From assembly GCA_037478855.1 (NCBI GenBank), contig JBBFLY010000005.1, forward strand, positions 206 to 64,205: DNA of 64,000 nt, written 5' to 3'. Of this stretch, positions 1 to 64,000 are shown one piece after another. The translations under genes and the position numbers were made by a program. How positions within the stretch are numbered: position 1 is the stretch's first letter; each line of letters opens with the position of its first letter. Source of the DNA: Acidimicrobiales bacterium (GTDB taxonomy: Bacteria > Actinomycetota > Acidimicrobiia > Acidimicrobiales > Acidimicrobilacustridaceae). The notes beneath the pieces are model-generated. The model made no database searches, had not been told where the DNA came from, and saw nothing but the letters and a program-made list of their open reading frames with translations.

Positions 1-893
1 CGCTCACCGCGCACATAGGGCAGCCAGAGGGGGATCCGCTCCGGGTGCGAGGCCGGTCCGCTGCGTGGCAGGAGCCGACCGACCCAGTCAAGGAACAGAC
101 CACCCGCGTTGGACGGGCCGCCGATGAGGGTCTTGCCAGGCGCGGTGTGCGGCACGGTCCAGAGGCCCTCCACCTCCCGCCAGTCGGACACGACCGCCCA
201 GGTGATCAGCGTGGTGCCGAGGATCACCAACACGTCGCCGTCGTGCTCCGCGCCGGCCACCATCTGCTCCGCGAGGGCGTCGACGGTGCCCGGACCGACC
301 AGCGCGCCGTCGACGGACCCGATCGCCTCGTTGCCCGGCACCACCTGGGGGAGCTGCTCGACCGACACGCCGGCGCCGGCCGCGACGGCCGGATCCCACC
401 TGGTGCCGTCGTAGAGCGGGTGGGTGGTGATGGCCACGACCGTGTCAATGGCTCCGACGGCGCACAACGCGTGGTTCGCCACCGCCTGCGCGGGCCAGTA
501 GCCGCTGGCCTCGGGTGCTTCCCTGGCGCACCAGCGCAGGAACCCCAGCAGCTCGCCGCTCTCCGCCGGGCTCCTGCCGTTGACCGGCCCTCCCCGCCGG
601 TCGCCGTAGAGCAAGCCGGGGGTGAGCGCCCGCCCCCGTCGATCAACGGCACACAGCGAGGGCACGAACGCCGCCACGTTCACCGCCGCCACCTCGAGGC
701 CATCGCTCACCTCGCGGTAGGCGGCTCGGACGTTGCGTCGCCAGGCACGATCGACGTCGTGCTCGAATCGATCCGGCTCGGGGACGCGCACCCGGTGACG
801 GACCCGGGCACGGGCCAGCACGTTGCCGTCGTCATCCACCGCCAGGGCCTTCACCGAGGTCGTGCCCACGTCCAGGCCCACCGTCACCGTCAT
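1..893 (-). CDS. FGGY-family carbohydrate kinase (xylulokinase/glycerol-kinase type), N-terminal ~297 aa; the gene runs off the left edge
   Basis: Absent from the ORF track because there is no stop in the window. Manual reverse translation from ATG (complement of 891-893) gives MTVTVGLDVGTTSVKALAVDDDGNVLARARV..., the DxGTTxxK phosphate-1 motif of FGGY/ASKHA kinases. The frame stays open to position 1. Confidence 0.7.
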   Translation of the reverse strand, partial: MTVTVGLDVGTTSVKALAVDDDGNVLARARVRHRVRVPEPDRFEHDVDRAWRRNVRAAYREVSDGLEVAAVNVAAFVPSLCAVDRRGRALTPGLLYGDRRGGPVNGRSPAESGELLGFLRWCAREAPEASGYWPAQAVANHALCAVGAIDTVVAITTHPLYDGTRWDPAVAAGAGVSVEQLPQVVPGNEAIGSVDGALVGPGTVDALAEQMVAGAEHDGDVLVILGTTLITWAVVSDWREVEGLWTVPHTAPGKTLIGGPSNAGGLFLDWVGRLLPRSGPASHPERIPLWLPYVRGE

Positions 894-966
894 CGCTCGC
901 CCCTCTCCCGTCCCGTCTCTCCCGTCGCGTCGGTCTCAGACCGGCCGTGGCGGCACGACCGCATAT

Positions 967-986
967 CCCTGACACAGATGTCAGGT
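967..986. promoter_or_regulatory. Palindromic operator box 1: ccc TGACA caga TGTCA ggt
   Basis: Lies between the divergent starts of the FGGY kinase (893, -) and the PaaK-like ligase (1008, +). A TACGCT -10-like hexamer sits at about 993-998, just before the GTG start. Confidence 0.7.
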
Positions 987-1007
987 TCGAGAGTACGCTA
1001 GAGGGCC

Positions 1008-2321
1008 GTGCCGACCTACCAACCGGGCGTGCTCGGTCCGCTCCCCCGCGACCCCGACCAGCAGTTCTGGGACCCCGAGATGCAGACGATGCCACGCGAG
1101 CAACTCGAGGCGCTGCAGCTCGAGCGGCTCCGCACGCTGGTCGACCGGGCGCTGAGCACCCCCGTGCCGCTCTTTGCCCGCAAGCTTCGCGAGGCGGGGA
1201 TCGAATCCGGTGCAGACCTCACCAGCGTGGGAGACGTGAACCTCATCCCCACGACGGTCAAGCAGGAGCTTCGCGACTCGGAAGCTGAGCATCCCCCCTT
1301 CGGCGACTACCGCTTCACCAACCCACGGAAGTGCGTCCGGCTCGGCCAGAGCACGGGCACCACCGGCACACCCACCATCGCGCTGTTCACCCGCAAGGAC
1401 ATCTGGATCGAGTACGAGTCCGCGGCACGGGTGTGGTGGCGGAACGGCTGGCGCCCAGGGCAGATCATCACCCACGCCCACCCCGCCTACCTCTACGGCG
1501 GCGGCGTGATGCTCTCCGGCAGCCTCGAGTACTTCGGGGCGCTGAACCTGTGGGTTCCCCCACCCGACACCGACGAGCTCGCCGAGCAGGGCATCAGGAT
1601 GTGGCAGCGGGTGCGGCCCGACGTGTCGATGGTGGCGTTCAGCCTCGGTCGCTTCCAGGAGGTGGCTGCCAAGATGGGGCTCGACCTGAACGCGGACGTC
1701 GGTCTGCCGTCGTTCCAACTTCGGGGCGCGAGCGAGCGGGGCCTGCCGCTGATGACCGCCGGTCTCGAGTGCTACGCCTACTCGTCAGGTCCCTGCGGCG
1801 TCGCACCCGGCGGCCACATCCACGAGGACTGGGCGATCATTCAGGCCGTCGACCCCAGGACCGGCCGCGACGTGCCCGACGGGGAGTGGGGAAACCTGGT
1901 GGTCACCACCCTCGATCGCGACAACGGCCTGCTGCGCTACGACCTGGAAGAGGCCGCGGCGATCATCCGGGAGCCCTGCCCCTGCGGTGAGACCACCATC
2001 CGGGGCTTCTGGGGTGGTCGGTTCAAGGACTTCCTCGACTGCCAGGGCAGGTACTTCCCGATCAACGACGTCGAGCGAGCCCTGCGCACCGTGCGCGAGG
2101 TCGTCGAACCGTCCCTCGAGTACGTGGTGGTCAGACCGACGGATCCCGCCGCGCCGCTCTCCGTGCGGGTCGAGCTGGCCGACGGTCACGCCCCCACGGT
2201 GGCCGAGCGCTGCGCCGCCGCGATCCGCGAGCAGCTCGGGGTCGAAGCCCGGATCGACGTGCTGCCCCGCGGGTCGCTCGGCCGCTCGGGCTACAAAGCC
2301 ATCCGGCTCGTCGAGAGCTGA
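1008..2321 (+). CDS. Phenylacetate-CoA ligase-like (PaaK / coenzyme F390 synthetase family) adenylate-forming enzyme
   Basis: 437-aa ORF. The N-terminus FWDPEMQTMPREQLEALQLERLRTLVDRAL and the stretch RLGQSTGTTGTPT resemble PaaK-family ligases. Confidence 0.7.
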   Translation: MPTYQPGVLGPLPRDPDQQFWDPEMQTMPREQLEALQLERLRTLVDRALSTPVPLFARKLREAGIESGADLTSVGDVNLIPTTVKQELRDSEAEHPPFGDYRFTNPRKCVRLGQSTGTTGTPTIALFTRKDIWIEYESAARVWWRNGWRPGQIITHAHPAYLYGGGVMLSGSLEYFGALNLWVPPPDTDELAEQGIRMWQRVRPDVSMVAFSLGRFQEVAAKMGLDLNADVGLPSFQLRGASERGLPLMTAGLECYAYSSGPCGVAPGGHIHEDWAIIQAVDPRTGRDVPDGEWGNLVVTTLDRDNGLLRYDLEEAAAIIREPCPCGETTIRGFWGGRFKDFLDCQGRYFPINDVERALRTVREVVEPSLEYVVVRPTDPAAPLSVRVELADGHAPTVAERCAAAIREQLGVEARIDVLPRGSLGRSGYKAIRLVES

Positions 2322-2371
2322 GCAGCACCATCGGACGCTCGGACATCCGCCCGGCCGCAGCCGCGACACGA

Positions 2372-5300
2372 TCAACCAGCCCGCGGAGTCCGACCTTCGG
2401 TCGCGGCCCCGGAGGCCAGGTTCCGGATCCACGCCGGCGACGGCACCTGGAAGGGCCGGAAGCGCACCACCTTCCCGGACAGCTCGTCATAGAGCAGCGC
2501 CTGGGTGGGCTGCAGCGACGCAGCGGCGGGGCTGTCGACGATCCGCACCGCCTCCTCCCCGGACATGGGACCCACGACCCGCAGCGCGAACCTGCTCTGC
2601 AGGGACGGCGCGAGCCGCTCGCTGACGGCGGCGGCGGAGCTGGCCCACACGAGCGTGTGGAGACCGGATGCGGGACCCTCGCTGACGAGCACCTCGAGCA
2701 AGGCGGTGGCCTCGCCTCCGTCCGGGTCGAGTGCACGGGCGACGTCGAGCCCGTTGAGCACCACCAGCGCAGGGGGCTCTCGGCCCGATGCAGCCTGCCG
2801 GCGCCGGGTGAGCTCGCGGGCGGCCGCTTGCAGACCGGAGACGAGATCACGCTGACGAGACACCTGCACCCGCGTCAGCGCCCCGAGGGCCACGAGCACC
2901 TCCCCGAAGCCGGATTCCAACGGCATGCAGTCGATGGCTCGGACCTCGAGGTGGTGACCGTGTGCGACCGCGGCGGAGAGCAGCGCGCTCGCCAGCAGCC
3001 CTTGGCCGGCCTGCTCGTCGGCGGTCACCACCAACAGGTTCGCACCGGCCTCACGCCGAAGGACGACCTCCGTCGGTCCGCCCAACGTGACGGGCGCACC
3101 CAGCCACAGCACGAGGCCGTCCCCGACGTCGCGACCTGCTCCCGAGCCTCGGAGCTGCTCCACCAGGGGTTGATCCAGCTCCGCAGGGGCGATGCTCGAG
3201 ACCAGCTCCGGGCGGCGGGTGAACCCGCGCGAGTCCGCCAGCGCGTCGAGGTCACGCAGGTGCAACAGCCGTTCACGCGGGCTGATGCGACCCAGGCGGA
3301 GCCGGAGCGGATCGGTCGTGCCGGGCTGGATCAGCAGCGCCTCTCCATCGCCCATCGAACGAATCGAGGCGGTCAGCTCCGCATCGCTGTCGGGCATCGC
3401 CAGCGCCTCCGCGTCCGACAGGATCAGCGAGGTGCTGAGCGCGTCAGGTACCCAGGAGATCGGATCGAGCGAGTCGGCGATCCGCTCAAGGGCGATCACG
3501 TGCACCCCCAACGCCGGCCCCTCGACCAGCACCCGGTCGAGCAGCTCGCGGGCGTCCCGTGCCGAGCGACCCGTCCCGCACAGCAGCCTGCTGCCACCCA
3601 CGAGGATCAGCAGCAGTCGGGACAGCGGGCCTCCGGTGACGCAGCGGAAGGCCTCGAGGTCACCACGGTCGACCCCCGCGGCGCGCAGCAGCGTGACCCG
3701 CAGGTCGATCTCCGCCTCCACCAGCTCCAGCACGGCCAACCCCAGCTCGGCCTCAGCCTCCGTCGCCACCAAGCGGGCGTGAGGCAGCCGAGCACGCCCG
3801 TAGGTGCCGAGATCGATTGAGTGCGAGAGGTCGGCGAGGATCAGCTCCAGCTCGGTCGGCTCGTAGAGGAGGGTGACCGAGGTGAGAAGCAGGTCCAGTG
3901 CGTGGTCGAGCTCCCTGCTGGCTCCGCCGACCACGAGCGCGCCCGGCGCATCAGCTGAGTCCAGCCACAGCGTGGCCGGCTGACGGCCCGCGACCCGACC
4001 AAGCGGGATGGACACCCCCTCCCGCGTGTCGCCGGACCACCAGGTGCGTGGATCTGAGGCGTTCACGGGGTGGCGCAGGCGAGGAAGATCGTCGCGCACC
4101 GCGCGCTGGCGAGCCTGGTCGACCAGCGTGAGCACCTCGGCGAGGCCGAGCGGGGTGCGGTTCCGTCGGCGGGCGTGGTTGCCGACCATGGTGACCACCC
4201 GCTCGGTGATCGCCGCAGCCGGTCCCTCCGCATCGGCGGGAGGGGCGGGTTCGAAGCGGAGGCGCCATGAGCCGGTCCGGTGGGTCTCGACCGTGAAGCC
4301 GTCGGCGTCATGTCGGCAGATGCGCAGGCCTGGTAGTACCGGCTGGCGGCCCCGGGCCCGGGACGCGGCTGGATCGCGCAGGACGATGGTGTGGACCCCA
4401 CAGCGCGGTCCGTTCTCGGCGAGGGGGCCGAGCAGCTCCAGCGCCCGCTCCGTCATCCCGGTTGGGTAGTCGGCGATGACCAGCAGGCGGTACGGCTCGA
4501 TCACCTCTCCCAGGTCGAGGTGGGCGTCGGTGATGCTCGGGTACCGTCCCTGCAGGTGGGTTGCGATCACCCGCTCGACGTGGCGGGTCAGCTCTTCCAG
4601 GCACTCCTCGATCTCATCGGCCTCGATTCGCACGCCGCCCGACACCAGCGCCGGGTCGAACTCCGCCAGCGCCAGAAACGGAGCGAAGGTGTCACCGAGG
4701 CCTTTGGGGTCGACGAGCGAGAGGTGCACCCCACCGGGGGGGACCGCGGTGAGCACACGGGTGATGACCCCCTGGATCCCGGCCACCGCTTCGTCGCGCC
4801 GCACCCCGGTCTCCACCAGGATCCCGAGGCCGTCCCGCAGTGAACCGAGCCAGGGAAGCGCGACGTCAGGCAGCTCGTCGTGGACGAGCGCGCCGAGACG
4901 GATCCACGGCTTCGGCACCTCGGCGGGCTCGAGGGTGGCCCACCGCTCGTCGTCCCACGGAGCGCCTGCCACGGGGAGTGCCCGGGCGAGACTGTCGAGA
5001 TCCCGTTGGAGGATCATGGTGCCGATCTCGAAGCTGGCTCGGGCCTCGGTGCCCTCGGCCACCAGCTCCTGCTCGGTCTCCGACAACAGCCGTTGGCGGG
5101 TGCGCTCAGCCTCCTGCTCCATCAGCTCGAGGCGCGCCGCGGCCGAGTTGAGCAACACGCCGATCTCAGGCAGGCGGATCGCGCCAGTGATGCCCTGCGC
5201 CAGGCGCAGCTGCTCCTCGAGCCGGGCGATCAGCCGGTCGAAGCCGTCGGGTCGATCCCGGTCCTCGGTGCCCAGCGTGGCCGGTCGGGCCAGCGCCGTC

Positions 5301-5632
5301 TCGAGCACGTCGGACTTGCCCTTGCGGAGCGCGACCTCACGGGCCTGCTGGAAGAGCGCAGCCAAGCGCTCGGTGCCCTGCGCGACAGCTGCCTGCTGGG
5401 CACGCCAGCGCTCTTCGATGCGCTGCTGCTCCTCAGCCTGATCGCGCTCGAGACCGGCCACGTCGGCGTGGAGGGTGTCGAGCAGGTGGGAGGCCCGCTC
5501 GAGCAGCTCGTCCACGACCGCCAGCGGATCGGTGTCGAGTCCGCGGGGTCTCACCCCTACCCGGTTGGGGAGAGGCGGGAGCTTCGAGCTGTCGTCTCTG
5601 CGACCAGGTGCGTCCGCGAGCGCGCTCGTCAT
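2372..5632 (-). CDS. Large cytoplasmic FtsK/SpoIIIE (EccC-like) family protein with an N-terminal coiled coil and three P-loop-like domains that have degenerate Walker A sites
   Basis: 1086-aa ORF with normal coding composition. It has three repeats of the FtsK-domain pattern, e.g. IPLGRVAGRQPATLWLDSADAPGALVVGGASRELDHALDLLLTSV...LELILADL...LPHARLVAT. The GxxGxGK(S/T) position reads ETGVRRDEA, GGASRELD and TADEQAGQG in the three domains. No hydrophobic TM segment is visible in the N-terminal 250 aa, which is rich in E/R/L/A/Q heptad-like sequence. Confidence 0.6.
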   Translation of the reverse strand: MTSALADAPGRRDDSSKLPPLPNRVGVRPRGLDTDPLAVVDELLERASHLLDTLHADVAGLERDQAEEQQRIEERWRAQQAAVAQGTERLAALFQQAREVALRKGKSDVLETALARPATLGTEDRDRPDGFDRLIARLEEQLRLAQGITGAIRLPEIGVLLNSAAARLELMEQEAERTRQRLLSETEQELVAEGTEARASFEIGTMILQRDLDSLARALPVAGAPWDDERWATLEPAEVPKPWIRLGALVHDELPDVALPWLGSLRDGLGILVETGVRRDEAVAGIQGVITRVLTAVPPGGVHLSLVDPKGLGDTFAPFLALAEFDPALVSGGVRIEADEIEECLEELTRHVERVIATHLQGRYPSITDAHLDLGEVIEPYRLLVIADYPTGMTERALELLGPLAENGPRCGVHTIVLRDPAASRARGRQPVLPGLRICRHDADGFTVETHRTGSWRLRFEPAPPADAEGPAAAITERVVTMVGNHARRRNRTPLGLAEVLTLVDQARQRAVRDDLPRLRHPVNASDPRTWWSGDTREGVSIPLGRVAGRQPATLWLDSADAPGALVVGGASRELDHALDLLLTSVTLLYEPTELELILADLSHSIDLGTYGRARLPHARLVATEAEAELGLAVLELVEAEIDLRVTLLRAAGVDRGDLEAFRCVTGGPLSRLLLILVGGSRLLCGTGRSARDARELLDRVLVEGPALGVHVIALERIADSLDPISWVPDALSTSLILSDAEALAMPDSDAELTASIRSMGDGEALLIQPGTTDPLRLRLGRISPRERLLHLRDLDALADSRGFTRRPELVSSIAPAELDQPLVEQLRGSGAGRDVGDGLVLWLGAPVTLGGPTEVVLRREAGANLLVVTADEQAGQGLLASALLSAAVAHGHHLEVRAIDCMPLESGFGEVLVALGALTRVQVSRQRDLVSGLQAAARELTRRRQAASGREPPALVVLNGLDVARALDPDGGEATALLEVLVSEGPASGLHTLVWASSAAAVSERLAPSLQSRFALRVVGPMSGEEAVRIVDSPAAASLQPTQALLYDELSGKVVRFRPFQVPSPAWIRNLASGAATEGRTPRAG

Positions 5633-5713
5633 GCCAACCAGGTTCGATCGTGCACGAAGGCGGTATCGGCAGATCGGATCGCCGAGCTGAGGGTTTCGCC
5701 GCAGCTCGTGCGC

Positions 5714-6910
5714 TCAGGGGTCGGCGGGCAGCACGACCTCGGGGAGGGGATGGCGGTACAGCCGAGCGGCGTTCTCACAGCACATGGCCCGCAGCTCGTG
5801 CGCGGGCAGGTGGCCCCAGCAGCGTTCGATCACGTCCTGGGTGTCGGGCCAGGTGCCGTCGCCGTGGGGGTAGTCGGCCTCGAGCATGATGTTCTCCACC
5901 CCGATCGTGTGCCGGGTCTCGATGGTCGAGGGGTCGTCCAGGGTGCAGAACCAGAAGTTGCGCCGCAGCACGTCCGCGGGTCGCATGGGCCAGTCGGCGG
6001 CGTAGCCGGAGCGGTCGACGATGTTGTCGAGCCGATCGATGAGCATCGCCACCCAGCCGATGCCACCCTCCGACATGGCGATGCGCAGCTCGGGCAGCTT
6101 CAGGGCCCAACCCGACCACAGCCACTCGGCGCACGCAGTGAGCGACAGCTGCCCGAACAGGGTGGCGGTGAGCGGCACGGCCACGTCCCAGCACCCGTCG
6201 GGGAGGTCCCCGAGCCCCGAGGAGCCGACGTGGAGGCTCACCACCGTGTCGGTCTCGGCGCAGGCCCGCAGGATCGGCTCCCAGTAGGGGTCGAAGATCG
6301 AGGGCAGCCCGAGCCGGTGCGGGCGCTCCGGCAGGGTCACCGACCGGAAGCCCCGCTCGGCGTTGCGGCGGATCTCGGCGGCGCCGGCCTCGGGGTCGGT
6401 GAGGAACGTGATCCCGAGCGGGATGATCCGCTCGGGATGGGGCTGCCACCACTCCTCGTAGAGCCAGTCGTTCCACGCGCGGGTCACCGCGAGGCCGAGC
6501 TCGGGGTCCGAGCACTGCGAGAAGACCCGGCCGCAGAAGCCGGTGATCATCGACGGGAAGTTGAGCGACGCCCACACCCCGTTGATGTCCATGTCCCGCA
6601 CCCGGGCGTCGACGTCCCAGCAGCCGCGGCGCATCTCGTCGAAGCGGAACGGCTCGATCCGCACCGTCTCCGGCCGGCGGCCCGCGACGGCGTTCATGCC
6701 GACCTGGCTGTAGGTGCGACCGTCGAAGGCCCAGACCTGGTGGCCGTGCTCATCCTCCACCACCCGGGGGGCGCGCTCGGCCAGCCGGGCGGGCAGCCGG
6801 CCCTCGAACATGTGGGGCGGCTCGACCAGGTGGTCGTCGACCGAGATGACGGTGTAGCGCACCGGCCGGGGCTCGGGCTCGGGCAGGAACAGCTCCTCGG
6901 TCGCGGTCAT
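5714..6910 (-). CDS. Amidohydrolase_2 (ACMSD/LigW-type metal-dependent hydrolase/decarboxylase) family protein, paralogue 1
   Basis: Within track ORF 5714..7438. The plausible start is MTATEELFLPEPEPRPVRYTVISVDDHLVEPPHMF (ATG at 6910, in frame). It has DYPHGDGTWP near the C-terminus and aligns along its length with the ORFs at 35266..36561 and 36580..37749. The upstream extension is Arg/Pro/Ser-rich junk overlapping the next gene. Confidence 0.75.
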   Translation of the reverse strand: MTATEELFLPEPEPRPVRYTVISVDDHLVEPPHMFEGRLPARLAERAPRVVEDEHGHQVWAFDGRTYSQVGMNAVAGRRPETVRIEPFRFDEMRRGCWDVDARVRDMDINGVWASLNFPSMITGFCGRVFSQCSDPELGLAVTRAWNDWLYEEWWQPHPERIIPLGITFLTDPEAGAAEIRRNAERGFRSVTLPERPHRLGLPSIFDPYWEPILRACAETDTVVSLHVGSSGLGDLPDGCWDVAVPLTATLFGQLSLTACAEWLWSGWALKLPELRIAMSEGGIGWVAMLIDRLDNIVDRSGYAADWPMRPADVLRRNFWFCTLDDPSTIETRHTIGVENIMLEADYPHGDGTWPDTQDVIERCWGHLPAHELRAMCCENAARLYRHPLPEVVLPADP

Positions 6911-6917
6911 GGCCGGC

Positions 6918-7661
6918 TCAGTCCAGGACCGTGGGATCGAGGCGCAGCTCCCGGCGGCACATCGCCTCCCACAGCCCGGGGAACGACACGTGGTCGAAGG
7001 GTGCGGCGAACCGGCGGTGCACCTCCGGATCGAGCGGGACACCACCTCCGGCGGCCTCGACGTGCCAGGCCTGACGGCAGCGCCACTCCAGCACGATCGA
7101 GCGGTGGTGCGCCTGGGCGATGTCCCGGCCGACGACGAGCACCCCGTGGTTGGCGAGCAGCGCCATCCGGCCGTCACCGAGGGCCTCGACACAGGCCCGG
7201 GCGTTGTCGACGGCGTCGACGGAGCCCTCGAACTCGGCGTAGAGGGCCGGGTCCCCGGGCACCATGGCGGAGGTCTGGTCGTACACCGGGGGGATCCGGC
7301 GCATGTCGGCCCAGAGGGTGCCCCAGCGCGGGTGGTTGTGCACCGCCACCCGGATGTCGTCGCGGGCACGGTGCAGCTCGAGGTGCAACGTGATGGCGGG
7401 GGTGACGGTCCAACGGCCCTCGAGGAGGGTGCCGTCACCGTCGATGCGCAGCACGTCCGAGGCCCGCACCTCGTCCCAGGTCAGCCCCCACGGGTTCACG
7501 AGCAGCGTGCCGTCGGGCTGACGGTAGGTGATGTGGCCGGCGAGGTGGTCGTCGTAGCCCTCGCGGAACAGCGTCCGGCACAGCAGCGCCAGCTCGGCCT
7601 GCGGGGTGAGCTCCGGAAGCGGCGGCGCCGTCGGGTTGTCACGCAGATCGGTCACGACCAT
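6918..7661 (-). CDS. Class II aldolase/adducin-domain protein
   Basis: 247 aa with GHITYRQPDG..., HLELHRARDDIRVAVHNHP and ALLANHGVLVVGRD, typical of the class II aldolase/adducin fold with its His-rich metal site. Confidence 0.7.
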   Translation of the reverse strand: MVVTDLRDNPTAPPLPELTPQAELALLCRTLFREGYDDHLAGHITYRQPDGTLLVNPWGLTWDEVRASDVLRIDGDGTLLEGRWTVTPAITLHLELHRARDDIRVAVHNHPRWGTLWADMRRIPPVYDQTSAMVPGDPALYAEFEGSVDAVDNARACVEALGDGRMALLANHGVLVVGRDIAQAHHRSIVLEWRCRQAWHVEAAGGGVPLDPEVHRRFAAPFDHVSFPGLWEAMCRRELRLDPTVLD

Positions 7662-7693
7662 GTCGCCCCCCCTCTCTCGCTGCTGGCGAGAAT

Positions 7694-7713
7694 ACCTGAC
7701 ACAGACGTCAGAT
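7694..7713. promoter_or_regulatory. Palindromic operator box 2: acc TGACA caga CGTCA gat
   Basis: Lies 33 bp upstream of the aldolase start (7661, -), between it and the stop of the upstream ACAD gene. Confidence 0.7.
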
Positions 7714-7751
7714 TCAGGCGGATGGGGGGTGCTGCCCGCCAGCCCCGGCGC

Positions 7752-8903
7752 TCACCTCCTGGGCAGGCCGAGCACGCGCTCAGCCACGATGTTGCGGTTC
7801 ACCTCGCTGGTGCCCCCGGCGATCGACAGCGACCGCGACTGGGCCAGCTCGTCGGCCCAGGGGCCGCTGAGCGCAGCCATGCCGAGGACGTCGATCGCCA
7901 CCTCGCCGAGGAGCTGACCGGTGGCCGACCAGGCGAGCTTGATGATGCTCGACTCGGGTCCCGGCGCTGCGCCCGACGCAGCGGCGGCGATGGTGCGCTC
8001 GCCCAGCAGACGCAACAGCTCACCCGAGCACCACAGCGCCACCAGCCGGTCCCGGGCGAGCGGATCGGCCGTGGCGCCGGCCGCCCGGGCCTCCTCGAGC
8101 AGCTGGGCGATGCGTCGCCGCAGCGCAAGGTGCAGGGTGGCCACCCCGACCCGTTCGTTAGCGAGCGTGGCCGTGGCCACCCGCCAGCCCTGGTGCTCCT
8201 CGCCGAGCCGGGCGCTCACGGGCACACGCACGTGGTCGAAGAACAGCTCGTTGAACTCGGCGGTACCGACCATGGTCCGCAGCGGCCGCACCTCGATGCC
8301 AGGGCTGCGCATGTCCACCAGCAGCGCCGTGATGCCGGCGTGGCGGTTCGCCGAGGAAGGATCGGTGCGCACGAGCAGCTCGCACCAGTCGGCCACCGAC
8401 GCGAGCGTCGTCCAGAGCTTGCGGCCGGTCACGACGTAGTGGTCGCCGTCGCGCACGGCTTCGCACCGCAGGGAAGCCAGGTCCGACCCGGCGTCAGGCT
8501 CGGAGAACCCCTGGCACCAGATCTCGTCCCCGCGCAGCATCGGCGGCAGGTACCGGGCCTGCTGCTCGGGGGTCCCGAAGGCCATGATGGCGGGGGCGAT
8601 GTTCGGGATCCCGATGGCGTTGACGGGTCCGGGCGCGTCGGCGGCCGCCAGCTCCTCGGCGTGCGCGATCTGCTCGAGGACCCCGGCGTCGCGCCCACCC
8701 CAGGCCCGTGGCCAGCCCGGTGCAGCGTGGCCGGCGTCAGCGAGCGAGGCGTTCCACTCCCGGAGGCGAGCGAGGTGATCCGGATCGGGCGCGCCGTGGA
8801 ACCTGAGTCCCCGGTGGCGGTCCGTCAGGTGATCCGCCAGCCAGGCCCGCAGCTCGGCCCGGTAGGCGTCGGCGGCGGCGACGGCGTCGGGGTCGAGGCC
8901 CAT
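7752..8903 (-). CDS. Acyl-CoA dehydrogenase (long type)
   Basis: Track ORF 7752..8987. The likely start is MGLDPDAV (ATG at 8903). Motifs seen: GWPRAWGGRD, CQGFSEPDAGSDLASL, TLANERVG, IAGGTSEVNRNIVAERVLGLPR. Confidence 0.8.
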   Translation of the reverse strand: MGLDPDAVAAADAYRAELRAWLADHLTDRHRGLRFHGAPDPDHLARLREWNASLADAGHAAPGWPRAWGGRDAGVLEQIAHAEELAAADAPGPVNAIGIPNIAPAIMAFGTPEQQARYLPPMLRGDEIWCQGFSEPDAGSDLASLRCEAVRDGDHYVVTGRKLWTTLASVADWCELLVRTDPSSANRHAGITALLVDMRSPGIEVRPLRTMVGTAEFNELFFDHVRVPVSARLGEEHQGWRVATATLANERVGVATLHLALRRRIAQLLEEARAAGATADPLARDRLVALWCSGELLRLLGERTIAAAASGAAPGPESSIIKLAWSATGQLLGEVAIDVLGMAALSGPWADELAQSRSLSIAGGTSEVNRNIVAERVLGLPRR

Positions 8904-8917
8904 CGCCTGCGATCCTA

Positions 8918-8937
8918 ACCTGACATGGACGTCAGCT
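8918..8937. promoter_or_regulatory. Palindromic operator box 3: acc TGACA tgga CGTCA gct
   Basis: Lies 15 bp upstream of the ACAD start at 8903 (-). The TAACCT left flank could double as a -10 on the opposite strand. Confidence 0.7.
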
Positions 8938-9241
8938 CCGGCGGGTGAGGCGACCCTGGAGTTCGTCATGGACCTCGACAACACCAACCTCCAGCGAGGC
9001 CCCCATCCACACCGGTGGACCCCTACACGCCCCTCATCCCACGATCACGCGCAGCATCCAGGATCGCGGGCAGCGTCCGGAGACGAGCGGGGCTCTGAAC
9101 TCGTAGGGGGATCCGCGGGGAGCGGCACGGGGGCTCTGAGAATGCGACCGAACAGGTCGGGAGACTCGGCCACACCGGGTCCGGCTCAGGGTCCGTCGCT
9201 GCCGGCGGTCGGATCGTCTGCATGTCTATGCAGGTGGAACA

Positions 9242-9282
9242 GCATCATGATGCGTGATGAGTCTGCAAGTGATGCTAGCATC
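9242..9282. promoter_or_regulatory. Putative VapB operator region: two perfect 12-bp palindromes built from GCATC/GATGC (GCATCATGATGC at 9242-9253, GATGCTAGCATC at 9271-9282)
   Basis: Read directly from the sequence. The region is locally AT-richer and ends 6 bp before the vapB ATG. A further palindrome, CTGCAT-gtct-ATGCAG, lies at 9218-9233. Confidence 0.5.
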
Positions 9283-9287
9283 TGAGC

Positions 9288-9518
9288 ATGCGTACGACGG
9301 TGACGTTCGATGACGACACCGCCCGAGCGGTCGAGCAGCTGCGCCGCGAGCGGGGGGTCGGGGTGTCGGAAGCGGTCAACGAGCTCATCCGCCGCGGCCT
9401 CGTGCAGCGTCCGCAACGGGCGGCGTTTCGTCAGCAGACACGCCGGCTGGGGCTCACCATCGACGTGTCGAACGTGGCCGAGGCGCTCGAGGTGCTCGAA
9501 GGGCCCCGGTCGCGCTGA
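9288..9518 (+). CDS. vapB: Type II antitoxin, ribbon-helix-helix (VapB/CopG-like)
   Basis: 76 aa, MRTTVTFDDDTARAVEQLRRERGVGVSEAVNELIRRGL, a typical RHH N-terminus. The stop overlaps the start of the PIN gene (TGATG). Confidence 0.8.
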   Translation: MRTTVTFDDDTARAVEQLRRERGVGVSEAVNELIRRGLVQRPQRAAFRQQTRRLGLTIDVSNVAEALEVLEGPRSR

Positions 9519-9946
9519 TGCTGGTCGACGCCAACATCCTCATCTACGCCGTCGACGAAGACAGCCCGTTCCACGAGCCCGCACGCCGGTGGTTGGAGAC
9601 GGTGCTCAACGGCTCAAGGCGTGTCGGTCTGCCATGGGTGTCGCTCACCGCGTTCGTGCGCATCGTCACGCATCCCCGCGCCGTGCGGGAGCCGCTGGGT
9701 CCCGCCGACGCTTGGTCGCTGGTCGAGGCCTGGCTCGACGCGCCGGTCAGCTGGATCCCGTCCCCCGGGCCTGGTCATCAGGAGATCCTGGGCCGGCTCC
9801 TCACCACGCTGGATCTTCGCGGGAACCTGGTGGCCGACGCGGCGCTCGCAGCACTCTGCATCGAGCACGGGCTGGAGATGGTGAGCGCCGACAGCGACTT
9901 CGCCCGGTTCAGCGAGGTCTCCTGGCTCAACCCGGTCGCCCGCTAG
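9518..9946 (+). CDS. vapC: PIN-domain ribonuclease toxin (VapC)
   Basis: 142 aa, MLVDANILIYAV...NLVADAALAALCIEHGLEMVSADSDFARF. The conserved acidic residues are in the expected PIN positions, and the gene is translationally coupled to the upstream RHH gene. Confidence 0.85.
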   Translation: MLVDANILIYAVDEDSPFHEPARRWLETVLNGSRRVGLPWVSLTAFVRIVTHPRAVREPLGPADAWSLVEAWLDAPVSWIPSPGPGHQEILGRLLTTLDLRGNLVADAALAALCIEHGLEMVSADSDFARFSEVSWLNPVAR

Positions 9947-10162
9947 CAGGGTGCCGAAAAGTCGCTCTGGGCTTCCCCCGTTTCGTGGAGGCCGCGTGAT
10001 TGATGATCCCGGAAGCGTCCCGGTGTCGTCCCGCTCCCTTTCCTGCCGGAGGCCGCCCGGGCTACCGCCTGCCCCGGCTCGACCCCGATCCCGGGCCTGG
10101 CAGCTCGGGGTCACGCGCGCATGGTCACTCGGCGGGGTGGTGTGCACTCGGTGACGCAGCGG

Positions 10163-11353
10163 TCAGCTGACCTCGATCACCGTGGCCGCACCCATCCCAC
10201 CACCGGCGCACAGGGACGCCACGCCGTAGCCCCCACCGCGTCGGCGCAGCTCGTGCACCAGCGTCACGAGGATGCGAGCCCCCGAACAGGCGACTGGATG
10301 CCCCAGCGCGACCGCCCCACCGTTCACGTTGACGATCGACGGGTCGATGTCGAGCACCTTGATCGTCCCGACGGTCATCGACGCGAACGCCTCGTTGATC
10401 TCGAACAGGGAGATGTCGCCGATCGAGAGCCCCGCGCGCTGCACCGCACGGGGGATCGCAATGGTCGGGGCCAGCCCGGTGTCCGCAGGCGGCACACCCA
10501 CCGCGCACCACGCACGAACGATCCCGAGCACCTCGAGGCCGTTGGCTCGGGCGTAGTCGCCATCGGCCAAGACGAGAGCCGCCGATCCGTCGTTCAGCGA
10601 CGAGGAGTTGCCCGCCGTGATGGTGCCATCGGGGAGCCCGGACAGCACTCGCAGCGACGCCAGCTTCTCGAGCGAGGTCGACCGCCGGGGGTGCTCGTCG
10701 GTTTCGAACGTCCTCAGCTCACCTCCCCACGACACGACCTCCATCGGCACGATCTCCTCGGCGAAGCGGCCGTCGTCGATGGCGGCGATCGCTTTCACGT
10801 GCGATCCGTACGACCACTCGTCCTGCTCCTCGCGGGACACCCCCACCTTGCGGGCGGTGTTCTCCCCCACGGTGATCATCATGTTCATGTTGGGTGCTTC
10901 CGGGCTGTCGGGGTGGCTCGGCGACAGCCACTGCTCGGGGATGCCGTACGGAACCGGCGACTTGCGATACGTCACCGGCGCCTGGGTCATCGACTCCACG
11001 CCACCGGCGATCACGACCTTGTCCATCCCGGCCCGGATGTTCGCCGCGCCGATCGTCACCGCGGTCATCCCCGTGGCGCACTGCCGGTTCACCGCCAGCC
11101 CCGGTGTGTCCGGTGGGAGACCGAGATCGTTGGCCAGGTACCGGGCGATGCACCCGCCCCCCTGGAGCACCTCGCCCAGGATCAGGTCGTCGACCTCCTC
11201 CGCGGGCACGCCGGAGCGCTTGAGCGCCTCCGACACCGACGCCTTGCCGATGTCGTAGATCGAGGTGTTGGCCAGCGCACCCTTGTACGCGTCGGCGATC
11301 GGTGTGCGGACAGCGGAGACGATGACGGCTTCACCCATGTCCGCCATTCTCAT
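10163..11353 (-). CDS. Acetyl-CoA C-acyltransferase (thiolase)
   Basis: 396 aa. It has AVNRQCATGMTAV (nucleophile Cys) and the C-terminal CAGGGMGAATVIEVS. The start could equally be 11346 or 11338 (MADMGEAVIV). Confidence 0.85.
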   Translation of the reverse strand: MRMADMGEAVIVSAVRTPIADAYKGALANTSIYDIGKASVSEALKRSGVPAEEVDDLILGEVLQGGGCIARYLANDLGLPPDTPGLAVNRQCATGMTAVTIGAANIRAGMDKVVIAGGVESMTQAPVTYRKSPVPYGIPEQWLSPSHPDSPEAPNMNMMITVGENTARKVGVSREEQDEWSYGSHVKAIAAIDDGRFAEEIVPMEVVSWGGELRTFETDEHPRRSTSLEKLASLRVLSGLPDGTITAGNSSSLNDGSAALVLADGDYARANGLEVLGIVRAWCAVGVPPADTGLAPTIAIPRAVQRAGLSIGDISLFEINEAFASMTVGTIKVLDIDPSIVNVNGGAVALGHPVACSGARILVTLVHELRRRGGGYGVASLCAGGGMGAATVIEVS

Positions 11354-11373
11354 TCCTGACGTTCATGTCAGCA
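11354..11373. promoter_or_regulatory. Palindromic operator box 4: tcc TGACG ttca TGTCA gca
   Basis: Fills the 11-bp gap between the longest thiolase ORF (-) and the SDR ORF (+). The SDR track ATG (11365) lies inside the box, and an alternative ATG lies at 11383. Confidence 0.7.
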
Positions 11374-12276
11374 ACCGCCACTATGCTGCCGACCGTGGGA
11401 GCACTGGCAGGCAAGAGCGCCATCGTCACCGGATCGGGCCGAGGTATCGGTCGCGCCGAGGCGCTGGCCCTGGCCGCGGAGGGTGCCGCGGTCATCGTCA
11501 ACGACGTCGACGCCGACCAGGCTGCCGCCGTCGCCGAGCAGATCAAGGCCGCAGGAGGTCGGGCCTCGGTGAGCGCGGACGACGTGTCGACCTGGGCTGG
11601 GGCCGAAGCCGTGGTGCAGCAGGCCATCGATGAGCACGGCCGGCTCGACATCCTCGTCAACAACGCCGGCATCCTGCGCGACGCCATGAGCTTCAGCATG
11701 AGCGAGGCCGACTGGGACGACGTCATCCGGGTCCATCTCAAGGGCCACTTCGCGCCCTCCCACTTCGCCGGCGCGCACTGGCGGAACCGGGCTAAAGCCG
11801 GCGGGGAGCCCGTCTCCGGACGGATCATCAACACCGCGAGCGAATCGGGGCTCTACGGCCTCGCGGGCCAGGTGAACTACGCCACCGCCAAGGCCGGCAT
11901 CGCGGCGATGACGATCGTGCTCGCCCGTGAGCTGAACAAGTACGGGGTCACGGTGAACGCGATCGCGCCACGGGCCCGCACCCGCATGACCGAGACGGTC
12001 CTGGTGGGCCTCGAGCCCGAAGAGGGCCGCTTCGACGAGTGGGATCCGGCCAACATCGCCCCGGTGGTCACCTGGCTGGCCTCCGACGACGCCGCCGATG
12101 TCACCGGGCAGGTGTTCGTCGTGTTCGCCAACCGCCTCCACCTGATGGACGGCTGGGATCTGTTCAGCACGATCGAGACCGAGGGACGCTGGACGCTCGA
12201 CGAGCTGCGCGCCCGCAAGGCTGAGCTGTTCGGTGACCGCCCTCCGGGCCTGCCCCGCGTGGGCTTCGGGTCATGA
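11365..12276 (+). CDS. Short-chain dehydrogenase/reductase, MFE-2/Hsd4A-N-terminal-like (probable 3-hydroxyacyl-CoA dehydrogenase)
   Basis: 303 aa with GKSAIVTGSGRGIGRAEALALAAEGAAVIVND, NNAGILRD and YATAKAG. It is a paralogue of 39318..40250. The real start may be 11383 (MLPTVGALAGK). Confidence 0.8.
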   Translation: MSATATMLPTVGALAGKSAIVTGSGRGIGRAEALALAAEGAAVIVNDVDADQAAAVAEQIKAAGGRASVSADDVSTWAGAEAVVQQAIDEHGRLDILVNNAGILRDAMSFSMSEADWDDVIRVHLKGHFAPSHFAGAHWRNRAKAGGEPVSGRIINTASESGLYGLAGQVNYATAKAGIAAMTIVLARELNKYGVTVNAIAPRARTRMTETVLVGLEPEEGRFDEWDPANIAPVVTWLASDDAADVTGQVFVVFANRLHLMDGWDLFSTIETEGRWTLDELRARKAELFGDRPPGLPRVGFGS

Positions 12277-12307
12277 GCCTCGCCTCACCGGGCGGCCACC
12301 CCAGCGG

Positions 12308-13213
12308 TCACCAGACCAGCTCATCGAGGAACGACGACACGAGGTTGACCGTCGAGTGAGGGTTGTCGCCCGCGGCCAGATGCCCCGCCCTCTCGACCGT
12401 CTCGAGCCGTGCGTTCGGGATGAGCGCCGCCACCGCCTGCGCACCCTCCTGGCTGAGCACGTCGCTCGCATCCCCACGCAGCACGAGCACCGGACAGCGG
12501 AGACGTGCCGCAGCCTCCTCCACCCCGGCGAGGAACGTGTCGAGGTTGTCCGCGGGGTGGGCATCTCGCGGGAGGGAGCGGAAGCGGCGGCCGAACCCGT
12601 GCTTCCACTCCCAGCGGCCGTCGGCGCGCTGACGCAGGTTTCGGGTCAGGCTCTCCGGGCGGACGTTCCTGCGCTGAGGGAGATACGCGGCGATCGCCTC
12701 AGCCGCCTCTTCCAGGGAGCCGAAGGACTCGTGCGCGGCCATGAAGTCGATGATCCTGCGAACGCCCTCCGGCTCCAGCCGGTGCCCGACGTCGATCAGC
12801 GCGATCGCGACGACCCGATCAGGATGTGCGTCAGCGAACCGGATCGACGCCAGACCTCCGAGCGACGCTCCCACCAGCGCGACCCGGTGCATGCCGAAGC
12901 TATCGAGCAGCGGGGGGAGGGTCGCTGCGATGTCCTCCGGCCCGATGCCCTCGACCAGAGGATCGGAGTCACCGTGGTCGGGTAGGTCGGGAGCGAGCAG
13001 GTGGTAGCGGTGACCGATCGCCGCGCCGAGCTCCTCGTACATGTACGCGGTCTGGCCGCCACCGTGCAGGCAGAGCACGCCGGGGAGCCCACCGTGGCCC
13101 CACTCGAGGTAGTGCACCTGGCGACCTTCGAGCACGGTGAAGCCGCTGCGACCGAGGCGCGGCACGTCGTGACGGGGCGCCGTGTGCTGACCTGGCACCG
13201 GAGCGGCACTCAT
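12308..13213 (-). CDS. Alpha/beta-fold hydrolase
   Basis: Track ORF 12308..13225 uses a TTG start, and an ATG lies at 13213 (MSAAPVPG). It has LHGGGQTAYMY, the nucleophile elbow GASLGG and the C-terminal GHLAAGDNP. Confidence 0.75.
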   Translation of the reverse strand: MSAAPVPGQHTAPRHDVPRLGRSGFTVLEGRQVHYLEWGHGGLPGVLCLHGGGQTAYMYEELGAAIGHRYHLLAPDLPDHGDSDPLVEGIGPEDIAATLPPLLDSFGMHRVALVGASLGGLASIRFADAHPDRVVAIALIDVGHRLEPEGVRRIIDFMAAHESFGSLEEAAEAIAAYLPQRRNVRPESLTRNLRQRADGRWEWKHGFGRRFRSLPRDAHPADNLDTFLAGVEEAAARLRCPVLVLRGDASDVLSQEGAQAVAALIPNARLETVERAGHLAAGDNPHSTVNLVSSFLDELVW

Positions 13214-13237
13214 GAGGCCATTCAAGCCGCCCCAGAA

Positions 13238-13257
13238 CCCTGACGTCTACGTCAGAG
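13238..13257. promoter_or_regulatory. Palindromic operator box 5: ccc TGACG tcta CGTCA gag
   Basis: Centred in the 63-bp divergent region between the hydrolase (-) and the acyl-CoA ligase (+, ATG 13277). Confidence 0.7.
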
Positions 13258-13276
13258 ATCGTGGCAAGCTGGCCCC

Positions 13277-14818
13277 ATGGACCTGCTGCACTCCCTCACG
13301 ATCGGCGACATCGCCCGTGAGCACCGCCGCAACTACCCGAGCCGGATCGCGGTCGTCGACGGCGACATCCGCCTCACCTGGCCCGAGCTCGATGACCGGG
13401 TCAACCAGCTGTCGAACGCGCTCGCCTCGACCGGGTTCGGGGTCGGCGATCGCATCCTGTGGCTCGGCCAGAACTCGTTCCGCATCCTCGAAGCGCTGTG
13501 CGCGGCCGCCAAGCTGGGAGGAGTGCTCTGCCCGGCGAACTGGCGGCAGTCCGCCCAGGAGCTGGCCTTCGTGATCGACGACGTCGATCCTGCGGTCGTC
13601 ATCTGGCAGGACCGGGAGATCGGAGACACCGTCAGGGCCGGTCGCGACCTCGCCAGCAGCTCCACGGCGCGCTGGATCCGCCACGACGCCGACGTCACCG
13701 ATCCCCACAGCTACGAGGCCTTCCTCGCCACCGGCTCGAGCGACGATCCCCTGATCGACGTCGATCCCGCCTCCCCGGTGCTGATGCTCTACACCGCCGC
13801 CTTCACCGGCACCCCCAACGGCGCGCTGTTGAGCCACACCGCGATCCTGGTGCAGGACCTGGTCATGGGCATGATGCAGGAGATCTCGAACAGCTACGTG
13901 TACCTGAACAGCGGCCCGCTGTTCCACGTCGCCACCTTCATGACCACGATGGCGACCTTCCACTTCGGTGGTACCAACGTGTTCACCCCTCGGGTCGACG
14001 CCGAGGAGCTCTGCCGGCTCATCCACGAGGAGCGCTGCACGGGGGCCTTCCTCATGAGGCCCACGATCGAGGAGATCCTGAAGGTCAACGCAGACGGCCG
14101 CTACGACCTCAAGAGCCTCCGCACCTTCGCCGGCCGACCGGAGTGGAACGAGATGATCACCATCGACACCAGCCCGTGGGCCCGTCGACCAGCGGGCTTC
14201 GGTCAGACCGAGGTGATGGGCATGCTGACCCTCAACGCTTGGGGTGGCGAGGCCACTGGCAACGCCGGGCGCCCCACTCCGATGGCCCGGGTGCGCATCG
14301 TCGATCCGGACGGCAACGAGGTGCCGCCCGGGGAGACCGGCGAGATCATCGCCCGAGGCCCCACCGTGATGAACGGCTACCACCGACGGCCGGAGCTCAA
14401 CCAGGCCCGGCTGGCCGGAGACTGGCACCACACGAACGATCTCGGCCGGCGGGAGGCCGACGGATCGATCACCTTCATCGGACCCAAGGGCCGCTTGATC
14501 AAGTCCGCTGCGGAGAACATCTACCCCGCCGAGGTCGAGAACTGCATCCGGCAGCACCCCGCGGTGCGCGACGTGGCCGTCATCGGGGTGCCCGACCCGC
14601 GGTGGGATCAGAGCGTGAAGGCGATCGTGGTGCTCCACGAGGGCCAGTCCGTCACCGCCGAGGAGATCATCGAGCACTGCCGCTCGAAGATCGCCAGCTA
14701 CAAGAAGCCCCGCACCGTGGAGTTCGTCGACGACCTCCCCCGCAAGGGTTGGGCGGTCGATTACGACGCGCTTGACGAGCGGTTCGGAGGAGGCGGCTAC
14801 CCGGGCGCCGGATGCTGA
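13277..14818 (+). CDS. AMP-dependent acyl-CoA synthetase/ligase
   Basis: 513 aa with LYTAAFTGTPNGALLSH (P-loop variant), TNDLGRREADGSITFIGPKGRLIKS and the C-terminal KKPRTVEFVDDLPRKG. Confidence 0.85.
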   Translation: MDLLHSLTIGDIAREHRRNYPSRIAVVDGDIRLTWPELDDRVNQLSNALASTGFGVGDRILWLGQNSFRILEALCAAAKLGGVLCPANWRQSAQELAFVIDDVDPAVVIWQDREIGDTVRAGRDLASSSTARWIRHDADVTDPHSYEAFLATGSSDDPLIDVDPASPVLMLYTAAFTGTPNGALLSHTAILVQDLVMGMMQEISNSYVYLNSGPLFHVATFMTTMATFHFGGTNVFTPRVDAEELCRLIHEERCTGAFLMRPTIEEILKVNADGRYDLKSLRTFAGRPEWNEMITIDTSPWARRPAGFGQTEVMGMLTLNAWGGEATGNAGRPTPMARVRIVDPDGNEVPPGETGEIIARGPTVMNGYHRRPELNQARLAGDWHHTNDLGRREADGSITFIGPKGRLIKSAAENIYPAEVENCIRQHPAVRDVAVIGVPDPRWDQSVKAIVVLHEGQSVTAEEIIEHCRSKIASYKKPRTVEFVDDLPRKGWAVDYDALDERFGGGGYPGAGC

Positions 14819-14837
14819 GTGACCGGCTGCGAGACCG

Positions 14838-15236
14838 TCAGTCGGCCGCCGCTCCACCCAGCAGCACGATCTCGCGCCGGGCGAAGCGCCAGCGACCATC
14901 CGCGAGCACCAACCGATCGAGGTAGCGGCCGACCGAGCTGATGGCGAACCCCTCGGCGCGATGGGCCACGAACACGAAGTCGGTCGCTGCCTGCGCCGTG
15001 GTGCCGCTGTCGTCGAGGTCGATGACGGGGTTGGCGCAGAGGTGCTTGCCACGCCGCTCAGGTGGCTGCGCCCGCTCGATGAAGGCCTGGATGGCCCGCC
15101 GTCCACGGTGGGTGGTGCCCAGGACGTGGAGCTCAGCGTCATCGACGTAGAGCTGCGCCCACTCGTCGAACCGACCGTCGTCGCAGAGCTGACAGTACAG
15201 AGCGAGCGTCCGGCGGATGCCTTCTTCGGGTGTCAT
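14838..15236 (-). CDS. SnoaL/NTF2-like small protein
   Basis: Track ORF 14838..15404. The plausible start is MTPEEGIRRTLALYCQLCDDGRFDEWAQLYVDDAEL (ATG 15236), immediately after the stop of the upstream PAS-GGDEF-EAL gene. Confidence 0.55.
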   Translation of the reverse strand: MTPEEGIRRTLALYCQLCDDGRFDEWAQLYVDDAELHVLGTTHRGRRAIQAFIERAQPPERRGKHLCANPVIDLDDSGTTAQAATDFVFVAHRAEGFAISSVGRYLDRLVLADGRWRFARREIVLLGGAAAD

Positions 15237-15237
15237 C

Positions 15238-17814
15238 TCACGAGTCAACCATCCCCGGGGCCGGCACGGTCGCACCGTCGAGGAGGCGGCCGATCTCGCT
15301 CGCCGGCTCCGGTCGGGAGAGGTGGAAGCCCTGGCCGAGCCGACACCCGAGCGCGAGGAGACGCTCGGCCTGCAGCGGGCTCTCGACCCCCTCGGCAACC
15401 ACATCCAGATCGAGCGCGCCGGCCATGCCGATGATCATGGCCACGATCGACTCCTCCCGGTCGCCACTACCCAGGCGCGACACGAAGCTCCGATCGACCT
15501 TGAGGGTGTCGATGGGGAACCTCCACAGGTAGCTGAGCGACGAGTACCCGGTGCCGAAATCGTCGAGACAGAGCTTCACCCCGATGCGCTTGAGCGCTTC
15601 GAGCGACGTGGCAGCCGACTCGACGTCTCGCAGCAGCATCGTCTCGGTCAGCTCGATGTGCAGACCCGACGGGTCAGCCCCGACCTGATCCAGGCAGCTC
15701 TCCACCCTTTGGACCAGGTCCGGCAACGGCAGCTGCCGGCCTGACAGGTTCACCGACACGAACAGGTCCGGCCGCTGCTGCTGCCAGGTGGCGAGGCACT
15801 CACAGGCCTGGCTCAGCAGGCGCTCACCCAGGGGGACGATGAGCCCGGTGTCCTCGGCGAGTGGGATGAACTCCTTGGGTGCCAGCACACCCAACCTCGG
15901 ATGGTTCCAGCGGGCCAGCGCCTCCAGGCCGACGACCCGCCCCGTGGCCAGCTCGACGATCGGCTGGTAGTGCAGCTCGAACTCGTCCCGCTCGATCCCG
16001 TAGCGCAGGGCGATCTCGAGCTTGCGGCGGGACTCCACCCAGGAGCGCATCTCGGCGTCGAAGACGTCGTAGTCCTGATCCGGCCGGTCCTTCGCCTGGA
16101 AGTGTGCGACATCGGCGTTGCTCACCAGGGTCTCGGCTGTCCCCGACCCGTACGGCGAGAAGGCGATGCCCACGTTCGCGGCGATGAACGCCTCGTCATC
16201 CTCTCCGAGCTCGAACGGCGCCCGGATCGCCTCGACCAGCTCCGACGCCAACCACACCGCGTCGCCGACGTCGTCAAGCTCGTCGCTGAAGACCACGAAC
16301 TGGTCGCTCCCGAAGCGGGCGACCGTTCCCCGCGGACCGACCGTCTCGACCAGGCGCTGGGCCGCGGCGCGCAGCAGCTCGTCACCCGCTGCGTGGCCGA
16401 GGGCGTCGGTGACCAGCTTCATGCGGTCCAGACCGACGAAGAGCACCGCGACCGGACGCCGGTGGAGGCGAGCCCGATCGAGCGTCGCCGCGAGCTGGGC
16501 CATCAACAGCACCCGGTTCGGGAGACCCGTGAGCTGGTCGTGGGTCGCCAGGTGCTCGAGCTCGAGCTCGAACGCCCTGCGCTCGGAGATGTCGTGCACC
16601 ATGCCGATGAACAGGCGACCTGATGCGGTCTCGACGTCGGTCACCGTCAGCTCGACCGGGACCACCTCCCCGTCCGCACGCCGCACGTGCACCTCGATCG
16701 GCCCCACGATCCCCGTGAGCCCGTCACGCAGGTACGCGTTGAACGCCTCCTCGAAGACGGCCCTCTGGTCATCGGCGATCAGCATCGACACGTGGCAGCC
16801 GATGACCTCGGTGGAGTCGTAGCCGCTGATCCGTTCGGCCGCCGCGTTGAACTCGACGATCGTCATCTGCTCATCACAGGTGATGATGCCCTCCGCGGCT
16901 GCTTCCAGGATGGCTCTGGTGCGGTCTTCGCTCTCACGGAGCCGGTTGGCCGCGTGGACCGTGTCGGTCACGTCAGCCACCGTGCCCACGGCGACGATCT
17001 CGTAGTCACCCCAGTCCCTCACGACGGCGAAGCGGACGCGCACCCACAGCCAAGAACCGTCCGCCCGCAACAGCCGGAACTCGAAGGGAGCCGGTCGCGT
17101 GCCGGCGAGGGACGGTGCGGTCAGATCGATCTCCTCAGCGAGCTCGCGGTCGTCGGGATGGACGAACTCCAACCAGACCCGCCCCTCGATCTGGGCGGCG
17201 GGGAGCTGCAGCATCTCCGACAGCTGTGGGTTCACGAACTCGATCTGACTCTCCGTGCCGACGATGAAGATCCCGATCGGCGCGTGCTCCGTGAGCAGGC
17301 GGAACCTCGCCTCGGACCGGCGGATCTGGCGCTCGCTCGCGGCGAGCATCCTCTGCGTGAGCACCTTCTCGGTGATGTCGACCGAGGCCACCACGATCCC
17401 CTGGTCGTCAGGCAGGGGAAGGGCGTAGATCGTCGCCGCCCACTCGGAACCCGCGGAGACACCCTCGATCTCGTAGACCGCTGGGCTCCCGCCGAGCATC
17501 TCGTCGCGCATCTGCTCGGCCAACGGTCCGAACAGCGACACCGGCTGACCGACGAGCGCGTCACCACCGAGCCCGACCCGGTCCAGTCCCCGCCCGAAGG
17601 CCTCGGTGAAGGTTCCCTCGTGGTCGACGACGATCAGCGCGATCTCGAGCCGCTCGACGAGTCCCCGGAGCCACCGGTCAGCCTTGCCACCAGGATCGGC
17701 GATTGCTTCACGGGCCATCGAGCTCAGCGCGGTGATGAACCGCTCTGCCTCCGCATCGAGAGGGGTGACCCGCCGGACCCCCGTGAGCGCCCGATCACCT
17801 CCGAGCTCGACCAC
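15238..17814 (-). CDS. Multi-PAS sensor protein with a degenerate GGDEF domain and an intact-looking EAL c-di-GMP phosphodiesterase domain
   Basis: 858 aa. The GGDEF position reads GSDQF (aa 502-506, nt 16297-16311). The EAL domain keeps EALARW, NLS, ELTE, DDFGTGYSSLSYL, KVDRSF, EGVES and QG. Confidence 0.85.
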   Translation of the reverse strand: MVELGGDRALTGVRRVTPLDAEAERFITALSSMAREAIADPGGKADRWLRGLVERLEIALIVVDHEGTFTEAFGRGLDRVGLGGDALVGQPVSLFGPLAEQMRDEMLGGSPAVYEIEGVSAGSEWAATIYALPLPDDQGIVVASVDITEKVLTQRMLAASERQIRRSEARFRLLTEHAPIGIFIVGTESQIEFVNPQLSEMLQLPAAQIEGRVWLEFVHPDDRELAEEIDLTAPSLAGTRPAPFEFRLLRADGSWLWVRVRFAVVRDWGDYEIVAVGTVADVTDTVHAANRLRESEDRTRAILEAAAEGIITCDEQMTIVEFNAAAERISGYDSTEVIGCHVSMLIADDQRAVFEEAFNAYLRDGLTGIVGPIEVHVRRADGEVVPVELTVTDVETASGRLFIGMVHDISERRAFELELEHLATHDQLTGLPNRVLLMAQLAATLDRARLHRRPVAVLFVGLDRMKLVTDALGHAAGDELLRAAAQRLVETVGPRGTVARFGSDQFVVFSDELDDVGDAVWLASELVEAIRAPFELGEDDEAFIAANVGIAFSPYGSGTAETLVSNADVAHFQAKDRPDQDYDVFDAEMRSWVESRRKLEIALRYGIERDEFELHYQPIVELATGRVVGLEALARWNHPRLGVLAPKEFIPLAEDTGLIVPLGERLLSQACECLATWQQQRPDLFVSVNLSGRQLPLPDLVQRVESCLDQVGADPSGLHIELTETMLLRDVESAATSLEALKRIGVKLCLDDFGTGYSSLSYLWRFPIDTLKVDRSFVSRLGSGDREESIVAMIIGMAGALDLDVVAEGVESPLQAERLLALGCRLGQGFHLSRPEPASEIGRLLDGATVPAPGMVDS

Positions 17815-17886
17815 GCGTCCTCCAGGTGTCCGGACACTTGCCGATCACAGGAGCCTACCGAAACGCCTCATGCTGCGTTACCGCCG

Positions 17887-18684
17887 TCACACCGCGAAGC
17901 TGCCGTCGGCGACCCGCTGCCAACCACCGGCAGCCCGGTTACCCCCGTCGACGTGCACGGTCGACCCGGTCACGAACGACGAGGCGTCGCTGGCCAGGTA
18001 CAGCGCCGCAGCGGCGACGTCATCGACCTGTCCCGGATACGGCAGGGGGGTGCGGACCTCGAGCTCGCCGACTCCGGGGGTGGGGATCACATCGGGGGCG
18101 ATCGCATTCACCCGGACGTGCCGATCGCCGAGCTCCAGCGCCAGGCTCATGGTCAGGTTCGCGGCCGCGGCCTTCATCGCCGCGTACACCGCGTAGCCGG
18201 GGGCGGCACGGTGCGCTTCGATCGAGGTGATGTTGATGATCGAGCCGCCCCCTCGTCGGGTTCCCGTCACCGGAGGCGGCATGTGGGGCACCACGGCGCG
18301 GATCATGGTGGTGACGCTGGTGAAGTTCTCCCGCACGAGCGTGTCCTCGCCCTTGTCGCTCACGTCGAGGAAGGCAGCGGCGAAGCCACCCCCCGCATTG
18401 TTCACGAGCACGTCGAGGTGTCCCGCCGCTCTCGCCACCTCGTCGACCCAGGCGCGCACGTCGTCCGCCGCGCGCACGTCGAGCACCGCCGACCAGACCC
18501 GTCGACCCTCACGTTCGCATCGCCGCGCCACCTCGGCCATCCGCGCCGCGTCGCGATCGCAGAGCGCAACGTGCGCGCCCGCCGCGGCGAAGCACTCCGC
18601 GATGGCCGCGCCGATGCCCCGGGCGGCCCCGGAGACCACGGCCACCCTGTCGTCGAGCCGGAACGCGTCGAGCGTGAGAGCCAC
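17887..18684 (-). CDS. Short-chain dehydrogenase/reductase
   Basis: 265 aa with VAVVSGAARGIGAAIA, NNAGGG and YAAMKAA. Confidence 0.8.
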   Translation of the reverse strand: MALTLDAFRLDDRVAVVSGAARGIGAAIAECFAAAGAHVALCDRDAARMAEVARRCEREGRRVWSAVLDVRAADDVRAWVDEVARAAGHLDVLVNNAGGGFAAAFLDVSDKGEDTLVRENFTSVTTMIRAVVPHMPPPVTGTRRGGGSIINITSIEAHRAAPGYAVYAAMKAAAANLTMSLALELGDRHVRVNAIAPDVIPTPGVGELEVRTPLPYPGQVDDVAAAALYLASDASSFVTGSTVHVDGGNRAAGGWQRVADGSFAV

Positions 18685-18758
18685 GGGGCGACTCTAGAAC
18701 GGCCACCTCGGCGCACCGACAACAGCGCGTGAGCGGCTGCCGTCGCGGCTTGCCAGAA

Positions 18759-18778
18759 ACCTGACGTCGATGTCATGG
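18759..18778. promoter_or_regulatory. Palindromic operator box 6: acc TGACG tcga TGTCA tgg
   Basis: Lies in the divergent region between the SDR (start 18684, -) and the LplA-like gene. The track ATG 18775 lies inside the box, and TAGGTT follows immediately. Confidence 0.7.
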
Positions 18779-19920
18779 TAGGTTCGCCACTGGTGAGCGG
18801 CACACCTGACGCACAGACCTGGCGGTACCTCGACCTGGGTCGACAGGGCCCCTCTGAGAATGCGTCGTTGATGCCGGTGCTGGCCCGCTCGGTAGCGGAG
18901 GGATCCCGGCCGATCGCGCAGACGAGCGTCTGGGGCAGCACCCATCTCAACGTGGGCTGGTTCGACGACGTCGACGCGACCCTCGACCTCGAGCGCTGCC
19001 GGGAGCTCGGCGTTGAGGTCATCCGCCGCCAGCTCTACGGCGGTGGCACGGCGTTCTACGCCGCGGAGTGCGCGGCGATGTGGGGCTTCCTGCTGCCGAA
19101 GGACCCGAACGTGAAGGCCGATCTCGACGCCCTGCTCAGCCGATTCCAACCGGTGCTGCTCGATGCGCTGGACCGCCTCGGGCTCGGCGAGGTGCAGTTC
19201 GAGGGTTCCAGCGACCTGCGCTGGCGGGGCCGCAAGCTGGGTGCGCTCACCGCGCAAGACGTGATGGTGTGCACCTCCGTCGGCGGCTTCCTGAACCTGG
19301 CCAAGCCCGACATCGAGCTGTACCTGCAGGTGGTGCGCATCCCCGATGAGAAGTTCAAGGACAAAGCGGTCAAGGACATGCGGGAGTACGTGTGCACGGC
19401 CGAGGAGGTCTCGGGGCGCGCCGTCACCTACGAGGACTTCCGCGACGCGCTGCTCGCCGCGCTCACCGCAGCGGGGATCACCCTCGAGCCCAGCGATCTC
19501 ACCGAGGGCGAGCGGTACGGCCTGTCGAAGATCTCCGCGCGGGTGGGCAGTGACGAGGCCGTCCGACGGATCTCCTCGAACCGTTTCCGTGGATCCGCCC
19601 CCGCAGGCAGCCGGGTGGGCTTCGGCAACCACAAGGGTCGCAAGCTCTGCCGCGCCGGGGTGGCGATCGGCCCCCGGGGTGTGATCGTCGACGCGATGAT
19701 GGCCGGGGACATGCACGTCTCCCCTGGCGACGTGCTGGACCGGATCGCGTCCTCGCTCCTCGGTGCCCGCTCGGACGACGAGGCGGATCTTCGCGCACGC
19801 ATCGCCTCGGTTTTCGAAGCTGACGACGTCCACCAGGCCGACGCGGCGATGGGGGTGACCACCGACGATCTGCTCGCCGCCGTGCGCAAGGCCATCGAGG
19901 ACGCCAGGGCGGACCGGTGA
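18775..19920 (+). CDS. Lipoate-protein ligase A (LplA/BPL_LplA_LipB) family protein
   Basis: 381 aa. RRQLYGGGTAFYAAE corresponds to the RRxSGGGAV(F/Y)HD motif. GRKLGALTAQ corresponds to the lysine-containing (D/G)RK(V/I)SGSA motif. A C-terminal accessory domain is present. The start may be the GTG at about 18796. Confidence 0.55.
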   Translation: MVGSPLVSGTPDAQTWRYLDLGRQGPSENASLMPVLARSVAEGSRPIAQTSVWGSTHLNVGWFDDVDATLDLERCRELGVEVIRRQLYGGGTAFYAAECAAMWGFLLPKDPNVKADLDALLSRFQPVLLDALDRLGLGEVQFEGSSDLRWRGRKLGALTAQDVMVCTSVGGFLNLAKPDIELYLQVVRIPDEKFKDKAVKDMREYVCTAEEVSGRAVTYEDFRDALLAALTAAGITLEPSDLTEGERYGLSKISARVGSDEAVRRISSNRFRGSAPAGSRVGFGNHKGRKLCRAGVAIGPRGVIVDAMMAGDMHVSPGDVLDRIASSLLGARSDDEADLRARIASVFEADDVHQADAAMGVTTDDLLAAVRKAIEDARADR

Positions 19921-20678
19921 GCATCGCGGGTGCCACGGTCCTGGTGACGGGCGCGTCCTGCGGGATCGGCGCCGCGCTTGCGACGCAGCTCGCCGAGCGG
20001 GGCGCCGTCGTCGGGCTCGTGGCACGCCGGGAGCGCCGGCTGCGTGAGGTGCTCGAGCGCTGCCGGGCACGCTCCCCACGGTCCCGGATGTGGGTGGTCG
20101 ACCTCGCCGACCACGACCGAGCGGTAGCCGTGCTCGCCGACCCGTTCTCGGTGTCGTTGCACGCCATCACCCGCAACCCGCCACCCGAGGGTGGACGGGC
20201 CGTGGTCTACGGCGCGGGCGCGCTCGGGATCACCTCGACCGCGATCCTCCAGGCGCTGTATCCCTCGGTCGAGGTCGCCACGATCGCCCGCTGGCCGGCA
20301 CAGGCGGCGCTGGCCTCGCGGCTGGGAGCCACGGTGCTCAGAGGCGCGCCCCAGACGGTGGAGGTCGGGATCCGGGTGCTGACCCATGGCGGCAAGCTCG
20401 TGCAGATGGGGGTGTCGTCGCCGGCCCGCTTCGAGTGGACCCCGTGGTACTTCCAGGAGCTGCAGCTCATCGGCTCCAACGCCTTCGGGATCGAGGAGGT
20501 GGCGGGACGCCGCCAGCACGCCATCGTCCACTACCTGGAGCTGGTCGCCGAAGGTCGCATCGACCTGAGTGGCATGCTCACCCACCGGTTCCGCCTCGAC
20601 CAGTGGCGTGACGCGTTCCGCACGCTGATCGACCAGGGCTCGACCGGCGCCATCAAGGTCGCCTTCGACTTCCGGTGA
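19917..20678 (+). pseudogene. Chimeric ORF: first ~70 aa of an SDR fused to a shortened C-terminal half of a zinc-type medium-chain alcohol dehydrogenase (probable deletion-fusion remnant)
   Basis: ATVLVTGASCGIGAALATQLAERGAVVGLVARRERRLREVLE...VVDLADHD is the SDR start. It switches to DPFSVSLHAI...VVYGAGALGITSTAILQA...ASRLGATV...GGKLVQMGV...IGSNAFG...FRLDQWRDAFRTLIDQGSTGAIKVAFDF, which is an MDR C-terminal half lacking the GroES-like catalytic domain. Confidence 0.5.
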
Positions 20679-22015
20679 GCGATCCCACCCTCGAAGAGCT
20701 GCTCGAGCCGTGGCCACAGGGTCGTGAGCTCGCGGTCGCCCTGGCAGGCGGGCTTCGGCGGCGGGGGGTGCGACGCGGCGACCGGGTCGCCTGGCGACTG
20801 CCGAACGACGAACGGGTCATCGCGCTCTACCGAGCCTGCTGGCGGCTCGGCGCGGTGGCCGCACCCCTGCATCCACGATCCGGGGGAGCGGAGATCGGTG
20901 CGCTGATCAGCCAGCTCGCCCCCGCGGTGGTCCTGACCTCACTCGACGAGGTCGAAGCGCTCGCCACGTCGGGCGACCGGCACCCGACGATCGATGCCGC
21001 ACCCGATGACGACGCGGTCGTGCTGTTCACCGCCGGCTCGACGGGCACCCCGAAGGGCGTCCGCCACACGCATCGCTCGCTCGTCTACAAGGCGCGGCTG
21101 ATGGTGGCGGTCCACGGTCTGCAGGCGGAGGACGTGGTGCTCATGCCTGCGCCGCTGGCGCACATCTCGGGCCTGCTCAACGGCATCCTGGTGCCCGGTG
21201 CCGCTGGGATGTCGAGTGTGCCCATGGCCCGCTGGTCCGCCACGGAGGCGCTGGATCTCATCGAGCGTCACCGGGTGTCGTTCATGGTCGGCCCGCCGAC
21301 GTTCTTCGTGGATCTGATGGAGGTGCCCGGGTTCGGTGCGGATCGGGTCGCGTCCTTGCGCTTGATCTCCTCGGGCGGTGCCGGCGTGGCACCCACGTTC
21401 GTGGACCGGGCGACCGAGCAGCTCGGTGCCGTGGTGAAACGGTCCTACGGATCGACTGAGGCGCCGACGGTCGCCACCGCCGTCGACGGCGACGACCCCG
21501 CGCTGGCGCGCATCCACGACGGTCACGCCGTCGGTGAGGCTCGCCTCCAGCTCGATGAGCGCGGTCAGCTCCTCGTGCGCGGTCCCGAACTGTTCGCCGG
21601 CTACCTCTCACCAGAGCAGACCCGGGCCACCATGACCCCAGACGGCTGGTTCCAAACCGGGGACATCGCCACCATCAGCTCCGACGGGTGGCTCACCATC
21701 ACCGGTCGCGCCAAGGAGCTGATCATCCGTGGCGGGGAGAACATCTCGATCACCGAGGTCGAGCAGGTCCTCGAAGCGCACCCCGACGTGGTACGCGCCG
21801 CGGTGCTCGGCGAACCCGACGACCGCCTGGGCGAGCGGGTGGTCGCCATCGTGGTGGCCCGTCGCAGCTTCGATCTCCACACCTGCCAGGGCTGGTTCGC
21901 CCAGCGCGGCGTCGCCCGCTTCAAGACCCCCGAACGGGTGGTGCTCGTCGACGAACTACCAGTGACCCCCACCGGCAAGCTCGACCGGCAGGCGCTGCGA
22001 GGGTTGGTGGGTTGA
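20675..22015 (+). CDS. AMP-dependent acyl-CoA ligase (short form)
   Basis: 446 aa with LFTAGSTGTPKGVRHTH, FQTGDIATISSDGWLTITGRAKELIIRGGENI and the C-terminal KTPERVVLVDELPVTPTGKLDRQ. The GTGA overlaps the preceding ORF. Confidence 0.8.
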   Translation: MSDPTLEELLEPWPQGRELAVALAGGLRRRGVRRGDRVAWRLPNDERVIALYRACWRLGAVAAPLHPRSGGAEIGALISQLAPAVVLTSLDEVEALATSGDRHPTIDAAPDDDAVVLFTAGSTGTPKGVRHTHRSLVYKARLMVAVHGLQAEDVVLMPAPLAHISGLLNGILVPGAAGMSSVPMARWSATEALDLIERHRVSFMVGPPTFFVDLMEVPGFGADRVASLRLISSGGAGVAPTFVDRATEQLGAVVKRSYGSTEAPTVATAVDGDDPALARIHDGHAVGEARLQLDERGQLLVRGPELFAGYLSPEQTRATMTPDGWFQTGDIATISSDGWLTITGRAKELIIRGGENISITEVEQVLEAHPDVVRAAVLGEPDDRLGERVVAIVVARRSFDLHTCQGWFAQRGVARFKTPERVVLVDELPVTPTGKLDRQALRGLVG

Positions 22016-22205
22016 TGGTGGTGGCCGGTCTCAGCGGGCGACGGCCTGCACCTCGACCACCCGCACCGGCATCGTCGCACGACGAGTGAGCCCCCGACGA
22101 CACAGAACCCCCAGCGGTCAGCTCTCTCGATGTTGTCCGCGGCGGCAGCCTCGCAACCGAGCGCCGCGACCACCACCCGAACCGCAACCACTGCCCGGTA
22201 TCGGC

Positions 22206-22775
22206 TCAGCACTCCACCGCCCCGTCCCACTTCTGCTCCCGACCAAGCTCCTCCACCTTCCAGAACCCACCCTGTTTCGACAGCTTCATCAACAACCGAG
22301 ACGTACTGACCCGATCGTTCAGCACCAGACCGGACGGAACGTCGTACAGGACGCTGTCGTCGACACGACAGACAGCCACCGTCGCAGAGGTCCCAGAGAC
22401 CTCCGGTGGTGAGGCCCGAGCCGCGGACACCGACCCGGCTGGAAGGCGAATCGCCTGACCGAGGGCAGCCGTGTTCTAGATGTTCTCGCGTGATCGGGCA
22501 CGCGCCGGACCTGTGAAGTAGCGATCGAGCCCAAGACGATCCGGGTTGGGCGGGTTGTTCGCCGCGAGGAAGGTCTCCCAGCAGCCCTGCACCGCCGCTA
22601 GGACCGCCTCCTCCTCAGACGGGACTCGAGTGCTCGACGTCGACGACGTGACCACCTGCTCAACCGCAGAGGAAGGAGCCGGCATCGAAGTCGCCACCGA
22701 CTCCCCCTCCCTGCCCCCGCCACCGCACCCGGCAACCAGCACACCGAGCACCACCACGCCCGCCACACCACGCAT
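22206..22775 (-). pseudogene. Secreted lipoprotein gene interrupted by a single in-frame TAG (complement of 22476-22478)
   Basis: Track ORFs 22476..22775 (MRGVAGVVVLGVLVAGCGGGG, a lipobox) and 22206..22430 are in the same frame. My translation across the gap reads ...ARSRENI*NTAALGQAIRLPAGSVSAARAS... with no other stop. Confidence 0.55.
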
Positions 22776-22918
22776 CCCCGCCTCCCGTCACTCCGCCTTC
22801 GCCGTTGCGGCTCCGGAAGCTACGAACCACATCCAGTGCACTCAATCGGAAATCGGTCGCATTCGGCACATCCCGCAGCACCCGCGCCACACAAAGCGAC
22901 ACCAACAGGAATCGACGT

Positions 22919-24004
22919 TCAGATCACTCGTCCGCCGGACTCGATCCGCTCTCGCAGCAGTGAGGCCAGCCGCCGCCGGTGGAAGACCGCGTCGCCGAAC
23001 GCCCGCTCATCGAGCTGCGAGCGCTTGAGGAACAGGTGCACATCGGACTCCCACGTGAAGCCGATGCCCCCGTGCACCTGCAGGGTCGACGCAGTGACCC
23101 GGCGGGCCGCGTCGGAGCACCACGTCTTGGCAGTCGACGCGGCGATCGACCGGTCCGGGTCGTCGGCTGCCACGCACCACGCCGCGTAGTACACGCAGGA
23201 TCGCATCCCCTCCACGTCGACCAGCATGTCCGCGCAGCGGTGCTTCACCGCCTGGAAGGAGCCGATCGGGCGGCCGAACTGCTCCCGCTGCTTGGCGTAG
23301 GCGACGGCGAGATCGAGCGAGCGCGCGGCGATGCCCAGCAGCTCGGCCGCATACGCCGTGGCCCCGAGGTCGCCGAAGCGCTCCAGCGCATCGGCACCCC
23401 CGATGCGCAGCGCGGGCGTCCGATCGAAGACCAACCACCCCACCTCGCGTGTCCGGTCCATCGCCGGCTCAGCGGTCGGTCGCACACCGTCGCGGAGATC
23501 GACTGCGAACACCGCGTCCGGCGAACGCACGACCGCCACATCAGCCGACGGCGCGTACACCGCAGGCTCGGCGCGACCGGTCAGCACCCACCCGTCGCCC
23601 GCCGGCTCCGCAGCGACCGGCGACCACGCAATGGTGGCGATCGACGCTCCGCTGACGAGCGGCTGGATCCACTCCGGCGCCGCCTCCGACAGCATCGCGA
23701 GGGCGACGATCTGCTGGAGCACGGGCGCTGGTGCCACGTGGGCACCGACCTGTTCGAGCAGCACCGCGACCTCGACGAACCCGAGGCCGAGCCCGCCGAG
23801 CGCCTCGGGGAGGGCAACGGCGGTCCAGCCCTGCTCGACCATCGCCGCCCACAGCTCGGGGTCGTACCCGCCACCGGCGTCGACGACCGCCCGCACCCTG
23901 GTCGACGACGCGTAGCCGCCGAGCAGCTCGCGGGCCGCGTCGCGCAACGCGAGCTGCTCGTCCGAGAGCTCGAAGTCCACCACCAGACGATACCTGACGC
24001 TCAT
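22919..24004 (-). CDS. Acyl-CoA dehydrogenase family protein, short type (candidate non-catalytic partner subunit)
   Basis: Within track ORF 22919..24682. The sequence runs ...VVDFELSDEQLALRDAARELL...FQAVKHRCADM...QVHGGIGFTWESDVHLFLKRSQ. ATG 24004 lies inside operator box 7, and GTG 23980/23983 (V)DFELSDEQ is the more typical ACAD start. Confidence 0.75.
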   Translation of the reverse strand: MSVRYRLVVDFELSDEQLALRDAARELLGGYASSTRVRAVVDAGGGYDPELWAAMVEQGWTAVALPEALGGLGLGFVEVAVLLEQVGAHVAPAPVLQQIVALAMLSEAAPEWIQPLVSGASIATIAWSPVAAEPAGDGWVLTGRAEPAVYAPSADVAVVRSPDAVFAVDLRDGVRPTAEPAMDRTREVGWLVFDRTPALRIGGADALERFGDLGATAYAAELLGIAARSLDLAVAYAKQREQFGRPIGSFQAVKHRCADMLVDVEGMRSCVYYAAWCVAADDPDRSIAASTAKTWCSDAARRVTASTLQVHGGIGFTWESDVHLFLKRSQLDERAFGDAVFHRRRLASLLRERIESGGRVI

Positions 24005-24011
24005 GTCAGCC
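23992..24011. promoter_or_regulatory. Palindromic operator box 7: acc TGACG ctca TGTCA gcc
   Basis: Lies in the divergent region between the short ACAD (-) and the long ACAD (+, ATG 24044). Confidence 0.7.
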
Positions 24012-24043
24012 CCGGGGTGGACGGGTCTAGGATTGCTCCGCCT

Positions 24044-25240
24044 ATGGATCTGAGCCCCACGCCGGAGCAGCACGCGTTCCGGGCCGAGTGCCGGGTGTGG
24101 CTCGAAGCCAACCTGCCCTGGGAGTACGGCAGGGGGCTCCCGCCGCACTTCGACGATCTCGCGGAGGAGGTCGCCTTCCTGCGTGCGTGGCAGGCCAAGC
24201 TCGCCGCGGGCCGGTGGGTCGGGGTGACCTGGCCCGAGGAGTACGGCGGTCGGGGTGCCGGACCGCTGCATCACTACATCGTCCAAGAGGAGCTGGCCCG
24301 GGCGCGCGCCCCCGAGCTCGTGGGCCGCATCGGCGTGAACCTGGTCGGCCCCACCCTGCTCGCCCACGGAACCGCCGAGCAGCGGGCCCGCTGGCTGCCC
24401 GGCATCCTCAACGCTGAGCAGCTGTTCTGCCAGCTCTTCAGCGAGCCCGGCGCAGGGAGCGACCTCGCCGCGCTCTCCACTCGAGCCGAACGGGTCGCGG
24501 GTGGGTGGCGGATCAACGGGCAGAAGGTGTGGACGTCCTACGCGCAGTTCGCGGACTGGGGGCTCCTGCTCGCCCGGACCGACCCCTCCGCACCGAAGCA
24601 CCGCGGCATCTCGGCCTTCGTCATCGACATGCACCAACCCGGGGTGGAGGTCCGCCCGCTGCGCCAGATCACCGACGAGCACGACTTCAACGAGGTGTTC
24701 TTCACCGACGCGTTCGTACCCGACGAGAACCTCATCGGGGCGGAGAACGACGGCTGGCGGGTGTCATCGTCCACGCTGGCCCACGAGCGCGGCACCAACC
24801 CTCGACAGCTGGTGATCCACGCGCAGCTGCTCGAGGAGCTGCTCCGCCTGGCTCTCGAGGAGGGCCGGTTCGACGACCACCACCTCCAGCAGCGCCTGGC
24901 CGAGGCCTACGTGGAGGTACGGCTGTTCCAGCTGCACAACTGGCGCTCGCTCTCCCGCCTCGAGCACGGCCGAGAGCTCGGGCCGGAGGGCAGCGCGCTC
25001 AAGCTCTACTGGAGCGAGATGAGCAAGCGACTGCACGACACGGCGATGGCCGTGCTCGGTGACGCATCGCCGCTGTGGTGGGGTGCCGCGGAGAACCCGG
25101 GTGGCGGGAGGTGGCAGCGCAGCTGGCTCTACTACCACGCAGCCTCCATCTTCGCCGGGACCAACGAGATCCAACGGACCATCATCGGCGAGCGAGTCCT
25201 CGGACTGCCTCGCGAACCGCAGGAGGCCAAGCCACGGTGA
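24044..25240 (+). CDS. Acyl-CoA dehydrogenase (long type)
   Basis: Within track ORF 22979..25240. The start is MDLSPTPEQHAFRAECRVWLEANLPWEY (in frame). Motifs seen: WPEEYGGRG, CQLFSEPGAGSDLAAL, TLAHERGTN, IFAGTNEIQRTIIGERVLGLPRE. Confidence 0.85.
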   Translation: MDLSPTPEQHAFRAECRVWLEANLPWEYGRGLPPHFDDLAEEVAFLRAWQAKLAAGRWVGVTWPEEYGGRGAGPLHHYIVQEELARARAPELVGRIGVNLVGPTLLAHGTAEQRARWLPGILNAEQLFCQLFSEPGAGSDLAALSTRAERVAGGWRINGQKVWTSYAQFADWGLLLARTDPSAPKHRGISAFVIDMHQPGVEVRPLRQITDEHDFNEVFFTDAFVPDENLIGAENDGWRVSSSTLAHERGTNPRQLVIHAQLLEELLRLALEEGRFDDHHLQQRLAEAYVEVRLFQLHNWRSLSRLEHGRELGPEGSALKLYWSEMSKRLHDTAMAVLGDASPLWWGAAENPGGGRWQRSWLYYHAASIFAGTNEIQRTIIGERVLGLPREPQEAKPR

Positions 25241-26073
25241 GCGGGTTCGAGACGCTGCTCTACGAGGTCGATGGACCAGTCGCGCAGATCACCTTGAACC
25301 GACCGGAGCGGGCCAATGCGCAGTCGATGCAGCTCATCGACGAGCTCGACCGGGCACTCGACCTCGCCGACGCAGACGATCGCGTCCGGGTCGTCATCCT
25401 CGCCGCGGCGGGCAGACACTTCTCCTCCGGCCACGACCTCAAAGAGCTCGTCGGACCCGAGGCCGACCCCGAGCTGCAGGCGCGACGCGCCACCCCGGAG
25501 GGCAAGTTCCGCCACGAGCGGCAGATGTACTTCGACCGGTGCGTGCGGCTCTACGAGTTCCGCAAGCCCACCATCGCCGCCGTGCAGGGCCGGTGCATCG
25601 CCGCGGGGCTGATGCTCGCGGCGATGTGCGACCTGATCATCGCGGCGGACGACGCCGTCTTCCAGAACCCGGTGGCCCGCATGAGCGGCGCCGGTGTCGA
25701 GCTGCTGGTGGAGCCCTGGGAGCTCGGCATCCGCAAGGCCAAGGAGTTCCTGCTCACCGGCGACGAGCTCGACGCGCAGGAAGCCTGGCGGCTCGGGATG
25801 GTCAACAAGGTGGTGCCACGCGATGAGCTCGAGACCGCAGCCCGGGCCATGGCCGCCAAGATCGCACTCGTCCCTCCGGTCACTGCCGAGCGAATCAAGG
25901 ACTCGATCAACCAGACCTTCGAGCTCATGGGCAAGCGCCACTCGTGGAACTTCCACTTCATGGCCCACCACTTCACGCACAGCACCGCCACGGCGCTGGG
26001 CAAGCTCGCCGAGCGAGAGCAGATGGGCTCGATGAAGGAGGTCTTCGAGGCCCGCGATCGGGGCGACGTCTAG
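25237..26073 (+). CDS. Enoyl-CoA hydratase/isomerase (crotonase) family
   Basis: GTG start overlapping the ACAD stop (GTGA). Sequence: VSGFETLLYEVDGPVAQITLNRPERANAQ...AAAGRHFSSGHDL. Confidence 0.8.
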   Translation: MSGFETLLYEVDGPVAQITLNRPERANAQSMQLIDELDRALDLADADDRVRVVILAAAGRHFSSGHDLKELVGPEADPELQARRATPEGKFRHERQMYFDRCVRLYEFRKPTIAAVQGRCIAAGLMLAAMCDLIIAADDAVFQNPVARMSGAGVELLVEPWELGIRKAKEFLLTGDELDAQEAWRLGMVNKVVPRDELETAARAMAAKIALVPPVTAERIKDSINQTFELMGKRHSWNFHFMAHHFTHSTATALGKLAEREQMGSMKEVFEARDRGDV

Positions 26074-27282
26074 ATGGCTGGTCCGCTCGAAGGCCTGCGG
26101 GTCATCGACGTCGGCACCCGCATCTCCGCACCGTTCTGCGCGGGGCTGCTCGGCGAGATGGGGGCCGAGGTGATCAAGGTGGAGCAGCCGGGCACCGGCG
26201 ACTTCATGCGCGAGATCGGGCCGTTCGTGCCCGTCGACGGCGAGGACGGTCCGGGCCACTCGCTCTTCTGGTCGGTGGAAGGCCGGGGCCGCAAGGGCGT
26301 GACCCTCGACCTGCGCAGCCCCGACGGCCAAGACCTGTTCCGCCGGCTGTGCCGCCACGCTGACGTGGTGTGCGAGAACTTCCGCCCGGGGACCATGGAG
26401 CGCTGGAACATCGGACCAGCCGATCTCGACGAGCGCCTGGTCATGGTGCGCATCTCGGTGTTCGGCCAGGACGGGCCCTCGTCGTCACGGCCGGGGCTCG
26501 ACCGGCTCGGCATCGGCTACGGCGGCCTGCTCCACCTCACCGGCTATCCCGACCGGCCGCCAGTCCGACCAGGCGTCACCGTGAGCGACTACCTCACCGG
26601 GGTGTTCGCCGCCCAGGCCGCGCTCGCGGCGCTCTACCGACGCGATGCGCGCGGGACGGGAACCGGTGCGGTGATCGACGCCTGCCTGTACGGCTCCGTG
26701 CTGCGCATCCTCGAGTGGACGATCGCCGGCTATGACCGTCTGGGCATCGTCCGCGAGCGTGAAGGCAACCGGCTCGCCAACTCGGCGCCGATCGACAACT
26801 ATCCGACCGCCGACGGCCGCTACGTCTGCATCGTCGCGGGCTCCGACGCGAACTTCCGTCGCCTCTGCGCTGCGATGGGCCGCCCCGAGCTCGCTACCGA
26901 CCCCCGCTTCGCCCGGCTCGCTGATCGGGCTGCGCGGGCTGACGAGATCAACGGGATCGTCGAGGAGTGGACCCGCTCGCTCACCGCCCGCGAGATCGAG
27001 AACCGCTGCGTCGACCATGACGTACCGGTGGCGACCGCCTACACGGCGGCCGACATCGCGAGCGACCCACACATGCGGGCCAGGGGCGATCTGATCACGG
27101 TGGTCGACTCGGTGATCGGCCCGGTGCTCCAACAAGCCCCGTTCCCCCGCTTCGTCGGGGAGGAGATCCCCGTGCCGTCGAGCGCGCCGCGGCTCGGCGA
27201 GCACAACCGGGAGGTGTGGTGCGGGCTGGTGGGGCTGAGCGACGACGAGTACGACCGAGCCGTCACTGCGGGCATCATCTGA
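26074..27282 (+). CDS. Family III CoA-transferase (CaiB/BaiF; alpha-methylacyl-CoA racemase-like)
   Basis: 402 aa, MAGPLEGLRVIDVGTRISAPFCAGLLGEMGAEVIKVEQPGTGD...ENFRPGTMERW. Confidence 0.8.
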   Translation: MAGPLEGLRVIDVGTRISAPFCAGLLGEMGAEVIKVEQPGTGDFMREIGPFVPVDGEDGPGHSLFWSVEGRGRKGVTLDLRSPDGQDLFRRLCRHADVVCENFRPGTMERWNIGPADLDERLVMVRISVFGQDGPSSSRPGLDRLGIGYGGLLHLTGYPDRPPVRPGVTVSDYLTGVFAAQAALAALYRRDARGTGTGAVIDACLYGSVLRILEWTIAGYDRLGIVREREGNRLANSAPIDNYPTADGRYVCIVAGSDANFRRLCAAMGRPELATDPRFARLADRAARADEINGIVEEWTRSLTAREIENRCVDHDVPVATAYTAADIASDPHMRARGDLITVVDSVIGPVLQQAPFPRFVGEEIPVPSSAPRLGEHNREVWCGLVGLSDDEYDRAVTAGII

Positions 27283-27284
27283 CC

Positions 27285-27773
27285 ATGTCCTCCCCCATAC
27301 CCTCCCGCCCCCGCCCCGCTCCCACCGCCGTGGTCGCCATCACCGTCGCCGTCGCGCTCACCGCCTGCTCGACCGGGGACGACCGTGGCGACCGTGCCGA
27401 ACCGGCGCGGACCACCTCGACGACTGCTGCCACCACGAGCGCCATCGCAGGCACGCCGCCCAACGCCTGCGACAGCAAGATGCCCGGCGAGGTGATGACG
27501 GCCGAGGAGGCGGTGATCCGCTTCAGCAGCCAGCAGGTCTGCCCCGGGTACGTGACCGTCGCGCTCGGCACGCCCGTCACCTGGCGGAACACCGGCGACG
27601 CCGTCTACACCGTCACGATCAAAGCCGGCCCGCTGCCGAGCAGCACCGCCATCCGACAGGAACGGGTTGATCCGGGGGCCACCGTGGTGGTGGAGCTCCC
27701 GACCGCCGGCCAGTTCGCGTGGACCACCGACGCGCTCGAGGCGTTCGTCGGCACCATCGAGGTCCAGGGCTGA
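27285..27773 (+). CDS. Lipoprotein with a cupredoxin-like beta-sandwich C-terminal domain (no obvious Cu ligands)
   Basis: Within track ORF 27216..27773, with ATG 27285. Sequence: MSSPIPSRPRPAPTAVVAITVAVALTAC (lipobox), then VTVALGTPVTWRNTGDAVYTVT...FVGTIEVQG. No His/Cys/Met triad follows. Confidence 0.4.
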   Translation: MSSPIPSRPRPAPTAVVAITVAVALTACSTGDDRGDRAEPARTTSTTAATTSAIAGTPPNACDSKMPGEVMTAEEAVIRFSSQQVCPGYVTVALGTPVTWRNTGDAVYTVTIKAGPLPSSTAIRQERVDPGATVVVELPTAGQFAWTTDALEAFVGTIEVQG

Positions 27774-27784
27774 CGCGGGCCCGC

Positions 27785-28879
27785 TCAGGCGGGGTTCAGC
27801 ACGAGATCGGCAACCCGTTCCCGGTGGATGCCGTGGTAGCCGAACAACAGATCGTTCTGCTTCGCCCGCCGGTAGTGCAGGTGCGCGTCGCAGTCCCAGG
27901 TGAAGCCCACGCCGCCGTGGATCTGGATGCACTCCGCCGCCACCAGGTTCGCGGACTCCGGCACGTAGGCCTTCGCCATGGCGGCCGCCTCGGCACGCAC
28001 CGGATCCTCGGCGTCGGAGGCCCACGCCGCGTAGTGCGTACCCACCCTCGACAGCTCGATGCGGTGCAGCATGTCGACCGCCTTGTGCCTGATGACCTGG
28101 AAGGTGGCGATCGGCCGGTCGAACTGCACCCGGACCTTCGCGTACTCGACCGCGAGATCGTGCGCCGCTTCCATCGAGCCCACCAGCTCCGCACACAGGG
28201 CCACGCTGGCGTCGTCGACCACCCGCCGCCAGATGCCGGTCTGATCGCCGTCGGGCCCCACCGGCTCCGCGGGCGTGTCGCGGAGCTCGAGTCGAGCCAC
28301 CTTGCGGGTGAGATCCCAGGTGGGGACCAGCTGCGCCTGCGGCGCCTCGACGACGAAGGTGCCGATCCCCTCCTGCGTGCGCGCGACCACGAGCACCCAG
28401 TCCGCCGTGTGCCCGTCCAGCACCACCGGTTTGGTGCCGTTGAGCAGCCAGCGCCCCGTCTTGCGGCTGGCCCAGGTCCGCACCCGGTCCACGACGTCAC
28501 CGTGACCGGGCTCGTCGAGGGCCACCGTCCCCAGGGTGGTGCCCGACGCCAGCGACGCCAGATGATCCCCGAGCCCGAGGTGGCGGGCTGCGAGCGTGGC
28601 GAGGACCGCTGACGAGAAGAACGGGCCCGGGAACACCACGCGTCCCATCTCCTCCATCAGCACCACCAGGTCGACCATGCCGAGGCCGAGCCCACCGTGT
28701 GCCTCGGGCACCAGGACGCCGGTCCAACCGAGCTCGACGAGCTGCCGCCAGACGTCGTCGGTGACGCCTCGCTCGTCGTCCATCATCGAGCGGACGTAGG
28801 CGGGTGGGCTCTCCGCGGCGAGGAACGATCTCACCGCGTCGCGCAGCTGGTCCTGCTCGGCGCTGAAGGTGAACTCCAT
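27785..28879 (-). CDS. Acyl-CoA dehydrogenase family protein, short type (candidate non-catalytic partner subunit)
   Basis: Within track ORF 27785..29983. The start is MEFTFSAEQDQLRDAVRSFL (ATG 28879, in frame), followed by ...FQVIRHKAVDM...QIHGGVGFTWDCDAHLHYRRAK. It is a paralogue of 22919..24004. Confidence 0.8.
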   Translation of the reverse strand: MEFTFSAEQDQLRDAVRSFLAAESPPAYVRSMMDDERGVTDDVWRQLVELGWTGVLVPEAHGGLGLGMVDLVVLMEEMGRVVFPGPFFSSAVLATLAARHLGLGDHLASLASGTTLGTVALDEPGHGDVVDRVRTWASRKTGRWLLNGTKPVVLDGHTADWVLVVARTQEGIGTFVVEAPQAQLVPTWDLTRKVARLELRDTPAEPVGPDGDQTGIWRRVVDDASVALCAELVGSMEAAHDLAVEYAKVRVQFDRPIATFQVIRHKAVDMLHRIELSRVGTHYAAWASDAEDPVRAEAAAMAKAYVPESANLVAAECIQIHGGVGFTWDCDAHLHYRRAKQNDLLFGYHGIHRERVADLVLNPA

Positions 28880-28938
28880 GGGTGGCGACCTCACGGGTGG
28901 GCGGTGTGGCGGTCTCGCGTGCCGCGGGCGACGGAGAA

Positions 28939-28958
28939 ACCTGACACGGATGTTAGTT
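28939..28958. promoter_or_regulatory. Palindromic operator box 8: acc TGACA cgga TGTTA gtt (one core mismatch)
   Basis: Lies in the divergent region between the short ACAD (start 28879, -) and the long ACAD (ATG 28967, +), ending 9 bp before the latter. Confidence 0.6.
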
Positions 28959-28966
28959 TTCTCGGT

Positions 28967-30184
28967 ATGGACTTCGCCTACACGGCTGAGGACGAGGCGT
29001 TCCGGGCCGAGCTCACCAGCTGGCTGGACGAGAACCTCGAGAAGTTCCTCGCCGAACATCCCCACGACGACGGTGACGACGCGGCCGGGCCGGGCGGGGG
29101 CGGGATCATGGCCGCCATGGAGCGTCGGCGGGCCTGGCAGCGCAAGCTGAACGAGGGCCGCTGGGCCGCGATCAGCTGGCCCGAGGAGTGGGGGGGCCGG
29201 AACGCCACGGTCACCCAGAACGTCATCTACGCCGAGACCATGGCGCGCTACCGAACCCCTGGCATCTACAACGCCAACGGTCTGTGGCAGATCGGCCCCA
29301 TGATCATCCGCTGGGGCACCGAGGAGCAGAAGCAGCGCTGGGTCCCGAACATCCTCAACGCGGACGACCACTGGTGCCAGGGCTTCTCCGAGCCTGAGGC
29401 CGGCAGCGACCTCGCGAACCTCCGCACCTTGGCGGTGCGCGACGGCGACGACTACGTGGTGAACGGGCAGAAGATCTGGATCTCCAGCGCCCACATCGCC
29501 AAGTGGGGCCTGTTCCTGGTTCGCACCGATCCGAACGCCATCGCCGAGGGACGCAAGCATGAGGGGATCACCGCGCTGATCGTCGACTTGCAGACCCCCG
29601 GCATCGAGGTGCACCCCATCCGGGACATCGCGGGCGAGGAGATGTTCTGCGAGGTGCTCTTCCACGACGCACGGGTGCCGGTCGCCCACCGCCTCGGTGG
29701 CGAGGGGGAGGGTTGGCTGGTGGCCATGGGCACCCTGGGCTCCGAGCGGGTGGGCACTGCGGGGCTGGCGATCGGCATGCGATCCGATCTGGACGCCATG
29801 ATCAACCTTGCCAAGGCGGTGAACCCGGCGGCGCTCGATGATCCTGAGATCCGGCAACGCATCGCCCGCGCTCACACCGAGATCGAGTACACGAAGCTGC
29901 TCAACTACCGGGCCCTCTCGAAGATCCTGAAGAACGAGAAGAACTGGCCCGAGGTGCCGCTCGCCAAGCTCCAGTGGAGCCACCTGGCGCAGAGCCTCGC
30001 GGAGCTTGCGGTCGACTTGCTCGGCCCCTACGGGATGATGGCCAAGGGCGGCCCCGATGCGGTCGACGGTGGGGCCTGGAACCGGCTGTACGTGTTCCAG
30101 CGCTACACGTCGATCGGCGCCGGCACCACCGAGGTGCAGAAGAACATCATCGCGGACAAGGCGATCAAGCTCCCCCGCAGGTGA
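28967..30184 (+). CDS. Acyl-CoA dehydrogenase (long type)
   Basis: Within track ORF 28697..30184. The start is MDFAYTAEDEAFRAELTSWLDENL. Motifs seen: WPEEWGGRN, CQGFSEPEAGSDLANL, TLGSERVG, IGAGTTEVQKNIIADKAIKLPRR. Confidence 0.85.
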   Translation: MDFAYTAEDEAFRAELTSWLDENLEKFLAEHPHDDGDDAAGPGGGGIMAAMERRRAWQRKLNEGRWAAISWPEEWGGRNATVTQNVIYAETMARYRTPGIYNANGLWQIGPMIIRWGTEEQKQRWVPNILNADDHWCQGFSEPEAGSDLANLRTLAVRDGDDYVVNGQKIWISSAHIAKWGLFLVRTDPNAIAEGRKHEGITALIVDLQTPGIEVHPIRDIAGEEMFCEVLFHDARVPVAHRLGGEGEGWLVAMGTLGSERVGTAGLAIGMRSDLDAMINLAKAVNPAALDDPEIRQRIARAHTEIEYTKLLNYRALSKILKNEKNWPEVPLAKLQWSHLAQSLAELAVDLLGPYGMMAKGGPDAVDGGAWNRLYVFQRYTSIGAGTTEVQKNIIADKAIKLPRR

Positions 30185-30196
30185 CCCCGCTCGGGA

Positions 30197-31381
30197 TCAC
30201 CCCAGGCGCTCGATCACCGTGGCGTTCGCCTGGCCGCCACCTTCGCACATGGTCTGGAAGCCCAGTCGGCCGCCGGTGACCTCGAGGTGGTTGAGCAGGG
30301 TGGTCATGAGGCGGATGCCGCTCGCCCCCAGGGGGTGGCCGAGCGCGATGGCCCCACCACGGGGGTTGTACCGCTCGGGATCGGGCTGGAACTCCCGGGC
30401 CCACATGAGCGCGATGGCTGCGAACGCCTCGTTGCACTCGATGGCGTCGAAGTCCCCGATCGACAGGCCCGTGCGGTCGAGCAGCTTGCGGGTGACCGGG
30501 TTGGGTGCCGAGAGCACCAGGACCGCGTCGTCAGCGCCGACCACCATGTGCCTGATGCGGGCCCGCACCGGGAGCCCCAGAGCCTCCGCGACGGACCGGT
30601 CGGCGATGAGCATGGCGGACGCGCCGTCGCTCATCTGCGAGGAGTTCCCGGCAGTGATGTCAGGGGCGATCGAAGGGTCCCACCTGGCGGCGCTCTCGAG
30701 CCCGGCCAGGACCTCCAGGGTGGTCCCGGGGCGGATGCCCTCGTCGACGGTGAGCAGCTCGCCGGTCTCCCGACCCTCCTCGTCCTTGACGGGGACCGGG
30801 ATGATCTCCCGCTCGAAGTGTCCGCTCACCGTGCTCTCGTGGGCCCGCTGGTGGCTGCGCACCGCGTACTCATCCATCTCCTCGCGGCTGATGCCGAACC
30901 TGCGGGCCAGGATCTGTGCCACCTCGAACTGGGTCATCAGCTGTCCGTCGCAGGCGTCGAGGAAGGCCGGGGAGAACGGACCGCGACCACCTGCGGCGTT
31001 GGAGGCCATCGGCGCCCGGGTCATCGACTCCACCCCGCAGGCGATGGCGAGGTCGTAGCCGCCAGCGATCACCCCCTGAGCGGCGAAGTGCACCGCCTGC
31101 TGCGACGAGCCGCACTGGCGGTCGACGGTGGTGGCCGCCACCGACTGCGGAAGCCCGGCGGCGACCCACGCGTTGCGGGTGACGTTGCAGCCCTGCTCCC
31201 CGACCTGCGTCACACAGCCGCCGATGACGTCGTCGATGCGCTCGGGATCGACCCCGGTACGGTCGAGCAGTGCCTGCAGCGTGTGAGCCAACAGGTCGGT
31301 GGGGTGCCAGCCGGCGAGCGCGCCCTTGCGCTTACCGATCGGTGTGCGGACGGCGTCGACGATCACGGCTTCCCGGGTCAT
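30197..31381 (-). CDS. Acetyl-CoA C-acyltransferase (thiolase)
   Basis: Track ORF 30197..31417. The likely start is MTREAVIVDAVRTPIGKRKG (ATG 31381). It has VDRQCGSSQQAV and the C-terminal MCEGGGQANATVIERL. The longer start (31417) sits inside operator box 9. Confidence 0.85.
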   Translation of the reverse strand: MTREAVIVDAVRTPIGKRKGALAGWHPTDLLAHTLQALLDRTGVDPERIDDVIGGCVTQVGEQGCNVTRNAWVAAGLPQSVAATTVDRQCGSSQQAVHFAAQGVIAGGYDLAIACGVESMTRAPMASNAAGGRGPFSPAFLDACDGQLMTQFEVAQILARRFGISREEMDEYAVRSHQRAHESTVSGHFEREIIPVPVKDEEGRETGELLTVDEGIRPGTTLEVLAGLESAARWDPSIAPDITAGNSSQMSDGASAMLIADRSVAEALGLPVRARIRHMVVGADDAVLVLSAPNPVTRKLLDRTGLSIGDFDAIECNEAFAAIALMWAREFQPDPERYNPRGGAIALGHPLGASGIRLMTTLLNHLEVTGGRLGFQTMCEGGGQANATVIERLG

Positions 31382-31408
31382 GCGCGCAGCGTAGCGAAGG
31401 CCGCTGCT

Positions 31409-31428
31409 AACTGACATGAGCGTCAGGT
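31409..31428. promoter_or_regulatory. Palindromic operator box 9: aac TGACA tgag CGTCA ggt, followed by an extra half-site (aaGGTCAGG)
   Basis: Lies in the 58-bp divergent region between the thiolase (31381, -) and the ADP-forming acyl-CoA synthetase (31440, +). Confidence 0.7.
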
Positions 31429-31439
31429 AAGGTCAGGCC

Positions 31440-33584
31440 ATGACCGACGCACCGACCGACGTGACGGGCCGGCCGACCGCGCTCCGCCAGCTCGACCTCG
31501 ACACCTTCTTCCGGCCGAGGACCGTCGCCGTCATCGGCGCCAGCGACTCCCCCGGGCGGCCGAACAGCGCGATGTGGCGCAAGATCCGCCAGTGGGCCGA
31601 GCAGTCGGGTGCGGCCTGCTACCCCGTCAACCCGAACCGGGACGAGGTCGACGGGGTTCGCTGCTACCGGTCGGTGCTCGACATCCCCGACGACCTGGAC
31701 CTGGCCGCGATCCTCGTCGGCAACGCGGTCGAGATGTTCGAGACCGTGCTCGAGAAGAAGCCCCGGTTCGCGGTGATCTTCGCCGCGGGCTTCAACGAGG
31801 TCGGCCCCGAGGGTGAGGCACTGCAGCGACGGCTCGAGGAGCTGATCGCCACCGGCAGCACCCACGTGCTCGGCCCGAACACGAACCTCAACGCCTTCGA
31901 GACCTTCCGTGACCTGCCGCCACCGAAGATCGCGCTGATCACCCAGAGCGGCCATCAGGGCCGACCCGTGTTCCAGGCCCAGGAGCAGGGCATCGCGCTC
32001 TCGCACTGGGCGCCCACGGGCAACGAAGCCGACCTCGAGCTGGCGGACTTCGCGGCCTACTTCGTCGACCAGCCAGAGGTGGGCGTGGTCGCCGCCTACG
32101 TCGAAGGCTTCAAGGACGGTCGCACGCTCATGCTCGCCGCGGACCGAGCGATCAGGGCCGGCAAGCCGATGGTGATGGTGAAGGTCGGTCGGACCGACGA
32201 GGGTCGATCGATGGCCCGATCGCACACCGGGCATCTCACCGGCTCCGACGCGGTGGTCTCGGCGGTGTTCCGGCAGTTCGGCATCGTCCGGGTCGATGGG
32301 CTCGACGAGCTCACCGACGTGGCTGCCACCTTCGCCCGGACCAGGCCGCCCGCGAACCCGGGTCGGCGCAACGTGTGCATCTACGCCATCTCCGGTGGGA
32401 CCGGGGCGCACATGGCCGACCTCGTCGCCGGAGCCGGTCTCGAGCTGGCCGAGCTCAGCGCGAAGAGCCAGAAGGCGCTACGGGAGTGGATCCCCGGGTA
32501 CCTGCGGGTCTCGAACCCCGTCGACACCGGCGGCGCGCCCTCCGCCGACGACCGTGGCCCGAAGATCGTGCAGACCATCCTCGAAGACCCGAACGTGGAC
32601 CTGCTGATCTGTCCCATCACCGGAGCACTGGAGTCGATCAGCCGCCCCATGGCTCAGAGCCTGGTGGACGCGGCGGAACGGACTGACAAGCCCATCCTGG
32701 TCGTGTGGGGATCACCCGACAGCACCGACCCCGTCTACACGGAGGTGCTGCTCGGCTCACGGCTGCCTGTGTACCGCACGTTCCACAACTGCGTGCTCGC
32801 AGCTCGCGCCTACTTCGACTACCACGAGCACCGAACCCGGTACCGCTCTCCGTTCGCCAGGCCGGTGACCCGGCGCTCGCCCGCAGCAGCCAGGACCCGA
32901 CCGCTGTTGGAGCTGGGGCGGGCGCTGAGCGAGCACGAGTCCAAGCAGCTGCTCGCCGCCTACGACATCCCGGTCACCCGCGACCTCCTCGCCACCTCAG
33001 CGACCGAAGCCGCCCGGGCGGCACGCTTGATCGGCTTCCCGGTGGTCATGAAGCTCAGCTCACCTGATCTCCTCCACAAGTCCGACCTGGGGCTGGTGCG
33101 CGTCGGGCTGCGCAACGCCAGCGAGGTGAGACGGGCGTTCACGGAGCTGGTCGCCGCCGCCCGCGCGGCGGACCGGAGGGCCATCATCGACGGCGTGCTG
33201 GTCTCCGAGCTGATCAGCGGCGGCATCGAGACCGTCATCGGGGTGTCGCAGGACGAGCTGTTCGGGCCGGTGATCATGTTCGGTCTCGGGGGGGTGTTCG
33301 TGGAGGTCTTCAACGACGTCACCTTCCGGGTGCCGCCCTTCGACCGGGATGAGGCGCTGCGGATGGTGCGGGAGGTCAAGGGCTTCAAGCTCCTCCAGGG
33401 GGTACGGGGACACAAGCCCGCTGACGTGCGCGCGCTGGTCGAGGTCATCATGAAGGTGCAGCGGATGGCCGTGGACCACGCGCACTGCCTGGTCGAGCTC
33501 GACATCAACCCGCTCGTCGTGAGGCCGAGGGGCCAGGGAGCGGTGGCGCTCGACGCGCTGGCGGTCCCCCGCTCGGTCGGCTGA
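31440..33584 (+). CDS. ADP-forming (NDP-forming) acyl-CoA synthetase, fused alpha/beta (CoA-binding, succinyl-CoA-synthetase-like and ATP-grasp domains)
   Basis: 714 aa with FFRPRTVAVIGASDSPGRPNS...YPVNPNRDEV, GPNTNLNAF, MARSHTGHLTGSD and a C-terminal ATP-grasp part (LSEHESKQLLAAYDIPV...GFPVVMKL). Confidence 0.8.
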   Translation: MTDAPTDVTGRPTALRQLDLDTFFRPRTVAVIGASDSPGRPNSAMWRKIRQWAEQSGAACYPVNPNRDEVDGVRCYRSVLDIPDDLDLAAILVGNAVEMFETVLEKKPRFAVIFAAGFNEVGPEGEALQRRLEELIATGSTHVLGPNTNLNAFETFRDLPPPKIALITQSGHQGRPVFQAQEQGIALSHWAPTGNEADLELADFAAYFVDQPEVGVVAAYVEGFKDGRTLMLAADRAIRAGKPMVMVKVGRTDEGRSMARSHTGHLTGSDAVVSAVFRQFGIVRVDGLDELTDVAATFARTRPPANPGRRNVCIYAISGGTGAHMADLVAGAGLELAELSAKSQKALREWIPGYLRVSNPVDTGGAPSADDRGPKIVQTILEDPNVDLLICPITGALESISRPMAQSLVDAAERTDKPILVVWGSPDSTDPVYTEVLLGSRLPVYRTFHNCVLAARAYFDYHEHRTRYRSPFARPVTRRSPAAARTRPLLELGRALSEHESKQLLAAYDIPVTRDLLATSATEAARAARLIGFPVVMKLSSPDLLHKSDLGLVRVGLRNASEVRRAFTELVAAARAADRRAIIDGVLVSELISGGIETVIGVSQDELFGPVIMFGLGGVFVEVFNDVTFRVPPFDRDEALRMVREVKGFKLLQGVRGHKPADVRALVEVIMKVQRMAVDHAHCLVELDINPLVVRPRGQGAVALDALAVPRSVG

Positions 33585-33602
33585 GACCGCACGGAGACGC
33601 CG

Positions 33603-34766
33603 ATGGCCTCCTCGGTGATCAAGGACGCCACTGCCATCGTGGGAGTCGGTCAGACCGCGTTCGCCAAGAGCCTCCCCCAGAGCGAGAAGCGGCTCGCGCT
33701 CGACGCCATCCTCCTGGCGCTCGACGACGCGGGCGTCGACCCGTCGGAGGTGGACGGGCTCGTGTCCTACACGCTCGAGACCACCGAGGAGATCGAGATC
33801 GCCCGCAACCTCGGCACGGGCGACATCACCTTCTTCAGCCAGGTTGGCTACGGCGGCGGCGCCGGCTGCGCGGTGGTTGGCCAGGCGGCCATGGCGGTCG
33901 CCACCGGCCAGTGCACGGTCGCGGTGGCCTGGCGCTCGCGCAAGCGGGGAGCGGCGACCGCGCGGCCGTGGGCGGGCGTCCCGACGCGGGTGCGGGGCAA
34001 CCAGCAGTGGTCGCGACCATGGGGGCTGCTGCGCCCGGTGGACGAGATCGCCATGCTCGCCCGTCGCTACCTGCACGTCTACGGCGCGACCCGCGACCAC
34101 CTGGCGAACGTCGCGATCGCGTTCCGCAAGCACGCGAACCGCAACCCAGCGGCGATGATGCACGACAAGCCGTTGACTCGCGACGACTACTTCGCCGCCC
34201 GGTGGATCTCGGAGCCGCTCTGCCTGTTCGACAACTGCCTCGAGTCCGACGGCGCCGGCGCGGTGGTGATCACGAGTGCGCGCCGCGCCCGCGATCTCCG
34301 GCGGACACCCGTCCTGGTGCACGGCTTCGCGCAGTCCATCCCCAAACAGCACCAGACCATGACCAACTACTTCTGTGAGGACCCGCTGCTCGGCCCCTCG
34401 TGGGCGTGCGCGCAGCTGCTCTGGAGACACGCGGACTTCGGGCCTGGTGACGTCGACGTGGCCCAGCTCTACGACGCGTTCTCGCCACTCATCCCGCTCT
34501 CGCTCGAGGGCTACGGCTTCTGTGGCCGGGGCGAGGGAGCAGCCTTTACCGAGGACGGCAACCTCGAGTGGGACCGGGGGTCGCTCCCCACGAACACCTC
34601 CGGTGGTGGCATGAGCGAGGCCTACGTGCACGGCTTCAACCTGATCGTCGAAGGCGTCCGGCAGTTGCGCGGCGAGTCCTACTGCCAGGTCGACGGTGCT
34701 GAGACGTGCCTGGTGACGAGCGGTGAGGGTGTCCCGACGAGCGCGCTGCTGCTGCGACGCGGATGA
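33603..34766 (+). CDS. Thiolase-like lipid-transfer protein (Ltp/SCP-x-type thiolase or retro-aldolase)
   Basis: 387 aa with AIVGVGQTAFAKSLPQSEKRLALDAILLALDDAGV, CLESDGAGAVVITS and NTSGGGMSEAYVHGFN. Confidence 0.75.
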   Translation: MASSVIKDATAIVGVGQTAFAKSLPQSEKRLALDAILLALDDAGVDPSEVDGLVSYTLETTEEIEIARNLGTGDITFFSQVGYGGGAGCAVVGQAAMAVATGQCTVAVAWRSRKRGAATARPWAGVPTRVRGNQQWSRPWGLLRPVDEIAMLARRYLHVYGATRDHLANVAIAFRKHANRNPAAMMHDKPLTRDDYFAARWISEPLCLFDNCLESDGAGAVVITSARRARDLRRTPVLVHGFAQSIPKQHQTMTNYFCEDPLLGPSWACAQLLWRHADFGPGDVDVAQLYDAFSPLIPLSLEGYGFCGRGEGAAFTEDGNLEWDRGSLPTNTSGGGMSEAYVHGFNLIVEGVRQLRGESYCQVDGAETCLVTSGEGVPTSALLLRRG

Positions 34767-34803
34767 GCGAGACAGGGATGTCGGCGATGACGGAGGGACA
34801 GAC

Positions 34804-35244
34804 GTGAGCGCCGGTCCGCTGCTGCCCGAGATCGACGAGGACTCCGCCCCCTTCTGGGAGGGGTGCCTGCGGGGCGAGCTGCGGGTGCAGGCCTGCGCCC
34901 GGTGTGGACGCCGGCGCATGCCACCGCGTCCCCTGTGCCCCTGGTGCCGCAGCTTCGACGCCCGCTGGGAGCCCATGTCGGGTCGGGGCAGCGTCTGGTC
35001 GTTCGTCGTGGCCCATCCGCCGCTGCTGCCCGCGTACGCCGAGCAGGCGCCGTACAACGTGGTCGTGGTGGCCCTCGACGACGATCCGAGCATCCGGCTG
35101 GTCGGCAACCTCGTGGCCCGTGCCGATGGTCCGATCGGCGAGATCGACCCGGCCACCATCCGCATCGGCGAGCCGGTGGAGGTGGTCTTCGAACGGGTGG
35201 CCGAGGACGTCGCGCTGCCCCGCTGGGTGCGGCGGGTGGGCTGA
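34804..35244 (+). CDS. DUF35 OB-fold / zinc-ribbon protein (partner of Ltp-type thiolases)
   Basis: GTG 34804 is preceded by GGAGGG. It has APFWEGCLRGELRVQACARCGRRRMPPRPLCPWC (Cys4 ribbon) followed by an OB-fold-like part VWSFVVAHPP...YNVVVVALDD. Confidence 0.7.
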   Translation: MSAGPLLPEIDEDSAPFWEGCLRGELRVQACARCGRRRMPPRPLCPWCRSFDARWEPMSGRGSVWSFVVAHPPLLPAYAEQAPYNVVVVALDDDPSIRLVGNLVARADGPIGEIDPATIRIGEPVEVVFERVAEDVALPRWVRRVG

Positions 35245-35265
35245 GCGGAGATCGTCCCGGTCGGG

Positions 35266-36561
35266 TCAGTCGGCCCCCGCGGGGCTCACCCTGGTGCGGT
35301 TGGCCAGATCGATGATGCGGATGGGCTCGCTTGGCCGCTCGTAGCGGGCTCCGGAGCTTCTCGGACTGACGTCGACTCCCTCGGCCTCGGCTCGCAGCGC
35401 CCCAACCGTGCACCGCTCGCGCGGTCGCACCGAGAACGGGTCGTAGTGGAAGATCCGCATCGCGTTGAGGTGGGTGATGCGGTCGACCTCCTCTTGGGGG
35501 ACACCTGCCAGGCTCTTGGCGAGCGTCTCCGGTGAGTGCGGCCAAGTGGAGTCGGAGTGGGGGTAGTCGCACTCCCAGGTGATCAGGTCAAGGTTGAGGT
35601 GGTGGCGGTTCTCGATCCCGAAGGCGTCGTCGATGAAGCAGGTGACGATGCGCTCGGCGAACAGCTCGCTCGGCAGCTTGCCGAGGTCATGGCCGGTCCA
35701 GAGTCGGTGGTGCTGGTAGACGTAGTCGACCCGCTCCAGGAAGTAGGGAATCCAACCGATGCCGCCCTCCGAGAGCGCGAACCGCAGACGGGGGAACTCC
35801 TGGAGCACCCGTGACCAGAGCAGATCCGCAGCTGCCTGCACGATGTTCATGGGTTGCAGCGTGATCATCACGTTGATCGGCGCTTCGACGGAGGTGATCA
35901 CCAGCTGGGAGGACGAGCCGATGTGCAGGCAGATCACCGTCTCGGTCTCCTCGCACGCGGCCCAGAAGGGATCCCAGTGCGGGTTGTGGAACGACGGGTA
36001 GCCGAGCTTCTCAGGGTTCTCGGAGAAGGTCACCGCATGACAGCCCTTGGCCGCCATGCGCCGCACCTCAGCGGCGGCGAGCTCAGGGTCCCACAGCACC
36101 GGTAGGGCCAGGGGGATGAACCGTCCGGGGAACGTGCCGCACCACTCCTCCACGTGCCAGTCGTTGTAGGCCTGCAGCATGGCGAGCCCGACGTCCTTGT
36201 CCTCGGTACGGGCGAACAGCTGGCCACAGAACTGCGGGAAGGAGGGGAAGCACATCGACCCGAGCACGCCGTTCGCGTTCATGTCGTCGATGCGCTTGCG
36301 GATGTCGTAGCAGCCTTCCCGCATCTCGGAGAAGGCCGTCGGCTCGATCCCGTACTCCTCAGGCGGTCGGCCGGAGACCGCGTTCAGCCCGATGTTGGGA
36401 AGCTGCTGCCCCTCGTAGAGCCACACGTCGGAGCCGTCCTCGGTGGTGATGACCCGCGGCGCGAACGGCTCGTACTTCTTCGGCAGGCGACCTTCGAACA
36501 GGTCAGGCGGCTCGACCACGTGGTCGTCCACGCTCACGAGGATCAGGTCCTCCACACGCAT
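35266..36561 (-). CDS. Amidohydrolase_2 family protein, paralogue 2
   Basis: 431 aa with MRVEDLILVSVDDHVVEPPDLFEGRLP and ECDYPHSDSTWP. It is collinear with 5714..6910. Confidence 0.8.
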   Translation of the reverse strand: MRVEDLILVSVDDHVVEPPDLFEGRLPKKYEPFAPRVITTEDGSDVWLYEGQQLPNIGLNAVSGRPPEEYGIEPTAFSEMREGCYDIRKRIDDMNANGVLGSMCFPSFPQFCGQLFARTEDKDVGLAMLQAYNDWHVEEWCGTFPGRFIPLALPVLWDPELAAAEVRRMAAKGCHAVTFSENPEKLGYPSFHNPHWDPFWAACEETETVICLHIGSSSQLVITSVEAPINVMITLQPMNIVQAAADLLWSRVLQEFPRLRFALSEGGIGWIPYFLERVDYVYQHHRLWTGHDLGKLPSELFAERIVTCFIDDAFGIENRHHLNLDLITWECDYPHSDSTWPHSPETLAKSLAGVPQEEVDRITHLNAMRIFHYDPFSVRPRERCTVGALRAEAEGVDVSPRSSGARYERPSEPIRIIDLANRTRVSPAGAD

Positions 36562-36579
36562 CGTGGAGCCTCCTTGCTC

Positions 36580-37749
36580 TCAGCTCTCGAGACCGAAGAT
36601 GCGCACCGCGTTGCCACACAGGATCTGGTACCGCTCATCGGGTGGCACTCCGGCCATGGTCTCGTTGATCACCTTTCGCGAGTAGGGCCAGTCGTTGCCG
36701 TGGTGGGGGTAGTCGGTGCTCCACATCATGTTCGCCACCCCGACCTCGTGCCGGTTGCGGATGCCGTAGTCGTCGCGGACGAACGTGCCGCTCATGTTCT
36801 CGAACCAGTAGGTCGAGGGCGGGCGGCTGATCGGCAGGTCAGCCCAGGACCGGTTGCGCCAGTACCTGTCGTCCATGGCCTCGAGGAAGTGGGGGAGCCA
36901 GCCGACGCCGATCTCCACCATTGACACGTGCAGCGTCGGGAACCGCTCGAAGACCCCGGTGAAGATCAGCTGGCCGATCGTCGAGGGCACGCTCGAGAAA
37001 ACCCCCGAGAGGCTCGCGGCCGCTTTCGCGCCGGCCTGGTGCCGGCCCTCCCCGTAGAGCTGACGGCCACCGGCCCGCTCCGCCGCCTTCCGGGCTCGCA
37101 GACGTGCCTGTCGGCTGATCATCAGGATGTGGATGCACACCGGGAGCTCGAGCTCAGCTGCGGTGGCCCAGAAGCGGTCGTCGGCTTCCGAGATGCTGTC
37201 TCCGCCCGCGGGCCAGCAGGAGATCACCACCGCCTTCGCACCCCGATCCTTCGCCTTGTGCAGGTAGTCGACCGCGGTGTCGATGCCCAGTGACGGGATC
37301 TGGTAGACGCCGATGAGCCGGCTGGGATCCGGCGCGCAGAACTCGTCGAAGAGGAAGCGGTTGTACGCGTCGACGCCTGCCAGCACGAAGTCGTCGTCTT
37401 CGTCGCCGAGAAAGTGACCGATGGTGCGCTGCGGCGGGAAGAGGATCTCCGCATCGACGCCGTCGTAGGTCATGTCCTCGAGTCGGGCGGCGCCGTTGTA
37501 GCAACCGGGCCGGGCCTCCTCGTAGGTCACGCCGGTCCAGCGGAACTTGTCGAACGGCAAGCCGGGCGTGGCGGTGAGGCCGATCGGGTCGGGGGTCGTC
37601 GAACCGGCGAAGAGCCAGGCATCGCCGCCGTCGGCGTCCTTCACCAGCTTCGGCGCCTTGTCCTGGTAGCGGTCGGCGAGCCAGTTCTTCCAGATGTCCG
37701 GCGGTTCCAGGATGTGGGCGTCAGCCGAGATGATCGAGTAGTGGCCCAT
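36580..37749 (-). CDS. Amidohydrolase_2 family protein, paralogue 3
   Basis: 389 aa with MGHYSIISADAHILEPPDIW and WSTDYPHHGNDWP. Confidence 0.8.
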   Translation of the reverse strand: MGHYSIISADAHILEPPDIWKNWLADRYQDKAPKLVKDADGGDAWLFAGSTTPDPIGLTATPGLPFDKFRWTGVTYEEARPGCYNGAARLEDMTYDGVDAEILFPPQRTIGHFLGDEDDDFVLAGVDAYNRFLFDEFCAPDPSRLIGVYQIPSLGIDTAVDYLHKAKDRGAKAVVISCWPAGGDSISEADDRFWATAAELELPVCIHILMISRQARLRARKAAERAGGRQLYGEGRHQAGAKAAASLSGVFSSVPSTIGQLIFTGVFERFPTLHVSMVEIGVGWLPHFLEAMDDRYWRNRSWADLPISRPPSTYWFENMSGTFVRDDYGIRNRHEVGVANMMWSTDYPHHGNDWPYSRKVINETMAGVPPDERYQILCGNAVRIFGLES

Positions 37750-37768
37750 GAGCCGAACCTCCCCAGAT

Positions 37769-37788
37769 GGCTGACACCCATGTCAGCA
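37769..37788. promoter_or_regulatory. Palindromic operator box 10a: ggc TGACA ccca TGTCA gca
   Basis: Starts 20 bp upstream of the amidohydrolase start (37749, -). It is the first of two boxes separated by 2 bp. Confidence 0.7.
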
Positions 37789-37790
37789 AA

Positions 37791-37810
37791 ACCTGACATC
37801 AGCGTCAACT
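37791..37810. promoter_or_regulatory. Palindromic operator box 10b: acc TGACA tcag CGTCA act
   Basis: Tandem with box 10a, inside the operon between the SDR stop (37913) and the amidohydrolase start. Confidence 0.7.
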
Positions 37811-37912
37811 TCCTGACCGCGCCCACAGGCCTTCCAGCTGCTGCCGGCGTGGACGGGCGCTCACCGCACCCGGACACCTCGCTGACCGGAGCGCGTGCCG
37901 ACCGGGAGACGG

Positions 37913-38695
37913 TCAGCCCGGCATGGCCAGGCCCCCGTCGACGCAGAGCACCTGGCCGGTCACGAGGGCGGCGTCGTCGGAGGCGAAGAACACCGCCGTC
38001 CCGGTGAGGTCCTGCGGCGTGAGCTCCCGCTTCATCGCGGTCATCATGGTGACGAACGGCAGGAACTCCTCGGGCACGATCCGCTTGGTGGCCTCGGTCA
38101 TGGTGACGCCGGGTGCGATGCAGTTCACGGTCACGCCGTACGGACCGAGCTGGGCGGCGAGGAACTTCGTGAGCCCGATCACCCCCCACTTGGTCTGCGA
38201 GTAGGAGAAGGCGCCCACCTCCTTGAACTCGCCCGCATCAGGCATCAGGTAGAGGTAGGCCGCAGAGGATGACTGGTTGATGATGCGCCCCCTGCCCTTC
38301 TCGACCATCACCGGCGCAGCGGCCCGAGCCATGAGCCACGCCCCGTGCAGGTTCACCCGGAACACGGTCTGCAGGTAGTCGTAGCTGTTGTTGGCGTTGT
38401 CGATGTCGTAGTAGAGCGCCGCGTTGTTCACCAGGATGTCAACGGTGCCGAACGCCTCGAGCGTGGCGCTCACACAGTCGTTGGCGGAGCCCTCGTCGGA
38501 GATGTCCGTGCGGACGAAGATCGCGTCACCCCTCCCCTCGAGGTGTGCCATGGCGGAAGCGCCCCGCTCCTCGCTGATCTCGGCCACCACCACGCTGGCT
38601 CCCTCGGCGAGGAAGCGCTCCGCGTATGCCAGACCGATGCCCTGGCCGGCTCCGGTGATGATGGCCACCCGCCCCTCAAGACGCCCGCTCATCAC
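37913..38695 (-). CDS. Short-chain dehydrogenase/reductase
   Basis: 260 aa with VAIITGAGQGIGLAYA, NNAALYY and YSQTKWG. Confidence 0.8.
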   Translation of the reverse strand: MMSGRLEGRVAIITGAGQGIGLAYAERFLAEGASVVVAEISEERGASAMAHLEGRGDAIFVRTDISDEGSANDCVSATLEAFGTVDILVNNAALYYDIDNANNSYDYLQTVFRVNLHGAWLMARAAAPVMVEKGRGRIINQSSSAAYLYLMPDAGEFKEVGAFSYSQTKWGVIGLTKFLAAQLGPYGVTVNCIAPGVTMTEATKRIVPEEFLPFVTMMTAMKRELTPQDLTGTAVFFASDDAALVTGQVLCVDGGLAMPG

Positions 38696-38705
38696 ACGCA
38701 GCCCG

Positions 38706-39200
38706 TCACGACCGATGGATGAGGTTCATGCGAGAGGTCAGCACCGGCTCGCCGGCCTCGTCGCGATACACGTCCTCGATGACCAGGAAGGTCATCGTGC
38801 GCCCGTTGCTCTCCTTGGCATAGCAGTCGACCACCCGGCCTTCGCTGGTCAGCACGTCACCGACCTGGATGGGCTTGTGGTACACGAACTCCTGTTCGCC
38901 GTGGAGCACCATGCCCCCCTTGGCCATCAGGCCACCGATGATCTCCATCATCGGGCTCCGGCCGCCGGTCGGGTCGGGTGGCTGATCCTCGGGGAACTTG
39001 CCCCAGTACTGCAGGGCTGAGAACCCGTAGGTCGGTGGAGCGGGGATCCGGTCGAAACCGGCCGCGCGAGCCGCCTCCGTGCTCTGGTAGACGGGGCTGT
39101 CGTCCTTGACGGCCTCGGCGAACTTGGCCACGGGCCCCCGTTCGACCACCACCTTCGCCGCCCCGGTCGGGCGACCGATGACGTCCTTCAGCTCGCTCAT
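38706..39200 (-). CDS. MaoC-like (R)-specific enoyl-CoA hydratase, N-terminal-type hot-dog domain
   Basis: Within track ORF 38706..39290. The start is MSELKDVIGRPTGAAKVVVERGPVAKFAEAV (ATG 39200), followed by ...PAPPTYGF...VLHGEQEFVYHKPIQVGDVL. Confidence 0.65.
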   Translation of the reverse strand: MSELKDVIGRPTGAAKVVVERGPVAKFAEAVKDDSPVYQSTEAARAAGFDRIPAPPTYGFSALQYWGKFPEDQPPDPTGGRSPMMEIIGGLMAKGGMVLHGEQEFVYHKPIQVGDVLTSEGRVVDCYAKESNGRTMTFLVIEDVYRDEAGEPVLTSRMNLIHRS

Positions 39201-39260
39201 CGCGTGCGGTCCTCCGTTCTGGTGCGGCACGACAGGCCGTGACGCTAAGGTCTTGGCCAA

Positions 39261-39280
39261 ACGTGACGCTGATGTCAGGT
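39261..39280. promoter_or_regulatory. Palindromic operator box 11: acg TGACG ctga TGTCA ggt
   Basis: Lies in the divergent region between the MaoC hydratase operon (-) and the SDR/crotonase operon (+, ATG 39318). Confidence 0.7.
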
Positions 39281-39317
39281 TTCTCTGCATTCAAGCACAC
39301 CAGCAGGGGGGACACGA

Positions 39318-40250
39318 ATGGGACTGGTCGACGGGAAGGTGGCCATCGTGACGGGCGCCGGACGGGGGGTGGGACGAGGCGAGGCCCTCGAGCTCGCCGC
39401 GCAGGGCGCCAAGGTCGTGGTCAACGACTTCGGCGGCACCTCCAAGGGCGAAGGCGGTGATCGGGGCCCTGCCGACGAGGTCGTCGACCTCATCCGGCAG
39501 CGAGGTGGCGAAGCGGTCGCCAACTACGGCGACGTCAGCGACTGGCGCGACGCCGAAGCACTCGTCCAACAGGCCATCGACACGTTCGGCAGCCTCGACA
39601 TCCTCGTCAACAACGCGGGCATCCTGCGCGACGTGTCGATCACGAAGATGACCGAGGAGGACTGGGACGCTGTCATCCGCGTGCACCTCAAGGGCACCTT
39701 CGCCATGACCCACTTCGCCTGCCTCTACTGGCAGAACGAGTCCAAGGCCGGCAGGGCCCGCCGCGGGTCGATCATCAACACCGTCTCCTCCGCGGGCCTG
39801 CAAGGCAACCTCGGGCAGGCCAACTATGGCGCCGCCAAAGCCGGGATCGCCGCGCTGACGATCATCACCGCGCTCGAGGGCAAGCGCTACGGGGTGCGGG
39901 CCAACGCCATCGCGCCCGGCGGCGCCACCCGGATGGTGCACGAGGCCATGCCGCAGATCCCGATCGTCGAAGCCGACCAGGTCAGGCCCGAAGACGGGTT
40001 CCAGCGGCTGAACCCCGGCAACTCCGCGCCGATGGTCGTCTGGCTGGCATCCGACGAGTCGCTGCACGTCTCAGGCCAGGTGTTCCGGGCCGTCGGTGAC
40101 GAGATCACCCACTACGTGGGCTGGACCCTCGGCAAGACGATCAAAGCCGGAAAAGAGCCGCAGAAGTGGGATCCGGCCAAGATCGGCGACGCCGTGGCCT
40201 CCGGCATCTTCGGCTACCAGCCCGCCGGGCTGGCGATGGGCGGCGGCTGA
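39318..40250 (+). CDS. Short-chain dehydrogenase/reductase, MFE-2/Hsd4A-N-terminal-like (paralogue of 11365..12276)
   Basis: 310 aa with GKVAIVTGAGRGVGRGEALELAAQGAKVVVND, NNAGILRD and YGAAKAG. Confidence 0.8.
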   Translation: MGLVDGKVAIVTGAGRGVGRGEALELAAQGAKVVVNDFGGTSKGEGGDRGPADEVVDLIRQRGGEAVANYGDVSDWRDAEALVQQAIDTFGSLDILVNNAGILRDVSITKMTEEDWDAVIRVHLKGTFAMTHFACLYWQNESKAGRARRGSIINTVSSAGLQGNLGQANYGAAKAGIAALTIITALEGKRYGVRANAIAPGGATRMVHEAMPQIPIVEADQVRPEDGFQRLNPGNSAPMVVWLASDESLHVSGQVFRAVGDEITHYVGWTLGKTIKAGKEPQKWDPAKIGDAVASGIFGYQPAGLAMGGG

Positions 40251-40301
40251 GCCGGCCGGTCACGCTGGCGCCCCAGCGAGCGCTCCGGTAGGACGGTGCA
40301 C

Positions 40302-41138
40302 ATGGCCGACTACGAGACGCTGATCTACGAGGTGGACGACGGTGTTGCCTGGGTCACCCTCAACCGACCCGAGGTCCACAACGCGTTCAACGTGCAGATG
40401 CAGAAGGAGCTGCGCGACGTGTGGCGCTCCATGCGCCACGACGACGAGGTGCGCGTGGCGGTGCTCACCGGCGCCGGAGACAAGGCCTTCTGCACCGGCA
40501 TCGACCGCACCGAGACCCTCGGCTCCCCCGAACGTCAAGAGGCACGTCCGGACGGCGAGCACAAGACGGTCGGGTCAGGGTCGACCCCGTTCCACTTCGA
40601 CGATCCCGGAGCGTACGTCGGGCCCAAGAGCAACGACCTGTGGAAGCCCGTGATCGCCGCAGTGAACGGCATGGCCTGCGGCGGTGCCTTCTACATGCTC
40701 GGAGAGGTGGAGTTCATCATCGCCGCCGAGCACGCCACCTTCTTCGACCCGCACGTCACCTACGGCATGACCGCCGCGTTCGAGCCGATCCACATGCTCC
40801 AGAAGATGCCGTTCCACGAGATCATGCGGATCTCACTGCTCGGCAACCACGAACGCATGTCGGCTCAGCGCGCCTATCAGATCGGCCTGGTCTCCGAGGT
40901 GGTTCCCGCCGAGCAGCTGCGAGACGCCGCCGCCTGGTGTGCGAACGCGATCGCCTCCGCCCCACCGCTCGCGATCGAAGGCACCCTGCGCGCCATCTGG
41001 GCGGGGCTCGAGCACTCCCGCAGTCAGGCCCTCGGGCTCGGCTACGCCTTCGTCGGGCTCGGCACCAGCGCGGAGTCGATCCGCCAGGGCCAGGAACTGT
41101 TCGCCTCGGGGAAGCGCATCGAATGGCGCCTGCGCTGA
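40302..41138 (+). CDS. Enoyl-CoA hydratase/isomerase (crotonase) family
   Basis: MADYETLIYEVDDGVAWVTLNRPEVHNAF...GAGDKAFCTGID. The track ORF starts 6 nt earlier at a GTG. Confidence 0.8.
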   Translation: MADYETLIYEVDDGVAWVTLNRPEVHNAFNVQMQKELRDVWRSMRHDDEVRVAVLTGAGDKAFCTGIDRTETLGSPERQEARPDGEHKTVGSGSTPFHFDDPGAYVGPKSNDLWKPVIAAVNGMACGGAFYMLGEVEFIIAAEHATFFDPHVTYGMTAAFEPIHMLQKMPFHEIMRISLLGNHERMSAQRAYQIGLVSEVVPAEQLRDAAAWCANAIASAPPLAIEGTLRAIWAGLEHSRSQALGLGYAFVGLGTSAESIRQGQELFASGKRIEWRLR

Positions 41139-41146
41139 CCTCCCGC

Positions 41147-41830
41147 TCATGCTGCGGGGTGGAAGAACCCCCGCTGCGCGATGCGAGCGAGCGTGTCGGC
41201 CAGCTCATCGTCGCCGAAGGGAAGGTCGCGGGAGGTCACGAAGTAGGTGGAGCGCTCGATCATCGCGAGCAGTGCAGCTCCGGCCAGCTCGAGATCGGGC
41301 TGGTCACCTCGGACCTCGCGCAGACGTGTGACCAGCGAGCCGGTGATCTCCGTGAACGCCTTGGCGCCAAGCCGGGCCAGGTCGCGACTGGTCACCTGAT
41401 CCTCCATCCAGGCCCGGATCACCACCCCGTAGCGGCGGTAGGTGGCGATGAAGGCCGACAGCCACTCCCGCAGCACCTCCACGCCGGGCTCACCCGGTGG
41501 AACCGGGCTGAGCGACGAGGCCAGGTCGGTCATCTCCTCCGCACACTGCACGGCGAGCGCCCGGAACAGATCCTCCTTGTTGGAGAAGTACAGGTAGAAG
41601 GTGCCGTGGGAGACCTTCGCCACGCGCACCACATCGTCGACACGGGCCGCGTGATACCCCTTCTCGGCCAGCACCTGCATGCCGGCCGCGAGCAGTGCGG
41701 CCATCGTGCGCCGACCCTGGCTGCGCAGCTCCCTCCCGGCCGTGGGCGAGCCGGACGCCCCGCCACCACGGCGGACACGGACCTGCTCGGTTCCCGAGTT
41801 GCCGCTTCGCGCCATGGCCACCTCCTGCAA
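41147..41830 (-). CDS. TetR-family transcriptional regulator (paralogue A)
   Basis: 227 aa with an Arg-rich N-terminal tail, then the HTH region GYHAARVDDVVRVAKVSHGTFYLYFSNKEDLF. It is collinear with 59085..59768. Confidence 0.85.
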   Translation of the reverse strand: MQEVAMARSGNSGTEQVRVRRGGGASGSPTAGRELRSQGRRTMAALLAAGMQVLAEKGYHAARVDDVVRVAKVSHGTFYLYFSNKEDLFRALAVQCAEEMTDLASSLSPVPPGEPGVEVLREWLSAFIATYRRYGVVIRAWMEDQVTSRDLARLGAKAFTEITGSLVTRLREVRGDQPDLELAGAALLAMIERSTYFVTSRDLPFGDDELADTLARIAQRGFFHPAA

Positions 41831-41844
41831 CGACGCCCGGTGCG

Positions 41845-43371
41845 ATGCTCGGACCCGTCGTAGACGAGGCCGCCGAACGGTTCGGCGATCGTACCGCCTA
41901 CGTCTCAGCGGGCGGTGAGACCGTCAGCTACGCCGACTTCCGAGATCGCACGCAGCGGGCGGCCCACTGGTTGCACGAGCAGGGTGTGCAGGCCGGTGAT
42001 GTCGTCGCCCTCGTGCTGCCCGCGACCGTCGAGTACCTCGCGCTCTACGTGGGTGCGGCCCGCATCGGCGCCGTCACCGCAGGCGTGAACTGGCGCCTGA
42101 CCCCGCACGAGCAGCAGGCGCTGATCGAGCTCGTGGATCCCATGCTGACGGTACGGCCGGCCGACGTGCCGGACCTGACCACCGAGCTCCCACCCACTCC
42201 CCTCCCGCGGTCCGCTGCCGCCGACGCCCCCGGATCGAACACCCCGGTGGCGATCGTGTTCACCTCGGGCACCACCGGGCGGCCGAAGGCCGCGGTCTTC
42301 GGCATCCGGCAGCTCGAGGTCATCACCCGGATCGACACCGGCGGCCGCTGGGGAGGCGGTGGTGGGCAGCTGGCTGGCATGTCCTTCGCGTCGCTCGGAC
42401 CGATGACGAAGCTGCCCGGCAACCTCATGCGTGGCGGAACCACCTACCTGGTCGACCGCTGGCACGCCCGCCTCGCGCTCGAGCTGACGGAGCGCCACCA
42501 GCTGACGACCATCGCGGGGATCCCCACCCAGGTCGCCCTCATGCTGGCCGACCCCGAGCTCGGCCGCTTCGACCACTCATCCGTCCGGGCCGTCGTCATG
42601 GGTGGTGGTCCCGCGACGCCGGCGCTGGTGCGCGACGCGCGCACCCGCTTCAACGCCCCGGTAGCCATCCGCTACTCCTGCACCGAGGCCGGCATCGGGC
42701 TCGGCACCGCCCTCGACGCACCCAACGAGGATGCGGAGATCAGCGTCGGACGGCCGCACCCGGGGCTCGAGCTGGCGATCCGCGACGAGGCTCTCGAACC
42801 GGTTCCATCCGGCGCGGTCGGCGAGGTGTGCCTGCGCTCCGGAGCCACCATGAGCGGCTACTGGAACGACCCGGCCGGAACCGCCCAGGCCTTCACCCCG
42901 GATGGGTTCGTCCGCACCGGCGACCTGGGCTGGATCGATGACCAGGGTCGGCTGCGCCTCGCCGGCCGCCGCAAGGAGCTCTACGTCCGGGGCGGCTACA
43001 ACGTCTACCCGGTCGAGGTGGAGGCGGTGCTGGCGGAGCACCCAGCGGTGGCCGAGGTGGCGGTGGTGCCACGCCCCGACCCCGTCATGGGGGAGATCGG
43101 GGTGGCGGCGGTAGTGGTCCGCCCCGGATCACCACCTCCCACGCTCGCCGAGCTGCGCAGCTTCGCCGCGGACCGCCTGGCCCACCACAAGCTCCCCGAG
43201 CGGCTGGTGGCGCTCGACGCCCTCCCCCTCACGCCAGCGGAGAAGGTCGACCGTCGGGCGCTCGCCGACCTCGTCGCGGCGCTCGCGGACGACGGCGACG
43301 AAGCCGGCGGGCAGGCCCGCGCTACGCGGCCTTCCAGGCCCAGCCGAGGAACGGGCTCGTCGTCGCCTTGA
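41845..43371 (+). CDS. AMP-dependent acyl-CoA synthetase/ligase
   Basis: Within track ORF 41695..43371. The start is MLGPVVDEAAERFGDRTAY (ATG 41845, in frame). It has IVFTSGTTGRPKAAVF, TGDLGWIDDQGRLRLAGRRKELYVRGGYNV and the C-terminal KLPERLVALDALPLTPAEKVDR. Confidence 0.85.
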   Translation: MLGPVVDEAAERFGDRTAYVSAGGETVSYADFRDRTQRAAHWLHEQGVQAGDVVALVLPATVEYLALYVGAARIGAVTAGVNWRLTPHEQQALIELVDPMLTVRPADVPDLTTELPPTPLPRSAAADAPGSNTPVAIVFTSGTTGRPKAAVFGIRQLEVITRIDTGGRWGGGGGQLAGMSFASLGPMTKLPGNLMRGGTTYLVDRWHARLALELTERHQLTTIAGIPTQVALMLADPELGRFDHSSVRAVVMGGGPATPALVRDARTRFNAPVAIRYSCTEAGIGLGTALDAPNEDAEISVGRPHPGLELAIRDEALEPVPSGAVGEVCLRSGATMSGYWNDPAGTAQAFTPDGFVRTGDLGWIDDQGRLRLAGRRKELYVRGGYNVYPVEVEAVLAEHPAVAEVAVVPRPDPVMGEIGVAAVVVRPGSPPPTLAELRSFAADRLAHHKLPERLVALDALPLTPAEKVDRRALADLVAALADDGDEAGGQARATRPSRPSRGTGSSSP

Positions 43372-44986
43372 CCGGGATGTTGCCGGGGATCTTCGCCCCG
43401 GACATGCCGTACACGTTGTTCGCGAAGATCACGGCGGCGCGGTTGCGGACGACGAACATGAAGTTGAGGTTCTCGGCCATCCGCTGCTGGATGATCTTCC
43501 ACTGCTCGATGCGCTTCTCGGTCGAGCTCGTCTGCTGGATCGCGTCCAGGGCAGCCTGGATCTGCGGGTCGGCGAGCCGGGTGAAGTTCAGCGCGAGCTG
43601 TCCCAGCGGCTTGACGGTCTCGGACGAGATCAGCACCGAGTCGATCGGGGGCTCACCGAAGGTGATGAAGCCGGTGGCTTCGAAGTTCCCGGTGAGTGCA
43701 TCCACGATGAGCGTGGCCTGATCGACCAGGTTCAGCTCGATGCTCACGCCCAGGTTCGCGGCCTGTGCCTGTGCTGCCTCACCGATCGTCTTGAACTGCG
43801 CGGTGCCGGGGAGGGTGAGCTTGAACGACAGCGGCTTGCCGGTCTTCTTCTTGTACTCCTCATGCAGCGCCTGGGCCTTCGCAGGGTCGTAGGTCGGATA
43901 CGTCGTCTCCGCGTAGTACGGCGAGCTCGGGCTGAAGAGGCTGTTCGACGGTGGGAACAGGCCGTAGTACTGCACCTGCGAGATGGACTTGGTGTCGAGA
44001 CCGGTCACCACGATCTGGCGGGCCAGCGGATCATCGAACGGCGGCTTGGCGGTGTTGAGGCCGACGAACTGGGTCTGATCCTCTGCGTTCGCGTTCGACA
44101 GGAGCTGGACCTGCCCGGCTTGCGCCTTCTCGAGGAACCGCTGGATCGGATCGGGCTCGAACGTGTTGAAGGCGTCGACCGACCCCGACTCGAGCGCGGC
44201 GCCCCGGGCGGTGGGATCGGCGAGCACGGTGAACTCGATGCCGTCGAGATACGGCAGCTGCGTTCCCGACTCGTCCTTCTGCCAGTAGTTGGGGTTCCGG
44301 GTGACGGTGAGCTTGCTGTCCTGCACCCAGTTCTGGAAGACGAACGGACCGGTACCGATCGGCTGCTGCGCCGGCGCCGACGAGGCGATCTGGGCAGGAG
44401 CGGCGACCACACCGGCCTGGGTGGTGAGCGAGTTCGGGAAGGTCGACCACGGCCGCTTCGTCGTCACCCGGACGGTGAGATCATCGACCACCTCGACCGA
44501 GCCGAGGAACGAGCCAATGGCGGCGCCGAGCAGCACCGAGGTGGCTGCCCGTTCCAGGTTGAGCCGCACCGCGTTGGCGTCGAGCTTCTCGCCGTTGTGG
44601 AACACGATGCCCGGGCGCAGCTTGATGGTCCACGACGTGAAGCTGTCGTTCGACTCGATCGACTCGGCGAGGTTCGGACGGGGGTTCCCGTCGGCGTCGA
44701 GCTCAGCGAGCCGGTCGAAGATCGCCCGGCTGACGATGGTGCCAGCACCAGCCCACTGGCTGTTGGCCGGGTCCCACCCAGTGGCCGTCTCCGCGTCGAG
44801 GCCGAACTTGAGCGTTCCACCCCGCTGCGGCGGCGTCGGAGCGGTCTTCGTCAGCTCCGTCTCCGGGATGGTGCGATCGGACGTGCCCTGCGAATCGCCA
44901 CTGCCACCGCACGCGGCCGCCAGCACGGTGACGGCGAGCAGGGCTGCGATGACGGACAGGCGCGCACGCGTCGTTGTCGACTTCAC
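43322..44986 (-). CDS. ABC-transporter substrate-binding lipoprotein, family 5 (peptide/nickel/opine type); no cognate permease in the window
   Basis: 554 aa with MKSTTTRARLSVIAALLAVTVLAAACGG (lipobox), GGTLKFGLDAE and WTIKLRPGIVFHNGEKLDA. Confidence 0.8.
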   Translation of the reverse strand: MKSTTTRARLSVIAALLAVTVLAAACGGSGDSQGTSDRTIPETELTKTAPTPPQRGGTLKFGLDAETATGWDPANSQWAGAGTIVSRAIFDRLAELDADGNPRPNLAESIESNDSFTSWTIKLRPGIVFHNGEKLDANAVRLNLERAATSVLLGAAIGSFLGSVEVVDDLTVRVTTKRPWSTFPNSLTTQAGVVAAPAQIASSAPAQQPIGTGPFVFQNWVQDSKLTVTRNPNYWQKDESGTQLPYLDGIEFTVLADPTARGAALESGSVDAFNTFEPDPIQRFLEKAQAGQVQLLSNANAEDQTQFVGLNTAKPPFDDPLARQIVVTGLDTKSISQVQYYGLFPPSNSLFSPSSPYYAETTYPTYDPAKAQALHEEYKKKTGKPLSFKLTLPGTAQFKTIGEAAQAQAANLGVSIELNLVDQATLIVDALTGNFEATGFITFGEPPIDSVLISSETVKPLGQLALNFTRLADPQIQAALDAIQQTSSTEKRIEQWKIIQQRMAENLNFMFVVRNRAAVIFANNVYGMSGAKIPGNIPVKATTSPFLGWAWKAA

Positions 44987-45025
44987 CTGGTCGGTTCCCC
45001 CTCGTCCGGACGTGGATGCCGAAGG

Positions 45026-46240
45026 CTAGGGCGATGGAGGGGACGGGACAAGAGGACGCGGTCGGTCGAGCAGCGCGAGGAAGCGGTCGCAGGACACCAG
45101 TGCGACGGCCGCGACGAGCAGGGTCGGGACGATGGCACCAGCGCCGACCCACTCGGCGATCACACCGACCAGCGACGAGACCGCTGCCGCCCCGACGACG
45201 GCCGAGCCAAACTGCACCCCCATCAGCCGGCGGGCCCGGGCGGAGCCCAGCCGGCCGGGGGTGAGCGCGACCAGCGCGGGGAACACACCCGCCAGCGCGG
45301 TGCCGAGCAGCACGAGGCCCACCACGGCGACCGGTCCCCCGACGAGCACCAATGCGGCCGAGAGCGGGATCCCGGCCATCGAAACGCCGAGCACCCGCGA
45401 CGGCGGGGCCCGGTGCCCGGCCAAGCCCAGCCCGAGCCGACCAGCCGTCAACGCCGCCCAGAACGCGGTGACGCTCAGCGCGGCCGGCCCGTCCGTCATG
45501 CCGTCCGCCACGAGCGCGCTGAAGGCCCAGGTCCCTGTGGCGATCTCGAGGCCGTTGTAGAAGAAGAACGCGCCAAGGCCGACGACGACCGCGAGGCGCA
45601 TCCGGGGGGTGAGAGGCGGGTCGGGCACGATCGAGCTGACCGCTGCGGCGCTCCGCTCACCACCGGTGAGCGCACGCACCTCGACGGTGGAGCTGTCCAC
45701 CCACGACCTGCGGGTGAGCGCGAACGCCACCGCGGCGACCACCCACCAGGATCCCATCAGCACGTAGGCCAGCCGCCACGAGCCACCGAGCTCGAGCAGG
45801 CCCGTGACCAGCACCGGTCCCGCGGTGGCGCCGATGCCGAAGCCCCCGTGCATGAGCTGCAGCACCCTGGGCGGGTGGTGGACCGCGACGTACGCGTTCA
45901 GCTCCGCGTCGACACCGGCGGCGGAGATCCCCTGCAGCGCGCTGGCAACCAGCACGAGCGGCCAGACCGGCACGACGGCCACCAGGAGCAGCGCGGTCGC
46001 GCCGATCGCGGAGGACCCGGTGAGGAAGGTGCCGGTGCTCACCCGCTCGGCGATCCGTCCGTGCGCGATGGCCGCCACCAGGTAGCCGACGGTGAAGAGC
46101 ACGAGGATCTGCCCGAGCGCGCCGAGCGGTTGTGAGAACGACTCCCGCATGGACGGCCAGGCCACCCCGAGCGCCCCCGAGGGGAGCCCCAGGCCCATGT
46201 ACGCCCCCACGCCGAGCCCAGCAACCAGCCGCGACCTCAC
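45026..46240 (-). CDS. MFS transporter
   Basis: Within track ORF 45026..46822. The GTG at 46240 (VRSRLVAGLGVGAYMGLGLP) lies directly after the stop of the Etf gene. About 12 hydrophobic segments are visible. Confidence 0.7.
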   Translation of the reverse strand: MRSRLVAGLGVGAYMGLGLPSGALGVAWPSMRESFSQPLGALGQILVLFTVGYLVAAIAHGRIAERVSTGTFLTGSSAIGATALLLVAVVPVWPLVLVASALQGISAAGVDAELNAYVAVHHPPRVLQLMHGGFGIGATAGPVLVTGLLELGGSWRLAYVLMGSWWVVAAVAFALTRRSWVDSSTVEVRALTGGERSAAAVSSIVPDPPLTPRMRLAVVVGLGAFFFYNGLEIATGTWAFSALVADGMTDGPAALSVTAFWAALTAGRLGLGLAGHRAPPSRVLGVSMAGIPLSAALVLVGGPVAVVGLVLLGTALAGVFPALVALTPGRLGSARARRLMGVQFGSAVVGAAAVSSLVGVIAEWVGAGAIVPTLLVAAVALVSCDRFLALLDRPRPLVPSPPSP

Positions 46241-46251
46241 CGCGGCACCGC

Positions 46252-48024
46252 TCAGCGCGTCTGGGCCGACAGCTGACGCTCCATCTCGGCCACGACGTCG
46301 CGCCAGTCGGCCACCAGGCCGATGTCGGCGAAGCTGAAGATCGGCGCTTCGCGATCGGGGTTGACGGCCACGATCGTCCCCGCGTTGCGCACCCCGACGG
46401 TGTGGTTGTACTTCCCGCTGGTGCCGAGCGCGAGGTAGAGCCGGGGCGCGATCGAGTGACCGGTGATCCCGACCTGACGGGCGTGGGGCAGCCAGCCCTG
46501 ATCGGTGACCTTGCGGGTCGCTGCCAGCTCGGCGCCGAGCAGGGTCATCAGACCCTCGAGCTTCCCGTACTCCGAGGGGTCGACACCCTGGCCCACGCCG
46601 ATCACCATCTCCGCGACGGCGAGCGCGTCGAGATCGTCCTCCCGCCGTCGGGTTCTCACCGTGATCCGACCCCGAGGCTCGACCTCGATCGTCGAGGTCC
46701 GCACCCTGCCTGCCGGACGGGGCGTCGCCAGACCGAGAACACCCGGCCGAACGGTGGCCATCTGCACCGAGGACGACGCGGTGATCGCGGCGACGAGGCT
46801 GCCACCGAAGGCCGGCTTCCACGCCACCAGCCGCGCCTCCTCGACCGCGAGATCCACTGCGTCACCCGTCAGTCCGGCGCCCAGTCGGGCTGCGAGGCGC
46901 GACGCGACCTCCCGACCCCACGAGGTGGACCCGCTGAGCACGGCCCACGGCCCGACCTCGCTCGCCCAGGCGCCGACAGCCCGGGCCACGTCCTCTTCGG
47001 CCGCCGCCCCTCGGATGGTGACGATCTCGTCCGCGCCCCAACTCGCGAGCGTCGGCGGCTCACCCGGCTCGGGACCCAAGGCGACGACCCGACCGGCGAG
47101 CTGCGCCGCGAGGCGCGCCGCGGCGCCGAGCAGCTCACGGGCCAGTCGCGCCCGGCGGGGTTCGACCAGCACCGCCACCGAGGGGCCGTCGCCACCAGTC
47201 GCGGGGACGATCCCGCCGCTGCCGGCGGAGAAGGTACCGGGCTCGAGCGCCCCCCGGTCGCGCAGGTACGCGAGAAGCTTCGCGACCTGTTCGCGGGGGT
47301 CGCCCTCCAAGACGATGCCTGCACGCTCGACCTGCACGGTTCGGGTCTCACCAACGCGCGTCGGGCTCCCCTCTTGACCCCAGGGTCCTGCACCGAGATC
47401 GCGGGCGGTGAGACGCCGGATGCGGGCCGGGTCGACACCGGCCCAGACGGCGGGGTCCTTGATCTTGCACGGGTCGATGAGCCGCTCGGCTGCGCTGAGC
47501 ACCGCCGGGAGCGTGACGGTGGCCTCGACCCACTCGTCGTCGAGCTCGAGCCCCACGTCGACCGAGCGTCCGTCGGCGGCGAGCGTCAACCGCTTCACCC
47601 CCGTGGCGAAGGGCAGGTCGAGCAGCTCGGCGACCTGCGGACCGACCTGGCCGGTGTCGGCGTCCACCGAGTTGCGTCCCACCAGCACCAGGTCGTAGGG
47701 GCCGGTGCGTTCGAGCGCCGCCGCCAGCGCCCGTGCGGTCGCCAGGGTGTCGGAGCCGGCGAACGCCGGGTCGGAGACCAGGATCCCCTCGTCGGCGCCG
47801 TAGGCGATGGCCTCCCGCAGCACGTCCTCGGCCGACGGTGGCCCGAGGGTGATGACGGTACAGCTGCCCCCGGTCTGACTCGCGAGCAGCACCCCCTGGG
47901 CTACGGCCCTGCGACAGTACGCGCTCATCTCGAGCGGCAGCCCTTCGCGCCGGAGGCGCCCGTCGGGACCGAGCTGCATCGACTCGAACTGGGGAACCTG
48001 CTTGACGAGCGCCGCAACGCGCAT
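46252..48024 (-). CDS. Electron-transfer flavoprotein with beta and alpha subunits fused in one polypeptide (EtfB-EtfA)
   Basis: Within track ORF 46252..48996. The start is MRVAALVKQVPQFESMQLG (ATG 48024, in frame). The N-terminal ~255 aa are EtfB-like (DLVLVGRNSVDADTGQVGPQVAELLDLP). The C-terminal part is EtfA-like (ATRKVTDQGWLPHARQVGITGHSIAPRLYLALGTSGKYNHTVG...IVAVNPDREAPIF). No stop separates them. Confidence 0.75.
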   Translation of the reverse strand: MRVAALVKQVPQFESMQLGPDGRLRREGLPLEMSAYCRRAVAQGVLLASQTGGSCTVITLGPPSAEDVLREAIAYGADEGILVSDPAFAGSDTLATARALAAALERTGPYDLVLVGRNSVDADTGQVGPQVAELLDLPFATGVKRLTLAADGRSVDVGLELDDEWVEATVTLPAVLSAAERLIDPCKIKDPAVWAGVDPARIRRLTARDLGAGPWGQEGSPTRVGETRTVQVERAGIVLEGDPREQVAKLLAYLRDRGALEPGTFSAGSGGIVPATGGDGPSVAVLVEPRRARLARELLGAAARLAAQLAGRVVALGPEPGEPPTLASWGADEIVTIRGAAAEEDVARAVGAWASEVGPWAVLSGSTSWGREVASRLAARLGAGLTGDAVDLAVEEARLVAWKPAFGGSLVAAITASSSVQMATVRPGVLGLATPRPAGRVRTSTIEVEPRGRITVRTRRREDDLDALAVAEMVIGVGQGVDPSEYGKLEGLMTLLGAELAATRKVTDQGWLPHARQVGITGHSIAPRLYLALGTSGKYNHTVGVRNAGTIVAVNPDREAPIFSFADIGLVADWRDVVAEMERQLSAQTR

Positions 48025-48050
48025 CGCGGCAGTATCGCAGATCAACCTGA

Positions 48051-48070
48051 ACATGACAGTAGCGTCAGGT
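48051..48070. promoter_or_regulatory. Palindromic operator box 12: aca TGACA gtag CGTCA ggt, with an extra AACCTGA half-site just upstream (48044-48050)
   Basis: Lies in the 63-bp divergent region between the etfBA start (48024, -) and the 2-hydroxyacid dehydrogenase start (GTG 48082/48088, +). Confidence 0.65.
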
Positions 48071-48087
48071 TCTGCGAGGCTGTGGGC

Positions 48088-49080
48088 GTGCGCGACGCCG
48101 AACGCCTCCGCATCTTCGCCACCGCCCCATTGCGCGGCGAGGGCATCGAGACCCTCGAGCGTCTCGGCGAGCTGGTAGCCGAGCCGTGGATCCTCGGTCC
48201 CGACGAGCCGGTGCGGATCTACAACGACGAGCAGCTCGCCGCGAGGCTCGCCGAGATCGACGCCGACGTGGTCATCTGCGAGGCCGACAGCTGCCGGGGC
48301 CCGGTCCTCGACCTGGACCTGCGGGCGGTCTGCTCCACCCGGGGCGACCCGACCAACGTCGACGTCGCCAGAGCCACCGCTCGGGGCATCCCCGTGCTCC
48401 ACGCGCCCGGCCGCAACGCGGACGCGGTCGCCGAGCTCACCGTCGCGCTGCTCCTCGCCGTCACCCGGCTGATCATCCCCGCCGACCGCGACGTACGCGA
48501 GGGCGAGGTCTTCCGTGATGGCACGATCCCCTACCAGCGGTTCCGGGCCTGGCAGCTGGCCGGACGCACCGTCGGCATCGTCGGCCTCGGCGCGGTGGGG
48601 CGAGCGGCGCGTTGGCGGTTCGAGGGTCTCGGCATGCGGGTGATCTCGTTCGATCCCTTCAATGAGGAAGCGACCCACACGTCGCTCGATCAGCTGCTCG
48701 CCGAAGCCGATGTGGTGTCCATGCACGCGGCGCCCACGCCAGAGACGCTCGGGATGATGGGCGCGGCACAGTTCGCCCGCATGAAGAACGGTGCGGTCTA
48801 CCTCAACACCGCCCGGGCCGGCCTCCACGACCTCGATGCGCTCAGCGCAGCGCTCGCGAGCGGGCACCTCGCCGGCGCGGGTCTGGACCACTTCGACGGG
48901 GAGATGCTCCCCCCCGGACACCCCCTCACCGACATGCGCAACGTGGTGCTCACCCCGCACATCGGCGGGGCGACCTACGACACCGAGGTCAACCACACCC
49001 GGATGATCGCCGACGATCTGTCACGCCTCCTCGCCGGCGAGCGCCCGCTGCACTGCGTCAACCCGGAGGTGCTGACGTGA
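48088..49080 (+). CDS. D-isomer-specific 2-hydroxyacid dehydrogenase family (NAD-binding)
   Basis: Within track ORF 46132..49080, with GTG 48088 (or 48082). It has GRTVGIVGLGAVGRAARWRFEGLGMRVISFDP, YLNTARAGL, AGLDHFDGE and LTPHIGGAT. Confidence 0.8.
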   Translation: MRDAERLRIFATAPLRGEGIETLERLGELVAEPWILGPDEPVRIYNDEQLAARLAEIDADVVICEADSCRGPVLDLDLRAVCSTRGDPTNVDVARATARGIPVLHAPGRNADAVAELTVALLLAVTRLIIPADRDVREGEVFRDGTIPYQRFRAWQLAGRTVGIVGLGAVGRAARWRFEGLGMRVISFDPFNEEATHTSLDQLLAEADVVSMHAAPTPETLGMMGAAQFARMKNGAVYLNTARAGLHDLDALSAALASGHLAGAGLDHFDGEMLPPGHPLTDMRNVVLTPHIGGATYDTEVNHTRMIADDLSRLLAGERPLHCVNPEVLT

Positions 49081-49757
49081 ACCCCGAGCCCGCGAGCGAC
49101 AGGACAGCCGACGACGTCCGGGCCGAGGTGCTCGCGGTGGCGAAGGCCTTCCACGAGAAGGGACTCGTCGTGGGGACGGCCGGGAACGTCTCCGGTCGGA
49201 TGCCCGGAGGTGACACGATCTGCATGACCCCGTCCTCGACGCCCTACGAGACGATGACGCTCGACGATCTGGTGATCGTCGACCTCGACGGGAACAAGCT
49301 CGACGGCGCCGGCAGCCCCACCAGCGAGAGGTCGCTCCACCTGGAGTGCTACCGGCGCTACCCGGAGGTTGGTGGGGTCATCCACTCCCACGCGCCCTAC
49401 GCCTCGATGTTCGCGCTCGTACACCAGCCCATCCCCGCGCTCATCGAAGAGGTGGTCACCTACATCGGCGGCGACGTCCCCGTCTGCGACTACCGGATGA
49501 CCGGCACCGACGAGCTCGGCGTCGAGGTGGCCTCACGTCTGGCCGACCGCTCAGCGGCACTGATGGCGAACCACGGGCTGGTCTGCATCGGGAGGTCCCC
49601 GGACGACGCTCTGCACGCCTCCCTGGTGGTCGAGCGCACCGCACAGATCGTCTGGGGTGCCCGCGCGCTCGGTCAGGTCAGGCCGATCCCCGAGAGGTCC
49701 ACCACGGACTTCGCCAACGTCTACCGGTTCGTGCGAAGCAGCCTCTGGCGGTCCTAG
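49077..49757 (+). CDS. Class II aldolase/adducin-domain protein (paralogue of 6918..7661)
   Basis: 226 aa with GTAGNVSGRM, ERSLHLECYRRYPEVGGVIHSHAPY and ALMANHGLVCIGRS. The GTGA overlaps the preceding gene. Confidence 0.75.
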   Translation: MNPEPASDRTADDVRAEVLAVAKAFHEKGLVVGTAGNVSGRMPGGDTICMTPSSTPYETMTLDDLVIVDLDGNKLDGAGSPTSERSLHLECYRRYPEVGGVIHSHAPYASMFALVHQPIPALIEEVVTYIGGDVPVCDYRMTGTDELGVEVASRLADRSAALMANHGLVCIGRSPDDALHASLVVERTAQIVWGARALGQVRPIPERSTTDFANVYRFVRSSLWRS

Positions 49758-49768
49758 CCTCGTCTCTG

Positions 49769-50155
49769 ATGGCCACCTCCCGCGACCGCCTCGTCGAGGT
49801 CGCCGCCTACGACTCGATCGACGAAGCCCAGGCGGCGGTCGCATTCCTGGCCGACGATGCCGTCGACGCCAGGATCGTCGACGACGGCACCTTCGTGCAC
49901 CTGGTCGTCGCGTCCGCTGACGCGAACCGTGCCCGGGTCCTGCTCGGCCTGCCGGTCGCGCCGGCTGCGGCGGCGCCGAGCGCGCCCGACGATGGTGACG
50001 TCCGCCCTGGCGGCGAGGACGGAGACTGGGAGGCGCCGCTCAGCCCCTCCTCGATGTGGCGCAAGCCGCCGTGGATGCGAGCCGTGGTGGTGCTGGTGGT
50101 GGCCGGGATGCTGATCCCCGCGGTCCTCAGCCTGGTGAGCGTGCTCACCCGCTGA
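49769..50155 (+). CDS. Small membrane-anchored protein (N-terminal DUF2007-like domain, C-terminal TM helix)
   Basis: Within track ORF 49346..50155, with ATG 49769. Sequence: MATSRDRLVEVAAYDSIDEAQAAVAFLADDAVDARIVDDG...VVVLVVAGMLIPAVLSLVSVL. Confidence 0.45.
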   Translation: MATSRDRLVEVAAYDSIDEAQAAVAFLADDAVDARIVDDGTFVHLVVASADANRARVLLGLPVAPAAAAPSAPDDGDVRPGGEDGDWEAPLSPSSMWRKPPWMRAVVVLVVAGMLIPAVLSLVSVLTR

Positions 50156-50160
50156 GGGAC

Positions 50161-50424
50161 CCGAACCTGTCGGCTTCACCCACCCCACCCGAACCTGTCA
50201 GCCCAACCGGCGCAAAACGACACCCACGCTGACAGGTTCACCCACCCCACCCAAACCTGTCAGCCCAACCGGCGCAAAACGACACCCACGCTGACAAGTT
50301 CACCCACCCCACCCAAACCTGTCAGCCCAACCGACGCAAAACGACACCCACGCTGACAGGTTCGAGGAGACAGGTGCTGACAGGTTCGAGGAGACAGGTG
50401 CTGACAGCTTCGGGGTGACAGGTT
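50161..50424. repeat. Tandem repeat array: partial unit, then 3 x 62 bp (50177-50238, 50239-50300, 50301-50362), then 2 x 24 bp (50363-50386, 50387-50410) and a 14-bp remnant
   Basis: Read directly from the sequence. The 62-bp unit is cacccaccccaccc-(g/a)AACCTGTCAGC-ccaaccg(g/a)cgcaaaacgacacccac-GCTGACA(g/a)GTT, i.e. an 11-bp inverted repeat around a 25-nt loop. The 24-bp unit is cgaggagacaggtgctgacag(g/c)tt. The array fills the whole convergent intergenic gap. Confidence 0.9.
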
Positions 50425-50909
50425 CAGACCAGGATGCGCTCGTCGGGAGCGCGCACGCCGATGACCGCCAGCGTGCGTCCGAGCCCCAGGAACAGCCCAC
50501 AGCAGATGGTGAGATCCGCCAGCTCGTCATCGGCGAACTCGGCCCGCATGCGAGTCCAGAACTCCTCGTCCATGCCCAGGTGGTCAAGCGCGAAGCGCTG
50601 CGCGAACTCCGCCGCCAGGCGCTCCCGCTGCGAGAGCGCGGTGCTCTCCCGCCAGTTGGCCACCTCCGCGTAGAAGCCCTCGTCCGCGCCCACCGCCTCA
50701 CCGTCCCGAGCGCGGGTGCCCTGGCAGACGGCGCAGTCGTTGATGAGCGCGATCGTCCAACGCGCGGCTTCACGCTCTCGGACCGGCAGCTTGCTGTTGC
50801 CGTAGACCGCCTCCGAGAACGCGCCCATCCCTGCGGCCATCTCGGCGCGCAGAAGTGCCCAGTCGACGTGCTCGCCGAAGCCTCGCTCGGGAAACGCGAT
50901 GCGTGCCAT
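50424..50909 (-). CDS. Carboxymuconolactone decarboxylase (AhpD-like, CMD) family protein
   Basis: Within track ORF 50424..51587. The start is MARIAFPERGFGEHVDW (ATG 50909, in frame). It has a CxxC in LINDCAVCQGTRA. Confidence 0.55.
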   Translation of the reverse strand: MARIAFPERGFGEHVDWALLRAEMAAGMGAFSEAVYGNSKLPVREREAARWTIALINDCAVCQGTRARDGEAVGADEGFYAEVANWRESTALSQRERLAAEFAQRFALDHLGMDEEFWTRMRAEFADDELADLTICCGLFLGLGRTLAVIGVRAPDERILV

Positions 50910-50944
50910 GCGCGACAGCGTAGAAGCGGTCAGAGCTGGCCGCC

Positions 50945-51712
50945 TCAGCGCAGGGCGCCCGGCTCGTCGAGCCAGCGGTTGAGCGCGCGGGTGCGGGCGT
51001 TGCGCAGGGTGAAGCACTGGATGACCGCAGTGCGCACGCGGTGCTGGACGTGTGCGGAGGTGACGACCTTGCGCAGCAGGTAGTCGGCCGCGTCGCCGTG
51101 GTCCTCCTCCGCGTACGCGTGCACCCGGAAGTTCTCGACGTCGAGCCCGTAGTGGTCGCGCATGCCCTCGTAGAGCAGCTTGGCGTAGCCCGTCGACGCG
51201 GCGAAGCGCTCGCCCGCCCACCCGAAGGCTGCGAGACCCTCCTCGTAGGAGCGGCGCATGTAGTAGAGACTGCCGAGCACCAGCCCGATGGTCTCGGGCA
51301 TGGGCACGAAGCTGACCAGCTCCTCGTCCGGGATGCCGAGCATCCGAGCCCATTCGACCTTCATGTCCACGTGGTTGCGGTCGCCGGTGAAACCCGTCTC
51401 GTCCGCCAGGTTCTGCAACCAGTGGTGGAAGTGCTCGCTCGACTCCATGTCGAGGGCGTCGAAGTCCGGGGCGTTGGAGACCAGCGACCCGAACTCCGAG
51501 GTGTACCAGACGCCGAGGTAGTAGTACTCCTTGCAGAGCCGCCGAAGGTACTCGAGCGACAGCGTCCCGTCGGCCACGTGCTCCCACACCCGGTTGCGCT
51601 CGGTGCAGATCTCGGCCTGGATCTTCTCGAGCTCGTTCATGAACTCGTCCACCGGCAAGGCCTCAGCCGTGCCGCCCCTGCGGATGTCCTTGAACTCACG
51701 GGCCTGGCTCAT
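50945..51712 (-). CDS. TenA/PqqC-like (haem-oxygenase-like fold, iron-containing redox enzyme family) protein
   Basis: 255 aa, all-helical and His/Glu/Asp-rich: SEHFHHWLQNLADETG...HVDMKVEWARMLGI...VHAYAEEDHGDAADYLL. Confidence 0.5.
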   Translation of the reverse strand: MSQAREFKDIRRGGTAEALPVDEFMNELEKIQAEICTERNRVWEHVADGTLSLEYLRRLCKEYYYLGVWYTSEFGSLVSNAPDFDALDMESSEHFHHWLQNLADETGFTGDRNHVDMKVEWARMLGIPDEELVSFVPMPETIGLVLGSLYYMRRSYEEGLAAFGWAGERFAASTGYAKLLYEGMRDHYGLDVENFRVHAYAEEDHGDAADYLLRKVVTSAHVQHRVRTAVIQCFTLRNARTRALNRWLDEPGALR

Positions 51713-51767
51713 GGGAAGAGACCTCCTCGATCGCCCGGAGGACGCCCCCGGGCCCGGTGTTAGACTT

Positions 51768-51787
51768 TTATGACACGAACGTCAGCT
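51768..51787. promoter_or_regulatory. Palindromic operator box 13: tta TGACA cgaa CGTCA gct
   Basis: Lies in the divergent region between the PqqC-like gene (51712, -) and hyuB-like (ATG 51862, +). Confidence 0.65.
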
Positions 51788-51861
51788 TCGTGGCAAGCTT
51801 CGCAGGTCAGGGGTCGGGCACGGGCGACGGCCCGGTGCCCCGAACCAGGGGGGAGCCGCAG

Positions 51862-53736
51862 ATGCACGTCGACCTGGTCAGGCTGGCAGGGAGCAGGGGT
51901 CGCCTGGTCGAGCACACCACCGTCGACCCCGTCACCGCCGAGGTCATCCGGGACTACCTGGAGACCGTCTGCTTCGAGATGGCCACGTACGTCTCGCGCA
52001 CCGCCACCACCCCGATCCTCAACCAGAGCAACGAGCGCAACGCGACCATCCTCGACGCGCAGGGCAGGCTCGCCGCCCTCTCGGTGGGGATCCCGCAGTT
52101 CATGCTGACCTCCACGCTGCCGGTGCGCTTCGCGCTCGAGTTCCTCGGCGTCGACGAGTTCCGTGAGGGTGACGTTTTCGCCGCCAACGACCCTTACCAC
52201 GGCGGAGGCCACCTCCCCGACTACAACGTGTTCGCACCCGTCTTCGCCGACGACCCGGCTGCGCCGAGCGGCCGGAGAATGGTGCTGATCGCCAGCATCC
52301 AGTGCCACCACGGCGACACCGGCGGCGCGGTGCCGGGGGGCTACAACGTGACCGCCAACGACGTGTGGGGCGAAGGCGTCCGCTGGCCGGTGCTGAAGGT
52401 GGTCGATCAGGGACGCGAGCGGCGCGACGTGCTCTACGCGCTGCAGGCGAACAACCGCCTGCCCGACTACCTCGGCGACCTCCGGGCCCAGATCGGCGCC
52501 GCGCAGCTCGCCGCCAAGCGCCTCGGTGAGCTGCTGGACCGGTGGGGCGCAGCCACGGTCGAGCAGTCGGTCGACTACATGATCGACTACGCGGCGAGGC
52601 GCTTCCGTGAGGAGGTGCGCAGCTGGCCCGACGGGGTGTACGAGGCCGACACCTACGTCGACCACGACCCCCTCGGCCACCCGGACGTGCACCTGCACGT
52701 CAAGGTCACCGTCGCCGGGGATCGGCTCACGATCGACTTCACCGGTTCCGACGACCGTCAGGAGCTGCAGGCCTGGTCGACGTTCGGCAACACCCGCGGC
52801 TACACGGTCGGCCAGATCGCCGCGATGATGGATCCGGAGATCCCGAAGAACGAGGGGTTCTTCGACTCGATCGAGCTCATCGTGCCGCAGGGCTGCGTGC
52901 TCAACCCCCATCCGGGCAGACCGGTCAGCGCGGGCACCCACCATCCGGGAGCCGAGGTCGGAGAGGTCATCGCGCTCGCCATGCAGCATGTGCTGCCGGA
53001 CAAGGCCGTCCCGCAGGTGTACAAGACCGGCATCCCGACGATCATCACCGGCATCGACCCGAGGACCGGACAACCCTTCACCGACCACTCGGCGGAGGTG
53101 TACGCGGGCTGGTGCAACGCCGCGAAGGGCATGGACGCCTGGGGCTGCCAGGCCGCCGCGTTCGGGAACCTCTGGAAGGCGACCGCCGAGATCAACGAGA
53201 GCCTCTACCCGCACATCCAGTGGAGCCGCGACTACCGCACCGACTCCGGCGGCCCCGGCCAGTGGCGGGGCCTGTGCGGCAGCCACTACGTGAAGGAGGT
53301 CCGGGTCGACGCCAAGGTCTACACCTACGTGGTGGGCATGAAGTACCCGATGCCCGGCATCGCGGGTGGCAAGCCGGGTGCGCCCAACAAGCTCACGATC
53401 CGCTGGGGCAGCGACGACCCCTACGTGGTCGAGCACACGGCGAACTGGGTGCCGATGAGCGCCGGGGAGAAGATCAACTACGACTACGGCGGCGGAGGCG
53501 GCTGGGGTGATCCTCTCGATCGCGACCCCCGGGCGGTGCTCGACGACGTGCTCGACGAGTACGTCTCCGTCGAAGGTGCCGAGCGCGACTACGGCGTCGT
53601 GCTACGGGGCTCGCTCGCCGATCTCACCCTCGAGATCGACGAGGCCGCCACGGCAGAGCTGCGGGCGTCCCGACGAGTACGAGCGCCGGGACAGCCCGAC
53701 GGAGGGGTCTTCGGCGAGACCGAGTGGGAAGGGTGA
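51862..53736 (+). CDS. Hydantoinase B/oxoprolinase (HyuB) family subunit
   Basis: Within track ORF 51757..53736. ATG 51862 is preceded by GGGGGGAG. It has DPVTAEVIRDYLETVCFEMATYVSRTATTPILNQSNERN and NDPYHGGGHLPDYNVFAPVF. Confidence 0.8.
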   Translation: MHVDLVRLAGSRGRLVEHTTVDPVTAEVIRDYLETVCFEMATYVSRTATTPILNQSNERNATILDAQGRLAALSVGIPQFMLTSTLPVRFALEFLGVDEFREGDVFAANDPYHGGGHLPDYNVFAPVFADDPAAPSGRRMVLIASIQCHHGDTGGAVPGGYNVTANDVWGEGVRWPVLKVVDQGRERRDVLYALQANNRLPDYLGDLRAQIGAAQLAAKRLGELLDRWGAATVEQSVDYMIDYAARRFREEVRSWPDGVYEADTYVDHDPLGHPDVHLHVKVTVAGDRLTIDFTGSDDRQELQAWSTFGNTRGYTVGQIAAMMDPEIPKNEGFFDSIELIVPQGCVLNPHPGRPVSAGTHHPGAEVGEVIALAMQHVLPDKAVPQVYKTGIPTIITGIDPRTGQPFTDHSAEVYAGWCNAAKGMDAWGCQAAAFGNLWKATAEINESLYPHIQWSRDYRTDSGGPGQWRGLCGSHYVKEVRVDAKVYTYVVGMKYPMPGIAGGKPGAPNKLTIRWGSDDPYVVEHTANWVPMSAGEKINYDYGGGGGWGDPLDRDPRAVLDDVLDEYVSVEGAERDYGVVLRGSLADLTLEIDEAATAELRASRRVRAPGQPDGGVFGETEWEG

Positions 53737-55799
53737 TGGGATACCGCATCGGCGTCGATGTCGGTGGCACGTTCACCGACTTGGTCTGCATCTCCCCCGA
53801 GGGGCAGGTGGTGCTGGACAAGACGCCCACCACCGTCGAGGACCAGTCCATCGGCGTGATGAACGGGCTGGCCCAGCTCGCGACCAGGTTTGGGCTCACG
53901 ACCGGCGAGCTGTGCCGGCAGCTCGAGCTCCTCGTGCACGGCACCACCGTCGCTGACAACACGATGATCGAGATGAACGGTGCACCCGTGGGACTGCTGG
54001 TCACCGAGGGACACCGCGACGAGATCGAGATGCGACGGGTGCACAAGGAGCGGATCTGGGACCCGTCGTATCCGGCTCCCCCTCCGATCGCCCGCCGACG
54101 GGCCCGCATCCCGATCCCCCAGCGGCACGCCTTCGACGGCGAGGAGCTCCTCGCGCTCGACGAGCAGGCGGTGCGAGCAGGCGTGCGCCGCCTGAAGAAG
54201 CTCGGTTGCACCTCCATCGCGGTGATGTACCTGTTCTCGTTCGTCAACCCCGAGCATGAGCTGCGCACCCGGGAGATCATCCGCGAGGAGTACCCCGACG
54301 CCGAGCACATCTCGCTCTCGCACGAGGTGATGGCCCGCGGCCCCGAGTTCGAGCGGGTGTCGACCACGCTGGTCAACGCCTACGTCGCGCCGCGCATCGC
54401 CCGGTACATCACGAACCTCTCCGAGAAGCTGCGCACGGCCGGCTACGAAGGTCCGTTGCTGATCATACAGTCCACCGGCGGGGTGATGCCCCCCGAGTAC
54501 GTCTCCCGACGGGCGGTGAGCCTGCTCGGCTCGGGCCCGACCGGCGGGGTGATGGGGGCCGCCATCGCCGCCCGGGCCGCTGACGCCCCGGACTTCGTGG
54601 CCGTGGACATGGGGGGCACCAGCTTCGACCTCTGTCTGGTGCGGAACGGGCGCCCGCAGATCAAGACCGACTGGAACTGGCGATATCGCTACTACATCGG
54701 GATGCCGATGGTGGATGTGCAGTCCGTCGGCGCCGGAGGCGGATCGATCGCCCGGGTGCGCCAGGGGGCGCTGCTGGTTGGGCCGGAGTCGGCGGGCTCC
54801 ACCCCGGGACCGGTCTGCTACGGCCGCGGTGGTGACCGCCCGACCGTCACCGACGCCAACGTGGTGCTCGGCTACCTCCCCACCGAGGGCTTCGCTGGCG
54901 GACGCATGACCCTCGACGTCGAGGCCGCCCGGGCGGCCATCGCCCGCGACATCGCCGAGCCGCTCGGGCTGGACGTGACGGCCGCTGCGTGGGGGATCGA
55001 GCGCATCGTGAACGCCAACATGGCCAACGCCACCCGCAAGGTGCTCGCAGGGTACGGGGCCGACCCGCGCGAGCTGGCGATGATCGCCTACGGCGGCAAC
55101 GGCGCCGTCCATGCCTGGGCCATCGCCGCCGAACTCGACATCCGACGAGTGATCATCCCGAAGACCGCCCCGGTGTTCTCGGCGCTCGGGGTGCTGGTGG
55201 CCGACTACGTCGTCGACGTGATGCGCTCCTACGTCGTGCCGCTCTCACAGGTTGACCTGACACATCTCCGGACCCTCATGCACGAGGTCGACGATGAGGT
55301 CGCCAGGGAGCTCGAGCCGGCGGGCCTGGCAGCAGAGGCGGTCCACACCGACCTCTTCGTGCAGATGGCCTACGCAGGACAGAACTTCGACATGAGCGTG
55401 CCCGTGCCCGAAGGCACCGACCTCGACGAGCCCGGTCTGCTGGACCTGGCCGACCGCTTCCACGACCTCCACGAGGCTGACCGGGGCTTCGCCTTCCGCA
55501 ACCAGCAGCCGCTGGTGCGCGGGATCCGCCTGACGGCCAGGGGCTACACCCCCAAGCCCAACCGCCTCGGTGAGGCCGGCGCGGTCACCGACCCGGCCGA
55601 GGCGATGATTGCCTGTCGGCCTGCCTACTTCGGTGGAGGCTTCTTGGACACACCGGTCTACGACGGTTCGGTGCTCGGCGTGGGGGCCACCATCTGCGGG
55701 CCGGCCCTCATCGAGGACCCCTTCACCGTCGTGGTCGTGCCGCCGGGCTCCACCTGCCGGCTCGCGCCGCATCTCGGCTACGAGCTCACCACGACCTGA
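53736..55799 (+). CDS. Hydantoinase A/oxoprolinase (HyuA) family subunit
   Basis: MGYRIGVDVGGTFTDLV... (ATG overlaps the hyuB stop, TGATG), followed by ...AVDMGGTSFDLCLV. The track ORF starts 12 nt earlier at a GTG. Confidence 0.8.
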   Translation: MGYRIGVDVGGTFTDLVCISPEGQVVLDKTPTTVEDQSIGVMNGLAQLATRFGLTTGELCRQLELLVHGTTVADNTMIEMNGAPVGLLVTEGHRDEIEMRRVHKERIWDPSYPAPPPIARRRARIPIPQRHAFDGEELLALDEQAVRAGVRRLKKLGCTSIAVMYLFSFVNPEHELRTREIIREEYPDAEHISLSHEVMARGPEFERVSTTLVNAYVAPRIARYITNLSEKLRTAGYEGPLLIIQSTGGVMPPEYVSRRAVSLLGSGPTGGVMGAAIAARAADAPDFVAVDMGGTSFDLCLVRNGRPQIKTDWNWRYRYYIGMPMVDVQSVGAGGGSIARVRQGALLVGPESAGSTPGPVCYGRGGDRPTVTDANVVLGYLPTEGFAGGRMTLDVEAARAAIARDIAEPLGLDVTAAAWGIERIVNANMANATRKVLAGYGADPRELAMIAYGGNGAVHAWAIAAELDIRRVIIPKTAPVFSALGVLVADYVVDVMRSYVVPLSQVDLTHLRTLMHEVDDEVARELEPAGLAAEAVHTDLFVQMAYAGQNFDMSVPVPEGTDLDEPGLLDLADRFHDLHEADRGFAFRNQQPLVRGIRLTARGYTPKPNRLGEAGAVTDPAEAMIACRPAYFGGGFLDTPVYDGSVLGVGATICGPALIEDPFTVVVVPPGSTCRLAPHLGYELTTT

Positions 55800-55845
55800 G
55801 GCCCGCGTCGCGTGCCTCTCACGCCTGTCGCCTAGCGTCCCGGTC

Positions 55846-56052
55846 ATGGCCGACCTCGAACCTGCCGGAGTCGTCATCAAGGTCCGCAGAGACGGGCCCT
55901 ACAAGGTCACCGGCCCCTTCGTGCTCGTCGACCACGAGGGCAACGAGATCCCAGTCGACGGCGAGGACGTCGTGCTCTGCCGGTGTGGCGCGTCGGGGAG
56001 CAAGCCCTTCTGCGACCGGTCCCATCGGGCCGTCGGCTTCGTCGCAGACTGA
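55846..56052 (+). CDS. CDGSH-type iron-sulfur domain protein
   Basis: 68 aa, MADLEPAGVVIKVRRDGPYKVTGPFVLVDHEGNEI...LCRCGASGSKPFCDRSH. This fits C-x-C-x2-S-x3-P-x-C-D-x-S-H. Confidence 0.7.
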   Translation: MADLEPAGVVIKVRRDGPYKVTGPFVLVDHEGNEIPVDGEDVVLCRCGASGSKPFCDRSHRAVGFVAD

Positions 56053-56085
56053 CCGCCGGTGTGATGCCGGCCCTGCGTACGGGGC

Positions 56086-57222
56086 CTACGGGTGCGGGAG
56101 TCCAAGCAGGCGCTCGGCGATGATCGTGCGCTGGATCTCCGAGGTGCCGCCGGCGATCGACGCGGCCTTGCTCCAGAGCCACTGGCGTGCCCAGGCCCCT
56201 TCGAGGACCGACGCGTCGCGCAGCACGTCGAGCGCGGTCTGCGAGAGGTGCTGAGTCATCTCCGTCCACGCCAGCTTCACCCAGCTCGACTCCGGCCCGG
56301 GATCGATCCCCCGGCCGAGGCGCGACAACGTCCGCCAGTTGTGCAGTCGGAGCACTCGCAGCTCGACGAAGACCTGGGCCAGCGCCTCCGCGACCTCGGC
56401 CGAGTCGAGCAGCCCGGCCGAGGCAGCCTGCCGGTAGAGGGCCTCGAGGTGGACCTCGTGCACGACCTGCTCCTTGAACGGGAAGTTCGTGCCCCGTTCA
56501 TGTGCGAGGGTGGTGTTGGCCACTGACCATCCCGCGTGCAGCTCACCGACGAGATGACCGTCCGGGACGAACACCTCGTCGAGGAAGACCTCGTTGAACT
56601 CGGCGTCGCCGGTGATCTGACGCAGCGGGCGGATCTCGATCCCCGGTGCGGTCATGTCCACGACGAGGTACGAGATGCCTCGGTGCCGGGGGGCGTCGGG
56701 GTCGGTGCGGGCCAAGCAGATGCCCCACCGCGAGAACTGCGCGTACGAGGTCCAGACCTTCTGACCGGTGAGCAGCCAGCCGCTGTCGACCCGGCGGGCA
56801 CGGGTCGACAGCGATGCCAGGTCCGAGCCCGCGTCGGGCTCGGAGAACAACTGGCACCAGATCTCGCTCGCGTCGAGGATCCGGGGCAACCAACGGCGCT
56901 TCTGCTCCTCCGTGCCGTGTGCCAGCAGGGTCGGCCCGGCCAGGTTGATCCCCACCCGGTTCACCGGTTGCGGCGCGCCGGCCCGCGCGTACTCCATGTT
57001 GAAGATCGCCACCTGGACGGGACTGGCACCTCGGCCGCCGTACTCGACCGGCCACCAGATCCCCACCCAGCGGTCGGCGGCCAACCGGGCCTGCCACCTC
57101 CGACCCCACTCGAACTCCTCCTCAAGCGAGGAGAACGAGCCGGGCAGGTCAAGGTTCGCGGCCAACCAGGCCCGCACCTCGGCCGCGAACCCGGCCTCCT
57201 CAGCAGTGAAGGCGAGATCCAT
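56086..57222 (-). CDS. Acyl-CoA dehydrogenase (long type)
   Basis: 378 aa with MDLAFTAEEAGFAAEVRAWL, WPVEYGGRG, CQLFSEPDAGSDLASL, TLAHERGTN and IAGGTSEIQRTIIAERLLGLP. Confidence 0.85.
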   Translation of the reverse strand: MDLAFTAEEAGFAAEVRAWLAANLDLPGSFSSLEEEFEWGRRWQARLAADRWVGIWWPVEYGGRGASPVQVAIFNMEYARAGAPQPVNRVGINLAGPTLLAHGTEEQKRRWLPRILDASEIWCQLFSEPDAGSDLASLSTRARRVDSGWLLTGQKVWTSYAQFSRWGICLARTDPDAPRHRGISYLVVDMTAPGIEIRPLRQITGDAEFNEVFLDEVFVPDGHLVGELHAGWSVANTTLAHERGTNFPFKEQVVHEVHLEALYRQAASAGLLDSAEVAEALAQVFVELRVLRLHNWRTLSRLGRGIDPGPESSWVKLAWTEMTQHLSQTALDVLRDASVLEGAWARQWLWSKAASIAGGTSEIQRTIIAERLLGLPHP

Positions 57223-57233
57223 CGCAGCTCGAC

Positions 57234-59000
57234 TCAGAGGTCCCAGAACCGTTCCCGACCAGCGCGCACGAACCGCTCGTGCAGCTCCCGTTCGTCGCGC
57301 TGGGTGAAGGGACGGTAGCGGTCCTCGCCGCGACCCCGGATGAGCAGCAGGTCGTCACCGACCCGATCGTGCCGGAACTTCTCGTGCACCAGGCTGCGCT
57401 TGAGGATCTTGTTGGTGCCGGTGGTGGGAAGCTCTCTCGCCACCCGCAGGTAGCGCGGACGCCACTTGGGGCCGATGTCGTCGAGGGAGTCCAGCCATCC
57501 GGCGAAGGCCGCGCCGTCGAGCGTCGCGCCCTCCCGTAGCACCAACGCCGCCATGACCTGGTCGCCCGCCTGCTCGTCGGGCACCCCGTACACGCAGGCC
57601 ACGACGACATCGGGGTGACGGCTCAGCGCGGCCTCGATGGGAGCGGCGGGGAAGTTCTCGCCGTCGACCCGGATCCAGTCCGTGTTGCGACCAGCGAAGT
57701 ACACGTTGCGGTCCTCGTCCATGTAGCCGAGGTCACCGCTCCAGTACCAGCCCCGTCGGGTGGTGGTCGCGGTCGCCTCAGGGTTGTTGTAGTACCCCTC
57801 GAACGGCCCGGCTCCGGCGGTGCTCACGATCTCCCCGATGCACTCCTCGGCGTTCAGCAGACGACCCTGCTCGTCGAAGCGGGCGGGTGGCAGCTCGTTG
57901 CCCTCCTCGTCGACGATCCTGATGTGCGCTGGTGCGATGCCCATCGCCCCGGGCTTGACCGGCCCGTCACGGTTGAGGCTGATCCCACCCTCGGTGGCCC
58001 CGAAGGCGTCGATGACCTCGTCGACCCCGAAGCGTCGACGGAAGGCCTCGACGACCTCGGATGATCCTTCGTTGCCGAACGCGATGCGCAACGTGTTCTC
58101 CGCGTCGTCGGGCCGCTCGGGGGTGGCTACCAGGTAGGACAGGGGCTTGCCGGTGTAGTTGAAGTAGGTGGCCCGGTACCGGCGGACGTCCTCGAGCCAC
58201 CCCGACGCGGTGAACCTGCGGGCCAGCCCCACCGCGCAGCCGTACACGAGCGACGGCATCCAACCGACCATCACCGCGTTGGAGTGGAACAGCGGCATGC
58301 TCACGTAGCCCACGTCGTCCGGCCCGAGGCCGAGCAGCAGCCCGAGGCGGGTCCCGGTGACCAGCAGACGCCGCTGGCTGCAGATCACCGCCTTGGGGGC
58401 GGACGACGTCCCGGAGGTGAAGATGAGCGCCCAGGTCGTCGCCGGGTCGGGCTGCGCACCGTCGTCGATCGCCTCAAACCTCTCGAGTGCGTCGTCGAGG
58501 TCGACTCCGACCGTCGGGGCGCGCTCGGCCGGGGAAGCGAAGCGTGAGGACACCAGGATGCGGTCGGGCCCGAACGGCAGGTCGCCGAGGAGAGGTTCGA
58601 TCCGGGGCAGGTGCGCTGGCTCGGTCACGAGCATCGCCACGTCGGTGTGGAGCATGTCGCGCAGCAGGTGCTCCCCCTGGCGGGTGTGGTTCAGGCCGAC
58701 GACGGCCGCGCCGGCGAACGCCGCGCCGCCGAAGGCGAAGAGGTAGTCGGGCGTGTTGTCAAGCAGGACCGCCACGTGCGGTGGACGCCCCTGTGGCAGC
58801 CACGCCCGCAGCAGACCGGCCCAGCGGAGGGACTCGTCGACGAACTGGGCGTGGGTCCAGACCTGCTCTCCGAAGAGCACCGCGGGGCGGGTTGCGATCC
58901 CGGGATCATGCCGGTTGCGGCGCAGCAGGGCGGCGGCGTTCTCCGCAGGCGGCACGGCCTGACCCGGCTCGGGGATCGATCGGGACGGGGAAGCCGGCAC
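57234..59000 (-). CDS. Long-chain-type AMP-dependent acyl-CoA synthetase
   Basis: Track ORF 57234..59063 reads through operator box 14. In-frame GTG 59000 or TTG 59009 are more plausible starts. It has LIFTSGTSSAPKAVICS and WYWSGDLGYMDEDRNVYFAGRNTDWIRVDGENF. Confidence 0.8.
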   Translation of the reverse strand: MPASPSRSIPEPGQAVPPAENAAALLRRNRHDPGIATRPAVLFGEQVWTHAQFVDESLRWAGLLRAWLPQGRPPHVAVLLDNTPDYLFAFGGAAFAGAAVVGLNHTRQGEHLLRDMLHTDVAMLVTEPAHLPRIEPLLGDLPFGPDRILVSSRFASPAERAPTVGVDLDDALERFEAIDDGAQPDPATTWALIFTSGTSSAPKAVICSQRRLLVTGTRLGLLLGLGPDDVGYVSMPLFHSNAVMVGWMPSLVYGCAVGLARRFTASGWLEDVRRYRATYFNYTGKPLSYLVATPERPDDAENTLRIAFGNEGSSEVVEAFRRRFGVDEVIDAFGATEGGISLNRDGPVKPGAMGIAPAHIRIVDEEGNELPPARFDEQGRLLNAEECIGEIVSTAGAGPFEGYYNNPEATATTTRRGWYWSGDLGYMDEDRNVYFAGRNTDWIRVDGENFPAAPIEAALSRHPDVVVACVYGVPDEQAGDQVMAALVLREGATLDGAAFAGWLDSLDDIGPKWRPRYLRVARELPTTGTNKILKRSLVHEKFRHDRVGDDLLLIRGRGEDRYRPFTQRDERELHERFVRAGRERFWDL

Positions 59001-59011
59001 GGTCGACAATT

Positions 59012-59031
59012 CTATGACACTGATGTCAGAT
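59012..59031. promoter_or_regulatory. Palindromic operator box 14: cta TGACA ctga TGTCA gat
   Basis: Lies immediately upstream of the fadD-like/ACAD operon (-). It is the first of two boxes in the 85-bp region shared with the divergent TetR gene. Confidence 0.7.
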
Positions 59032-59045
59032 CTGGCCGGCCCGCA

Positions 59046-59065
59046 GCCTGACACCTCCGTCACGT
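59046..59065. promoter_or_regulatory. Palindromic operator box 15: gcc TGACA cctc CGTCA cgt
   Basis: Ends 20 bp upstream of the GTG start (59085) of TetR paralogue B. Confidence 0.65.
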
Positions 59066-59084
59066 TCCTTTAGCCTCGTGGGCC

Positions 59085-59768
59085 GTGCCAACCCGCAAGA
59101 AGGCCGCCGCCACCACCCGAGCCGCCAGCCCGACCCGCGAGGGTGATGCACCGCCCGTACCTGGTCGCGCCGGCGCGCCGGCCCAACGCCGGGAGCTGCG
59201 CGCCCGCGGCAAGCGAACCATGCGCAAGCTCCTCGACGCGGGCATCCAGGTCTTCGCCCGTCGGGGCTACCACGCGGCCCGAGTCGACGACATCGTGAAG
59301 GCCGCGAGGACCAGTCACGGCACCTTCTACCTCTACTTCGCCAACAAGGAGGACCTCTTCCAGGCACTGGTGGCCGATGTCGCGGAGGAGCTCGCCGCCC
59401 TGCGCGACTCGCTCGGCCCGGTCACGCCCGACGACGCCGGTCTGGCGAAGCTGCGGGCATGGCTCGACCGGTTCGCCGCGATGTATGAGCACTACGGTCC
59501 GATCATCCGGACCTGGACCGAAGCCGAGGTCGGCACGAGCGATGTCGGGCGGCTCGGAACCGACGTGATCGGTGAGCTGGCCGGCGCACTGACGGAGGCG
59601 ACCACCGGCGGGGCAGCTGAGCTCGACCCCACCATCGCGTCGATGGCCCTGATCGCGATGGTCGAGCGGCTCAACTACTTCGTGCTCTCCGGGCAGATCG
59701 ACGCGAACCGCGACCAGATGGTGGACACGCTCGCCGGCGTCGTGCACCGGGTGCTGTTCACCCCCTGA
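59085..59768 (+). CDS. TetR-family transcriptional regulator (paralogue B), candidate regulator of the palindromic boxes
   Basis: 227 aa with an Arg/Ala-rich N-terminal tail, then GYHAARVDDIVKAARTSHGTFYLYFANKEDLF. Two boxes lie in its own upstream region. Confidence 0.85.
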   Translation: MPTRKKAAATTRAASPTREGDAPPVPGRAGAPAQRRELRARGKRTMRKLLDAGIQVFARRGYHAARVDDIVKAARTSHGTFYLYFANKEDLFQALVADVAEELAALRDSLGPVTPDDAGLAKLRAWLDRFAAMYEHYGPIIRTWTEAEVGTSDVGRLGTDVIGELAGALTEATTGGAAELDPTIASMALIAMVERLNYFVLSGQIDANRDQMVDTLAGVVHRVLFTP

Positions 59769-59811
59769 CCACACGCAGGGAGACGTCACCACCCACCGGG
59801 GGACGACCGGT

Positions 59812-59831
59812 TGCTGACACAAACGTCAGAT
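59812..59831. promoter_or_regulatory. Palindromic operator box 16: tgc TGACA caaa CGTCA gat
   Basis: Ends 61 bp upstream of the ABC substrate-binding protein ATG (59892). Confidence 0.7.
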
Positions 59832-59891
59832 TTGGCGACTACTGTGTGGGTCCCAGGGGGCAGAGCACGGCCCGACTGGGGGAGGTCGCCG

Positions 59892-61211
59892 ATGTCCAAG
59901 CGGATCGCCACGCTGGTCGCACTCCTCGCGCTCCTCGCAGCCGCGTGCGGGAACGCGGGGACCGACTCGAACGCCACGGGAGGCGGCGGGAACGCCCCGA
60001 CCGGCACCGCCACGGCGACGGACCTGACCAGGAAGGTACCGGTCGACCAACCCGGGGTGACCGACACCGAGATCCGCGTCGGCGGCGTGGTCTCGAAGAC
60101 CAACCCGCTCGGTGGGAACTACGACGACGCCTTCGACGGGGTCCGGGCGTACTTCGAGATGATCAACGCACAGGGCGGCATCTACGGACGCCGGCTCGTG
60201 CTCGCCGCCGAGCGGGACGACCAGGTGGTGAACAACCAGCAGGAGGTGCAGGCGCTCATCTCGCAGGACAAGGTCTTCGCGATCTTGCCGGTGGCCACCC
60301 TGCTGTTCACCGGAGCCGACCTCGCGGCGACCTCCGGCACGCCGACCTTCGGGTGGACGATCAACCCAGAGTGGGCCGGTCCGCCCAACCTGTTCGGCGA
60401 CCGTGGCGGCGAGCTGTGCTTCGACTGCCCGACGCCGGTCGTCCCTTGGCTGGCCAAGGACGCCGGCGCGAAGAAGGTCGCGGTGCTCGCCTACAACGTC
60501 CCCCAGTCCAAGAGGTGTGCCGAGGGCATCATCGCCTCGTTCCGGAGGTGGCCGACCGCCGAGGTGGCCTTCCAGGACCTCGCCCTGAGCTACGGGGTCA
60601 CCGACTTCAGCGTACAGGTCGGCAAGATGAAGCAGGCCGGCGTCGAGCTCGTCACCACCTGCATGGACCTCAACGGGGTGACGAACCTCGCCCGGGAGCT
60701 CGACAAGCAACAGCTCTCCGCCGTGCAGTACATGCCCAACGCGTACGACCACGACTTCGCGAAGCGGTTCGCCGACCTCGTCGAGGGCTCGCTCGTGCTG
60801 ACCTGGTTCGCGCCGTTCGAGGTACCGGACCCACCTGAGGGGACGAAGCGGTACTTCGAGTGGATCGACCGGACCGGGGGGACGCGCAGCGAGCTGTCGA
60901 TGTCCGGCTGGCTCGCCGCCGACCTCTTCTACCGGGGCCTGGTGGCAGCCGGACCGGAGTTCACCCAGCAGAAGGTGATCGACGCCATCAACACCTTCGA
61001 CAACTGGACCGCGGATGGCTCGATCCCCGGTGTGGACTGGACGATCGCGCACAAGCAGCGCCCGCCGCTCTCCTGCGGCGCCATCTCGAGGATCGACAAC
61101 GGTGGGTTCGTACCCCTCTACGGCGAAGCGGGCAGGCCCTTCATCTGCTTCGACGTCGAGGCCGATCAGCTCCCGGACCGGCCCGAGCCCACCGCGGGGG
61201 CGACGCGCTAG
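59892..61211 (+). CDS. ABC-transporter substrate-binding lipoprotein, LivJ/Peripla_BP_6 type
   Basis: Within track ORF 59811..61211. ATG 59892 is preceded by GGGGGAGG. Sequence: MSKRIATLVALLALLAAACG (lipobox), then GVTDTEIRVGGVVSKTNPLGGNY... Confidence 0.8.
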   Translation: MSKRIATLVALLALLAAACGNAGTDSNATGGGGNAPTGTATATDLTRKVPVDQPGVTDTEIRVGGVVSKTNPLGGNYDDAFDGVRAYFEMINAQGGIYGRRLVLAAERDDQVVNNQQEVQALISQDKVFAILPVATLLFTGADLAATSGTPTFGWTINPEWAGPPNLFGDRGGELCFDCPTPVVPWLAKDAGAKKVAVLAYNVPQSKRCAEGIIASFRRWPTAEVAFQDLALSYGVTDFSVQVGKMKQAGVELVTTCMDLNGVTNLARELDKQQLSAVQYMPNAYDHDFAKRFADLVEGSLVLTWFAPFEVPDPPEGTKRYFEWIDRTGGTRSELSMSGWLAADLFYRGLVAAGPEFTQQKVIDAINTFDNWTADGSIPGVDWTIAHKQRPPLSCGAISRIDNGGFVPLYGEAGRPFICFDVEADQLPDRPEPTAGATR

Positions 61212-61243
61212 CGGAGCCCCGACCGGCGCGCCCCAAAGGACCA

Positions 61244-63247
61244 ATGTCCGAGCTGCTCATCTCCGTGATCCGAGGGATCCCGGTCGGATGCGTCTTCGCG
61301 CTCATGGCGACCGGCATCGTGCTCACCTACAAGACGTCAGGGGTGTTCAACCTGGCCTTCGGCGCGCAGGCCTTCGTCTCCGCTGCCGTCTACTACGAGC
61401 TGGTGATCCGCCGGTCGTGGCCCTCCGGCGCCGCGCTCGTGGTCGCGGTCATCGTCGTGGGTCCCATGCTCGGGCTCGTGCTGGACCGCCTCCTCTACCG
61501 CCACCTCCGCTCCGCGCGCACCCTCCCGAAGCTGGTCGTCTCGCTCGGCCTGCTGGTCGCGATCCCCCAGACCGTCAAGCTGTGGTTCGGGTCCGGGTCG
61601 GCCTTCAACCCCCCGGGTGTGATCCGCTCCGACTACGTGCTGCGCGTCGGCGAGATCAGCCTCGACACCAACCAGCTCGTCACCATCGCCATCACCGCGG
61701 CGTCGGTCGCGGTGCTCACCGTGCTGTTCCGCTCGACGAACCTCGGCCTGCAGATGCGCGCGGTGGTGGAGAGCGCCCGGATGGCGGAGCTCAACGGCGT
61801 CAACGCCGACCGTGTGGGCAGCGTCTCGTGGATGTTCTCGAGCCTGCTCGCCGCGTTGGCCGGCGTGCTCCTGGCACCGCTGTTCGCCCAGATCAGCGAG
61901 GTGCACTTCTTCACCCTGCTCGTCGCGGCGCTCGCCGCGGCCGCCTTCGGCCGTCTCTCGAGCATCCCGCTCACCCTCGCCGGCGGACTGGCGCTTGGCG
62001 TGCTCCAGGCGACGCTCGCCGGCTACCTGCCCTCCGACAGCGTCCTCGCCCAGGGCCTCCGGCCGTCGCTGCCGTTCCTCGCCCTGTTCCTCCTCCTGCT
62101 GTTCTGGCCCGGCCTCCGCCAACCCCGCGAGCTCAGCGACCCGCTCGGCGGCGTCGACCCGCCGCCACCGGCCCCACCGGCAGCGATCCGCAACCGCACC
62201 GTCGTCCTAGCCACCCGCGGCGTCGTGATCGGCTTCGTCGCCGGGGCCAGCGTCCTGGCCCTCACCACCCTCGACCCGTTCTGGACCTCGGTGGTCACCA
62301 AGGGGGTCATCCTCGGCACGATCTTCCTCTCCTTCGTGATCCTCACCGGCCTCAGCGGTCAGATCTCGCTCTGCCAGGCCACCTTCGCCGCCGTCGGCGC
62401 GTTCACGGTCGCTCGAGTGGTGGAGCTGACCGGCGTGAGCGTGCTCACCGCGCTGCTCGTCGGCGCCGCGGTCTCCGCCGCGGTCGGCGCGCTCATCGCC
62501 CTGCCCGCGATCCGCCTCGGCGGGATCCACCTCGCGCTGGCCACACTCGCCCTCGCCCTGATGTTCGAGTACGTGGTGCGCCCCCTCGACTTGGTGAGCG
62601 GCGGGTTCCACCCACCTCGGGTCCCGAGACCACAGATCGGCAGCATCGACTTCACCGACGACCGGGTCTTCTTCGTCCTCACGCTCGTCTTGGCCACGAC
62701 CGTCTCCCTGCTCGTCTGGGCCTGGAAGCGAGGGGCCACCGGGCGGACGCTCGACGCGGTCCGAGGCAGCGAGATCGCCGCGTCGTCGGTCGGCATCAAC
62801 CCGTTCGGCTCCAAGGTGCTCGCCTTCTCGCTCTCCGCGGGCATCGCGGGACTCGGCGGGGGCCTGCTCGCCTCCTTCGAGGGGCGGGTCAACTACGACG
62901 CGAACTACACCTTCTTCTTCGGCCTGGTGTGGGTGGTGCTGGTCGTCACCCTCGGCTCCCGCTCCATCCCGGCCGCCATCACCGCGGGGGTGGCCTTCAT
63001 GGCCTTCCCCCGCCTGCTCGGACTGGTCGGGCTCGATCAGTCCATGTCGCAGGCTGTGGCGTTCATCCTGTTCGGTCTCGGTGCGGTCACCTACGCGAAG
63101 CACCCCGAGGGGATCGTCGAGGCACACACCCGAGCCTCGCTCGCCTGGGCGGTGCGCAAGCTCGCGCCCGATCGACGACCGCTCGCCGGCGAGCACCCAC
63201 CCCCGGAACGCGCGGTGCGGTCGGCACACGTGGGAGCGGGACGATGA
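61244..63247 (+). CDS. Fused LivH-LivM-type branched-chain-family ABC permease
   Basis: Within track ORF 60860..63247. ATG 61244 (in frame) gives MSELLISVIRGIPVGCVFALMATGIVLTYKTSGVFNLAFGAQ (LivH-like). The second half, GQISLCQATFAAVGAF..., is LivM-like. 667 aa. Confidence 0.8.
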   Translation: MSELLISVIRGIPVGCVFALMATGIVLTYKTSGVFNLAFGAQAFVSAAVYYELVIRRSWPSGAALVVAVIVVGPMLGLVLDRLLYRHLRSARTLPKLVVSLGLLVAIPQTVKLWFGSGSAFNPPGVIRSDYVLRVGEISLDTNQLVTIAITAASVAVLTVLFRSTNLGLQMRAVVESARMAELNGVNADRVGSVSWMFSSLLAALAGVLLAPLFAQISEVHFFTLLVAALAAAAFGRLSSIPLTLAGGLALGVLQATLAGYLPSDSVLAQGLRPSLPFLALFLLLLFWPGLRQPRELSDPLGGVDPPPPAPPAAIRNRTVVLATRGVVIGFVAGASVLALTTLDPFWTSVVTKGVILGTIFLSFVILTGLSGQISLCQATFAAVGAFTVARVVELTGVSVLTALLVGAAVSAAVGALIALPAIRLGGIHLALATLALALMFEYVVRPLDLVSGGFHPPRVPRPQIGSIDFTDDRVFFVLTLVLATTVSLLVWAWKRGATGRTLDAVRGSEIAASSVGINPFGSKVLAFSLSAGIAGLGGGLLASFEGRVNYDANYTFFFGLVWVVLVVTLGSRSIPAAITAGVAFMAFPRLLGLVGLDQSMSQAVAFILFGLGAVTYAKHPEGIVEAHTRASLAWAVRKLAPDRRPLAGEHPPPERAVRSAHVGAGR

Positions 63248-64000
63248 CCGACGGGCCCGTCCCGCTGCTGGACGCCCGGGGGGTCACCAAGCGGTTCTCG
63301 GGCATCCGGGCCCTCAACAACGTCGACCTGGTGGTCGAGCGGGGCGAGATGGTCGGGCTGATCGGGCCGAACGGTGCGGGCAAGACCACCTTGTTCAACT
63401 GCCTCTACGGACTGCTCCGACCCGACGCCGGACAGGTGCGCTTCGACGGGCGCGACGTGACCACCCTCGCCACCCATCAGCGGGCCCGTCTCGGGATCAC
63501 CCGCACCTTCCAGCGGATGGAGCTGTTCGCCGGCATGTCGGTACTCGATCACCTCGTCGTGGCGAACCGATCCACCGGTCGGACGCCGAGCGTCCTCGGG
63601 GATCTGCTCGGTCGCGGCCGACCCTCCGAGGCTGTGCGTCGTCGGGCCATCGAGGTGCTCCGCCTCCTCGACCTCGAGGACCACATGAACCGCCCGATCG
63701 AGGCGCTGACCCTCGGCCAGGGTCGTCTGGTCGAGCTGGGTCGGGCGCTGATGACCGAACCCAGGCTGCTGTTCCTCGACGAGCCGTCCTCGGGGCTCGA
63801 CCGCATCGAGACCGCCGAGGTGATGAAGGTGCTGATACGGGCGCGCAACGAGCGCGGGGTCGCCATCCTGGTGGTCGAGCACGACCTGGTCATGGTTCGC
63901 GAGCTCACCGATCGCCTCTACGTCCTCGACGCGGGCTCGGTGATCGCATCGGGAGCCACCGGGGAGGTGCTCGACCACCCCGCCGTGCGCGAGGCCTACC
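63244..64000 (+). CDS. ABC-transporter ATP-binding protein (LivG type), partial; runs off the right edge
   Basis: Not in the track because there is no stop. The ATG overlaps the permease stop (ATGA). My translation: MTDGPVPLLDARGVTKRFSGIRALNNVDLVVERGEMVGLIGPNGAGKTTLFN...LLFLDEPSSGLD. Confidence 0.85.
   Translation, partial: MTDGPVPLLDARGVTKRFSGIRALNNVDLVVERGEMVGLIGPNGAGKTTLFNCLYGLLRPDAGQVRFDGRDVTTLATHQRARLGITRTFQRMELFAGMSVLDHLVVANRSTGRTPSVLGDLLGRGRPSEAVRRRAIEVLRLLDLEDHMNRPIEALTLGQGRLVELGRALMTEPRLLFLDEPSSGLDRIETAEVMKVLIRARNERGVAILVVEHDLVMVRELTDRLYVLDAGSVIASGATGEVLDHPAVREAY

What the first reader, a model, noticed from the sequence alone, without database searches (positions are those of the whole stretch)
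967..59831. 17 copies of a 20-bp palindrome (core TGACR-N4-YGTCA, flanks near AACC...GGTT) mark nearly every promoter region of a >55-kb CoA-thioester catabolic supercluster
**Occurrences.** Reading the intergenic regions, I find the core TGACR-N4-YGTCA at 967, 7694, 8918, 11354, 13238, 18759, 23992, 28939 (one mismatch), 31409, 37769, 37791, 39261, 48051, 51768, 59012, 59046 and 59812.

**Position.** Every copy is intergenic and sits at a 5' gene end. Nine lie in short divergent regions of about 25-150 bp and so could control both directions.

**Enrichment.** With equal base frequencies, an 8-fixed plus 2-twofold-degenerate palindrome is expected about 0.25 times in 64 kb, and less in GC-rich DNA. 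Sixteen exact hits is far above that.

**Downstream genes.** They are acyl-CoA ligases, ACAD pairs, thiolases, Ltp/DUF35, MaoC, crotonases, SDRs, amidohydrolases, EtfBA, HyuBA, an LplA-like ligase and a Liv-type importer.

**Comparison with known operators.** The motif is not the KstR (TnnAACnnGTTnnA) or KstR2 (AnCAAGnnCTTGnT) operator known for actinobacterial steroid regulons. I do not recognise it as a described operator.

**Limitation.** I scanned by eye, so copies inside coding regions may have been missed.
Basis: partly seen in the sequence, partly recalled or inferred. Interest (0 to 1): 0.85.

Follow-up and report, generated by a model that had tools for sequence, protein, structure and literature searches.

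The report
TetR operator of a lipid-catabolism regulon
A short palindrome repeated 17 times in this Acidimicrobiia genome segment is most likely the docking site of a TetR-type repressor that controls many genes for breaking down fatty-acid-like compounds; this is a familiar kind of switch, but I found no earlier description of this site or this regulator family.

Summary
TGACR-N4-YGTCA occurs 16 times exactly and once with one mismatch in 64 kb, against 0.38 expected. A position-weight matrix separates these 17 sites (18-32 bits) from everything else (10 bits or less).

All 17 sites are intergenic. They occupy 12 of 14 divergent gaps and 3 tandem upstream gaps, and none of the 11 convergent gaps.

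The window comes from an Acidimicrobiia genome. It encodes two paralogous TetR regulators. TetR-B (59085-59768) has two sites upstream and one downstream.

In 80 related loci (1.27 Mb) the matrix finds 176 sites, against 0-1 in reversed or shuffled controls. None lies in a convergent gap. The sites recur at the same orthologous promoters: TetR-B itself (48 of 61 loci), the Liv transporter, acyl-CoA ligase, SDR/MaoC, acyl-CoA dehydrogenase (ACAD) and amidohydrolase genes. All seven orthologues of an ADP-forming acyl-CoA synthetase that have upstream DNA, fetched without reference to TetR, also carry it.

Best reading: this is the operator of an autoregulated TetR repressor, probably released by an acyl-CoA, that controls a CoA-thioester catabolic regulon conserved across the class. 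It is analogous to KstR or FadR but has a different motif and a different protein subfamily.

It is a new member of a known kind. Binding and ligand are untested.

The parts
967..986 (.). Operator site 1 (core 970-983). Lies in the divergent gap between the FGGY kinase (-) and the PaaK-like CoA ligase (+).
   Evidence: (30.6 bits).
7694..7713 (.). Operator site 2 (core 7697-7710). Lies upstream of the aldolase_II / Amidohydro_2 operon (-).
   Evidence: (31.3 bits).
8918..8937 (.). Operator site 3 (core 8921-8934). Lies 17 bp upstream of the ACAD gene 7752-8903 (-) and abuts a TAGGAT hexamer.
11354..11373 (.). Operator site 4 (core 11357-11370). Fills the 29-bp divergent gap between thiolase (-) and SDR (+).
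13238..13257 (.). Operator site 5 (core 13241-13254). Lies in the divergent gap between the alpha/beta hydrolase (-) and the acyl-CoA ligase (+).
18759..18778 (.). Operator site 6 (core 18762-18775). Lies in the divergent gap between the SDR (-) and the LplA-like/SDR/ligase operon (+).
23992..24011 (.). Operator site 7 (core 23995-24008). Lies between the divergent ACAD pair 22919-23980 (-) and 24044-25240 (+).
28939..28958 (.). Operator site 8 (core 28942-28955, one mismatch, GTTA). Lies between the divergent ACAD pair 27785-28879 (-) and 28967-30184 (+).
   Evidence: (30.6 bits).
31409..31428 (.). Operator site 9 (core 31412-31425). Lies in the divergent gap between thiolase (-) and the ADP-forming acyl-CoA synthetase / Ltp / DUF35 operon (+).
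   Evidence: All 7 orthologous ADP-ACS loci that include upstream DNA keep a PWM site there, 6 of them with an exact core.
37769..37788 (.). Operator site 10 (core 37772-37785). Proximal member of a tandem pair upstream of the two Amidohydro_2 genes (-).
37791..37810 (.). Operator site 11 (core 37794-37807). Distal member of the pair, centred 22 bp from site 10.
39261..39280 (.). Operator site 12 (core 39264-39277). Lies in the divergent gap between the MaoC-like hydratase/SDR (-) and SDR/enoyl-CoA hydratase (+).
   Evidence: 32.2 bits. The SDR/MaoC gap carries a site in 13 related loci.
48051..48070 (.). Operator site 13 (core 48054-48067). Lies in the divergent gap between the fused EtfBA (-) and the 2-hydroxyacid dehydrogenase / aldolase_II operon (+).
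51768..51787 (.). Operator site 14 (core 51771-51784). Lies between the CADD-like gene (-) and HyuB/HyuA (+).
   Evidence: A site upstream of HyuB is also present in L042.
59012..59031 (.). Operator site 15 (core 59015-59028). Abuts a TAGAAT hexamer upstream of the acyl-CoA ligase 57234-59009 (-).
59046..59065 (.). Operator site 16 (core 59049-59062). The core ends 8 bp upstream of the TAGCCT hexamer of the TetR-B promoter.
59812..59831 (.). Operator site 17 (core 59815-59828). Lies upstream of the Liv-type ABC transporter operon (+).
   Evidence: The Liv SBP promoter carries a site in 36 related loci.
59085..59768 (+). TetR-B, the candidate cognate repressor (227 aa from GTG 59085). It includes a conserved Arg-rich N-terminal arm.
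   Evidence: PF00440. The orthologue family is large. The alignment shows an invariant SHGTFYLYF helix and a conserved arm. A site lies upstream in 48 of 61 orthologous loci. AF2 pLDDT is 86.
41147..41830 (-). TetR-A, a paralogue (49% identical). It has no site upstream of its own gene. The DNA-binding-domain consensus of its clade is nearly the same as that of the TetR-B clade. The likely start is ATG 41815.
   Evidence: None of 19 A-like loci has an upstream site.

Best explanation
The palindrome (consensus a-a-C-C-TGAC-RY-NN-RY-GTCA-G-G-t-t) is the operator of a TetR-family repressor subfamily specific to Acidimicrobiia. The window carries two members, TetR-B and its paralogue TetR-A.

A TetR dimer would place one helix-turn-helix on each TGACR half-site; the half-site centres are about 9-10 bp apart. 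The sites lie in very short 5' intergenic gaps, so a bound dimer overlaps the core promoter and blocks RNA polymerase. In divergent gaps it would block both directions at once.

TetR-B represses its own gene, the adjacent acyl-CoA ligase and the Liv-type importer. It also represses at least a dozen further operons of CoA-thioester catabolism: ligases, heteromeric ACAD pairs, thiolases, Ltp/DUF35, MaoC and crotonase hydratases, SDRs, amidohydrolases, EtfBA and HyuAB.

Release is most likely triggered by an acyl-CoA made by the co-regulated ligases.

Shown here: the motif, its exclusive 5' intergenic placement, its conservation at orthologous promoters across the class, and its linkage to the TetR-B clade. 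Inferred: physical binding, repression rather than activation, and the acyl-CoA ligand.
For: Enrichment: 16 exact hits against 0.38 expected. The PWM leaves a gap between 18 and 10 bits.

Placement: all 17 sites fall in the 5.7% of the window that is intergenic. They fill 12 of 14 divergent gaps and 0 of 11 convergent gaps.

The non-catabolic genes in the window lack the site: FtsK-like, RHH/PIN, GGDEF-EAL, SBP_5 and MFS.

Related loci: 176 PWM hits in 1.27 Mb, against 0 in reversed and 1 in shuffled sequence. Of these, 120 are in divergent gaps, 42 in tandem upstream gaps, 0 in 135 convergent gaps, and 6 are nominally coding.

The targets recur: TetR-B 52 sites, Liv SBP 36, ligase 34, SDR 21, ACAD 17, MaoC 13, amidohydrolase 6.

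Regulator link: 48 of 61 TetR-B-like loci have a site within 300 bp upstream, against 0 of 19 TetR-A-like loci. TGAC-N6-GTCA is the top gapped palindrome upstream of TetR-B orthologues (33 of 61; background palindromes reach 14 at most).

Independent target: all 7 ADP-ACS orthologues with 58-72% identity that have upstream DNA carry a PWM site there, 6 of them with an exact core. Homologues with 39% identity or less, from other genomes, show 3 exact cores in 499 kb, which is chance level.

Footprint: between the window and L002 the cores and the TAGCCT hexamer are conserved while the spacer DNA diverges.

Geometry at the TetR-B promoter: a TAnnnT hexamer begins 8-9 bp after the core in 41 instances among the 52 TetR-B promoter sites. 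In the loci shown it lies 6-9 nt before the start codon.

Fold: the AF2 model is TetR-like. The nearest solved structures include the acyl-CoA sensors B. subtilis FadR (one entry with stearoyl-CoA), FasR, B. halodurans FadR and SaFadR.
Against: There are no binding, expression or transcription-start data.

Thirteen of 61 TetR-B-like loci lack an upstream site at the 15-bit threshold.

TetR-A-clade proteins have nearly the same DNA-binding-domain consensus. The effective binder could therefore be TetR-A, TetR-B or both.

The structural similarity to acyl-CoA-sensing TetRs (TM about 0.6, E about 1e-5) is no better than to EthR or RutR, so the ligand class rests mainly on gene context.

Outside the TetR-B promoter I found no consistent -10 spacing. 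Repression by occlusion is therefore inferred from the short gaps, not demonstrated.

Many of the related loci are phylogenetically non-independent.
Confidence: 0.78

Rival explanations
1. Both paralogue clades (TetR-A and TetR-B) read the same operator through near-identical DNA-binding domains but sense different ligands. Promoters would then integrate two signals, either by competition, by a requirement to release both repressors, or by heterodimers.
For: The arm and HTH consensus is almost the same in the A-like and B-like clades. In the window the DNA-binding part is 63% identical and the ligand domain 40%. At least 10 MAGs carry both paralogues on different contigs or at different positions. 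TetR-A sits inside a conserved regulated cluster whose SDR/MaoC, ACAD and amidohydrolase promoters carry the motif.
Against: TetR-A genes never have the motif upstream (0 of 19). The window's own TetR-A has V instead of the clade-typical T before SHGTFYLYF. There is no direct evidence on specificity.
Confidence: 0.35
2. The palindrome is bound by a different, unlinked transcription factor, and its proximity to TetR-B is coincidental. An OmpR-type response regulator is one candidate, because TGACA-N4-TGTCA is quoted as the CopR/CusR inverted repeat.
For: The core is identical to the CopR/CusR consensus quoted in PMC12428095. No binding data exist here.
Against: Pfam scans of the called genes found no response-regulator, histidine-kinase or copper-resistance domains. 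The site is conserved directly upstream of TetR-B orthologues in 48 of 61 loci. The targets are CoA-thioester enzymes, not metal genes.
Confidence: 0.08
3. The element is not an operator but a promoter element in its own right. Its two half-sites (cTGACA) would be crossed -35 boxes of overlapping divergent promoters, or the target of an alternative sigma factor.
For: cTGACA resembles TTGACA. At the TetR-B promoter the distal half-site lies 17-18 bp from a conserved TAnnnT hexamer.
Against: Full palindromes with a fixed 4-bp centre also occur upstream of unidirectional operons (7697, 37772/37794, 59815). The spacing to TAnnnT is inconsistent at other targets. The non-catabolic promoters in the window lack the element. 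The two roles do not exclude each other.
Confidence: 0.07
4. It is a REP/MITE-like dispersed repeat with no regulatory role.
For: It is a short palindrome present in many intergenic copies.
Against: There are no copies in convergent or 3' gaps in the window (0 of 11) or in related loci (0 of 135). The centre and flanks vary while the half-sites stay fixed. The element keeps its position at orthologous promoters in genomes where the surrounding intergenic DNA has diverged.
Confidence: 0.01

Closest known systems
KstR (Rv3574) regulon of mycobacteria
   Same: A TetR-family, autoregulated repressor. It has a 14-bp palindromic operator in many intergenic (often divergent) regions of a large lipid/steroid catabolic regulon that includes ACADs, ligases, thiolases, Ltp and MaoC. 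The operator overlaps promoter elements (PMC1995591).
   Different: The operator sequence differs (TnnAACnnGTTnnA against TGACR-N4-YGTCA). TetR-B scores 24.5 bits against the NCBIfam KstR cut-off of 280. No KshA/KstD/Hsa ring-degradation genes were seen in the window. The host class is different (Acidimicrobiia). Site density is higher: 17 in 64 kb, against 16 further intergenic instances genome-wide in M. tuberculosis.
TetR-type FadR of Bacillus (YsiA; PDB 3whb/3whc, 5gp9/5gpa/5gpc)
   Same: It is the best NCBIfam and PDB sequence match over the HTH and one of the top Foldseek neighbours. It is a repressor of fatty-acid degradation released by long-chain acyl-CoA.
   Different: The NCBIfam score is 50.8 bits against a cut-off of 200, and only the HTH aligns. 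The operator is GATGAATGAAT*ACTCATTCAT and is bound by two dimers (PMC5397183). Ligand-domain identity is only about 20%.
Other actinobacterial acyl-CoA-responsive TetRs: FasR, MftR, BkaR, FdmR
   Same: They are TetR regulators of lipid metabolism that bind palindromes and respond to acyl-CoAs. FasR is a top structural neighbour.
   Different: The operators differ: MftR is T-N2-GGCA-N5-TGCC-N2-A and BkaR is GTTA-N-T-N4-A-N-TAAC. NCBIfam scores are far below the cut-offs for FasR and MftR. The FdmR operator could not be checked because the paper is not held.
CopR/CusR box (OmpR-family response regulators)
   Same: The quoted consensus TGACA-N4-TGTCA is identical to the core (PMC12428095).
   Different: The regulator family, phyla and regulon (copper) are all different. 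The Pfam scans found no two-component or copper-resistance domains here. The extended CC/GG and A/T flanks and the link to TetR-B are specific to this element.

Membership tests
TetR/AcrR-family repressor with palindromic operator | N-terminal TetR HTH domain (PF00440) | tested here: met
   TetR-B 63.3 bits and TetR-A 59.1 bits, against a cut-off of 24.
TetR/AcrR-family repressor with palindromic operator | All-helical two-domain fold with a C-terminal ligand domain | tested here: met
   The AF2 model has pLDDT 86 and 8 helices. All 50 Foldseek hits listed are TetR-family proteins.
TetR/AcrR-family repressor with palindromic operator | Operator is a short inverted repeat with half-sites about one helical turn apart | tested here: met
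   The 14-bp core TGACR-N4-YGTCA has symmetric flanks.
TetR/AcrR-family repressor with palindromic operator | Operator located at the regulator's own promoter (autoregulation) | tested here: met
   There are two sites upstream of TetR-B in the window. A site lies upstream in 48 of 61 orthologous loci, and the motif ranks first in the unbiased palindrome count.
TetR/AcrR-family repressor with palindromic operator | Protein binds the operator as a dimer and is released by a small-molecule ligand | not testable with these tools
   This needs EMSA, DAP-seq and ligand assays.
KstR / KstR2 steroid regulons | Operator TnnAACnnGTTnnA (KstR) or AnCAAGnnCTTGnT (KstR2) | tested here: not met
The motif is TGACR-N4-YGTCA. 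The KstR motif is taken from PMC1995591.
KstR / KstR2 steroid regulons | Protein orthology to KstR | tested here: not met
   NCBIfam transcr_KstR gives 24.5 bits against a cut-off of 280.
Bacillus-type TetR FadR | Protein reaches the equivalog score (NF053878) | tested here: not met
   50.8 bits against a cut-off of 200, with only residues 46-98 aligned.
Bacillus-type TetR FadR | FadR-box operator (ATGAATGA-type repeats) | tested here: not met
   The operator sequence is different.
Bacillus-type TetR FadR | Long-chain acyl-CoA as inducer | not testable with these tools
   Only context is available: co-regulated ligases, and structural neighbours that bind acyl-CoA.
REP/MITE-like intergenic repeat | Copies at 3' ends or convergent gaps, and conservation of the whole element as a unit | tested here: not met
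   0 of 11 convergent gaps in the window and 0 of 135 in related loci carry a copy. The centre and flanks vary.
CopR/CusR (OmpR-type) box | Cognate response regulator/kinase and metal-resistance targets nearby | tested here: not met
   The Pfam scans of the called genes show none. Only the core sequence coincides.
FdmR regulon of mycobacteria | FdmR operator sequence and protein orthology | not tested
   The paper PMC8072231 is not held. No FdmR sequence or model was available.

The most novel reading that the evidence does not exclude
Two anciently duplicated TetR sensors with almost identical DNA-reading heads but divergent ligand domains share one operator throughout the class Acidimicrobiia. 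Dozens of catabolic promoters would then compute a two-signal decision, requiring both ligands or using heterodimers. At some promoters the operator half-sites would also double as crossed -35 elements of overlapping divergent, largely leaderless promoters, so that one dimer silences two operons.
Probability: 0.25. Interest if true: 0.6.

Novelty: new member of a known kind. Interest (0 to 1): 0.45.

Why it matters
Acidimicrobiia are abundant in soil, freshwater, marine and wastewater communities. They are mostly uncultured, and my literature searches found no described regulon for them.

This result gives a concrete, testable regulator-operator pair that is conserved across the class. The pair defines which genes belong to one lipid/CoA-thioester catabolic programme, including poorly understood members: the LplA-like ligase, Amidohydro_2 enzymes, HyuAB, the CADD-like protein and fused EtfBA.

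It can be used to annotate MAGs, to predict substrates, and as a compact repressor/operator part for high-GC hosts.

Conceptually it extends the KstR/FadR paradigm rather than overturning it.

Tried and rejected
1. The look-up of encoding contigs on a window protein returned only a 5.4-kb Logan contig, so no ready-made annotation was available. I called genes myself from codon bias. Two long shadow ORFs had to be split: at 46.2-49.1 kb and at 22.9-25.2 kb.

2. Rfam found no RNA family in the window.

3. I looked for a separate operator for TetR-A. Its start is back-to-back with an acyl-CoA ligase (gap of roughly 0-29 bp in most loci). The conserved nucleotides there are explained by coding sequence and by a TAnnnT hexamer for the ligase. 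No second palindrome was found.

4. I tested a general rule that a -10 hexamer lies at a fixed distance from every site. The pooled histogram looked striking. The breakdown by target showed that the 8-9 bp peak comes almost entirely from the TetR-B promoter. I restrict the claim to that promoter.

5. Foldseek was used to infer the ligand. The top hits include acyl-CoA sensors, but the scores do not separate them from EthR or RutR. This is weak support only.

6. Literature: I found no paper linking this motif to a TetR. The FdmR paper is not held, and secondary papers do not give its operator.

7. In low-GC metagenome loci the PWM gives 13-19-bit hits. I attribute these to its GC-rich background model and ignored them, using exact-core counts as the control instead.
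Full report
**Observation.**
An exact scan finds 16 copies of TGACRNNNNYGTCA in the 64-kb window. The expectation is 0.38, with a maximum of 2, in 100 dinucleotide-preserving shuffles. The one-mismatch copy at 28942 (GTTA in place of GTCA) has the same flanks.

A 26-bp symmetric matrix built from the 17 sites carries 28.5 bits. The sites score 18.3-32.2 bits and the next best position in the window scores 9.9. The consensus is a/t-a-C-C-TGAC-R-Y-N-N-R-Y-GTCA-G-G-t-t/a.

**Genes and placement.**
The window is about 70% G+C and is full of shadow ORFs. I called genes from codon bias and named them with Pfam and NCBIfam. Two long ORFs each hide two real divergent genes with a site between them: EtfBA and a 2-hydroxyacid dehydrogenase around 48054, and an ACAD pair around 23995.

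All 17 sites lie in the 3.6 kb (5.7%) of intergenic DNA. A simple binomial for that outcome is about 7e-22 (my arithmetic).
- They occupy 12 of the 14 divergent gaps.
- They occupy 3 tandem gaps upstream of operons.
- They occupy none of the 11 convergent gaps.
- The site at 51771 is intergenic only if HyuB starts at ATG 51862.

Genes without a site are the non-catabolic ones: an FtsK/SpoIIIE-like protein, an RHH/PIN pair, a PAS-GGDEF-EAL protein, an SBP_5 protein and an MFS transporter.

Regulated genes include:
- four AMP-forming acyl-CoA ligases and a PaaK-like ligase;
- an ADP-forming acyl-CoA synthetase with Ltp and DUF35;
- six ACADs, four of them in two divergent pairs that resemble IpdE2/PimCD;
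- two thiolases, SDRs, MaoC and crotonase hydratases, and Amidohydro_2 proteins;
- fused EtfBA, HyuB/HyuA, aldolase_II proteins, an LplA-like protein and a Liv-type ABC importer.

**Regulator candidates.**
Two TetR-family genes are present. TetR-A is at 41147-41830 (-) and TetR-B is at 59085-59768 (+). They are 49% identical.

TetR-B has two sites in the gap it shares with a CasI/FadD17-like ligase, and one site downstream in front of the Liv operon. TetR-A has none.

Homologues of TetR-B are very numerous: 4703 with E of 1e-10 or better among the 8000 candidates scored. Where they carry names, they come from Acidimicrobiia/Acidimicrobiales MAGs. The closest genome locus is a Rhabdothermincola MAG with 81% identity.

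The family has an invariant SHGTFYLYF recognition helix. It also has a conserved Arg-rich N-terminal arm, GRAGxPAQGRELRARG.

**Comparative test.**
I fetched 80 loci (1.27 Mb) around TetR homologues from species-representative genomes.
- The exact core occurs 144 times, or 7.25 per 64 kb.
- The matrix finds 176 sites at 15 bits or more, against 0 in reversed and 1 in shuffled sequence.
- With genes called, 120 sites lie in divergent gaps and 42 in tandem upstream gaps. None lies in 135 convergent gaps.
- Six sites are nominally inside ORFs. I think these are most likely start-codon or shadow-ORF errors of my crude caller.

None of the 176 sites lies inside a tblastn match to a window protein. 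The flanking genes recur: TetR-B 52, Liv SBP 36, ligase 34, SDR 21, ACAD 17, MaoC 13, amidohydrolase 6, CADD-like 3, HyuB 1.

Sorting the loci by which paralogue they resemble gives a clean split. A site lies within 300 bp upstream in 48 of 61 TetR-B-like loci and in 0 of 19 TetR-A-like loci.

An unbiased count of all 4+4 gapped palindromes upstream of the 61 TetR-B orthologues ranks TGAC-N6-GTCA first (33 of 61). The nested GACA-N4-TGTC and ACAC-N2-GTGT follow. GC-rich background palindromes reach 14 at most.

**An independent target.**
I also fetched metagenome loci around homologues of the ADP-forming acyl-CoA synthetase, without reference to any TetR. All seven orthologues at 58-72% identity that include upstream DNA carry a matrix hit upstream, and six of them have an exact core.

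Homologues at 39% identity or less, from unrelated genomes, show 3 exact cores in 499 kb. That is 0.38 per 64 kb, the chance level.

Several MAGs carry the TetR-A cluster, with its motif-bearing SDR/MaoC, ACAD and amidohydrolase promoters, on a different contig from TetR-B. This is the pattern expected for a regulator acting in trans.

**Mechanism.**
The half-site centres are about 9-10 bp apart, which suits one TetR dimer contacting successive major grooves (my inference from the geometry of the family). The gaps are very short: 29 bp between thiolase and SDR at 11357, and 51-63 bp at several others. A bound dimer must therefore overlap the core promoters.

At the TetR-B promoter the arrangement is conserved. 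The core ends 8-9 bp before a TAnnnT hexamer in 41 instances among the 52 TetR-B promoter sites. In the window and in the four other loci where such a hexamer can be read, it lies 6-9 nt before the start codon. This implies a leaderless or nearly leaderless mRNA. It also puts the distal half-site cTGACA at -35-like spacing of 17-18 bp.

Between the window and L002, the cores and the TAGCCT hexamer are conserved while the DNA between the two sites has diverged.

At other targets a TAnnnT hexamer abuts the core at +0 to +3. Examples are ACAD 8903, ACAD 23980, ADP-ACS, aldolase 7661, LplA-like and ligase 59009. At still others it lies 17-19 bp away or is absent. I therefore claim promoter overlap in general but a fixed geometry only for TetR-B itself.

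Repression, rather than activation, is inferred from this overlap and from family behaviour.

**Ligand.**
This step is inferred. The AF2 model is confident (pLDDT 86). Its nearest solved structures include the acyl-CoA sensors B. subtilis FadR (one entry with stearoyl-CoA), FasR, B. halodurans FadR and Sulfolobus FadR.

However, the TM-scores are about 0.6 and the E-values about 1e-5. Those values are no better than for EthR or RutR.

The stronger argument is context. The regulator is conserved next to an acyl-CoA ligase and an importer. The regulon is made of CoA-thioester enzymes.

**Two paralogues.**
The consensus of the arm plus HTH is almost identical in the A-like and B-like clades. In the window the DNA-binding part is 63% identical and the ligand domain 40%.

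Both paralogues may therefore read the same operator while sensing different molecules. This is the most novel reading that the data allow, and it is untested.

**Comparison with known systems.**
The closest analogue is KstR. It is an autoregulated TetR repressor with a 14-bp palindrome in many intergenic regions of a lipid/steroid regulon (PMC1995591). Membership fails on two counts: the operator differs, and the NCBIfam KstR model gives 24.5 bits against a cut-off of 280.

Bacillus FadR is the best HTH match, but it scores 50.8 bits against a cut-off of 200 and uses a different operator.

The MftR and BkaR operators also differ. The FdmR operator could not be checked.

Literal searches for the motif found it only as the CopR/CusR inverted repeat and as an early GraR prediction. 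Both involve OmpR-type regulators in unrelated contexts. The Pfam scans found no two-component domains in this window.

**Verdict.**

The element is a new operator and regulator subfamily of a well-known kind: a TetR repressor of lipid catabolism. It is notable for its density (17 sites in 64 kb), its conservation across a poorly studied class, and the paralogue pair with a shared DNA-binding head.

It is not categorically new. Binding, ligand and regulon size remain to be measured.

Noticed in passing
window 59085-59220: Three public gene calls for TetR-B relatives (P0001, P0003 and P0006, 181-182 aa) cover only about 80% of TetR-B. P0001 is identical over that span, which is consistent with a start at ATG 59220. 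Such a start would cut off the N-terminal Arg-rich arm (GRAGxPAQGRELRARG), which is conserved across the family. GTG 59085 is the better start.
   Followed up: partly
window 41800-41850, and the A-like loci such as L063 and L071: TetR-A and an acyl-CoA ligase start back-to-back, roughly 0-29 bp apart in most loci. Each promoter must therefore lie inside the other gene. A conserved TAnnnT hexamer for the ligase sits within the first codons of TetR-A.
   Followed up: partly
window 46132-49080 and 22919-25240: Single long ORFs of 900-980 aa on both strands hide two real divergent genes each. The switch in GC3 phase coincides exactly with an operator site. This is a trap for automated gene calling in 70% GC DNA.
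   Followed up: yes
window 46252-48024 (-): The EtfB and EtfA domains are fused into one 590-aa protein. The fused gene is directly regulated by site 48054.
   Followed up: no
window 9288-9946 (+): An RHH antitoxin and PIN toxin pair is embedded in the catabolic cluster. The 384-bp gap upstream of the pair holds operator site 8921, but that site lies next to the ACAD gene, 353 bp from the RHH start.
   Followed up: no
window 22016-22918: This is a 903-bp convergent gap with weak coding signal. ORF 22476-22775 (-) begins MRGVAGVVVLGVLVAGC, which looks like a lipoprotein signal with a lipobox.
   Followed up: no
window 28942-28961: The only mismatched site (GTTA instead of GTCA) creates a TAGTTT hexamer 7 nt before the ATG of ACAD 28967. 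The mismatch may be the price of a -10 element overlapping the operator.
   Followed up: no
window 37772/37794 and 59015/59049; L002 8160/8193; L042 9909/9935; L070 18736/18763: Several promoters carry two sites with centres 22-34 bp apart. The spacing is variable. Whether binding there is cooperative is unknown.
   Followed up: no
window 43322-43371: The 3' ends of the acyl-CoA ligase (41845-43371, +) and the SBP_5 gene (43322-44986, -) overlap by 50 bp.
   Followed up: no
window 18793-22015 and 50945-55799: Unusual members of the regulon are an LplA-like ligase operon with an SDR and a ligase, a CADD/haem-oxygenase-like protein, caprolactamase-like HyuB/HyuA, and a CDGSH iron-sulfur protein. 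Their role in CoA-thioester catabolism is unclear.
   Followed up: no

What the first reader, a model, noticed from the sequence alone, without database searches (positions are those of the whole stretch)
2372..5632. 1086-aa FtsK/EccC-like protein with three P-loop-like domains that all lack a Walker A lysine, no TM segment, and a long N-terminal coiled coil
The protein repeats the FtsK/SpoIIIE domain pattern three times: a substrate-loop-like IPLG...LWLD, then the P-loop strand, then a hydrophobic-D Walker B-like strand. Where GxxGxGK(S/T) is expected, it reads ETGVRRDEA, VVGGASRELD and VVTADEQAGQG. I find no GK(S/T) in a P-loop context anywhere; the only GKS is in the coiled coil (RKGKSD). 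Canonical FtsK and EccC proteins are membrane-anchored and keep at least one active site. This one looks soluble and is preceded by about 230 aa of E/R/Q/L/A-rich heptad-like sequence. It sits alone, with no ESX/WXG, conjugation or division genes nearby, next to the catabolic cluster and without a palindromic box. It may be a catalytically dead scaffold derived from a translocase, of unknown role.
Basis: partly seen in the sequence, partly recalled or inferred. Interest (0 to 1): 0.6.

Follow-up and report, generated by a model that had tools for sequence, protein, structure and literature searches.

The report
Orphan all-dead EccC-like pseudo-ATPase
This gene encodes a soluble relative of the motor of type VII protein-secretion systems in which every ATP-binding site is destroyed. 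It is still kept intact by selection in a few Acidimicrobiales bacteria, so it probably works by binding partners rather than by pumping.

Summary
Window 2372-5632 (-) is an intact 1086-codon ORF. The protein has a disordered tail, a roughly 180-residue antiparallel helical hairpin and three tandem FtsK/EccC-fold modules. It has no TM segment and no P-loop lysine.

Comparison refines the reading. The protein belongs to a large family (over 2,500 representatives) of three-module, EccC/EssC-like ATPases. In that family modules 1 and 3 are always degenerate and only module 2 is catalytic. Active relatives sit in operons with WXG100 or WXG100-like small proteins, and one also has an ADP-ribosyltransferase-domain protein. 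They are therefore type VII-like export motors.

The window's protein falls in one well-supported clade of about 25 sequence clusters, nearly all from Acidimicrobiales. This clade also lost the module-2 Walker A Lys, Walker B Glu and sensor Gln.

The clade has no conserved gene neighbours. Most carrier genomes have no active paralogue, and the window's genome has no WXG100 gene. It is under purifying selection (dN/dS 0.14-0.24). Its most conserved blocks are two clade-specific motifs in the N-terminal hairpin.

Best reading: a non-catalytic pseudo-ATPase adaptor or scaffold descended from a type VII-like motor. Its partner is unknown. I rate it a new variant of a known kind, of moderate interest.

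The parts
2372..5632 (-). Whole ORF, 1086 aa plus stop: soluble three-module EccC-like pseudo-ATPase
5558..5581 (-). Conserved short motif LPPLPNRV (aa 18-25; clade consensus LxPLPKRV) in the disordered N-terminal tail; candidate docking peptide
   Evidence: Nearly invariant L18, P20, P22, R24, V25; pLDDT 30-40. The docking role is an inference.
4979..5527 (-). N-terminal antiparallel helical hairpin (aa 36-218: H36-103, short helices, H150-218)
   Evidence: AF2 pLDDT above 90. No Pfam or PDB relative. Remote profile similarity to the N-terminal regions of soluble active relatives. Lowest dN/dS of the four regions, 0.08-0.14.
5150..5209 (-). Clade-specific conserved block LxxAxGITGAIRLxxIxxLL (aa 142-161)
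   Evidence: Second most conserved 20-residue window of the clade. Used as a clade-specific search pattern. Absent from 124 active relatives.
4997..5056 (-). Clade-specific conserved block ExxEARASFEIGxxxLxRDL (aa 193-212)
   Evidence: Most conserved window of the clade.
4103..4915 (-). Module D1 (aa 240-510): degenerate ATPase fold resembling the EccC 'DUF' domain. It is degenerate in the whole family.
   Evidence: Comparison with the EccC5 DUF domain in PMC11154593.
4787..4813 (-). D1 ex-P-loop ETGVRRDEA (aa 274-282), with clade-invariant R279
4457..4486 (-). D1 Walker-B-like strand LLVIADYPTG (aa 383-392). D388 and P390 are invariant and there is no catalytic Glu.
3218..4072 (-). Module D2 (aa 521-805): homologue of the single catalytic module of the parent family, here inactivated
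   Evidence: Pfam PF01580; EccC D1/D2 alignments; column counts
3905..3934 (-). D2 ex-Walker A VVGGASRELD (aa 567-576). The Lys column is Leu and the Ser/Thr column is Asp.
3584..3616 (-). D2 ex-Walker B LLLILVGGSRL (aa 673-683). The Asp-Glu pair has become Val-Gly.
2396..3127 (-). Module D3 (aa 836-1079): degenerate ATPase fold, degenerate in the whole family
2999..3031 (-). D3 ex-P-loop VVTADEQAGQG (aa 868-878)
2741..2770 (-). D3 Walker-B-like strand ALVVLNGLDV (aa 955-964). The Asp-Glu pair has become Asn-Gly.

Best explanation
The gene encodes a soluble pseudo-ATPase. It descends from a widespread family of three-module EccC/EssC-like ATPases with the layout degenerate, catalytic, degenerate. 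That family works with WXG100-type small proteins and toxins, so it is a type VII-like export family.

In one lineage, found almost only in Acidimicrobiales, the single catalytic module lost the Walker A Lys, the Walker B Glu (and, in this protein, the Asp too) and the sensor Gln. The gene also left its secretion operon.

**Shown here**
- homology and fold
- coordinated loss of the catalytic residues
- a single origin of the dead clade
- absence of a TM segment
- absence of conserved neighbours
- absence of an active paralogue or WXG100 gene in this genome
- purifying selection on all four regions

**Inferred**
- The protein can no longer hydrolyse ATP, and probably cannot bind it.
- It acts by protein-protein binding, as an adaptor or scaffold.
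- It keeps the inter-module architecture, and perhaps ring assembly, of its ancestors.
- It engages an unknown partner through the highly conserved N-terminal hairpin motifs (GITGAIRLP, EARASFEIG) and the LxPLPKRV tail.
For: - **Family and fold.** PF01580 matches D2. The profile finds EccC 4nh0 at E 4e-30 and aligns the P-loop and Walker B columns. Foldseek aligns all three modules to EccC at E 4e-27. The modules match each other internally.
- **Parent family.** 2,554 representatives score E<1e-30. In 123 of 123 active relatives the D2 columns are K575, D678, E679 and Q717. In 21 dead-clade members K is present in one (P0033), E in 0, Q in 0 and D in 13.
- **Single origin.** The dead clade is one side of a branch with 100% support, which implies one change. 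Its sister is a soluble active group.
- **Type VII-like context of active relatives.** Two loci share the operon WXG100, ~200 aa, ~70 aa, ATPase. Sub-threshold WXG100-like neighbours occur in two more loci. One Acidimicrobiales locus also has a protein with an ART domain. The best NCBIfam matches are EccCa, EccCb and EssC.
- **Orphan status.** No neighbour family is conserved across 26 loci. The window's genome has only a true FtsK plus this gene, and no WXG100 above cut-off. Of 11 other carrier genomes, 8 likewise have only FtsK plus the dead gene.
- **Selection.** dN/dS is 0.14-0.24 overall. By region it is 0.08-0.14 for the N-domain, 0.10-0.19 for D1, 0.11-0.27 for D2 and 0.26-0.30 for D3.
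- **Conservation.** The most conserved blocks are N-terminal and clade-specific.
- **Precedent.** The EccC5 DUF domain has a similarly degenerate Walker A (GEREQVL, with an Arg-Asp salt bridge to the Walker B Asp) and does not bind ATP (PMC11154593).
Against: - No biochemical data exist, so loss of ATP binding is inferred from sequence alone.
- About half of the clade keeps a glycine-rich GxxGxG[VLI][ST] loop in D2, and 13 of 21 members keep the Walker B Asp. Some members might therefore still bind a nucleotide or phosphate.
- No partner was identified, and there is no operon context to suggest one.
- The gene is rare. In samples of 151 class genomes and 401 order genomes, the full-length form was found only in the window's own genus. 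The function is therefore dispensable for most relatives.
Confidence: 0.6

Rival explanations
1. It is still an NTPase or nucleotide-binding switch that uses a non-canonical site, for example Arg571 in GGASRELD, or the invariant R279/D388 pair of D1.
For: About half of the clade keeps a Gly-rich loop, and 13 of 21 members keep the Walker B Asp in D2. R279 and D388 in D1 are invariant in the clade. D2 is under purifying selection.
Against: - No alternative basic or acidic residue is conserved at the D2 site. The loop reads GPPGRGVST, GGASRELD, GDDRAVVSD, SHDTAGIDS and GDDDTALTT in different members.
- Four independent catalytic columns (K, E, Q and partly D) decay together.
- The equivalent Arg-Asp pair in the EccC5 DUF domain stabilises a helix that blocks the nucleotide site, and that domain does not bind ATP (PMC11154593).
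Confidence: 0.1
2. It is an accessory or regulatory subunit of a type VII-like secretion machine encoded elsewhere in the genome. It would dock on an active EccC-like ring, as degenerate EccC modules do in cis.
For: The parent family is type VII-like. Three of 11 carrier genomes have an additional multi-domain EccC-like gene.
Against: The window's genome is 99.4% complete and has no active EccC-like paralogue and no WXG100 gene above cut-off. Of the other carriers, 8 of 11 have only FtsK plus the dead gene. There is never any operon linkage.
Confidence: 0.1
3. It is a decaying relic, that is, a pseudogene in the making of a lost secretion system.
For: It is orphaned from its operon, the catalytic motifs are gone and the distribution is rare and patchy.
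Against: - The ORF is intact at 1086 codons.
- Length and architecture are kept across clade members that are only 35-45% identical.
- dN/dS is 0.14-0.24 in every region.
- New, highly conserved motifs exist.
Confidence: 0.04
4. It is an FtsK paralogue that acts on DNA in chromosome segregation or division.
For: The Pfam family is FtsK_SpoIIIE.
Against: - There is no gamma (KOPS-reading) domain, no TM anchor and no ATP site.
- The closest structures and curated models are protein-export EccC/EssC, not FtsK.
- A canonical FtsK is present elsewhere in the genome.
- The gene is rare in the order.
Confidence: 0.04

Closest known systems
EccC (T7SSa) and EssC/YukB (T7SSb) secretion ATPases, e.g. 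T. curvata EccC (PDB 4nh0, 4n1a), G. thermodenitrificans EssC (4lya), M. tuberculosis and M. xenopi EccC5 (7np7, 7b9f)
   Same: Both have tandem FtsK-fold modules. Both have a first, 'DUF'-like degenerate module with an Arg in the ex-P-loop and an Asp on the Walker-B strand, and a degenerate C-terminal module. These are the best sequence and fold matches.
   Different: This protein has three modules rather than four. It has no TM helices and no FHA domains. No module has a Walker A Lys or a Walker B Glu. It is not linked to WXG100, EccB/D/E or EssA/B genes. It does not reach any NCBIfam EccC/EssC cut-off.
Unnamed family of three-module (degenerate, active, degenerate) FtsK-like ATPases found next to WXG100 or WXG100-like genes. 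Examples are P0014, P0016 and P0017 (with TM) and P0015 and P0167 (soluble).
   Same: The D1-D2-D3 core is homologous over its full length, with profile scores of 510-720 bits (E 1e-148 to 1e-211). D1 and D3 are equally degenerate. The soluble subgroup is the sister clade and has a remotely similar N-terminal helical region.
   Different: In those proteins D2 has GxxGSGK[ST], hhhhDEF and a sensor Gln in 123 of 123 sequences. The loci examined are operonic with small helical proteins, and some also carry a toxin-domain or immunity-like gene. The window's clade has none of this. It has its own GITGAIR and EARASFEIG motifs instead.
EccC 'DUF' domain (degenerate ATPase domain, M. tuberculosis EccC5; PMC11154593)
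   Same: It is an FtsK-fold domain whose Walker A is degenerate, whose Arg pairs with the Walker-B Asp, and which does not bind ATP yet is functionally required. This is a precedent for dead modules doing structural or regulatory work.
   Different: It is one domain within an active, membrane-bound motor. Here the whole protein is dead and stands alone.
FtsK/SpoIIIE DNA translocases (PDB 2ius, 2iuu, 6t8b)
   Same: The RecA-like motor fold is shared, as is the conserved 'IPLG...LDL' strand pair before the P-loop.
   Different: This protein has no TM domain, no gamma domain, no ATP site and three tandem modules. Similarity is much weaker, E about 1e-4 against 1e-30 for EccC.

Membership tests
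FtsK/SpoIIIE superfamily (Pfam PF01580) | Profile match above the gathering score | tested here: met
   30.9 bits against a 24-bit cut-off, aa 557-658 in D2 only. The fold is confirmed for all three modules.
FtsK/SpoIIIE superfamily (Pfam PF01580) | Walker A GxxGxGK[S/T] | tested here: not met
   GGASRELD lies at the aligned position and no P-loop GK[ST] occurs anywhere.
FtsK/SpoIIIE superfamily (Pfam PF01580) | Walker B hhhhDE | tested here: not met
   The aligned position reads LILVGG, and the other modules read ADY and NGL.
FtsK proper (DNA translocase) | N-terminal membrane domain and C-terminal gamma winged-helix domain | tested here: not met
   There is no TM segment (maximum KD19 score 1.44) and no Ftsk_gamma hit.
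EccC/EssC type VII secretion ATPase | Tandem FtsK-like ATPase modules preceded by a degenerate DUF-like module | tested here: met
   Foldseek aligns 958 columns to 4nh0. D1 carries a DUF-like Arg/Asp pattern. There are three modules here rather than four.
EccC/EssC type VII secretion ATPase | Membrane anchor (two TM helices) | tested here: not met
EccC/EssC type VII secretion ATPase | At least one catalytically competent module (the EccC D1 equivalent) | tested here: not met
EccC/EssC type VII secretion ATPase | Genomic association with a WXG100 gene and other T7SS components | tested here: not met
   There are none in the neighbourhood or across 26 orthologous loci. The genome has no WXG100 above cut-off.
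EccC/EssC type VII secretion ATPase | Reaches the curated NCBIfam EccCa, EccCb or EssC score | tested here: not met
   P0001 has no NCBIfam hit at all. Active relatives score 75-127 bits against cut-offs of 347-778 bits.
Three-module WXG100-linked FtsK-like ATPase family (unnamed parent family) | Homologous D1-D2-D3 core | tested here: met
   Active relatives score 510-720 bits (E 1e-148 to 1e-211) over profile positions ~215-1077. The window's clade nests beside them in the tree.
Three-module WXG100-linked FtsK-like ATPase family (unnamed parent family) | Catalytic D2 (K, D, E and Q columns) | tested here: not met
Pseudoenzyme (pseudo-ATPase) | Homology to active enzymes, loss of catalytic residues and retention under purifying selection | tested here: met
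Pseudoenzyme (pseudo-ATPase) | Experimentally shown lack of ATP binding or hydrolysis | not testable with these tools
   This needs purified protein.
Known anti-phage defence proteins (PADLOC) | Match to a defence-system model | tested here: not met
   No hits at E up to 1.

The most novel reading that the evidence does not exclude
The dead protein is a cytoplasmic decoy or immunity-type receptor. It would keep the substrate-recognition surfaces of a type VII-like motor but not its engine. It could then capture WXG/LXG-type helical toxins by their conserved export signal. These would be toxins made by neighbours that carry the active sister system, such as the WXG-like plus ADP-ribosyltransferase operon seen in another Acidimicrobiales genome. 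Alternatively it could capture the cell's own stray helical-hairpin proteins. The N-terminal hairpin and the LxPLPKRV tail would pass the captured protein on to a partner. This would be a broad-spectrum defence that recognises the delivery signal rather than the toxin domain.
Probability: 0.06. Interest if true: 0.85.

Novelty: new variant of a known kind. Interest (0 to 1): 0.45.

Why it matters
Degenerate ATPase modules are known inside EccC/EssC motors, where they regulate or scaffold an active module. Here a whole three-module motor has gone catalytically dark. It has left its secretion operon and lacks both a membrane anchor and an active paralogue. Even so, it has been kept under purifying selection over deep divergence (35-45% identity), with new conserved motifs.

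That makes it a clean natural test case for two questions. What can the non-catalytic parts of type VII motors do on their own? How are secretion ATPases exapted into pseudoenzymes?

The work also exposes the parent family, which is large and poorly described. It consists of three-module, WXG100-linked ATPases, some of them soluble, in phyla outside the classic T7SS hosts. The practical importance of the dead clade itself is limited by its rarity.

Tried and rejected
- **Curated libraries.** NCBIfam and PADLOC scans of the protein found nothing. A direct phmmer search against PDB also found nothing; a profile was needed.
- **Conserved neighbours.** Four loci with precomputed Pfam hits, plus all-vs-all clustering of ORFs in 26 loci, showed nothing shared beyond local synteny.
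- **A stand-alone or differently fused N-domain.** The only hits were fragments of frameshifted copies. Pfam, a PDB profile search and Foldseek on a separate N-domain model found only generic antiparallel helical hairpins, none with E below 0.001.
- **My first reading of the N-domain as a new acquisition.** I based this on HMMER finding no match in 124 active relatives, then softened it. Profile-profile comparison gives 96.6% probability to the N-terminal regions of the soluble sister group. Helical, low-complexity composition may inflate that score.
- **The weak third PF01580 hit in the own genome.** It is an ABC transporter.
- **Plasmid association.** There is one distant Rhodococcus relative only.
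- **Promoter and terminator scan of 2200-5900.** It found nothing.
- **Housekeeping role in Acidimicrobiia.** I rejected this because the full-length gene was found only in the window's own genus among 151 class genomes and 401 order genomes.
Full report
**1. The observation**

Window 2372-5632 (-) is an uninterrupted ATG-started ORF of 1086 codons in 72% G+C DNA. Pfam finds one family, FtsK_SpoIIIE. It matches aa 557-658 to profile positions 33-132 at 30.9 bits, above the 24-bit gathering score. NCBIfam and PADLOC find nothing.

A profile of 12 orthologues (alignment A1) hits the cytoplasmic part of Thermomonospora curvata EccC (4nh0) at E 4e-30. It also hits mycobacterial EccC5, EssC/YukB and, much more weakly, FtsK. 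Those alignments place the protein's VVGGASRELD on the EccC Walker A (GxTGSGKS) and LLLILVGG on Walker B (hhhhDE).

Internal profile-profile comparison shows that the middle and last thirds are homologous (96% probability, E 4e-9). The first third aligns to the middle one in register from the P-loop position to Walker B (E 4e-4) and more partially to the last one (E 2e-4).

The AlphaFold model has mean pLDDT 80.7. It shows a disordered tail (aa 1-33), two ~68-residue helices (H36-103 and H150-218) and then three alpha/beta modules. Foldseek aligns 958 columns of the model to the three-ATPase EccC structure at E 4e-27.

There is no hydrophobic segment; the maximum 19-residue Kyte-Doolittle score is 1.44. 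The only GK[ST] is at aa 105, inside a helix. Only 81 nt separate the start codon from the stop of the preceding gene, and orthologues share the N-terminus. No upstream frameshifted TM region exists.

The only nuance is that the N-terminal region is an antiparallel helical hairpin with weak heptad periodicity.

**2. What family it belongs to**

A profile search of 1.84 billion representatives gave 17,475 hits, of which 2,554 were below 1e-30. The top ~25 representatives match over the full length, N-terminal region included. All further hits (950-1540 aa) match from about aa 215 to the end, which is the three-module core.

Motif extraction on a 150-sequence alignment shows a uniform pattern in this larger family. 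Module 1 is degenerate, with an 'xxRxxA' ex-P-loop and a 'DFP' Walker-B-like strand. Module 2 is canonical, with GxxGSGK[ST] and hhhhDEF. Module 3 is degenerate.

Column counts make the contrast explicit.

| D2 column | 123 active relatives | 21 dead-clade members |
|---|---|---|
| Walker A Lys (575) | 123 | 1 (P0033) |
| Walker B Asp (678) | 123 | 13 |
| Walker B Glu (679) | 123 | 0 |
| Sensor Gln (717) | 123 | 0 |

The window's protein is among the most decayed members, with GGASRELD and VG at the Walker A and B positions.

In a tree of the core region, the 22 dead representatives form one side of a branch with 100% support, so one change suffices. Their sister is a group of 34 TM-less but active proteins. 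One basal member, P0033, still has GSGKS but reads DA instead of DE. This hints at stepwise decay. The topology comes from FastTree only, so this point is tentative.

**3. What the parent family does**

Two TM-bearing active relatives, P0014 and P0016, lie in the same four-gene operon: WXG100 (~90 aa), ~200 aa, ~70 aa, ATPase.

A soluble active relative from an Acidimicrobiales genome (P0167, with GLPRSGKTT and MDEF) heads a tightly packed operon. Its 92-aa neighbour has WXG100 as best Pfam hit (E 8e-4, below cut-off). Two more small ORFs follow, and then a 306-aa protein with a C-terminal ADP-ribosyltransferase domain above the Pfam cut-off.

P0015 has an 89-aa neighbour with WXG100 as top hit (E 3.5e-4). 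A Longispora relative sits in a cluster that ends in a Barstar-like gene.

The best NCBIfam matches of these active proteins are EccCa, EccCb and EssC, far below the equivalog cut-offs. The parent family is thus a type VII-like export-ATPase family, distinct from curated EccC and EssC. I treat that as a parallel lead, not as support.

Module 1 resembles the EccC 'DUF' domain. In EccC5 the ex-Walker A reads GEREQVL, its Arg forms a salt bridge to the Walker-B Asp, and the domain does not bind ATP (PMC11154593). Here R279 and D388 are invariant in the clade. That they pair with each other is an inference.

**4. The dead clade itself**

A scan of one genome per species found 23 loci. All but one are from Acidimicrobiales bins or isolates: Rhabdothermincola and other Iamiaceae, Microthrixaceae, and unclassified Acidimicrobiales. 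The exception is a 'Thermoanaerobaculia' bin.

The gene is rare. In even samples of 151 class genomes and 401 order genomes, the full-length form was found only in the window's genus, in 3 of 3 genomes.

No neighbour family is conserved across 26 loci. The window's genome is 99.4% complete. It has one canonical FtsK, this gene and no WXG100 gene above cut-off; the third weak PF01580 hit is an ABC transporter. Eight of 11 other carrier genomes likewise have only FtsK plus the dead gene. The protein therefore does not depend on an active paralogue or on a recognisable type VII apparatus.

The gene is not decaying. The table gives Nei-Gojobori dN/dS for the window against two Rhabdothermincola orthologues and for those two against each other.

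| Region | dN/dS range |
|---|---|
| Whole gene | 0.14-0.24 |
| N-domain | 0.08-0.14 |
| D1 | 0.10-0.19 |
| D2 | 0.11-0.27 |
| D3 | 0.26-0.30 |

In a 26-sequence clade alignment, D2 is the least conserved region. The two most conserved 20-residue windows are both N-terminal: ExxEARASFEIGxxxLxRDL (193-212) and LxxAxGITGAIRLxxIxxLL (142-161).

An HMM of the N-domain matches only clade members among the 150 aligned sequences. It matches nothing in the neighbourhoods of active relatives. No stand-alone copy exists in 5.8 billion proteins. Pfam, PDB and Foldseek give no specific relative.

Profile-profile comparison does suggest remote homology to the N-terminal helical region of the soluble active sister group, at 96.6% probability and E 6e-10. 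The alignment ends in a shared 'LP...W..dp.W..W' junction. The hairpin is therefore probably inherited, while the GITGAIR and EARASFEIG motifs are innovations of the clade. Helical composition may inflate this score.

A short LxPLPKRV motif in the disordered tail is also nearly invariant. From general knowledge it fits a PxxPxR-type ligand pattern, but this was not tested.

**5. How it most likely works**

Shown here: the protein has the fold of a type VII-like motor but lacks every residue set that its 123 active relatives use for ATP binding and hydrolysis. It is soluble, orphaned and selectively maintained. Constraint is concentrated on a helical hairpin with new motifs.

Inferred: it acts without ATP turnover as an adaptor or scaffold. 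It would use the rigid three-module body, and possibly ring assembly, together with the hairpin and tail to bind an unidentified partner.

I put 0.6 on this combined statement. I put about 0.85 on 'non-catalytic derivative of a type VII-like ATPase kept by selection' and much less on any specific partner.

Four rivals remain:
- residual non-canonical nucleotide binding (0.1)
- an accessory subunit of a machine encoded elsewhere (0.1)
- a relic (0.04)
- a DNA-related FtsK-paralogue role (0.04)

The boldest reading not excluded is a cytoplasmic decoy for WXG/LXG-type toxins, recognised through their export signal (about 0.06).

**6. Local context**

The gene lies inside a large CoA-thioester catabolic cluster that is dotted with a TGACR-N4-YGTCA operator. 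I count 16 copies against 0.4 expected. None lies in the 81-nt upstream gap. One box (7697-7710) precedes the same-strand amidohydrolase gene immediately upstream, so read-through co-transcription is possible. That upstream neighbour differs in R. sediminis, so the link is not conserved. No sigma-70-like promoter or intrinsic terminator was detected.

**7. Novelty and score**

Dead modules within EccC and EssC are well documented. Three library searches found no description of a free-standing, entirely dead, soluble EccC-like protein. The library is partial, so this is not proof of absence.

I class the finding as a new variant of a known kind. Interest is 0.45. It is a clear and somewhat surprising pseudoenzyme case, with a tidy evolutionary story and testable predictions. 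Against that, it is rare, environmentally restricted and without a known partner or phenotype.

Noticed in passing
L038:2106-9276 (Acidimicrobiales genome G208, contig C36): A soluble active relative (P0167, 1093 aa) heads a translationally coupled operon. The operon holds a 92-aa WXG100-like protein (sub-threshold), two further small ORFs, and a 306-aa protein with a C-terminal ADP-ribosyltransferase domain above the Pfam cut-off. It looks like a TM-less type VII-like toxin-export locus.
   Followed up: partly
L006:8851-13957 and L036:6507-12033: The same four-gene operon occurs in two unrelated metagenomic or MAG contigs: WXG100 (~90 aa), ~200-aa protein, ~70-aa protein, then a 1318-1407-aa ATPase with TM helices embedded in a long N-terminal helical region. 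This appears to be a conserved minimal type VII-like system outside curated EccC and EssC.
   Followed up: partly
L007:6894-14477 (Longispora fulva): A 905-aa active relative lies in a cluster of HSP70-like, TPR and GrpE-like genes, then the ATPase, three small ORFs and a Barstar-like gene. The chaperone and secretion-ATPase pairing is unusual.
   Followed up: no
window 5558-5581 (aa 18-25): A nearly invariant LxPLPKRV motif sits in an otherwise variable, disordered N-terminal tail of the dead clade. It is a candidate short linear docking motif.
   Followed up: partly
window 7697-7710 and 5633-5713: An operator palindrome (one of 16 in the window) lies upstream of the same-strand amidohydrolase gene that ends 81 nt before the pseudo-ATPase start. 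Co-transcription under the catabolic regulon is possible. The upstream neighbour is not conserved in R. sediminis.
   Followed up: partly
L024, L028, L029, L032, L033, L035: Six of the 23 orthologous loci have the gene split by frame breaks. All six come from one long-contig MAG series (MFD isolates). Assembly indel errors are likely, but real pseudogenisation in some lineages was not excluded.
   Followed up: no
L029 (contig labelled Thermoanaerobaculia): This is the only dead-clade copy outside Acidimicrobiales. It lies at a contig end and is split by a frame break. It could be mis-binning or horizontal transfer.
   Followed up: no
P0033 (764-aa partial protein, basal in the dead clade): This member keeps GEPGSGKS in module 2 but has DA instead of DE at Walker B. 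It is a possible intermediate in the order of motif loss.
   Followed up: partly

What the first reader, a model, noticed from the sequence alone, without database searches (positions are those of the whole stretch)
50161..50424. Tandem 62-bp hairpin repeats (x3) plus 24-bp repeats (x2) carry everted operator-like half-sites and fill a convergent intergenic gap
Each 62-bp unit holds an 11-bp perfect inverted repeat, AACCTGTCAGC...GCTGACAGGTT, around a 25-nt loop, preceded by CACCCACCCCACCC. The units differ by only 1-2 substitutions, so amplification was recent or the sequence is constrained.

The arms consist of the operator flanks (AACC/GGTT) joined to the hexamers TGTCAG/CTGACA, the same hexamers as in the regulon boxes but in everted order. 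The downstream 24-bp units repeat GACAGGT about every 12 bp.

The array starts 5 bp after the stop of the gene at 49769-50155 and ends at the stop of the CMD gene.

It could be any of the following:
- a bidirectional terminator stack
- a structured small RNA
- a REP/MITE-like element
- a half-site decoy array for the box-binding regulator

It is not CRISPR-like, because the material between the arms is identical in all units.
Basis: seen in the sequence. Interest (0 to 1): 0.6.

Follow-up and report, generated by a model that had tools for sequence, protein, structure and literature searches.

The report
Palindromic repeat array tied to nuclease
The tandem hairpins are locally amplified copies of a 49-base palindrome scattered about 45 times through this genome, and the genome's only gene for a DNA-binding Vsr-like nuclease sits between copies of the same palindrome, which points to a REP/RAYT-like repeat-and-enzyme partnership built on a different enzyme.

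Summary
In detail: window 50175-50363 is 3 x 62 bp (96% matches) and 50352-50423 is 3 x 24 bp, filling the gap between two convergent stop codons.

The hairpin is not peculiar to this locus. The 49-nt unit GAACCTGTCAGC-N25-GCTGACAGGTTC occurs 45 times at 32 loci in this 3.0-Mb genome. It is absent from 400 sampled genomes of the class, including both congeners. It is present in three Microthrixaceae MAGs whose RpoB is 90-91% identical.

At the orthologous gap the congeners carry only a 46-48-nt spacer with a small GC hairpin. The array is therefore a lineage-specific gain, expanded on the spot: interiors are 92% identical within arrays and 56% between loci.

The TetR-decoy reading is not supported. 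There is also no evidence for a structured RNA: no covariation, no Rfam hit and no U-tract.

The genome's single AbiEi-wHTH + Vsr/DUF559 nuclease gene (contig C82) is framed by five units of this family. Eight of eight homologues fetched from public assemblies, and at least nine of 21 in seven genomes, are framed by a palindrome family of their own, and related proteins have related arms. No RAYT is present.

Best reading: satellite copies in a REP/RAYT-like system built on an unrelated nuclease. The system appears undescribed in the searched literature. That the nuclease moves the repeats is inferred, not shown.

The parts
49769..50155 (+). Upstream gene: 128-aa protein with a C-terminal hydrophobic helix; stop TGA at 50153-50155.
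   Evidence: ORF list. No Pfam match. Conserved in both congeners up to the stop.
50163..50174 (.). Solitary degenerate arm GAACCTGTCGGC (1 mismatch to the family arm).
   Evidence: D3, I7/I12.
50175..50190 (.). C-rich linker TTCACCCACCCCACCC (G-rich on the minus strand). It recurs at 50240-50252 and 50302-50314.
   Evidence: C-rich 5' and G-rich 3' tracts recur beside units at other loci and in sister families.
50191..50239 (-). Unit 1 of the 49-nt palindrome family (GAACCTGTCAGC-N25-GCTGACAGGTTC). The T-rich apex strand is the minus strand.
50253..50301 (-). Unit 2, with one arm mismatch (GCTGACAAGTTC).
50315..50363 (-). Unit 3, with one interior substitution (G to A at 50334).
50352..50423 (-). 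Arm-only tandem repeats: 3 x 24 bp (GCTGACAGGTTCGAGGAGACAGGT). The first overlaps the right arm of unit 3.
   Evidence: D2. Analogous arm-only arrays occur at C43 (15 bp x 5.9) and C143 (18 bp x 5.7).
50424..50909 (-). Convergent downstream gene: carboxymuconolactone decarboxylase family protein (161 aa); stop at 50424-50426.
   Evidence: Pfam PF02627, E 1.9e-8.

Best explanation
The array is a cluster of satellite copies of a genome-wide palindromic repeat family. The unit is 49 nt, GAACCTGTCAGC-N25-GCTGACAGGTTC, usually with a C-rich tract 5' and a G-rich tract 3'.

Shown:
- The family has 45 units at 32 intergenic loci in this genome.
- It is missing from the congeners and from 400 sampled genomes of the class, but is present with identical arms in three related MAGs.
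- At this locus it occupies the place of a short ancestral spacer with a hairpin between two convergent stops.
- It was then expanded in place by tandem duplication of unit plus linker (3 x 62 bp) and of the arm alone (3 x 24 bp).
- The family belongs with one gene, the genome's only AbiEi-type winged-helix + Vsr/DUF559 nuclease gene (G000 contig C82:7252-8181). That gene is framed by three units upstream and two downstream.
- Homologues elsewhere are framed by palindrome families of their own, and each tested family is dispersed in its own genome.

Inferred:
- The winged-helix part of the protein reads the conserved arms.
- The nuclease part acts on the palindrome, so that the protein spreads and/or maintains its repeats, as RAYT transposases do with REP/REPIN repeats.
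- The arms and the exact 25-nt spacing stay constant because the protein needs them, while the interior drifts.
- At this convergent gap the hairpins probably also stop or stabilise the two transcripts, as the ancestral hairpin would have. This is untested.
For: Dispersal:
- Arm searches and the unit list.
- An nhmmer census of 45 units at 32 loci.

Restricted distribution:
- 0 of 40 relatives, including 2 congeners, and 0 of 400 genomes of the class.
- An exact scan of 185,579 species' genomes finds only 3 Microthrixaceae MAGs, with 34, 16 and 17 units.
- RpoB identity is 90-91% to those MAGs and 97% to the congeners.

Gain at this locus:
- The congeners have 46-48 nt with a small GC hairpin between the same two stops.

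Local amplification:
- Interiors are 0.92 identical within arrays and 0.56 between loci.
- 12 of 37 strong tandem-repeat loci in the genome abut family arms.

Constraint on sequence and spacing rather than on pairing:
- Arms are 0.91 identical between loci.
- No indel was seen in more than 110 interiors.
- Covariation does not exceed column shuffles.

Position:
- 30 of 63 MAG loci lie in convergent gaps, 7-50 nt from the stops.

The gene:
- The only pair of family loci within 3 kb of each other in G000, in G042 and in G043 frames a homologous ~310-aa gene in each genome.
- Pfam gives AbiEi_4 plus MTES_1575/DUF559.
- The AlphaFold model has pLDDT 92.4. It matches AbiEi 6y8q and Rv2827c 1zel in the N-terminal part, and Vsr 1vsr and the I-Bth0305I catalytic domain 3r3p in the C-terminal part.
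- E206, D237, E248, H255 and D264 are invariant in 37 homologues.

Generality:
- At least 9 of 21 paralogues in 7 genomes and 8 of 8 homologues picked by protein similarity alone are framed on both sides by the same palindrome.
- BLAST shows these other palindromes are dispersed families in their own genomes, with 34-118 matches.

Co-variation:
- Proteins 53-60% identical to the window genome's protein have arms starting CGAAC (CGAACTGTTCA, CGAACTGGTTGC, CGAACTGGCCGC, CGAACTGGTTACG).
- More distant proteins have unrelated arms.

Precedent:
- AbiEi-fold proteins bind inverted repeats (PMC7319586).
Against: - No biochemical or transcript evidence. Binding, cleavage and mobility are all inferred.
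- G041 has 34 units but no close homologue of the framed gene.
- The G042 and G043 proteins that share the window genome's arms are only 43% identical to its protein, while 57-60% identical proteins use different arms. Specificity therefore does not track overall identity.
- The gene family is present in genomes that lack this palindrome family. Only the pairing of each gene with its own repeat, not presence or absence, links gene and repeat.
- The C82 locus is not a clean insertion relative to the congeners, and no target-site duplication was recognised.
- A second palindrome family frames an unrelated membrane-protein ORF on C7, so framing alone is not specific to nuclease genes.
- Gene contexts were called with a crude GC3 method.
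Confidence: 0.72

Rival explanations
1. Host-selected transcript-end hairpins, like TRIT of mycobacteria. The palindromes are terminators or 3'-end stabilisers kept constant by a host factor that reads the stem. Their association with the nuclease gene is incidental, and they do not move.
For: - They lie close behind stop codons, and 30 of 63 MAG loci are in convergent gaps.
- In the congeners an ordinary GC hairpin holds the same place.
- The folds are strong.
- Orientation is biased: 12 of 14 units in co-directional gaps are sense to the upstream gene.
- TRIT sets a precedent: 147 sequence-conserved palindromes at gene ends (PMC3152330).
Against: - No U-tract. Mycobacterial RNA polymerase needs one at intrinsic terminators (PMC3993855).
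- No compensatory changes and no sense/antisense energy bias.
- About 13-21% of loci sit in divergent gaps.
- The family is absent from congeners that have the same genes, so no conserved host need is evident.
- The gene-specific framing in 8 of 8 homologues is left unexplained.
Confidence: 0.15
2. Classical MITE: a non-autonomous deletion derivative of an insertion sequence whose transposase recognises the 12-bp terminal inverted repeats.
For: The arms are conserved while the interior varies. The family is dispersed and lineage-specific, and units lie at contig ends.
Against: - At 49 nt the unit is far shorter than known MITEs.
- No pair of inverted arms 0.6-3 kb apart exists except around the nuclease gene.
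- No target-site duplication was seen.
- No Y1 transposase is present.
- The assembly is 99.4% complete but fragmented, so a hidden insertion sequence cannot be fully excluded.
Confidence: 0.06
3. Decoy or auxiliary binding array for the TetR-type regulator of the surrounding catabolic cluster.
For: The arm AACCTGTCA differs by one base from an operator half-site AACCTGACA, and two exact CTGACA-N4-TGTCAG boxes lie in the window.
Against: - Only one of the 32 hairpin loci is in this cluster.
- Identical arms occur in other genera.
- The array is absent in congeners that keep the flanking genes.
- The half-sites are everted and 27 nt apart.
Confidence: 0.03
4. A discrete structured small RNA or cis-regulatory RNA encoded by the array.
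For: The minus strand folds at -147.4 kcal/mol, z = -6.1.
Against: - No Rfam match at E up to 10.
- No covariation.
- No promoter-like site.
- Both strands fold well, because the sequence is a palindrome.
Confidence: 0.03

Closest known systems
REP/REPIN-RAYT systems ('REPtrons') of Proteobacteria (PMC3116915, PMC3337134)
   Same: - Short extragenic palindromes occur in tens of copies, often clustered or in tandem.
- One single-copy enzyme gene per family is framed by its own repeats.
- Different paralogues pair with different repeat families.
- Distribution among close relatives is patchy.
   Different: - The enzyme is an AbiEi-type winged-helix + Vsr/DUF559 PD-(D/E)xK-type nuclease, not a Y1 (HUH) transposase. 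PF01797 is absent from all six genomes tested.
- The units are single long palindromes of 49 nt with a fixed 25-nt interior, not REP doublets.
- The arms start with GAAC, not GTAG.
- The host phylum is Actinomycetota (class Acidimicrobiia).
TRIT, the 'tuberculosis Rho-independent terminator' motif of Mycobacterium (PMC3152330)
   Same: A sequence-conserved palindromic hairpin in an actinobacterium, with many copies at gene termini. It is bidirectional by symmetry and lacks a canonical U-tail.
   Different: - TRIT is reported only from Mycobacterium and overlaps stop codons (around -8). These units lie 7-50 nt downstream.
- No sequence relation was tested here.
- A link of TRIT to a nuclease gene is only a lead from earlier notes of this scan.
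AbiEi antitoxins (S. agalactiae 6y8q; M. tuberculosis Rv2827c 1zel; PMC7319586)
   Same: The N-terminal two-thirds of the framed protein has this fold. AbiEi proteins bind inverted repeats.
   Different: No AbiEii (DUF1814) toxin partner is present. The C-terminal domain is replaced by a Vsr-like nuclease. The inverted repeats are a genome-wide family, not just an operator.
Vsr-fold homing endonuclease I-Bth0305I (3r3p)
   Same: The catalytic-domain fold is shared. A selfish gene whose product cuts a specific DNA site is a workable model.
   Different: This is not an intron or intein gene. The whole recognition-like palindrome is kept on both sides of the gene, and solo copies are dispersed.

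Membership tests
REP/REPIN-RAYT system | Short extragenic palindromic repeats dispersed in many copies in one genome. | tested here: met
   45 units at 32 loci.
REP/REPIN-RAYT system | A cognate Y1/HUH transposase (RAYT, PF01797) is present and flanked by the repeats. | tested here: not met
   No PF01797 match in G000, G001, G002 or G041-G043, while the control genomes gave matches. The framed gene is an AbiEi-Vsr nuclease instead.
REP/REPIN-RAYT system | A single-copy enzyme gene is framed by its own repeat family, and paralogues pair with different families. | tested here: met
   for the non-RAYT gene.
Intrinsic (Rho-independent) terminator | A GC-rich hairpin followed directly by a U-tract. 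| tested here: not met
   The hairpin is present. No T-run was found and no terminator-like site in 49000-52000.
MITE | Terminal inverted repeats shared with an autonomous insertion sequence, and target-site duplications. | tested here: inconclusive
   Inverted arms are present. No insertion sequence with the same ends and no duplication at the flanks were found. The assembly is fragmented.
TetR operator of the local regulon | A 20-bp palindrome with the core TGACR-N4-YGTCA in a promoter region. | tested here: not met
   The units have the hexamers everted and 27 nt apart, and they lie between two stop codons. Exact boxes occur only at 969-984 and 37771-37786.
TRIT | Match to the TRIT consensus, position overlapping stop codons, and genus Mycobacterium. 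| not tested
   No TRIT model was at hand. The Rfam scan gave nothing. Position and host differ (PMC3152330).
Structured RNA family (Rfam) | Covariance-model match or compensatory base changes. | tested here: not met
CRISPR array | Direct repeats separated by unique spacers. | tested here: not met
   The material between the arms is the same in all three units. The genome's real CRISPR arrays lie elsewhere.

The most novel reading that the evidence does not exclude
AbiEi-winged-helix + Vsr/DUF559 nucleases are the actinobacterial counterpart of RAYTs. Each protein recognises the arms of its own ~50-nt palindrome and, by nicking or cutting it, copies and maintains a genome-wide family of such palindromes. 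Protein and arms co-evolve: CGAACCTGTCAGC here, and CGAACTGTTCA in the congeners. The window's array would be one of this system's amplified satellite sites. This would be a second, independently evolved repeat-and-enzyme symbiosis built on a PD-(D/E)xK-type nuclease.
Probability: 0.4. Interest if true: 0.8.

Novelty: new variant of a known kind. Interest (0 to 1): 0.62.

Why it matters
Sequence-conserved palindromes at gene ends in high-GC Gram-positive bacteria, TRIT among them, have had no known origin or partner protein. The DUF559/'very short patch repair endonuclease'-annotated genes that abound in Actinobacteria have had no known role.

A specific pairing of each such gene with its own dispersed palindrome family would explain both. 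It would also give a testable protein-DNA recognition code, because related proteins have related arms. And it would show that REP/RAYT-type partnerships arose more than once, on unrelated enzymes.

For annotation, it means that arrays such as this one should be read as repeat-family satellites. They should not be read as locus-specific regulatory devices.

Tried and rejected
- RAYT/Y1 transposase as the partner: no PF01797 in any of six genomes.
- Structured RNA: the Rfam scan was empty. My first impression of compensatory changes in the interior did not survive testing. Pairing is no higher than in column shuffles, either in the window genome or in the MAG units.
- RNA-level strand bias: there is no difference in fold energy between sense and antisense in co-directional gaps.
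- Canonical terminator: none found.
- Uptake-sequence-like single arms: solitary arms occur at about chance frequency.
- Classical insertion sequence with the same ends: none found.
- Clean insertion of the framed gene: at the C82 locus the congeners carry another 375-aa gene, so no empty site or target duplication could be read.
- Synteny of the nuclease gene with its 57%-identical homologue in G001: none.
- Strain variation of this array: the exact interior was not found in metagenome contigs. The family pattern gave only two further contigs.
- Integron attC and recombinase core sites were considered and dropped. There are no cassettes, the arms are 25 nt apart, and the units are repeated without ORFs.
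- Literature: no paper joins DUF559 with palindromic repeats or with AbiEi.

Full report
**1. The observation**

The window is C5:206-64205 of a 3.03-Mb, 70% G+C draft genome of 159 contigs, 99.4% complete. Tandem Repeats Finder reports 3.0 copies of a 62-bp unit at 50175-50363 (96% matches, score 357). It also reports 3.0 copies of a 24-bp unit at 50352-50423, and the repeat finder gives the same.

Each 62-bp period is a 49-nt palindrome plus a 13-nt C-rich linker (ACCCACCCCACCC). The palindromes are GAACCTGTCAGC-N25-GCTGACAGGTTC at 50191-50239, 50253-50301 and 50315-50363. The 24-bp units are the right arm plus a partial arm.

The array fills the gap between the TGA of a 128-aa ORF (50153-50155) and the stop of a CMD-family gene on the other strand (50424-50426). 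The small corrections are listed in the observation check.

**2. A dispersed family, not a local device**

- The 11-mer arm occurs 64 times in the genome.
- Allowing two mismatches per arm and 20-30 nt between the arms gives 42 units. Every one has exactly 25 nt between the arms.
- An nhmmer profile gives 45 units at 32 loci, several at contig ends.
- Ten loci carry two or three units in tandem with periods of 61-72 bp.
- Interiors are 92% identical within an array but 56% between loci (random expectation 30%). Arms are 91% identical between loci.

Arrays therefore arise by local duplication of unit plus linker.

Hairpin loci are also hot spots for other tandem repeats. Examples are arm-only arrays at C43 and C143, GGGATG x 12 at C121, and 17-bp x 5 at C51. 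Twelve of the 37 strongest tandem-repeat loci of the genome abut family arms.

**3. Distribution**

- With up to two mismatches, the unit is absent from 40 relatives, including both genomes of the same genus.
- It is also absent from 400 sampled genomes of the class, covering 178 genera.
- An exact scan of one genome per species (185,579 species) found it only in three 'uncultured Microthrixaceae' MAGs. These carry 34, 16 and 17 units.
- RpoB is 97% identical to the congeners, 92% to another genus of the family, and 90-91% to these MAGs. The family is therefore patchy among fairly close relatives.
- Two further metagenome contigs carry it.
- In the MAGs the arms and the 25-nt spacing are the same, but the interior consensus differs: ..AGCGAC..loop..GTCGCT.. 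there, against ..GTGTCG-TTTTC-CGCC.. here.

**4. This locus in the congeners**

Both congeners keep the two flanking genes at 80-86% DNA identity. Between the same two stop codons they have only 46-48 nt, containing a small GC hairpin (CGGAGGGGCCCCTCCG). The 268-nt array is therefore a gain in this lineage, at a place where a plain hairpin stood.

**5. What is constrained**

My first impression was a structured hairpin with compensatory changes. Testing did not bear this out.

- On the window genome's 37 distinct units, 78.7% of cells pair, against 80.1% in column shuffles.
- In 70 MAG units no variable pair exceeds its shuffles convincingly.
- The two halves vary independently. Uncompensated AA-to-TT flips at the outermost arm positions recur.
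- In co-directional gaps the sense strand does not fold better than the antisense strand.
- There is no U-tract and no terminator-like site, and no Rfam match.

What is kept is the sequence of the arms and the exact spacing. No indel was seen in more than 110 interiors, although substitutions are many. That pattern fits a protein that reads both arms at a fixed distance better than it fits a selected RNA fold.

Position is nevertheless non-random. Of 63 MAG loci, 30 lie between convergent genes, typically 7-50 nt from each stop (a crude GC3 gene caller was used). In this genome, units oriented by their T-rich apex are sense to the upstream gene in 12 of 14 co-directional gaps.

**6. The partner gene**

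No Y1 transposase (RAYT) is present in this genome, the congeners or the MAGs.

In this genome the only two family loci within 3 kb of each other are at C82:7039-7213 (three units) and 8190-8298 (two units). They frame one 310-aa gene. The only such close pairs in G042 and in G043 frame homologues of the same gene.

- Pfam finds AbiEi_4 at the N-terminus and REase MTES_1575/DUF559 at the C-terminus.
- The AlphaFold model has pLDDT 92.4.
- Its N-terminal two-thirds match AbiEi (6y8q) and Rv2827c (1zel). Its C-terminal domain matches Vsr (1vsr), the catalytic domain of homing endonuclease I-Bth0305I (3r3p) and NGO0050 (3hrl).
- E206, D237, E248, H255 and D264 are invariant in 37 homologues. The nuclease site therefore looks intact.
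- This is the only copy in the genome.

**7. The layout is general**

Paralogues in the congeners, in another genus (G008) and in the MAGs are each framed by a different 40-53-nt palindrome. Examples:

| Gene | Framing palindrome |
|---|---|
| G001 L085 | CGAACTGTTCA..TGAACAGTTCG |
| G008 L086 | GGTGGCTCACC..GGTGAGCCACC (three units on each side) |
| G008 L102 | TTCTGGCATGCGTTTTGCACCCC.. |
| G041 L093 | TCTGTGCACCTG.. |
| G041 L098 | GGCGTTGAT.CGCACCCC.. |
| G042 L100 | GATCGTGCAGC.. |

A BLAST of these palindromes joined end to end shows that each is itself a dispersed family in its own genome. There were 118 matches in G008, 47 in G001, 34 in G002, 56 in G041 and 45 in G042, often in tandem with a period of about 62 nt.

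As an unbiased check I fetched eight homologues chosen only by protein similarity (93% to 41% identity), including one from the cultured Iamia sp. SCSIO 61187. All eight are framed on both sides by the same palindrome.

- The 93%-identical protein is framed by GAACCTGTCAGC units.
- Proteins 53-60% identical are framed by CGAACTGTTCA, CGAACTGGTTGC, CGAACTGGCCGC or CGAACTGGTTACG.
- Proteins about 50% identical are framed by (G/C)GTGGCTCAC.
- The Iamia protein is framed by GAACTCGGTGGCAG.

Related proteins thus have related arms.

The congeners' main family (CGAACTGTTCA) survives in this genome as a few copies without a gene (C7, C46). In G002 a broken copy of the gene lies next to a unit of that family.

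**8. Reading**

The window's array is best read as a satellite site of a REP/RAYT-like repeat-and-enzyme system in which the enzyme is a winged-helix + Vsr-like nuclease.

Shown:
- the dispersed family;
- the lineage-specific gain and local amplification;
- the framing of one nuclease gene per family, and its recurrence;
- the predicted fold and the conserved active-site residues.

Inferred:
- that the protein binds the arms (AbiEi-fold proteins do bind inverted repeats, PMC7319586);
- that its nuclease acts on the palindrome;
- that this activity spreads or maintains the repeats.

A role of the units as transcript-end hairpins in this convergent gap is plausible but untested. Hairpins without U-tracts do not terminate mycobacterial RNA polymerase in vitro (PMC3993855).

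Points that do not fit neatly:
- G041 has many units but no close gene.
- Arm identity does not track whole-protein identity (43% for the MAG proteins with identical arms, against 57-60% for proteins with different arms).
- The C82 locus is not a clean insertion.

**9.

The surrounding cluster has operator-like palindromes. Exact CTGACA-N4-TGTCAG occurs twice in the whole genome, both in the window. An arm differs from a half-site by one base.

The hairpin family, however, is genome-wide. It is present in other genera and absent from congeners that keep these genes. I treat the resemblance as chance.

**10. Literature and earlier notes**

- REPIN/RAYT systems (PMC3116915, PMC3337134) are the closest known system.
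- TRIT (PMC3152330) is the closest described actinobacterial hairpin family.
- Searches for DUF559 with 'palindromic' or 'AbiEi' found nothing relevant.
- After I had reached the gene-palindrome link, a look-up showed that other agents of this scan had noted the same layout in at least 62 genomes. Those notes agree with mine but are not independent proof.

Noticed in passing
G000 C7:42115-42343 and 43873-43995; C46:13055-13104 (outside the window): A second palindrome family (CGAACTGTTCATGGATCCGCGGTCATGG.CCGCGTGCT..TGAACGGTTCG, period 62) forms arrays on both sides of a ~500-aa membrane-protein ORF. It is the main family of the two congeners, where it frames their nuclease gene. Here it has no cognate gene.
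   Followed up: partly
G000 C136:40-2205, C42:15784-16300; C145:109-820, C158:13-515 (outside the window): Two CRISPR arrays, with repeats GGATCACCCCCGCATGCGCGGGGAGCAC and GTCACAGGCCCCCGGAAATCCGATACGGATTGAAAC, seen in the genome-wide tandem-repeat scan.
   Followed up: no
window 969-984 and 37771-37786: These are the only two exact CTGACA-N4-TGTCAG palindromes in the whole genome (0.03 expected in the window). They are presumably operators of the local catabolic regulon described in another note.
   Followed up: partly
G000 C82:6600-7040 compared with G002 C11:90068-91257: Where this genome has the palindrome-framed nuclease gene, the congeners carry a 375-aa gene on the other strand. A 116-nt stretch of it still aligns in this genome. 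The locus was therefore remodelled rather than simply receiving an insertion.
   Followed up: partly
window 49769-50155: A 128-aa ORF with an acidic N-terminal part and one C-terminal hydrophobic helix. It has no Pfam match and is conserved in both congeners.
   Followed up: no
Flanks of units at many loci (e.g. C121:4683-4754, C51:36-126, C43:21921-22009, C143:1193-1361): C-rich tracts lie 5' and G-rich tracts (GGGTGGGG, GGGGAT x 12) lie 3' of units, and arm-only tandem arrays sit on the 5' side of full units. The same C-rich and G-rich flanks occur beside the sister families of other genomes.
   Followed up: partly
G041 (MAG MFD05502.bin.2.91): It carries the most units of the family (34) but has no close homologue of the framed nuclease gene. 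Its five distant homologues are framed by other palindromes or by none.
   Followed up: partly
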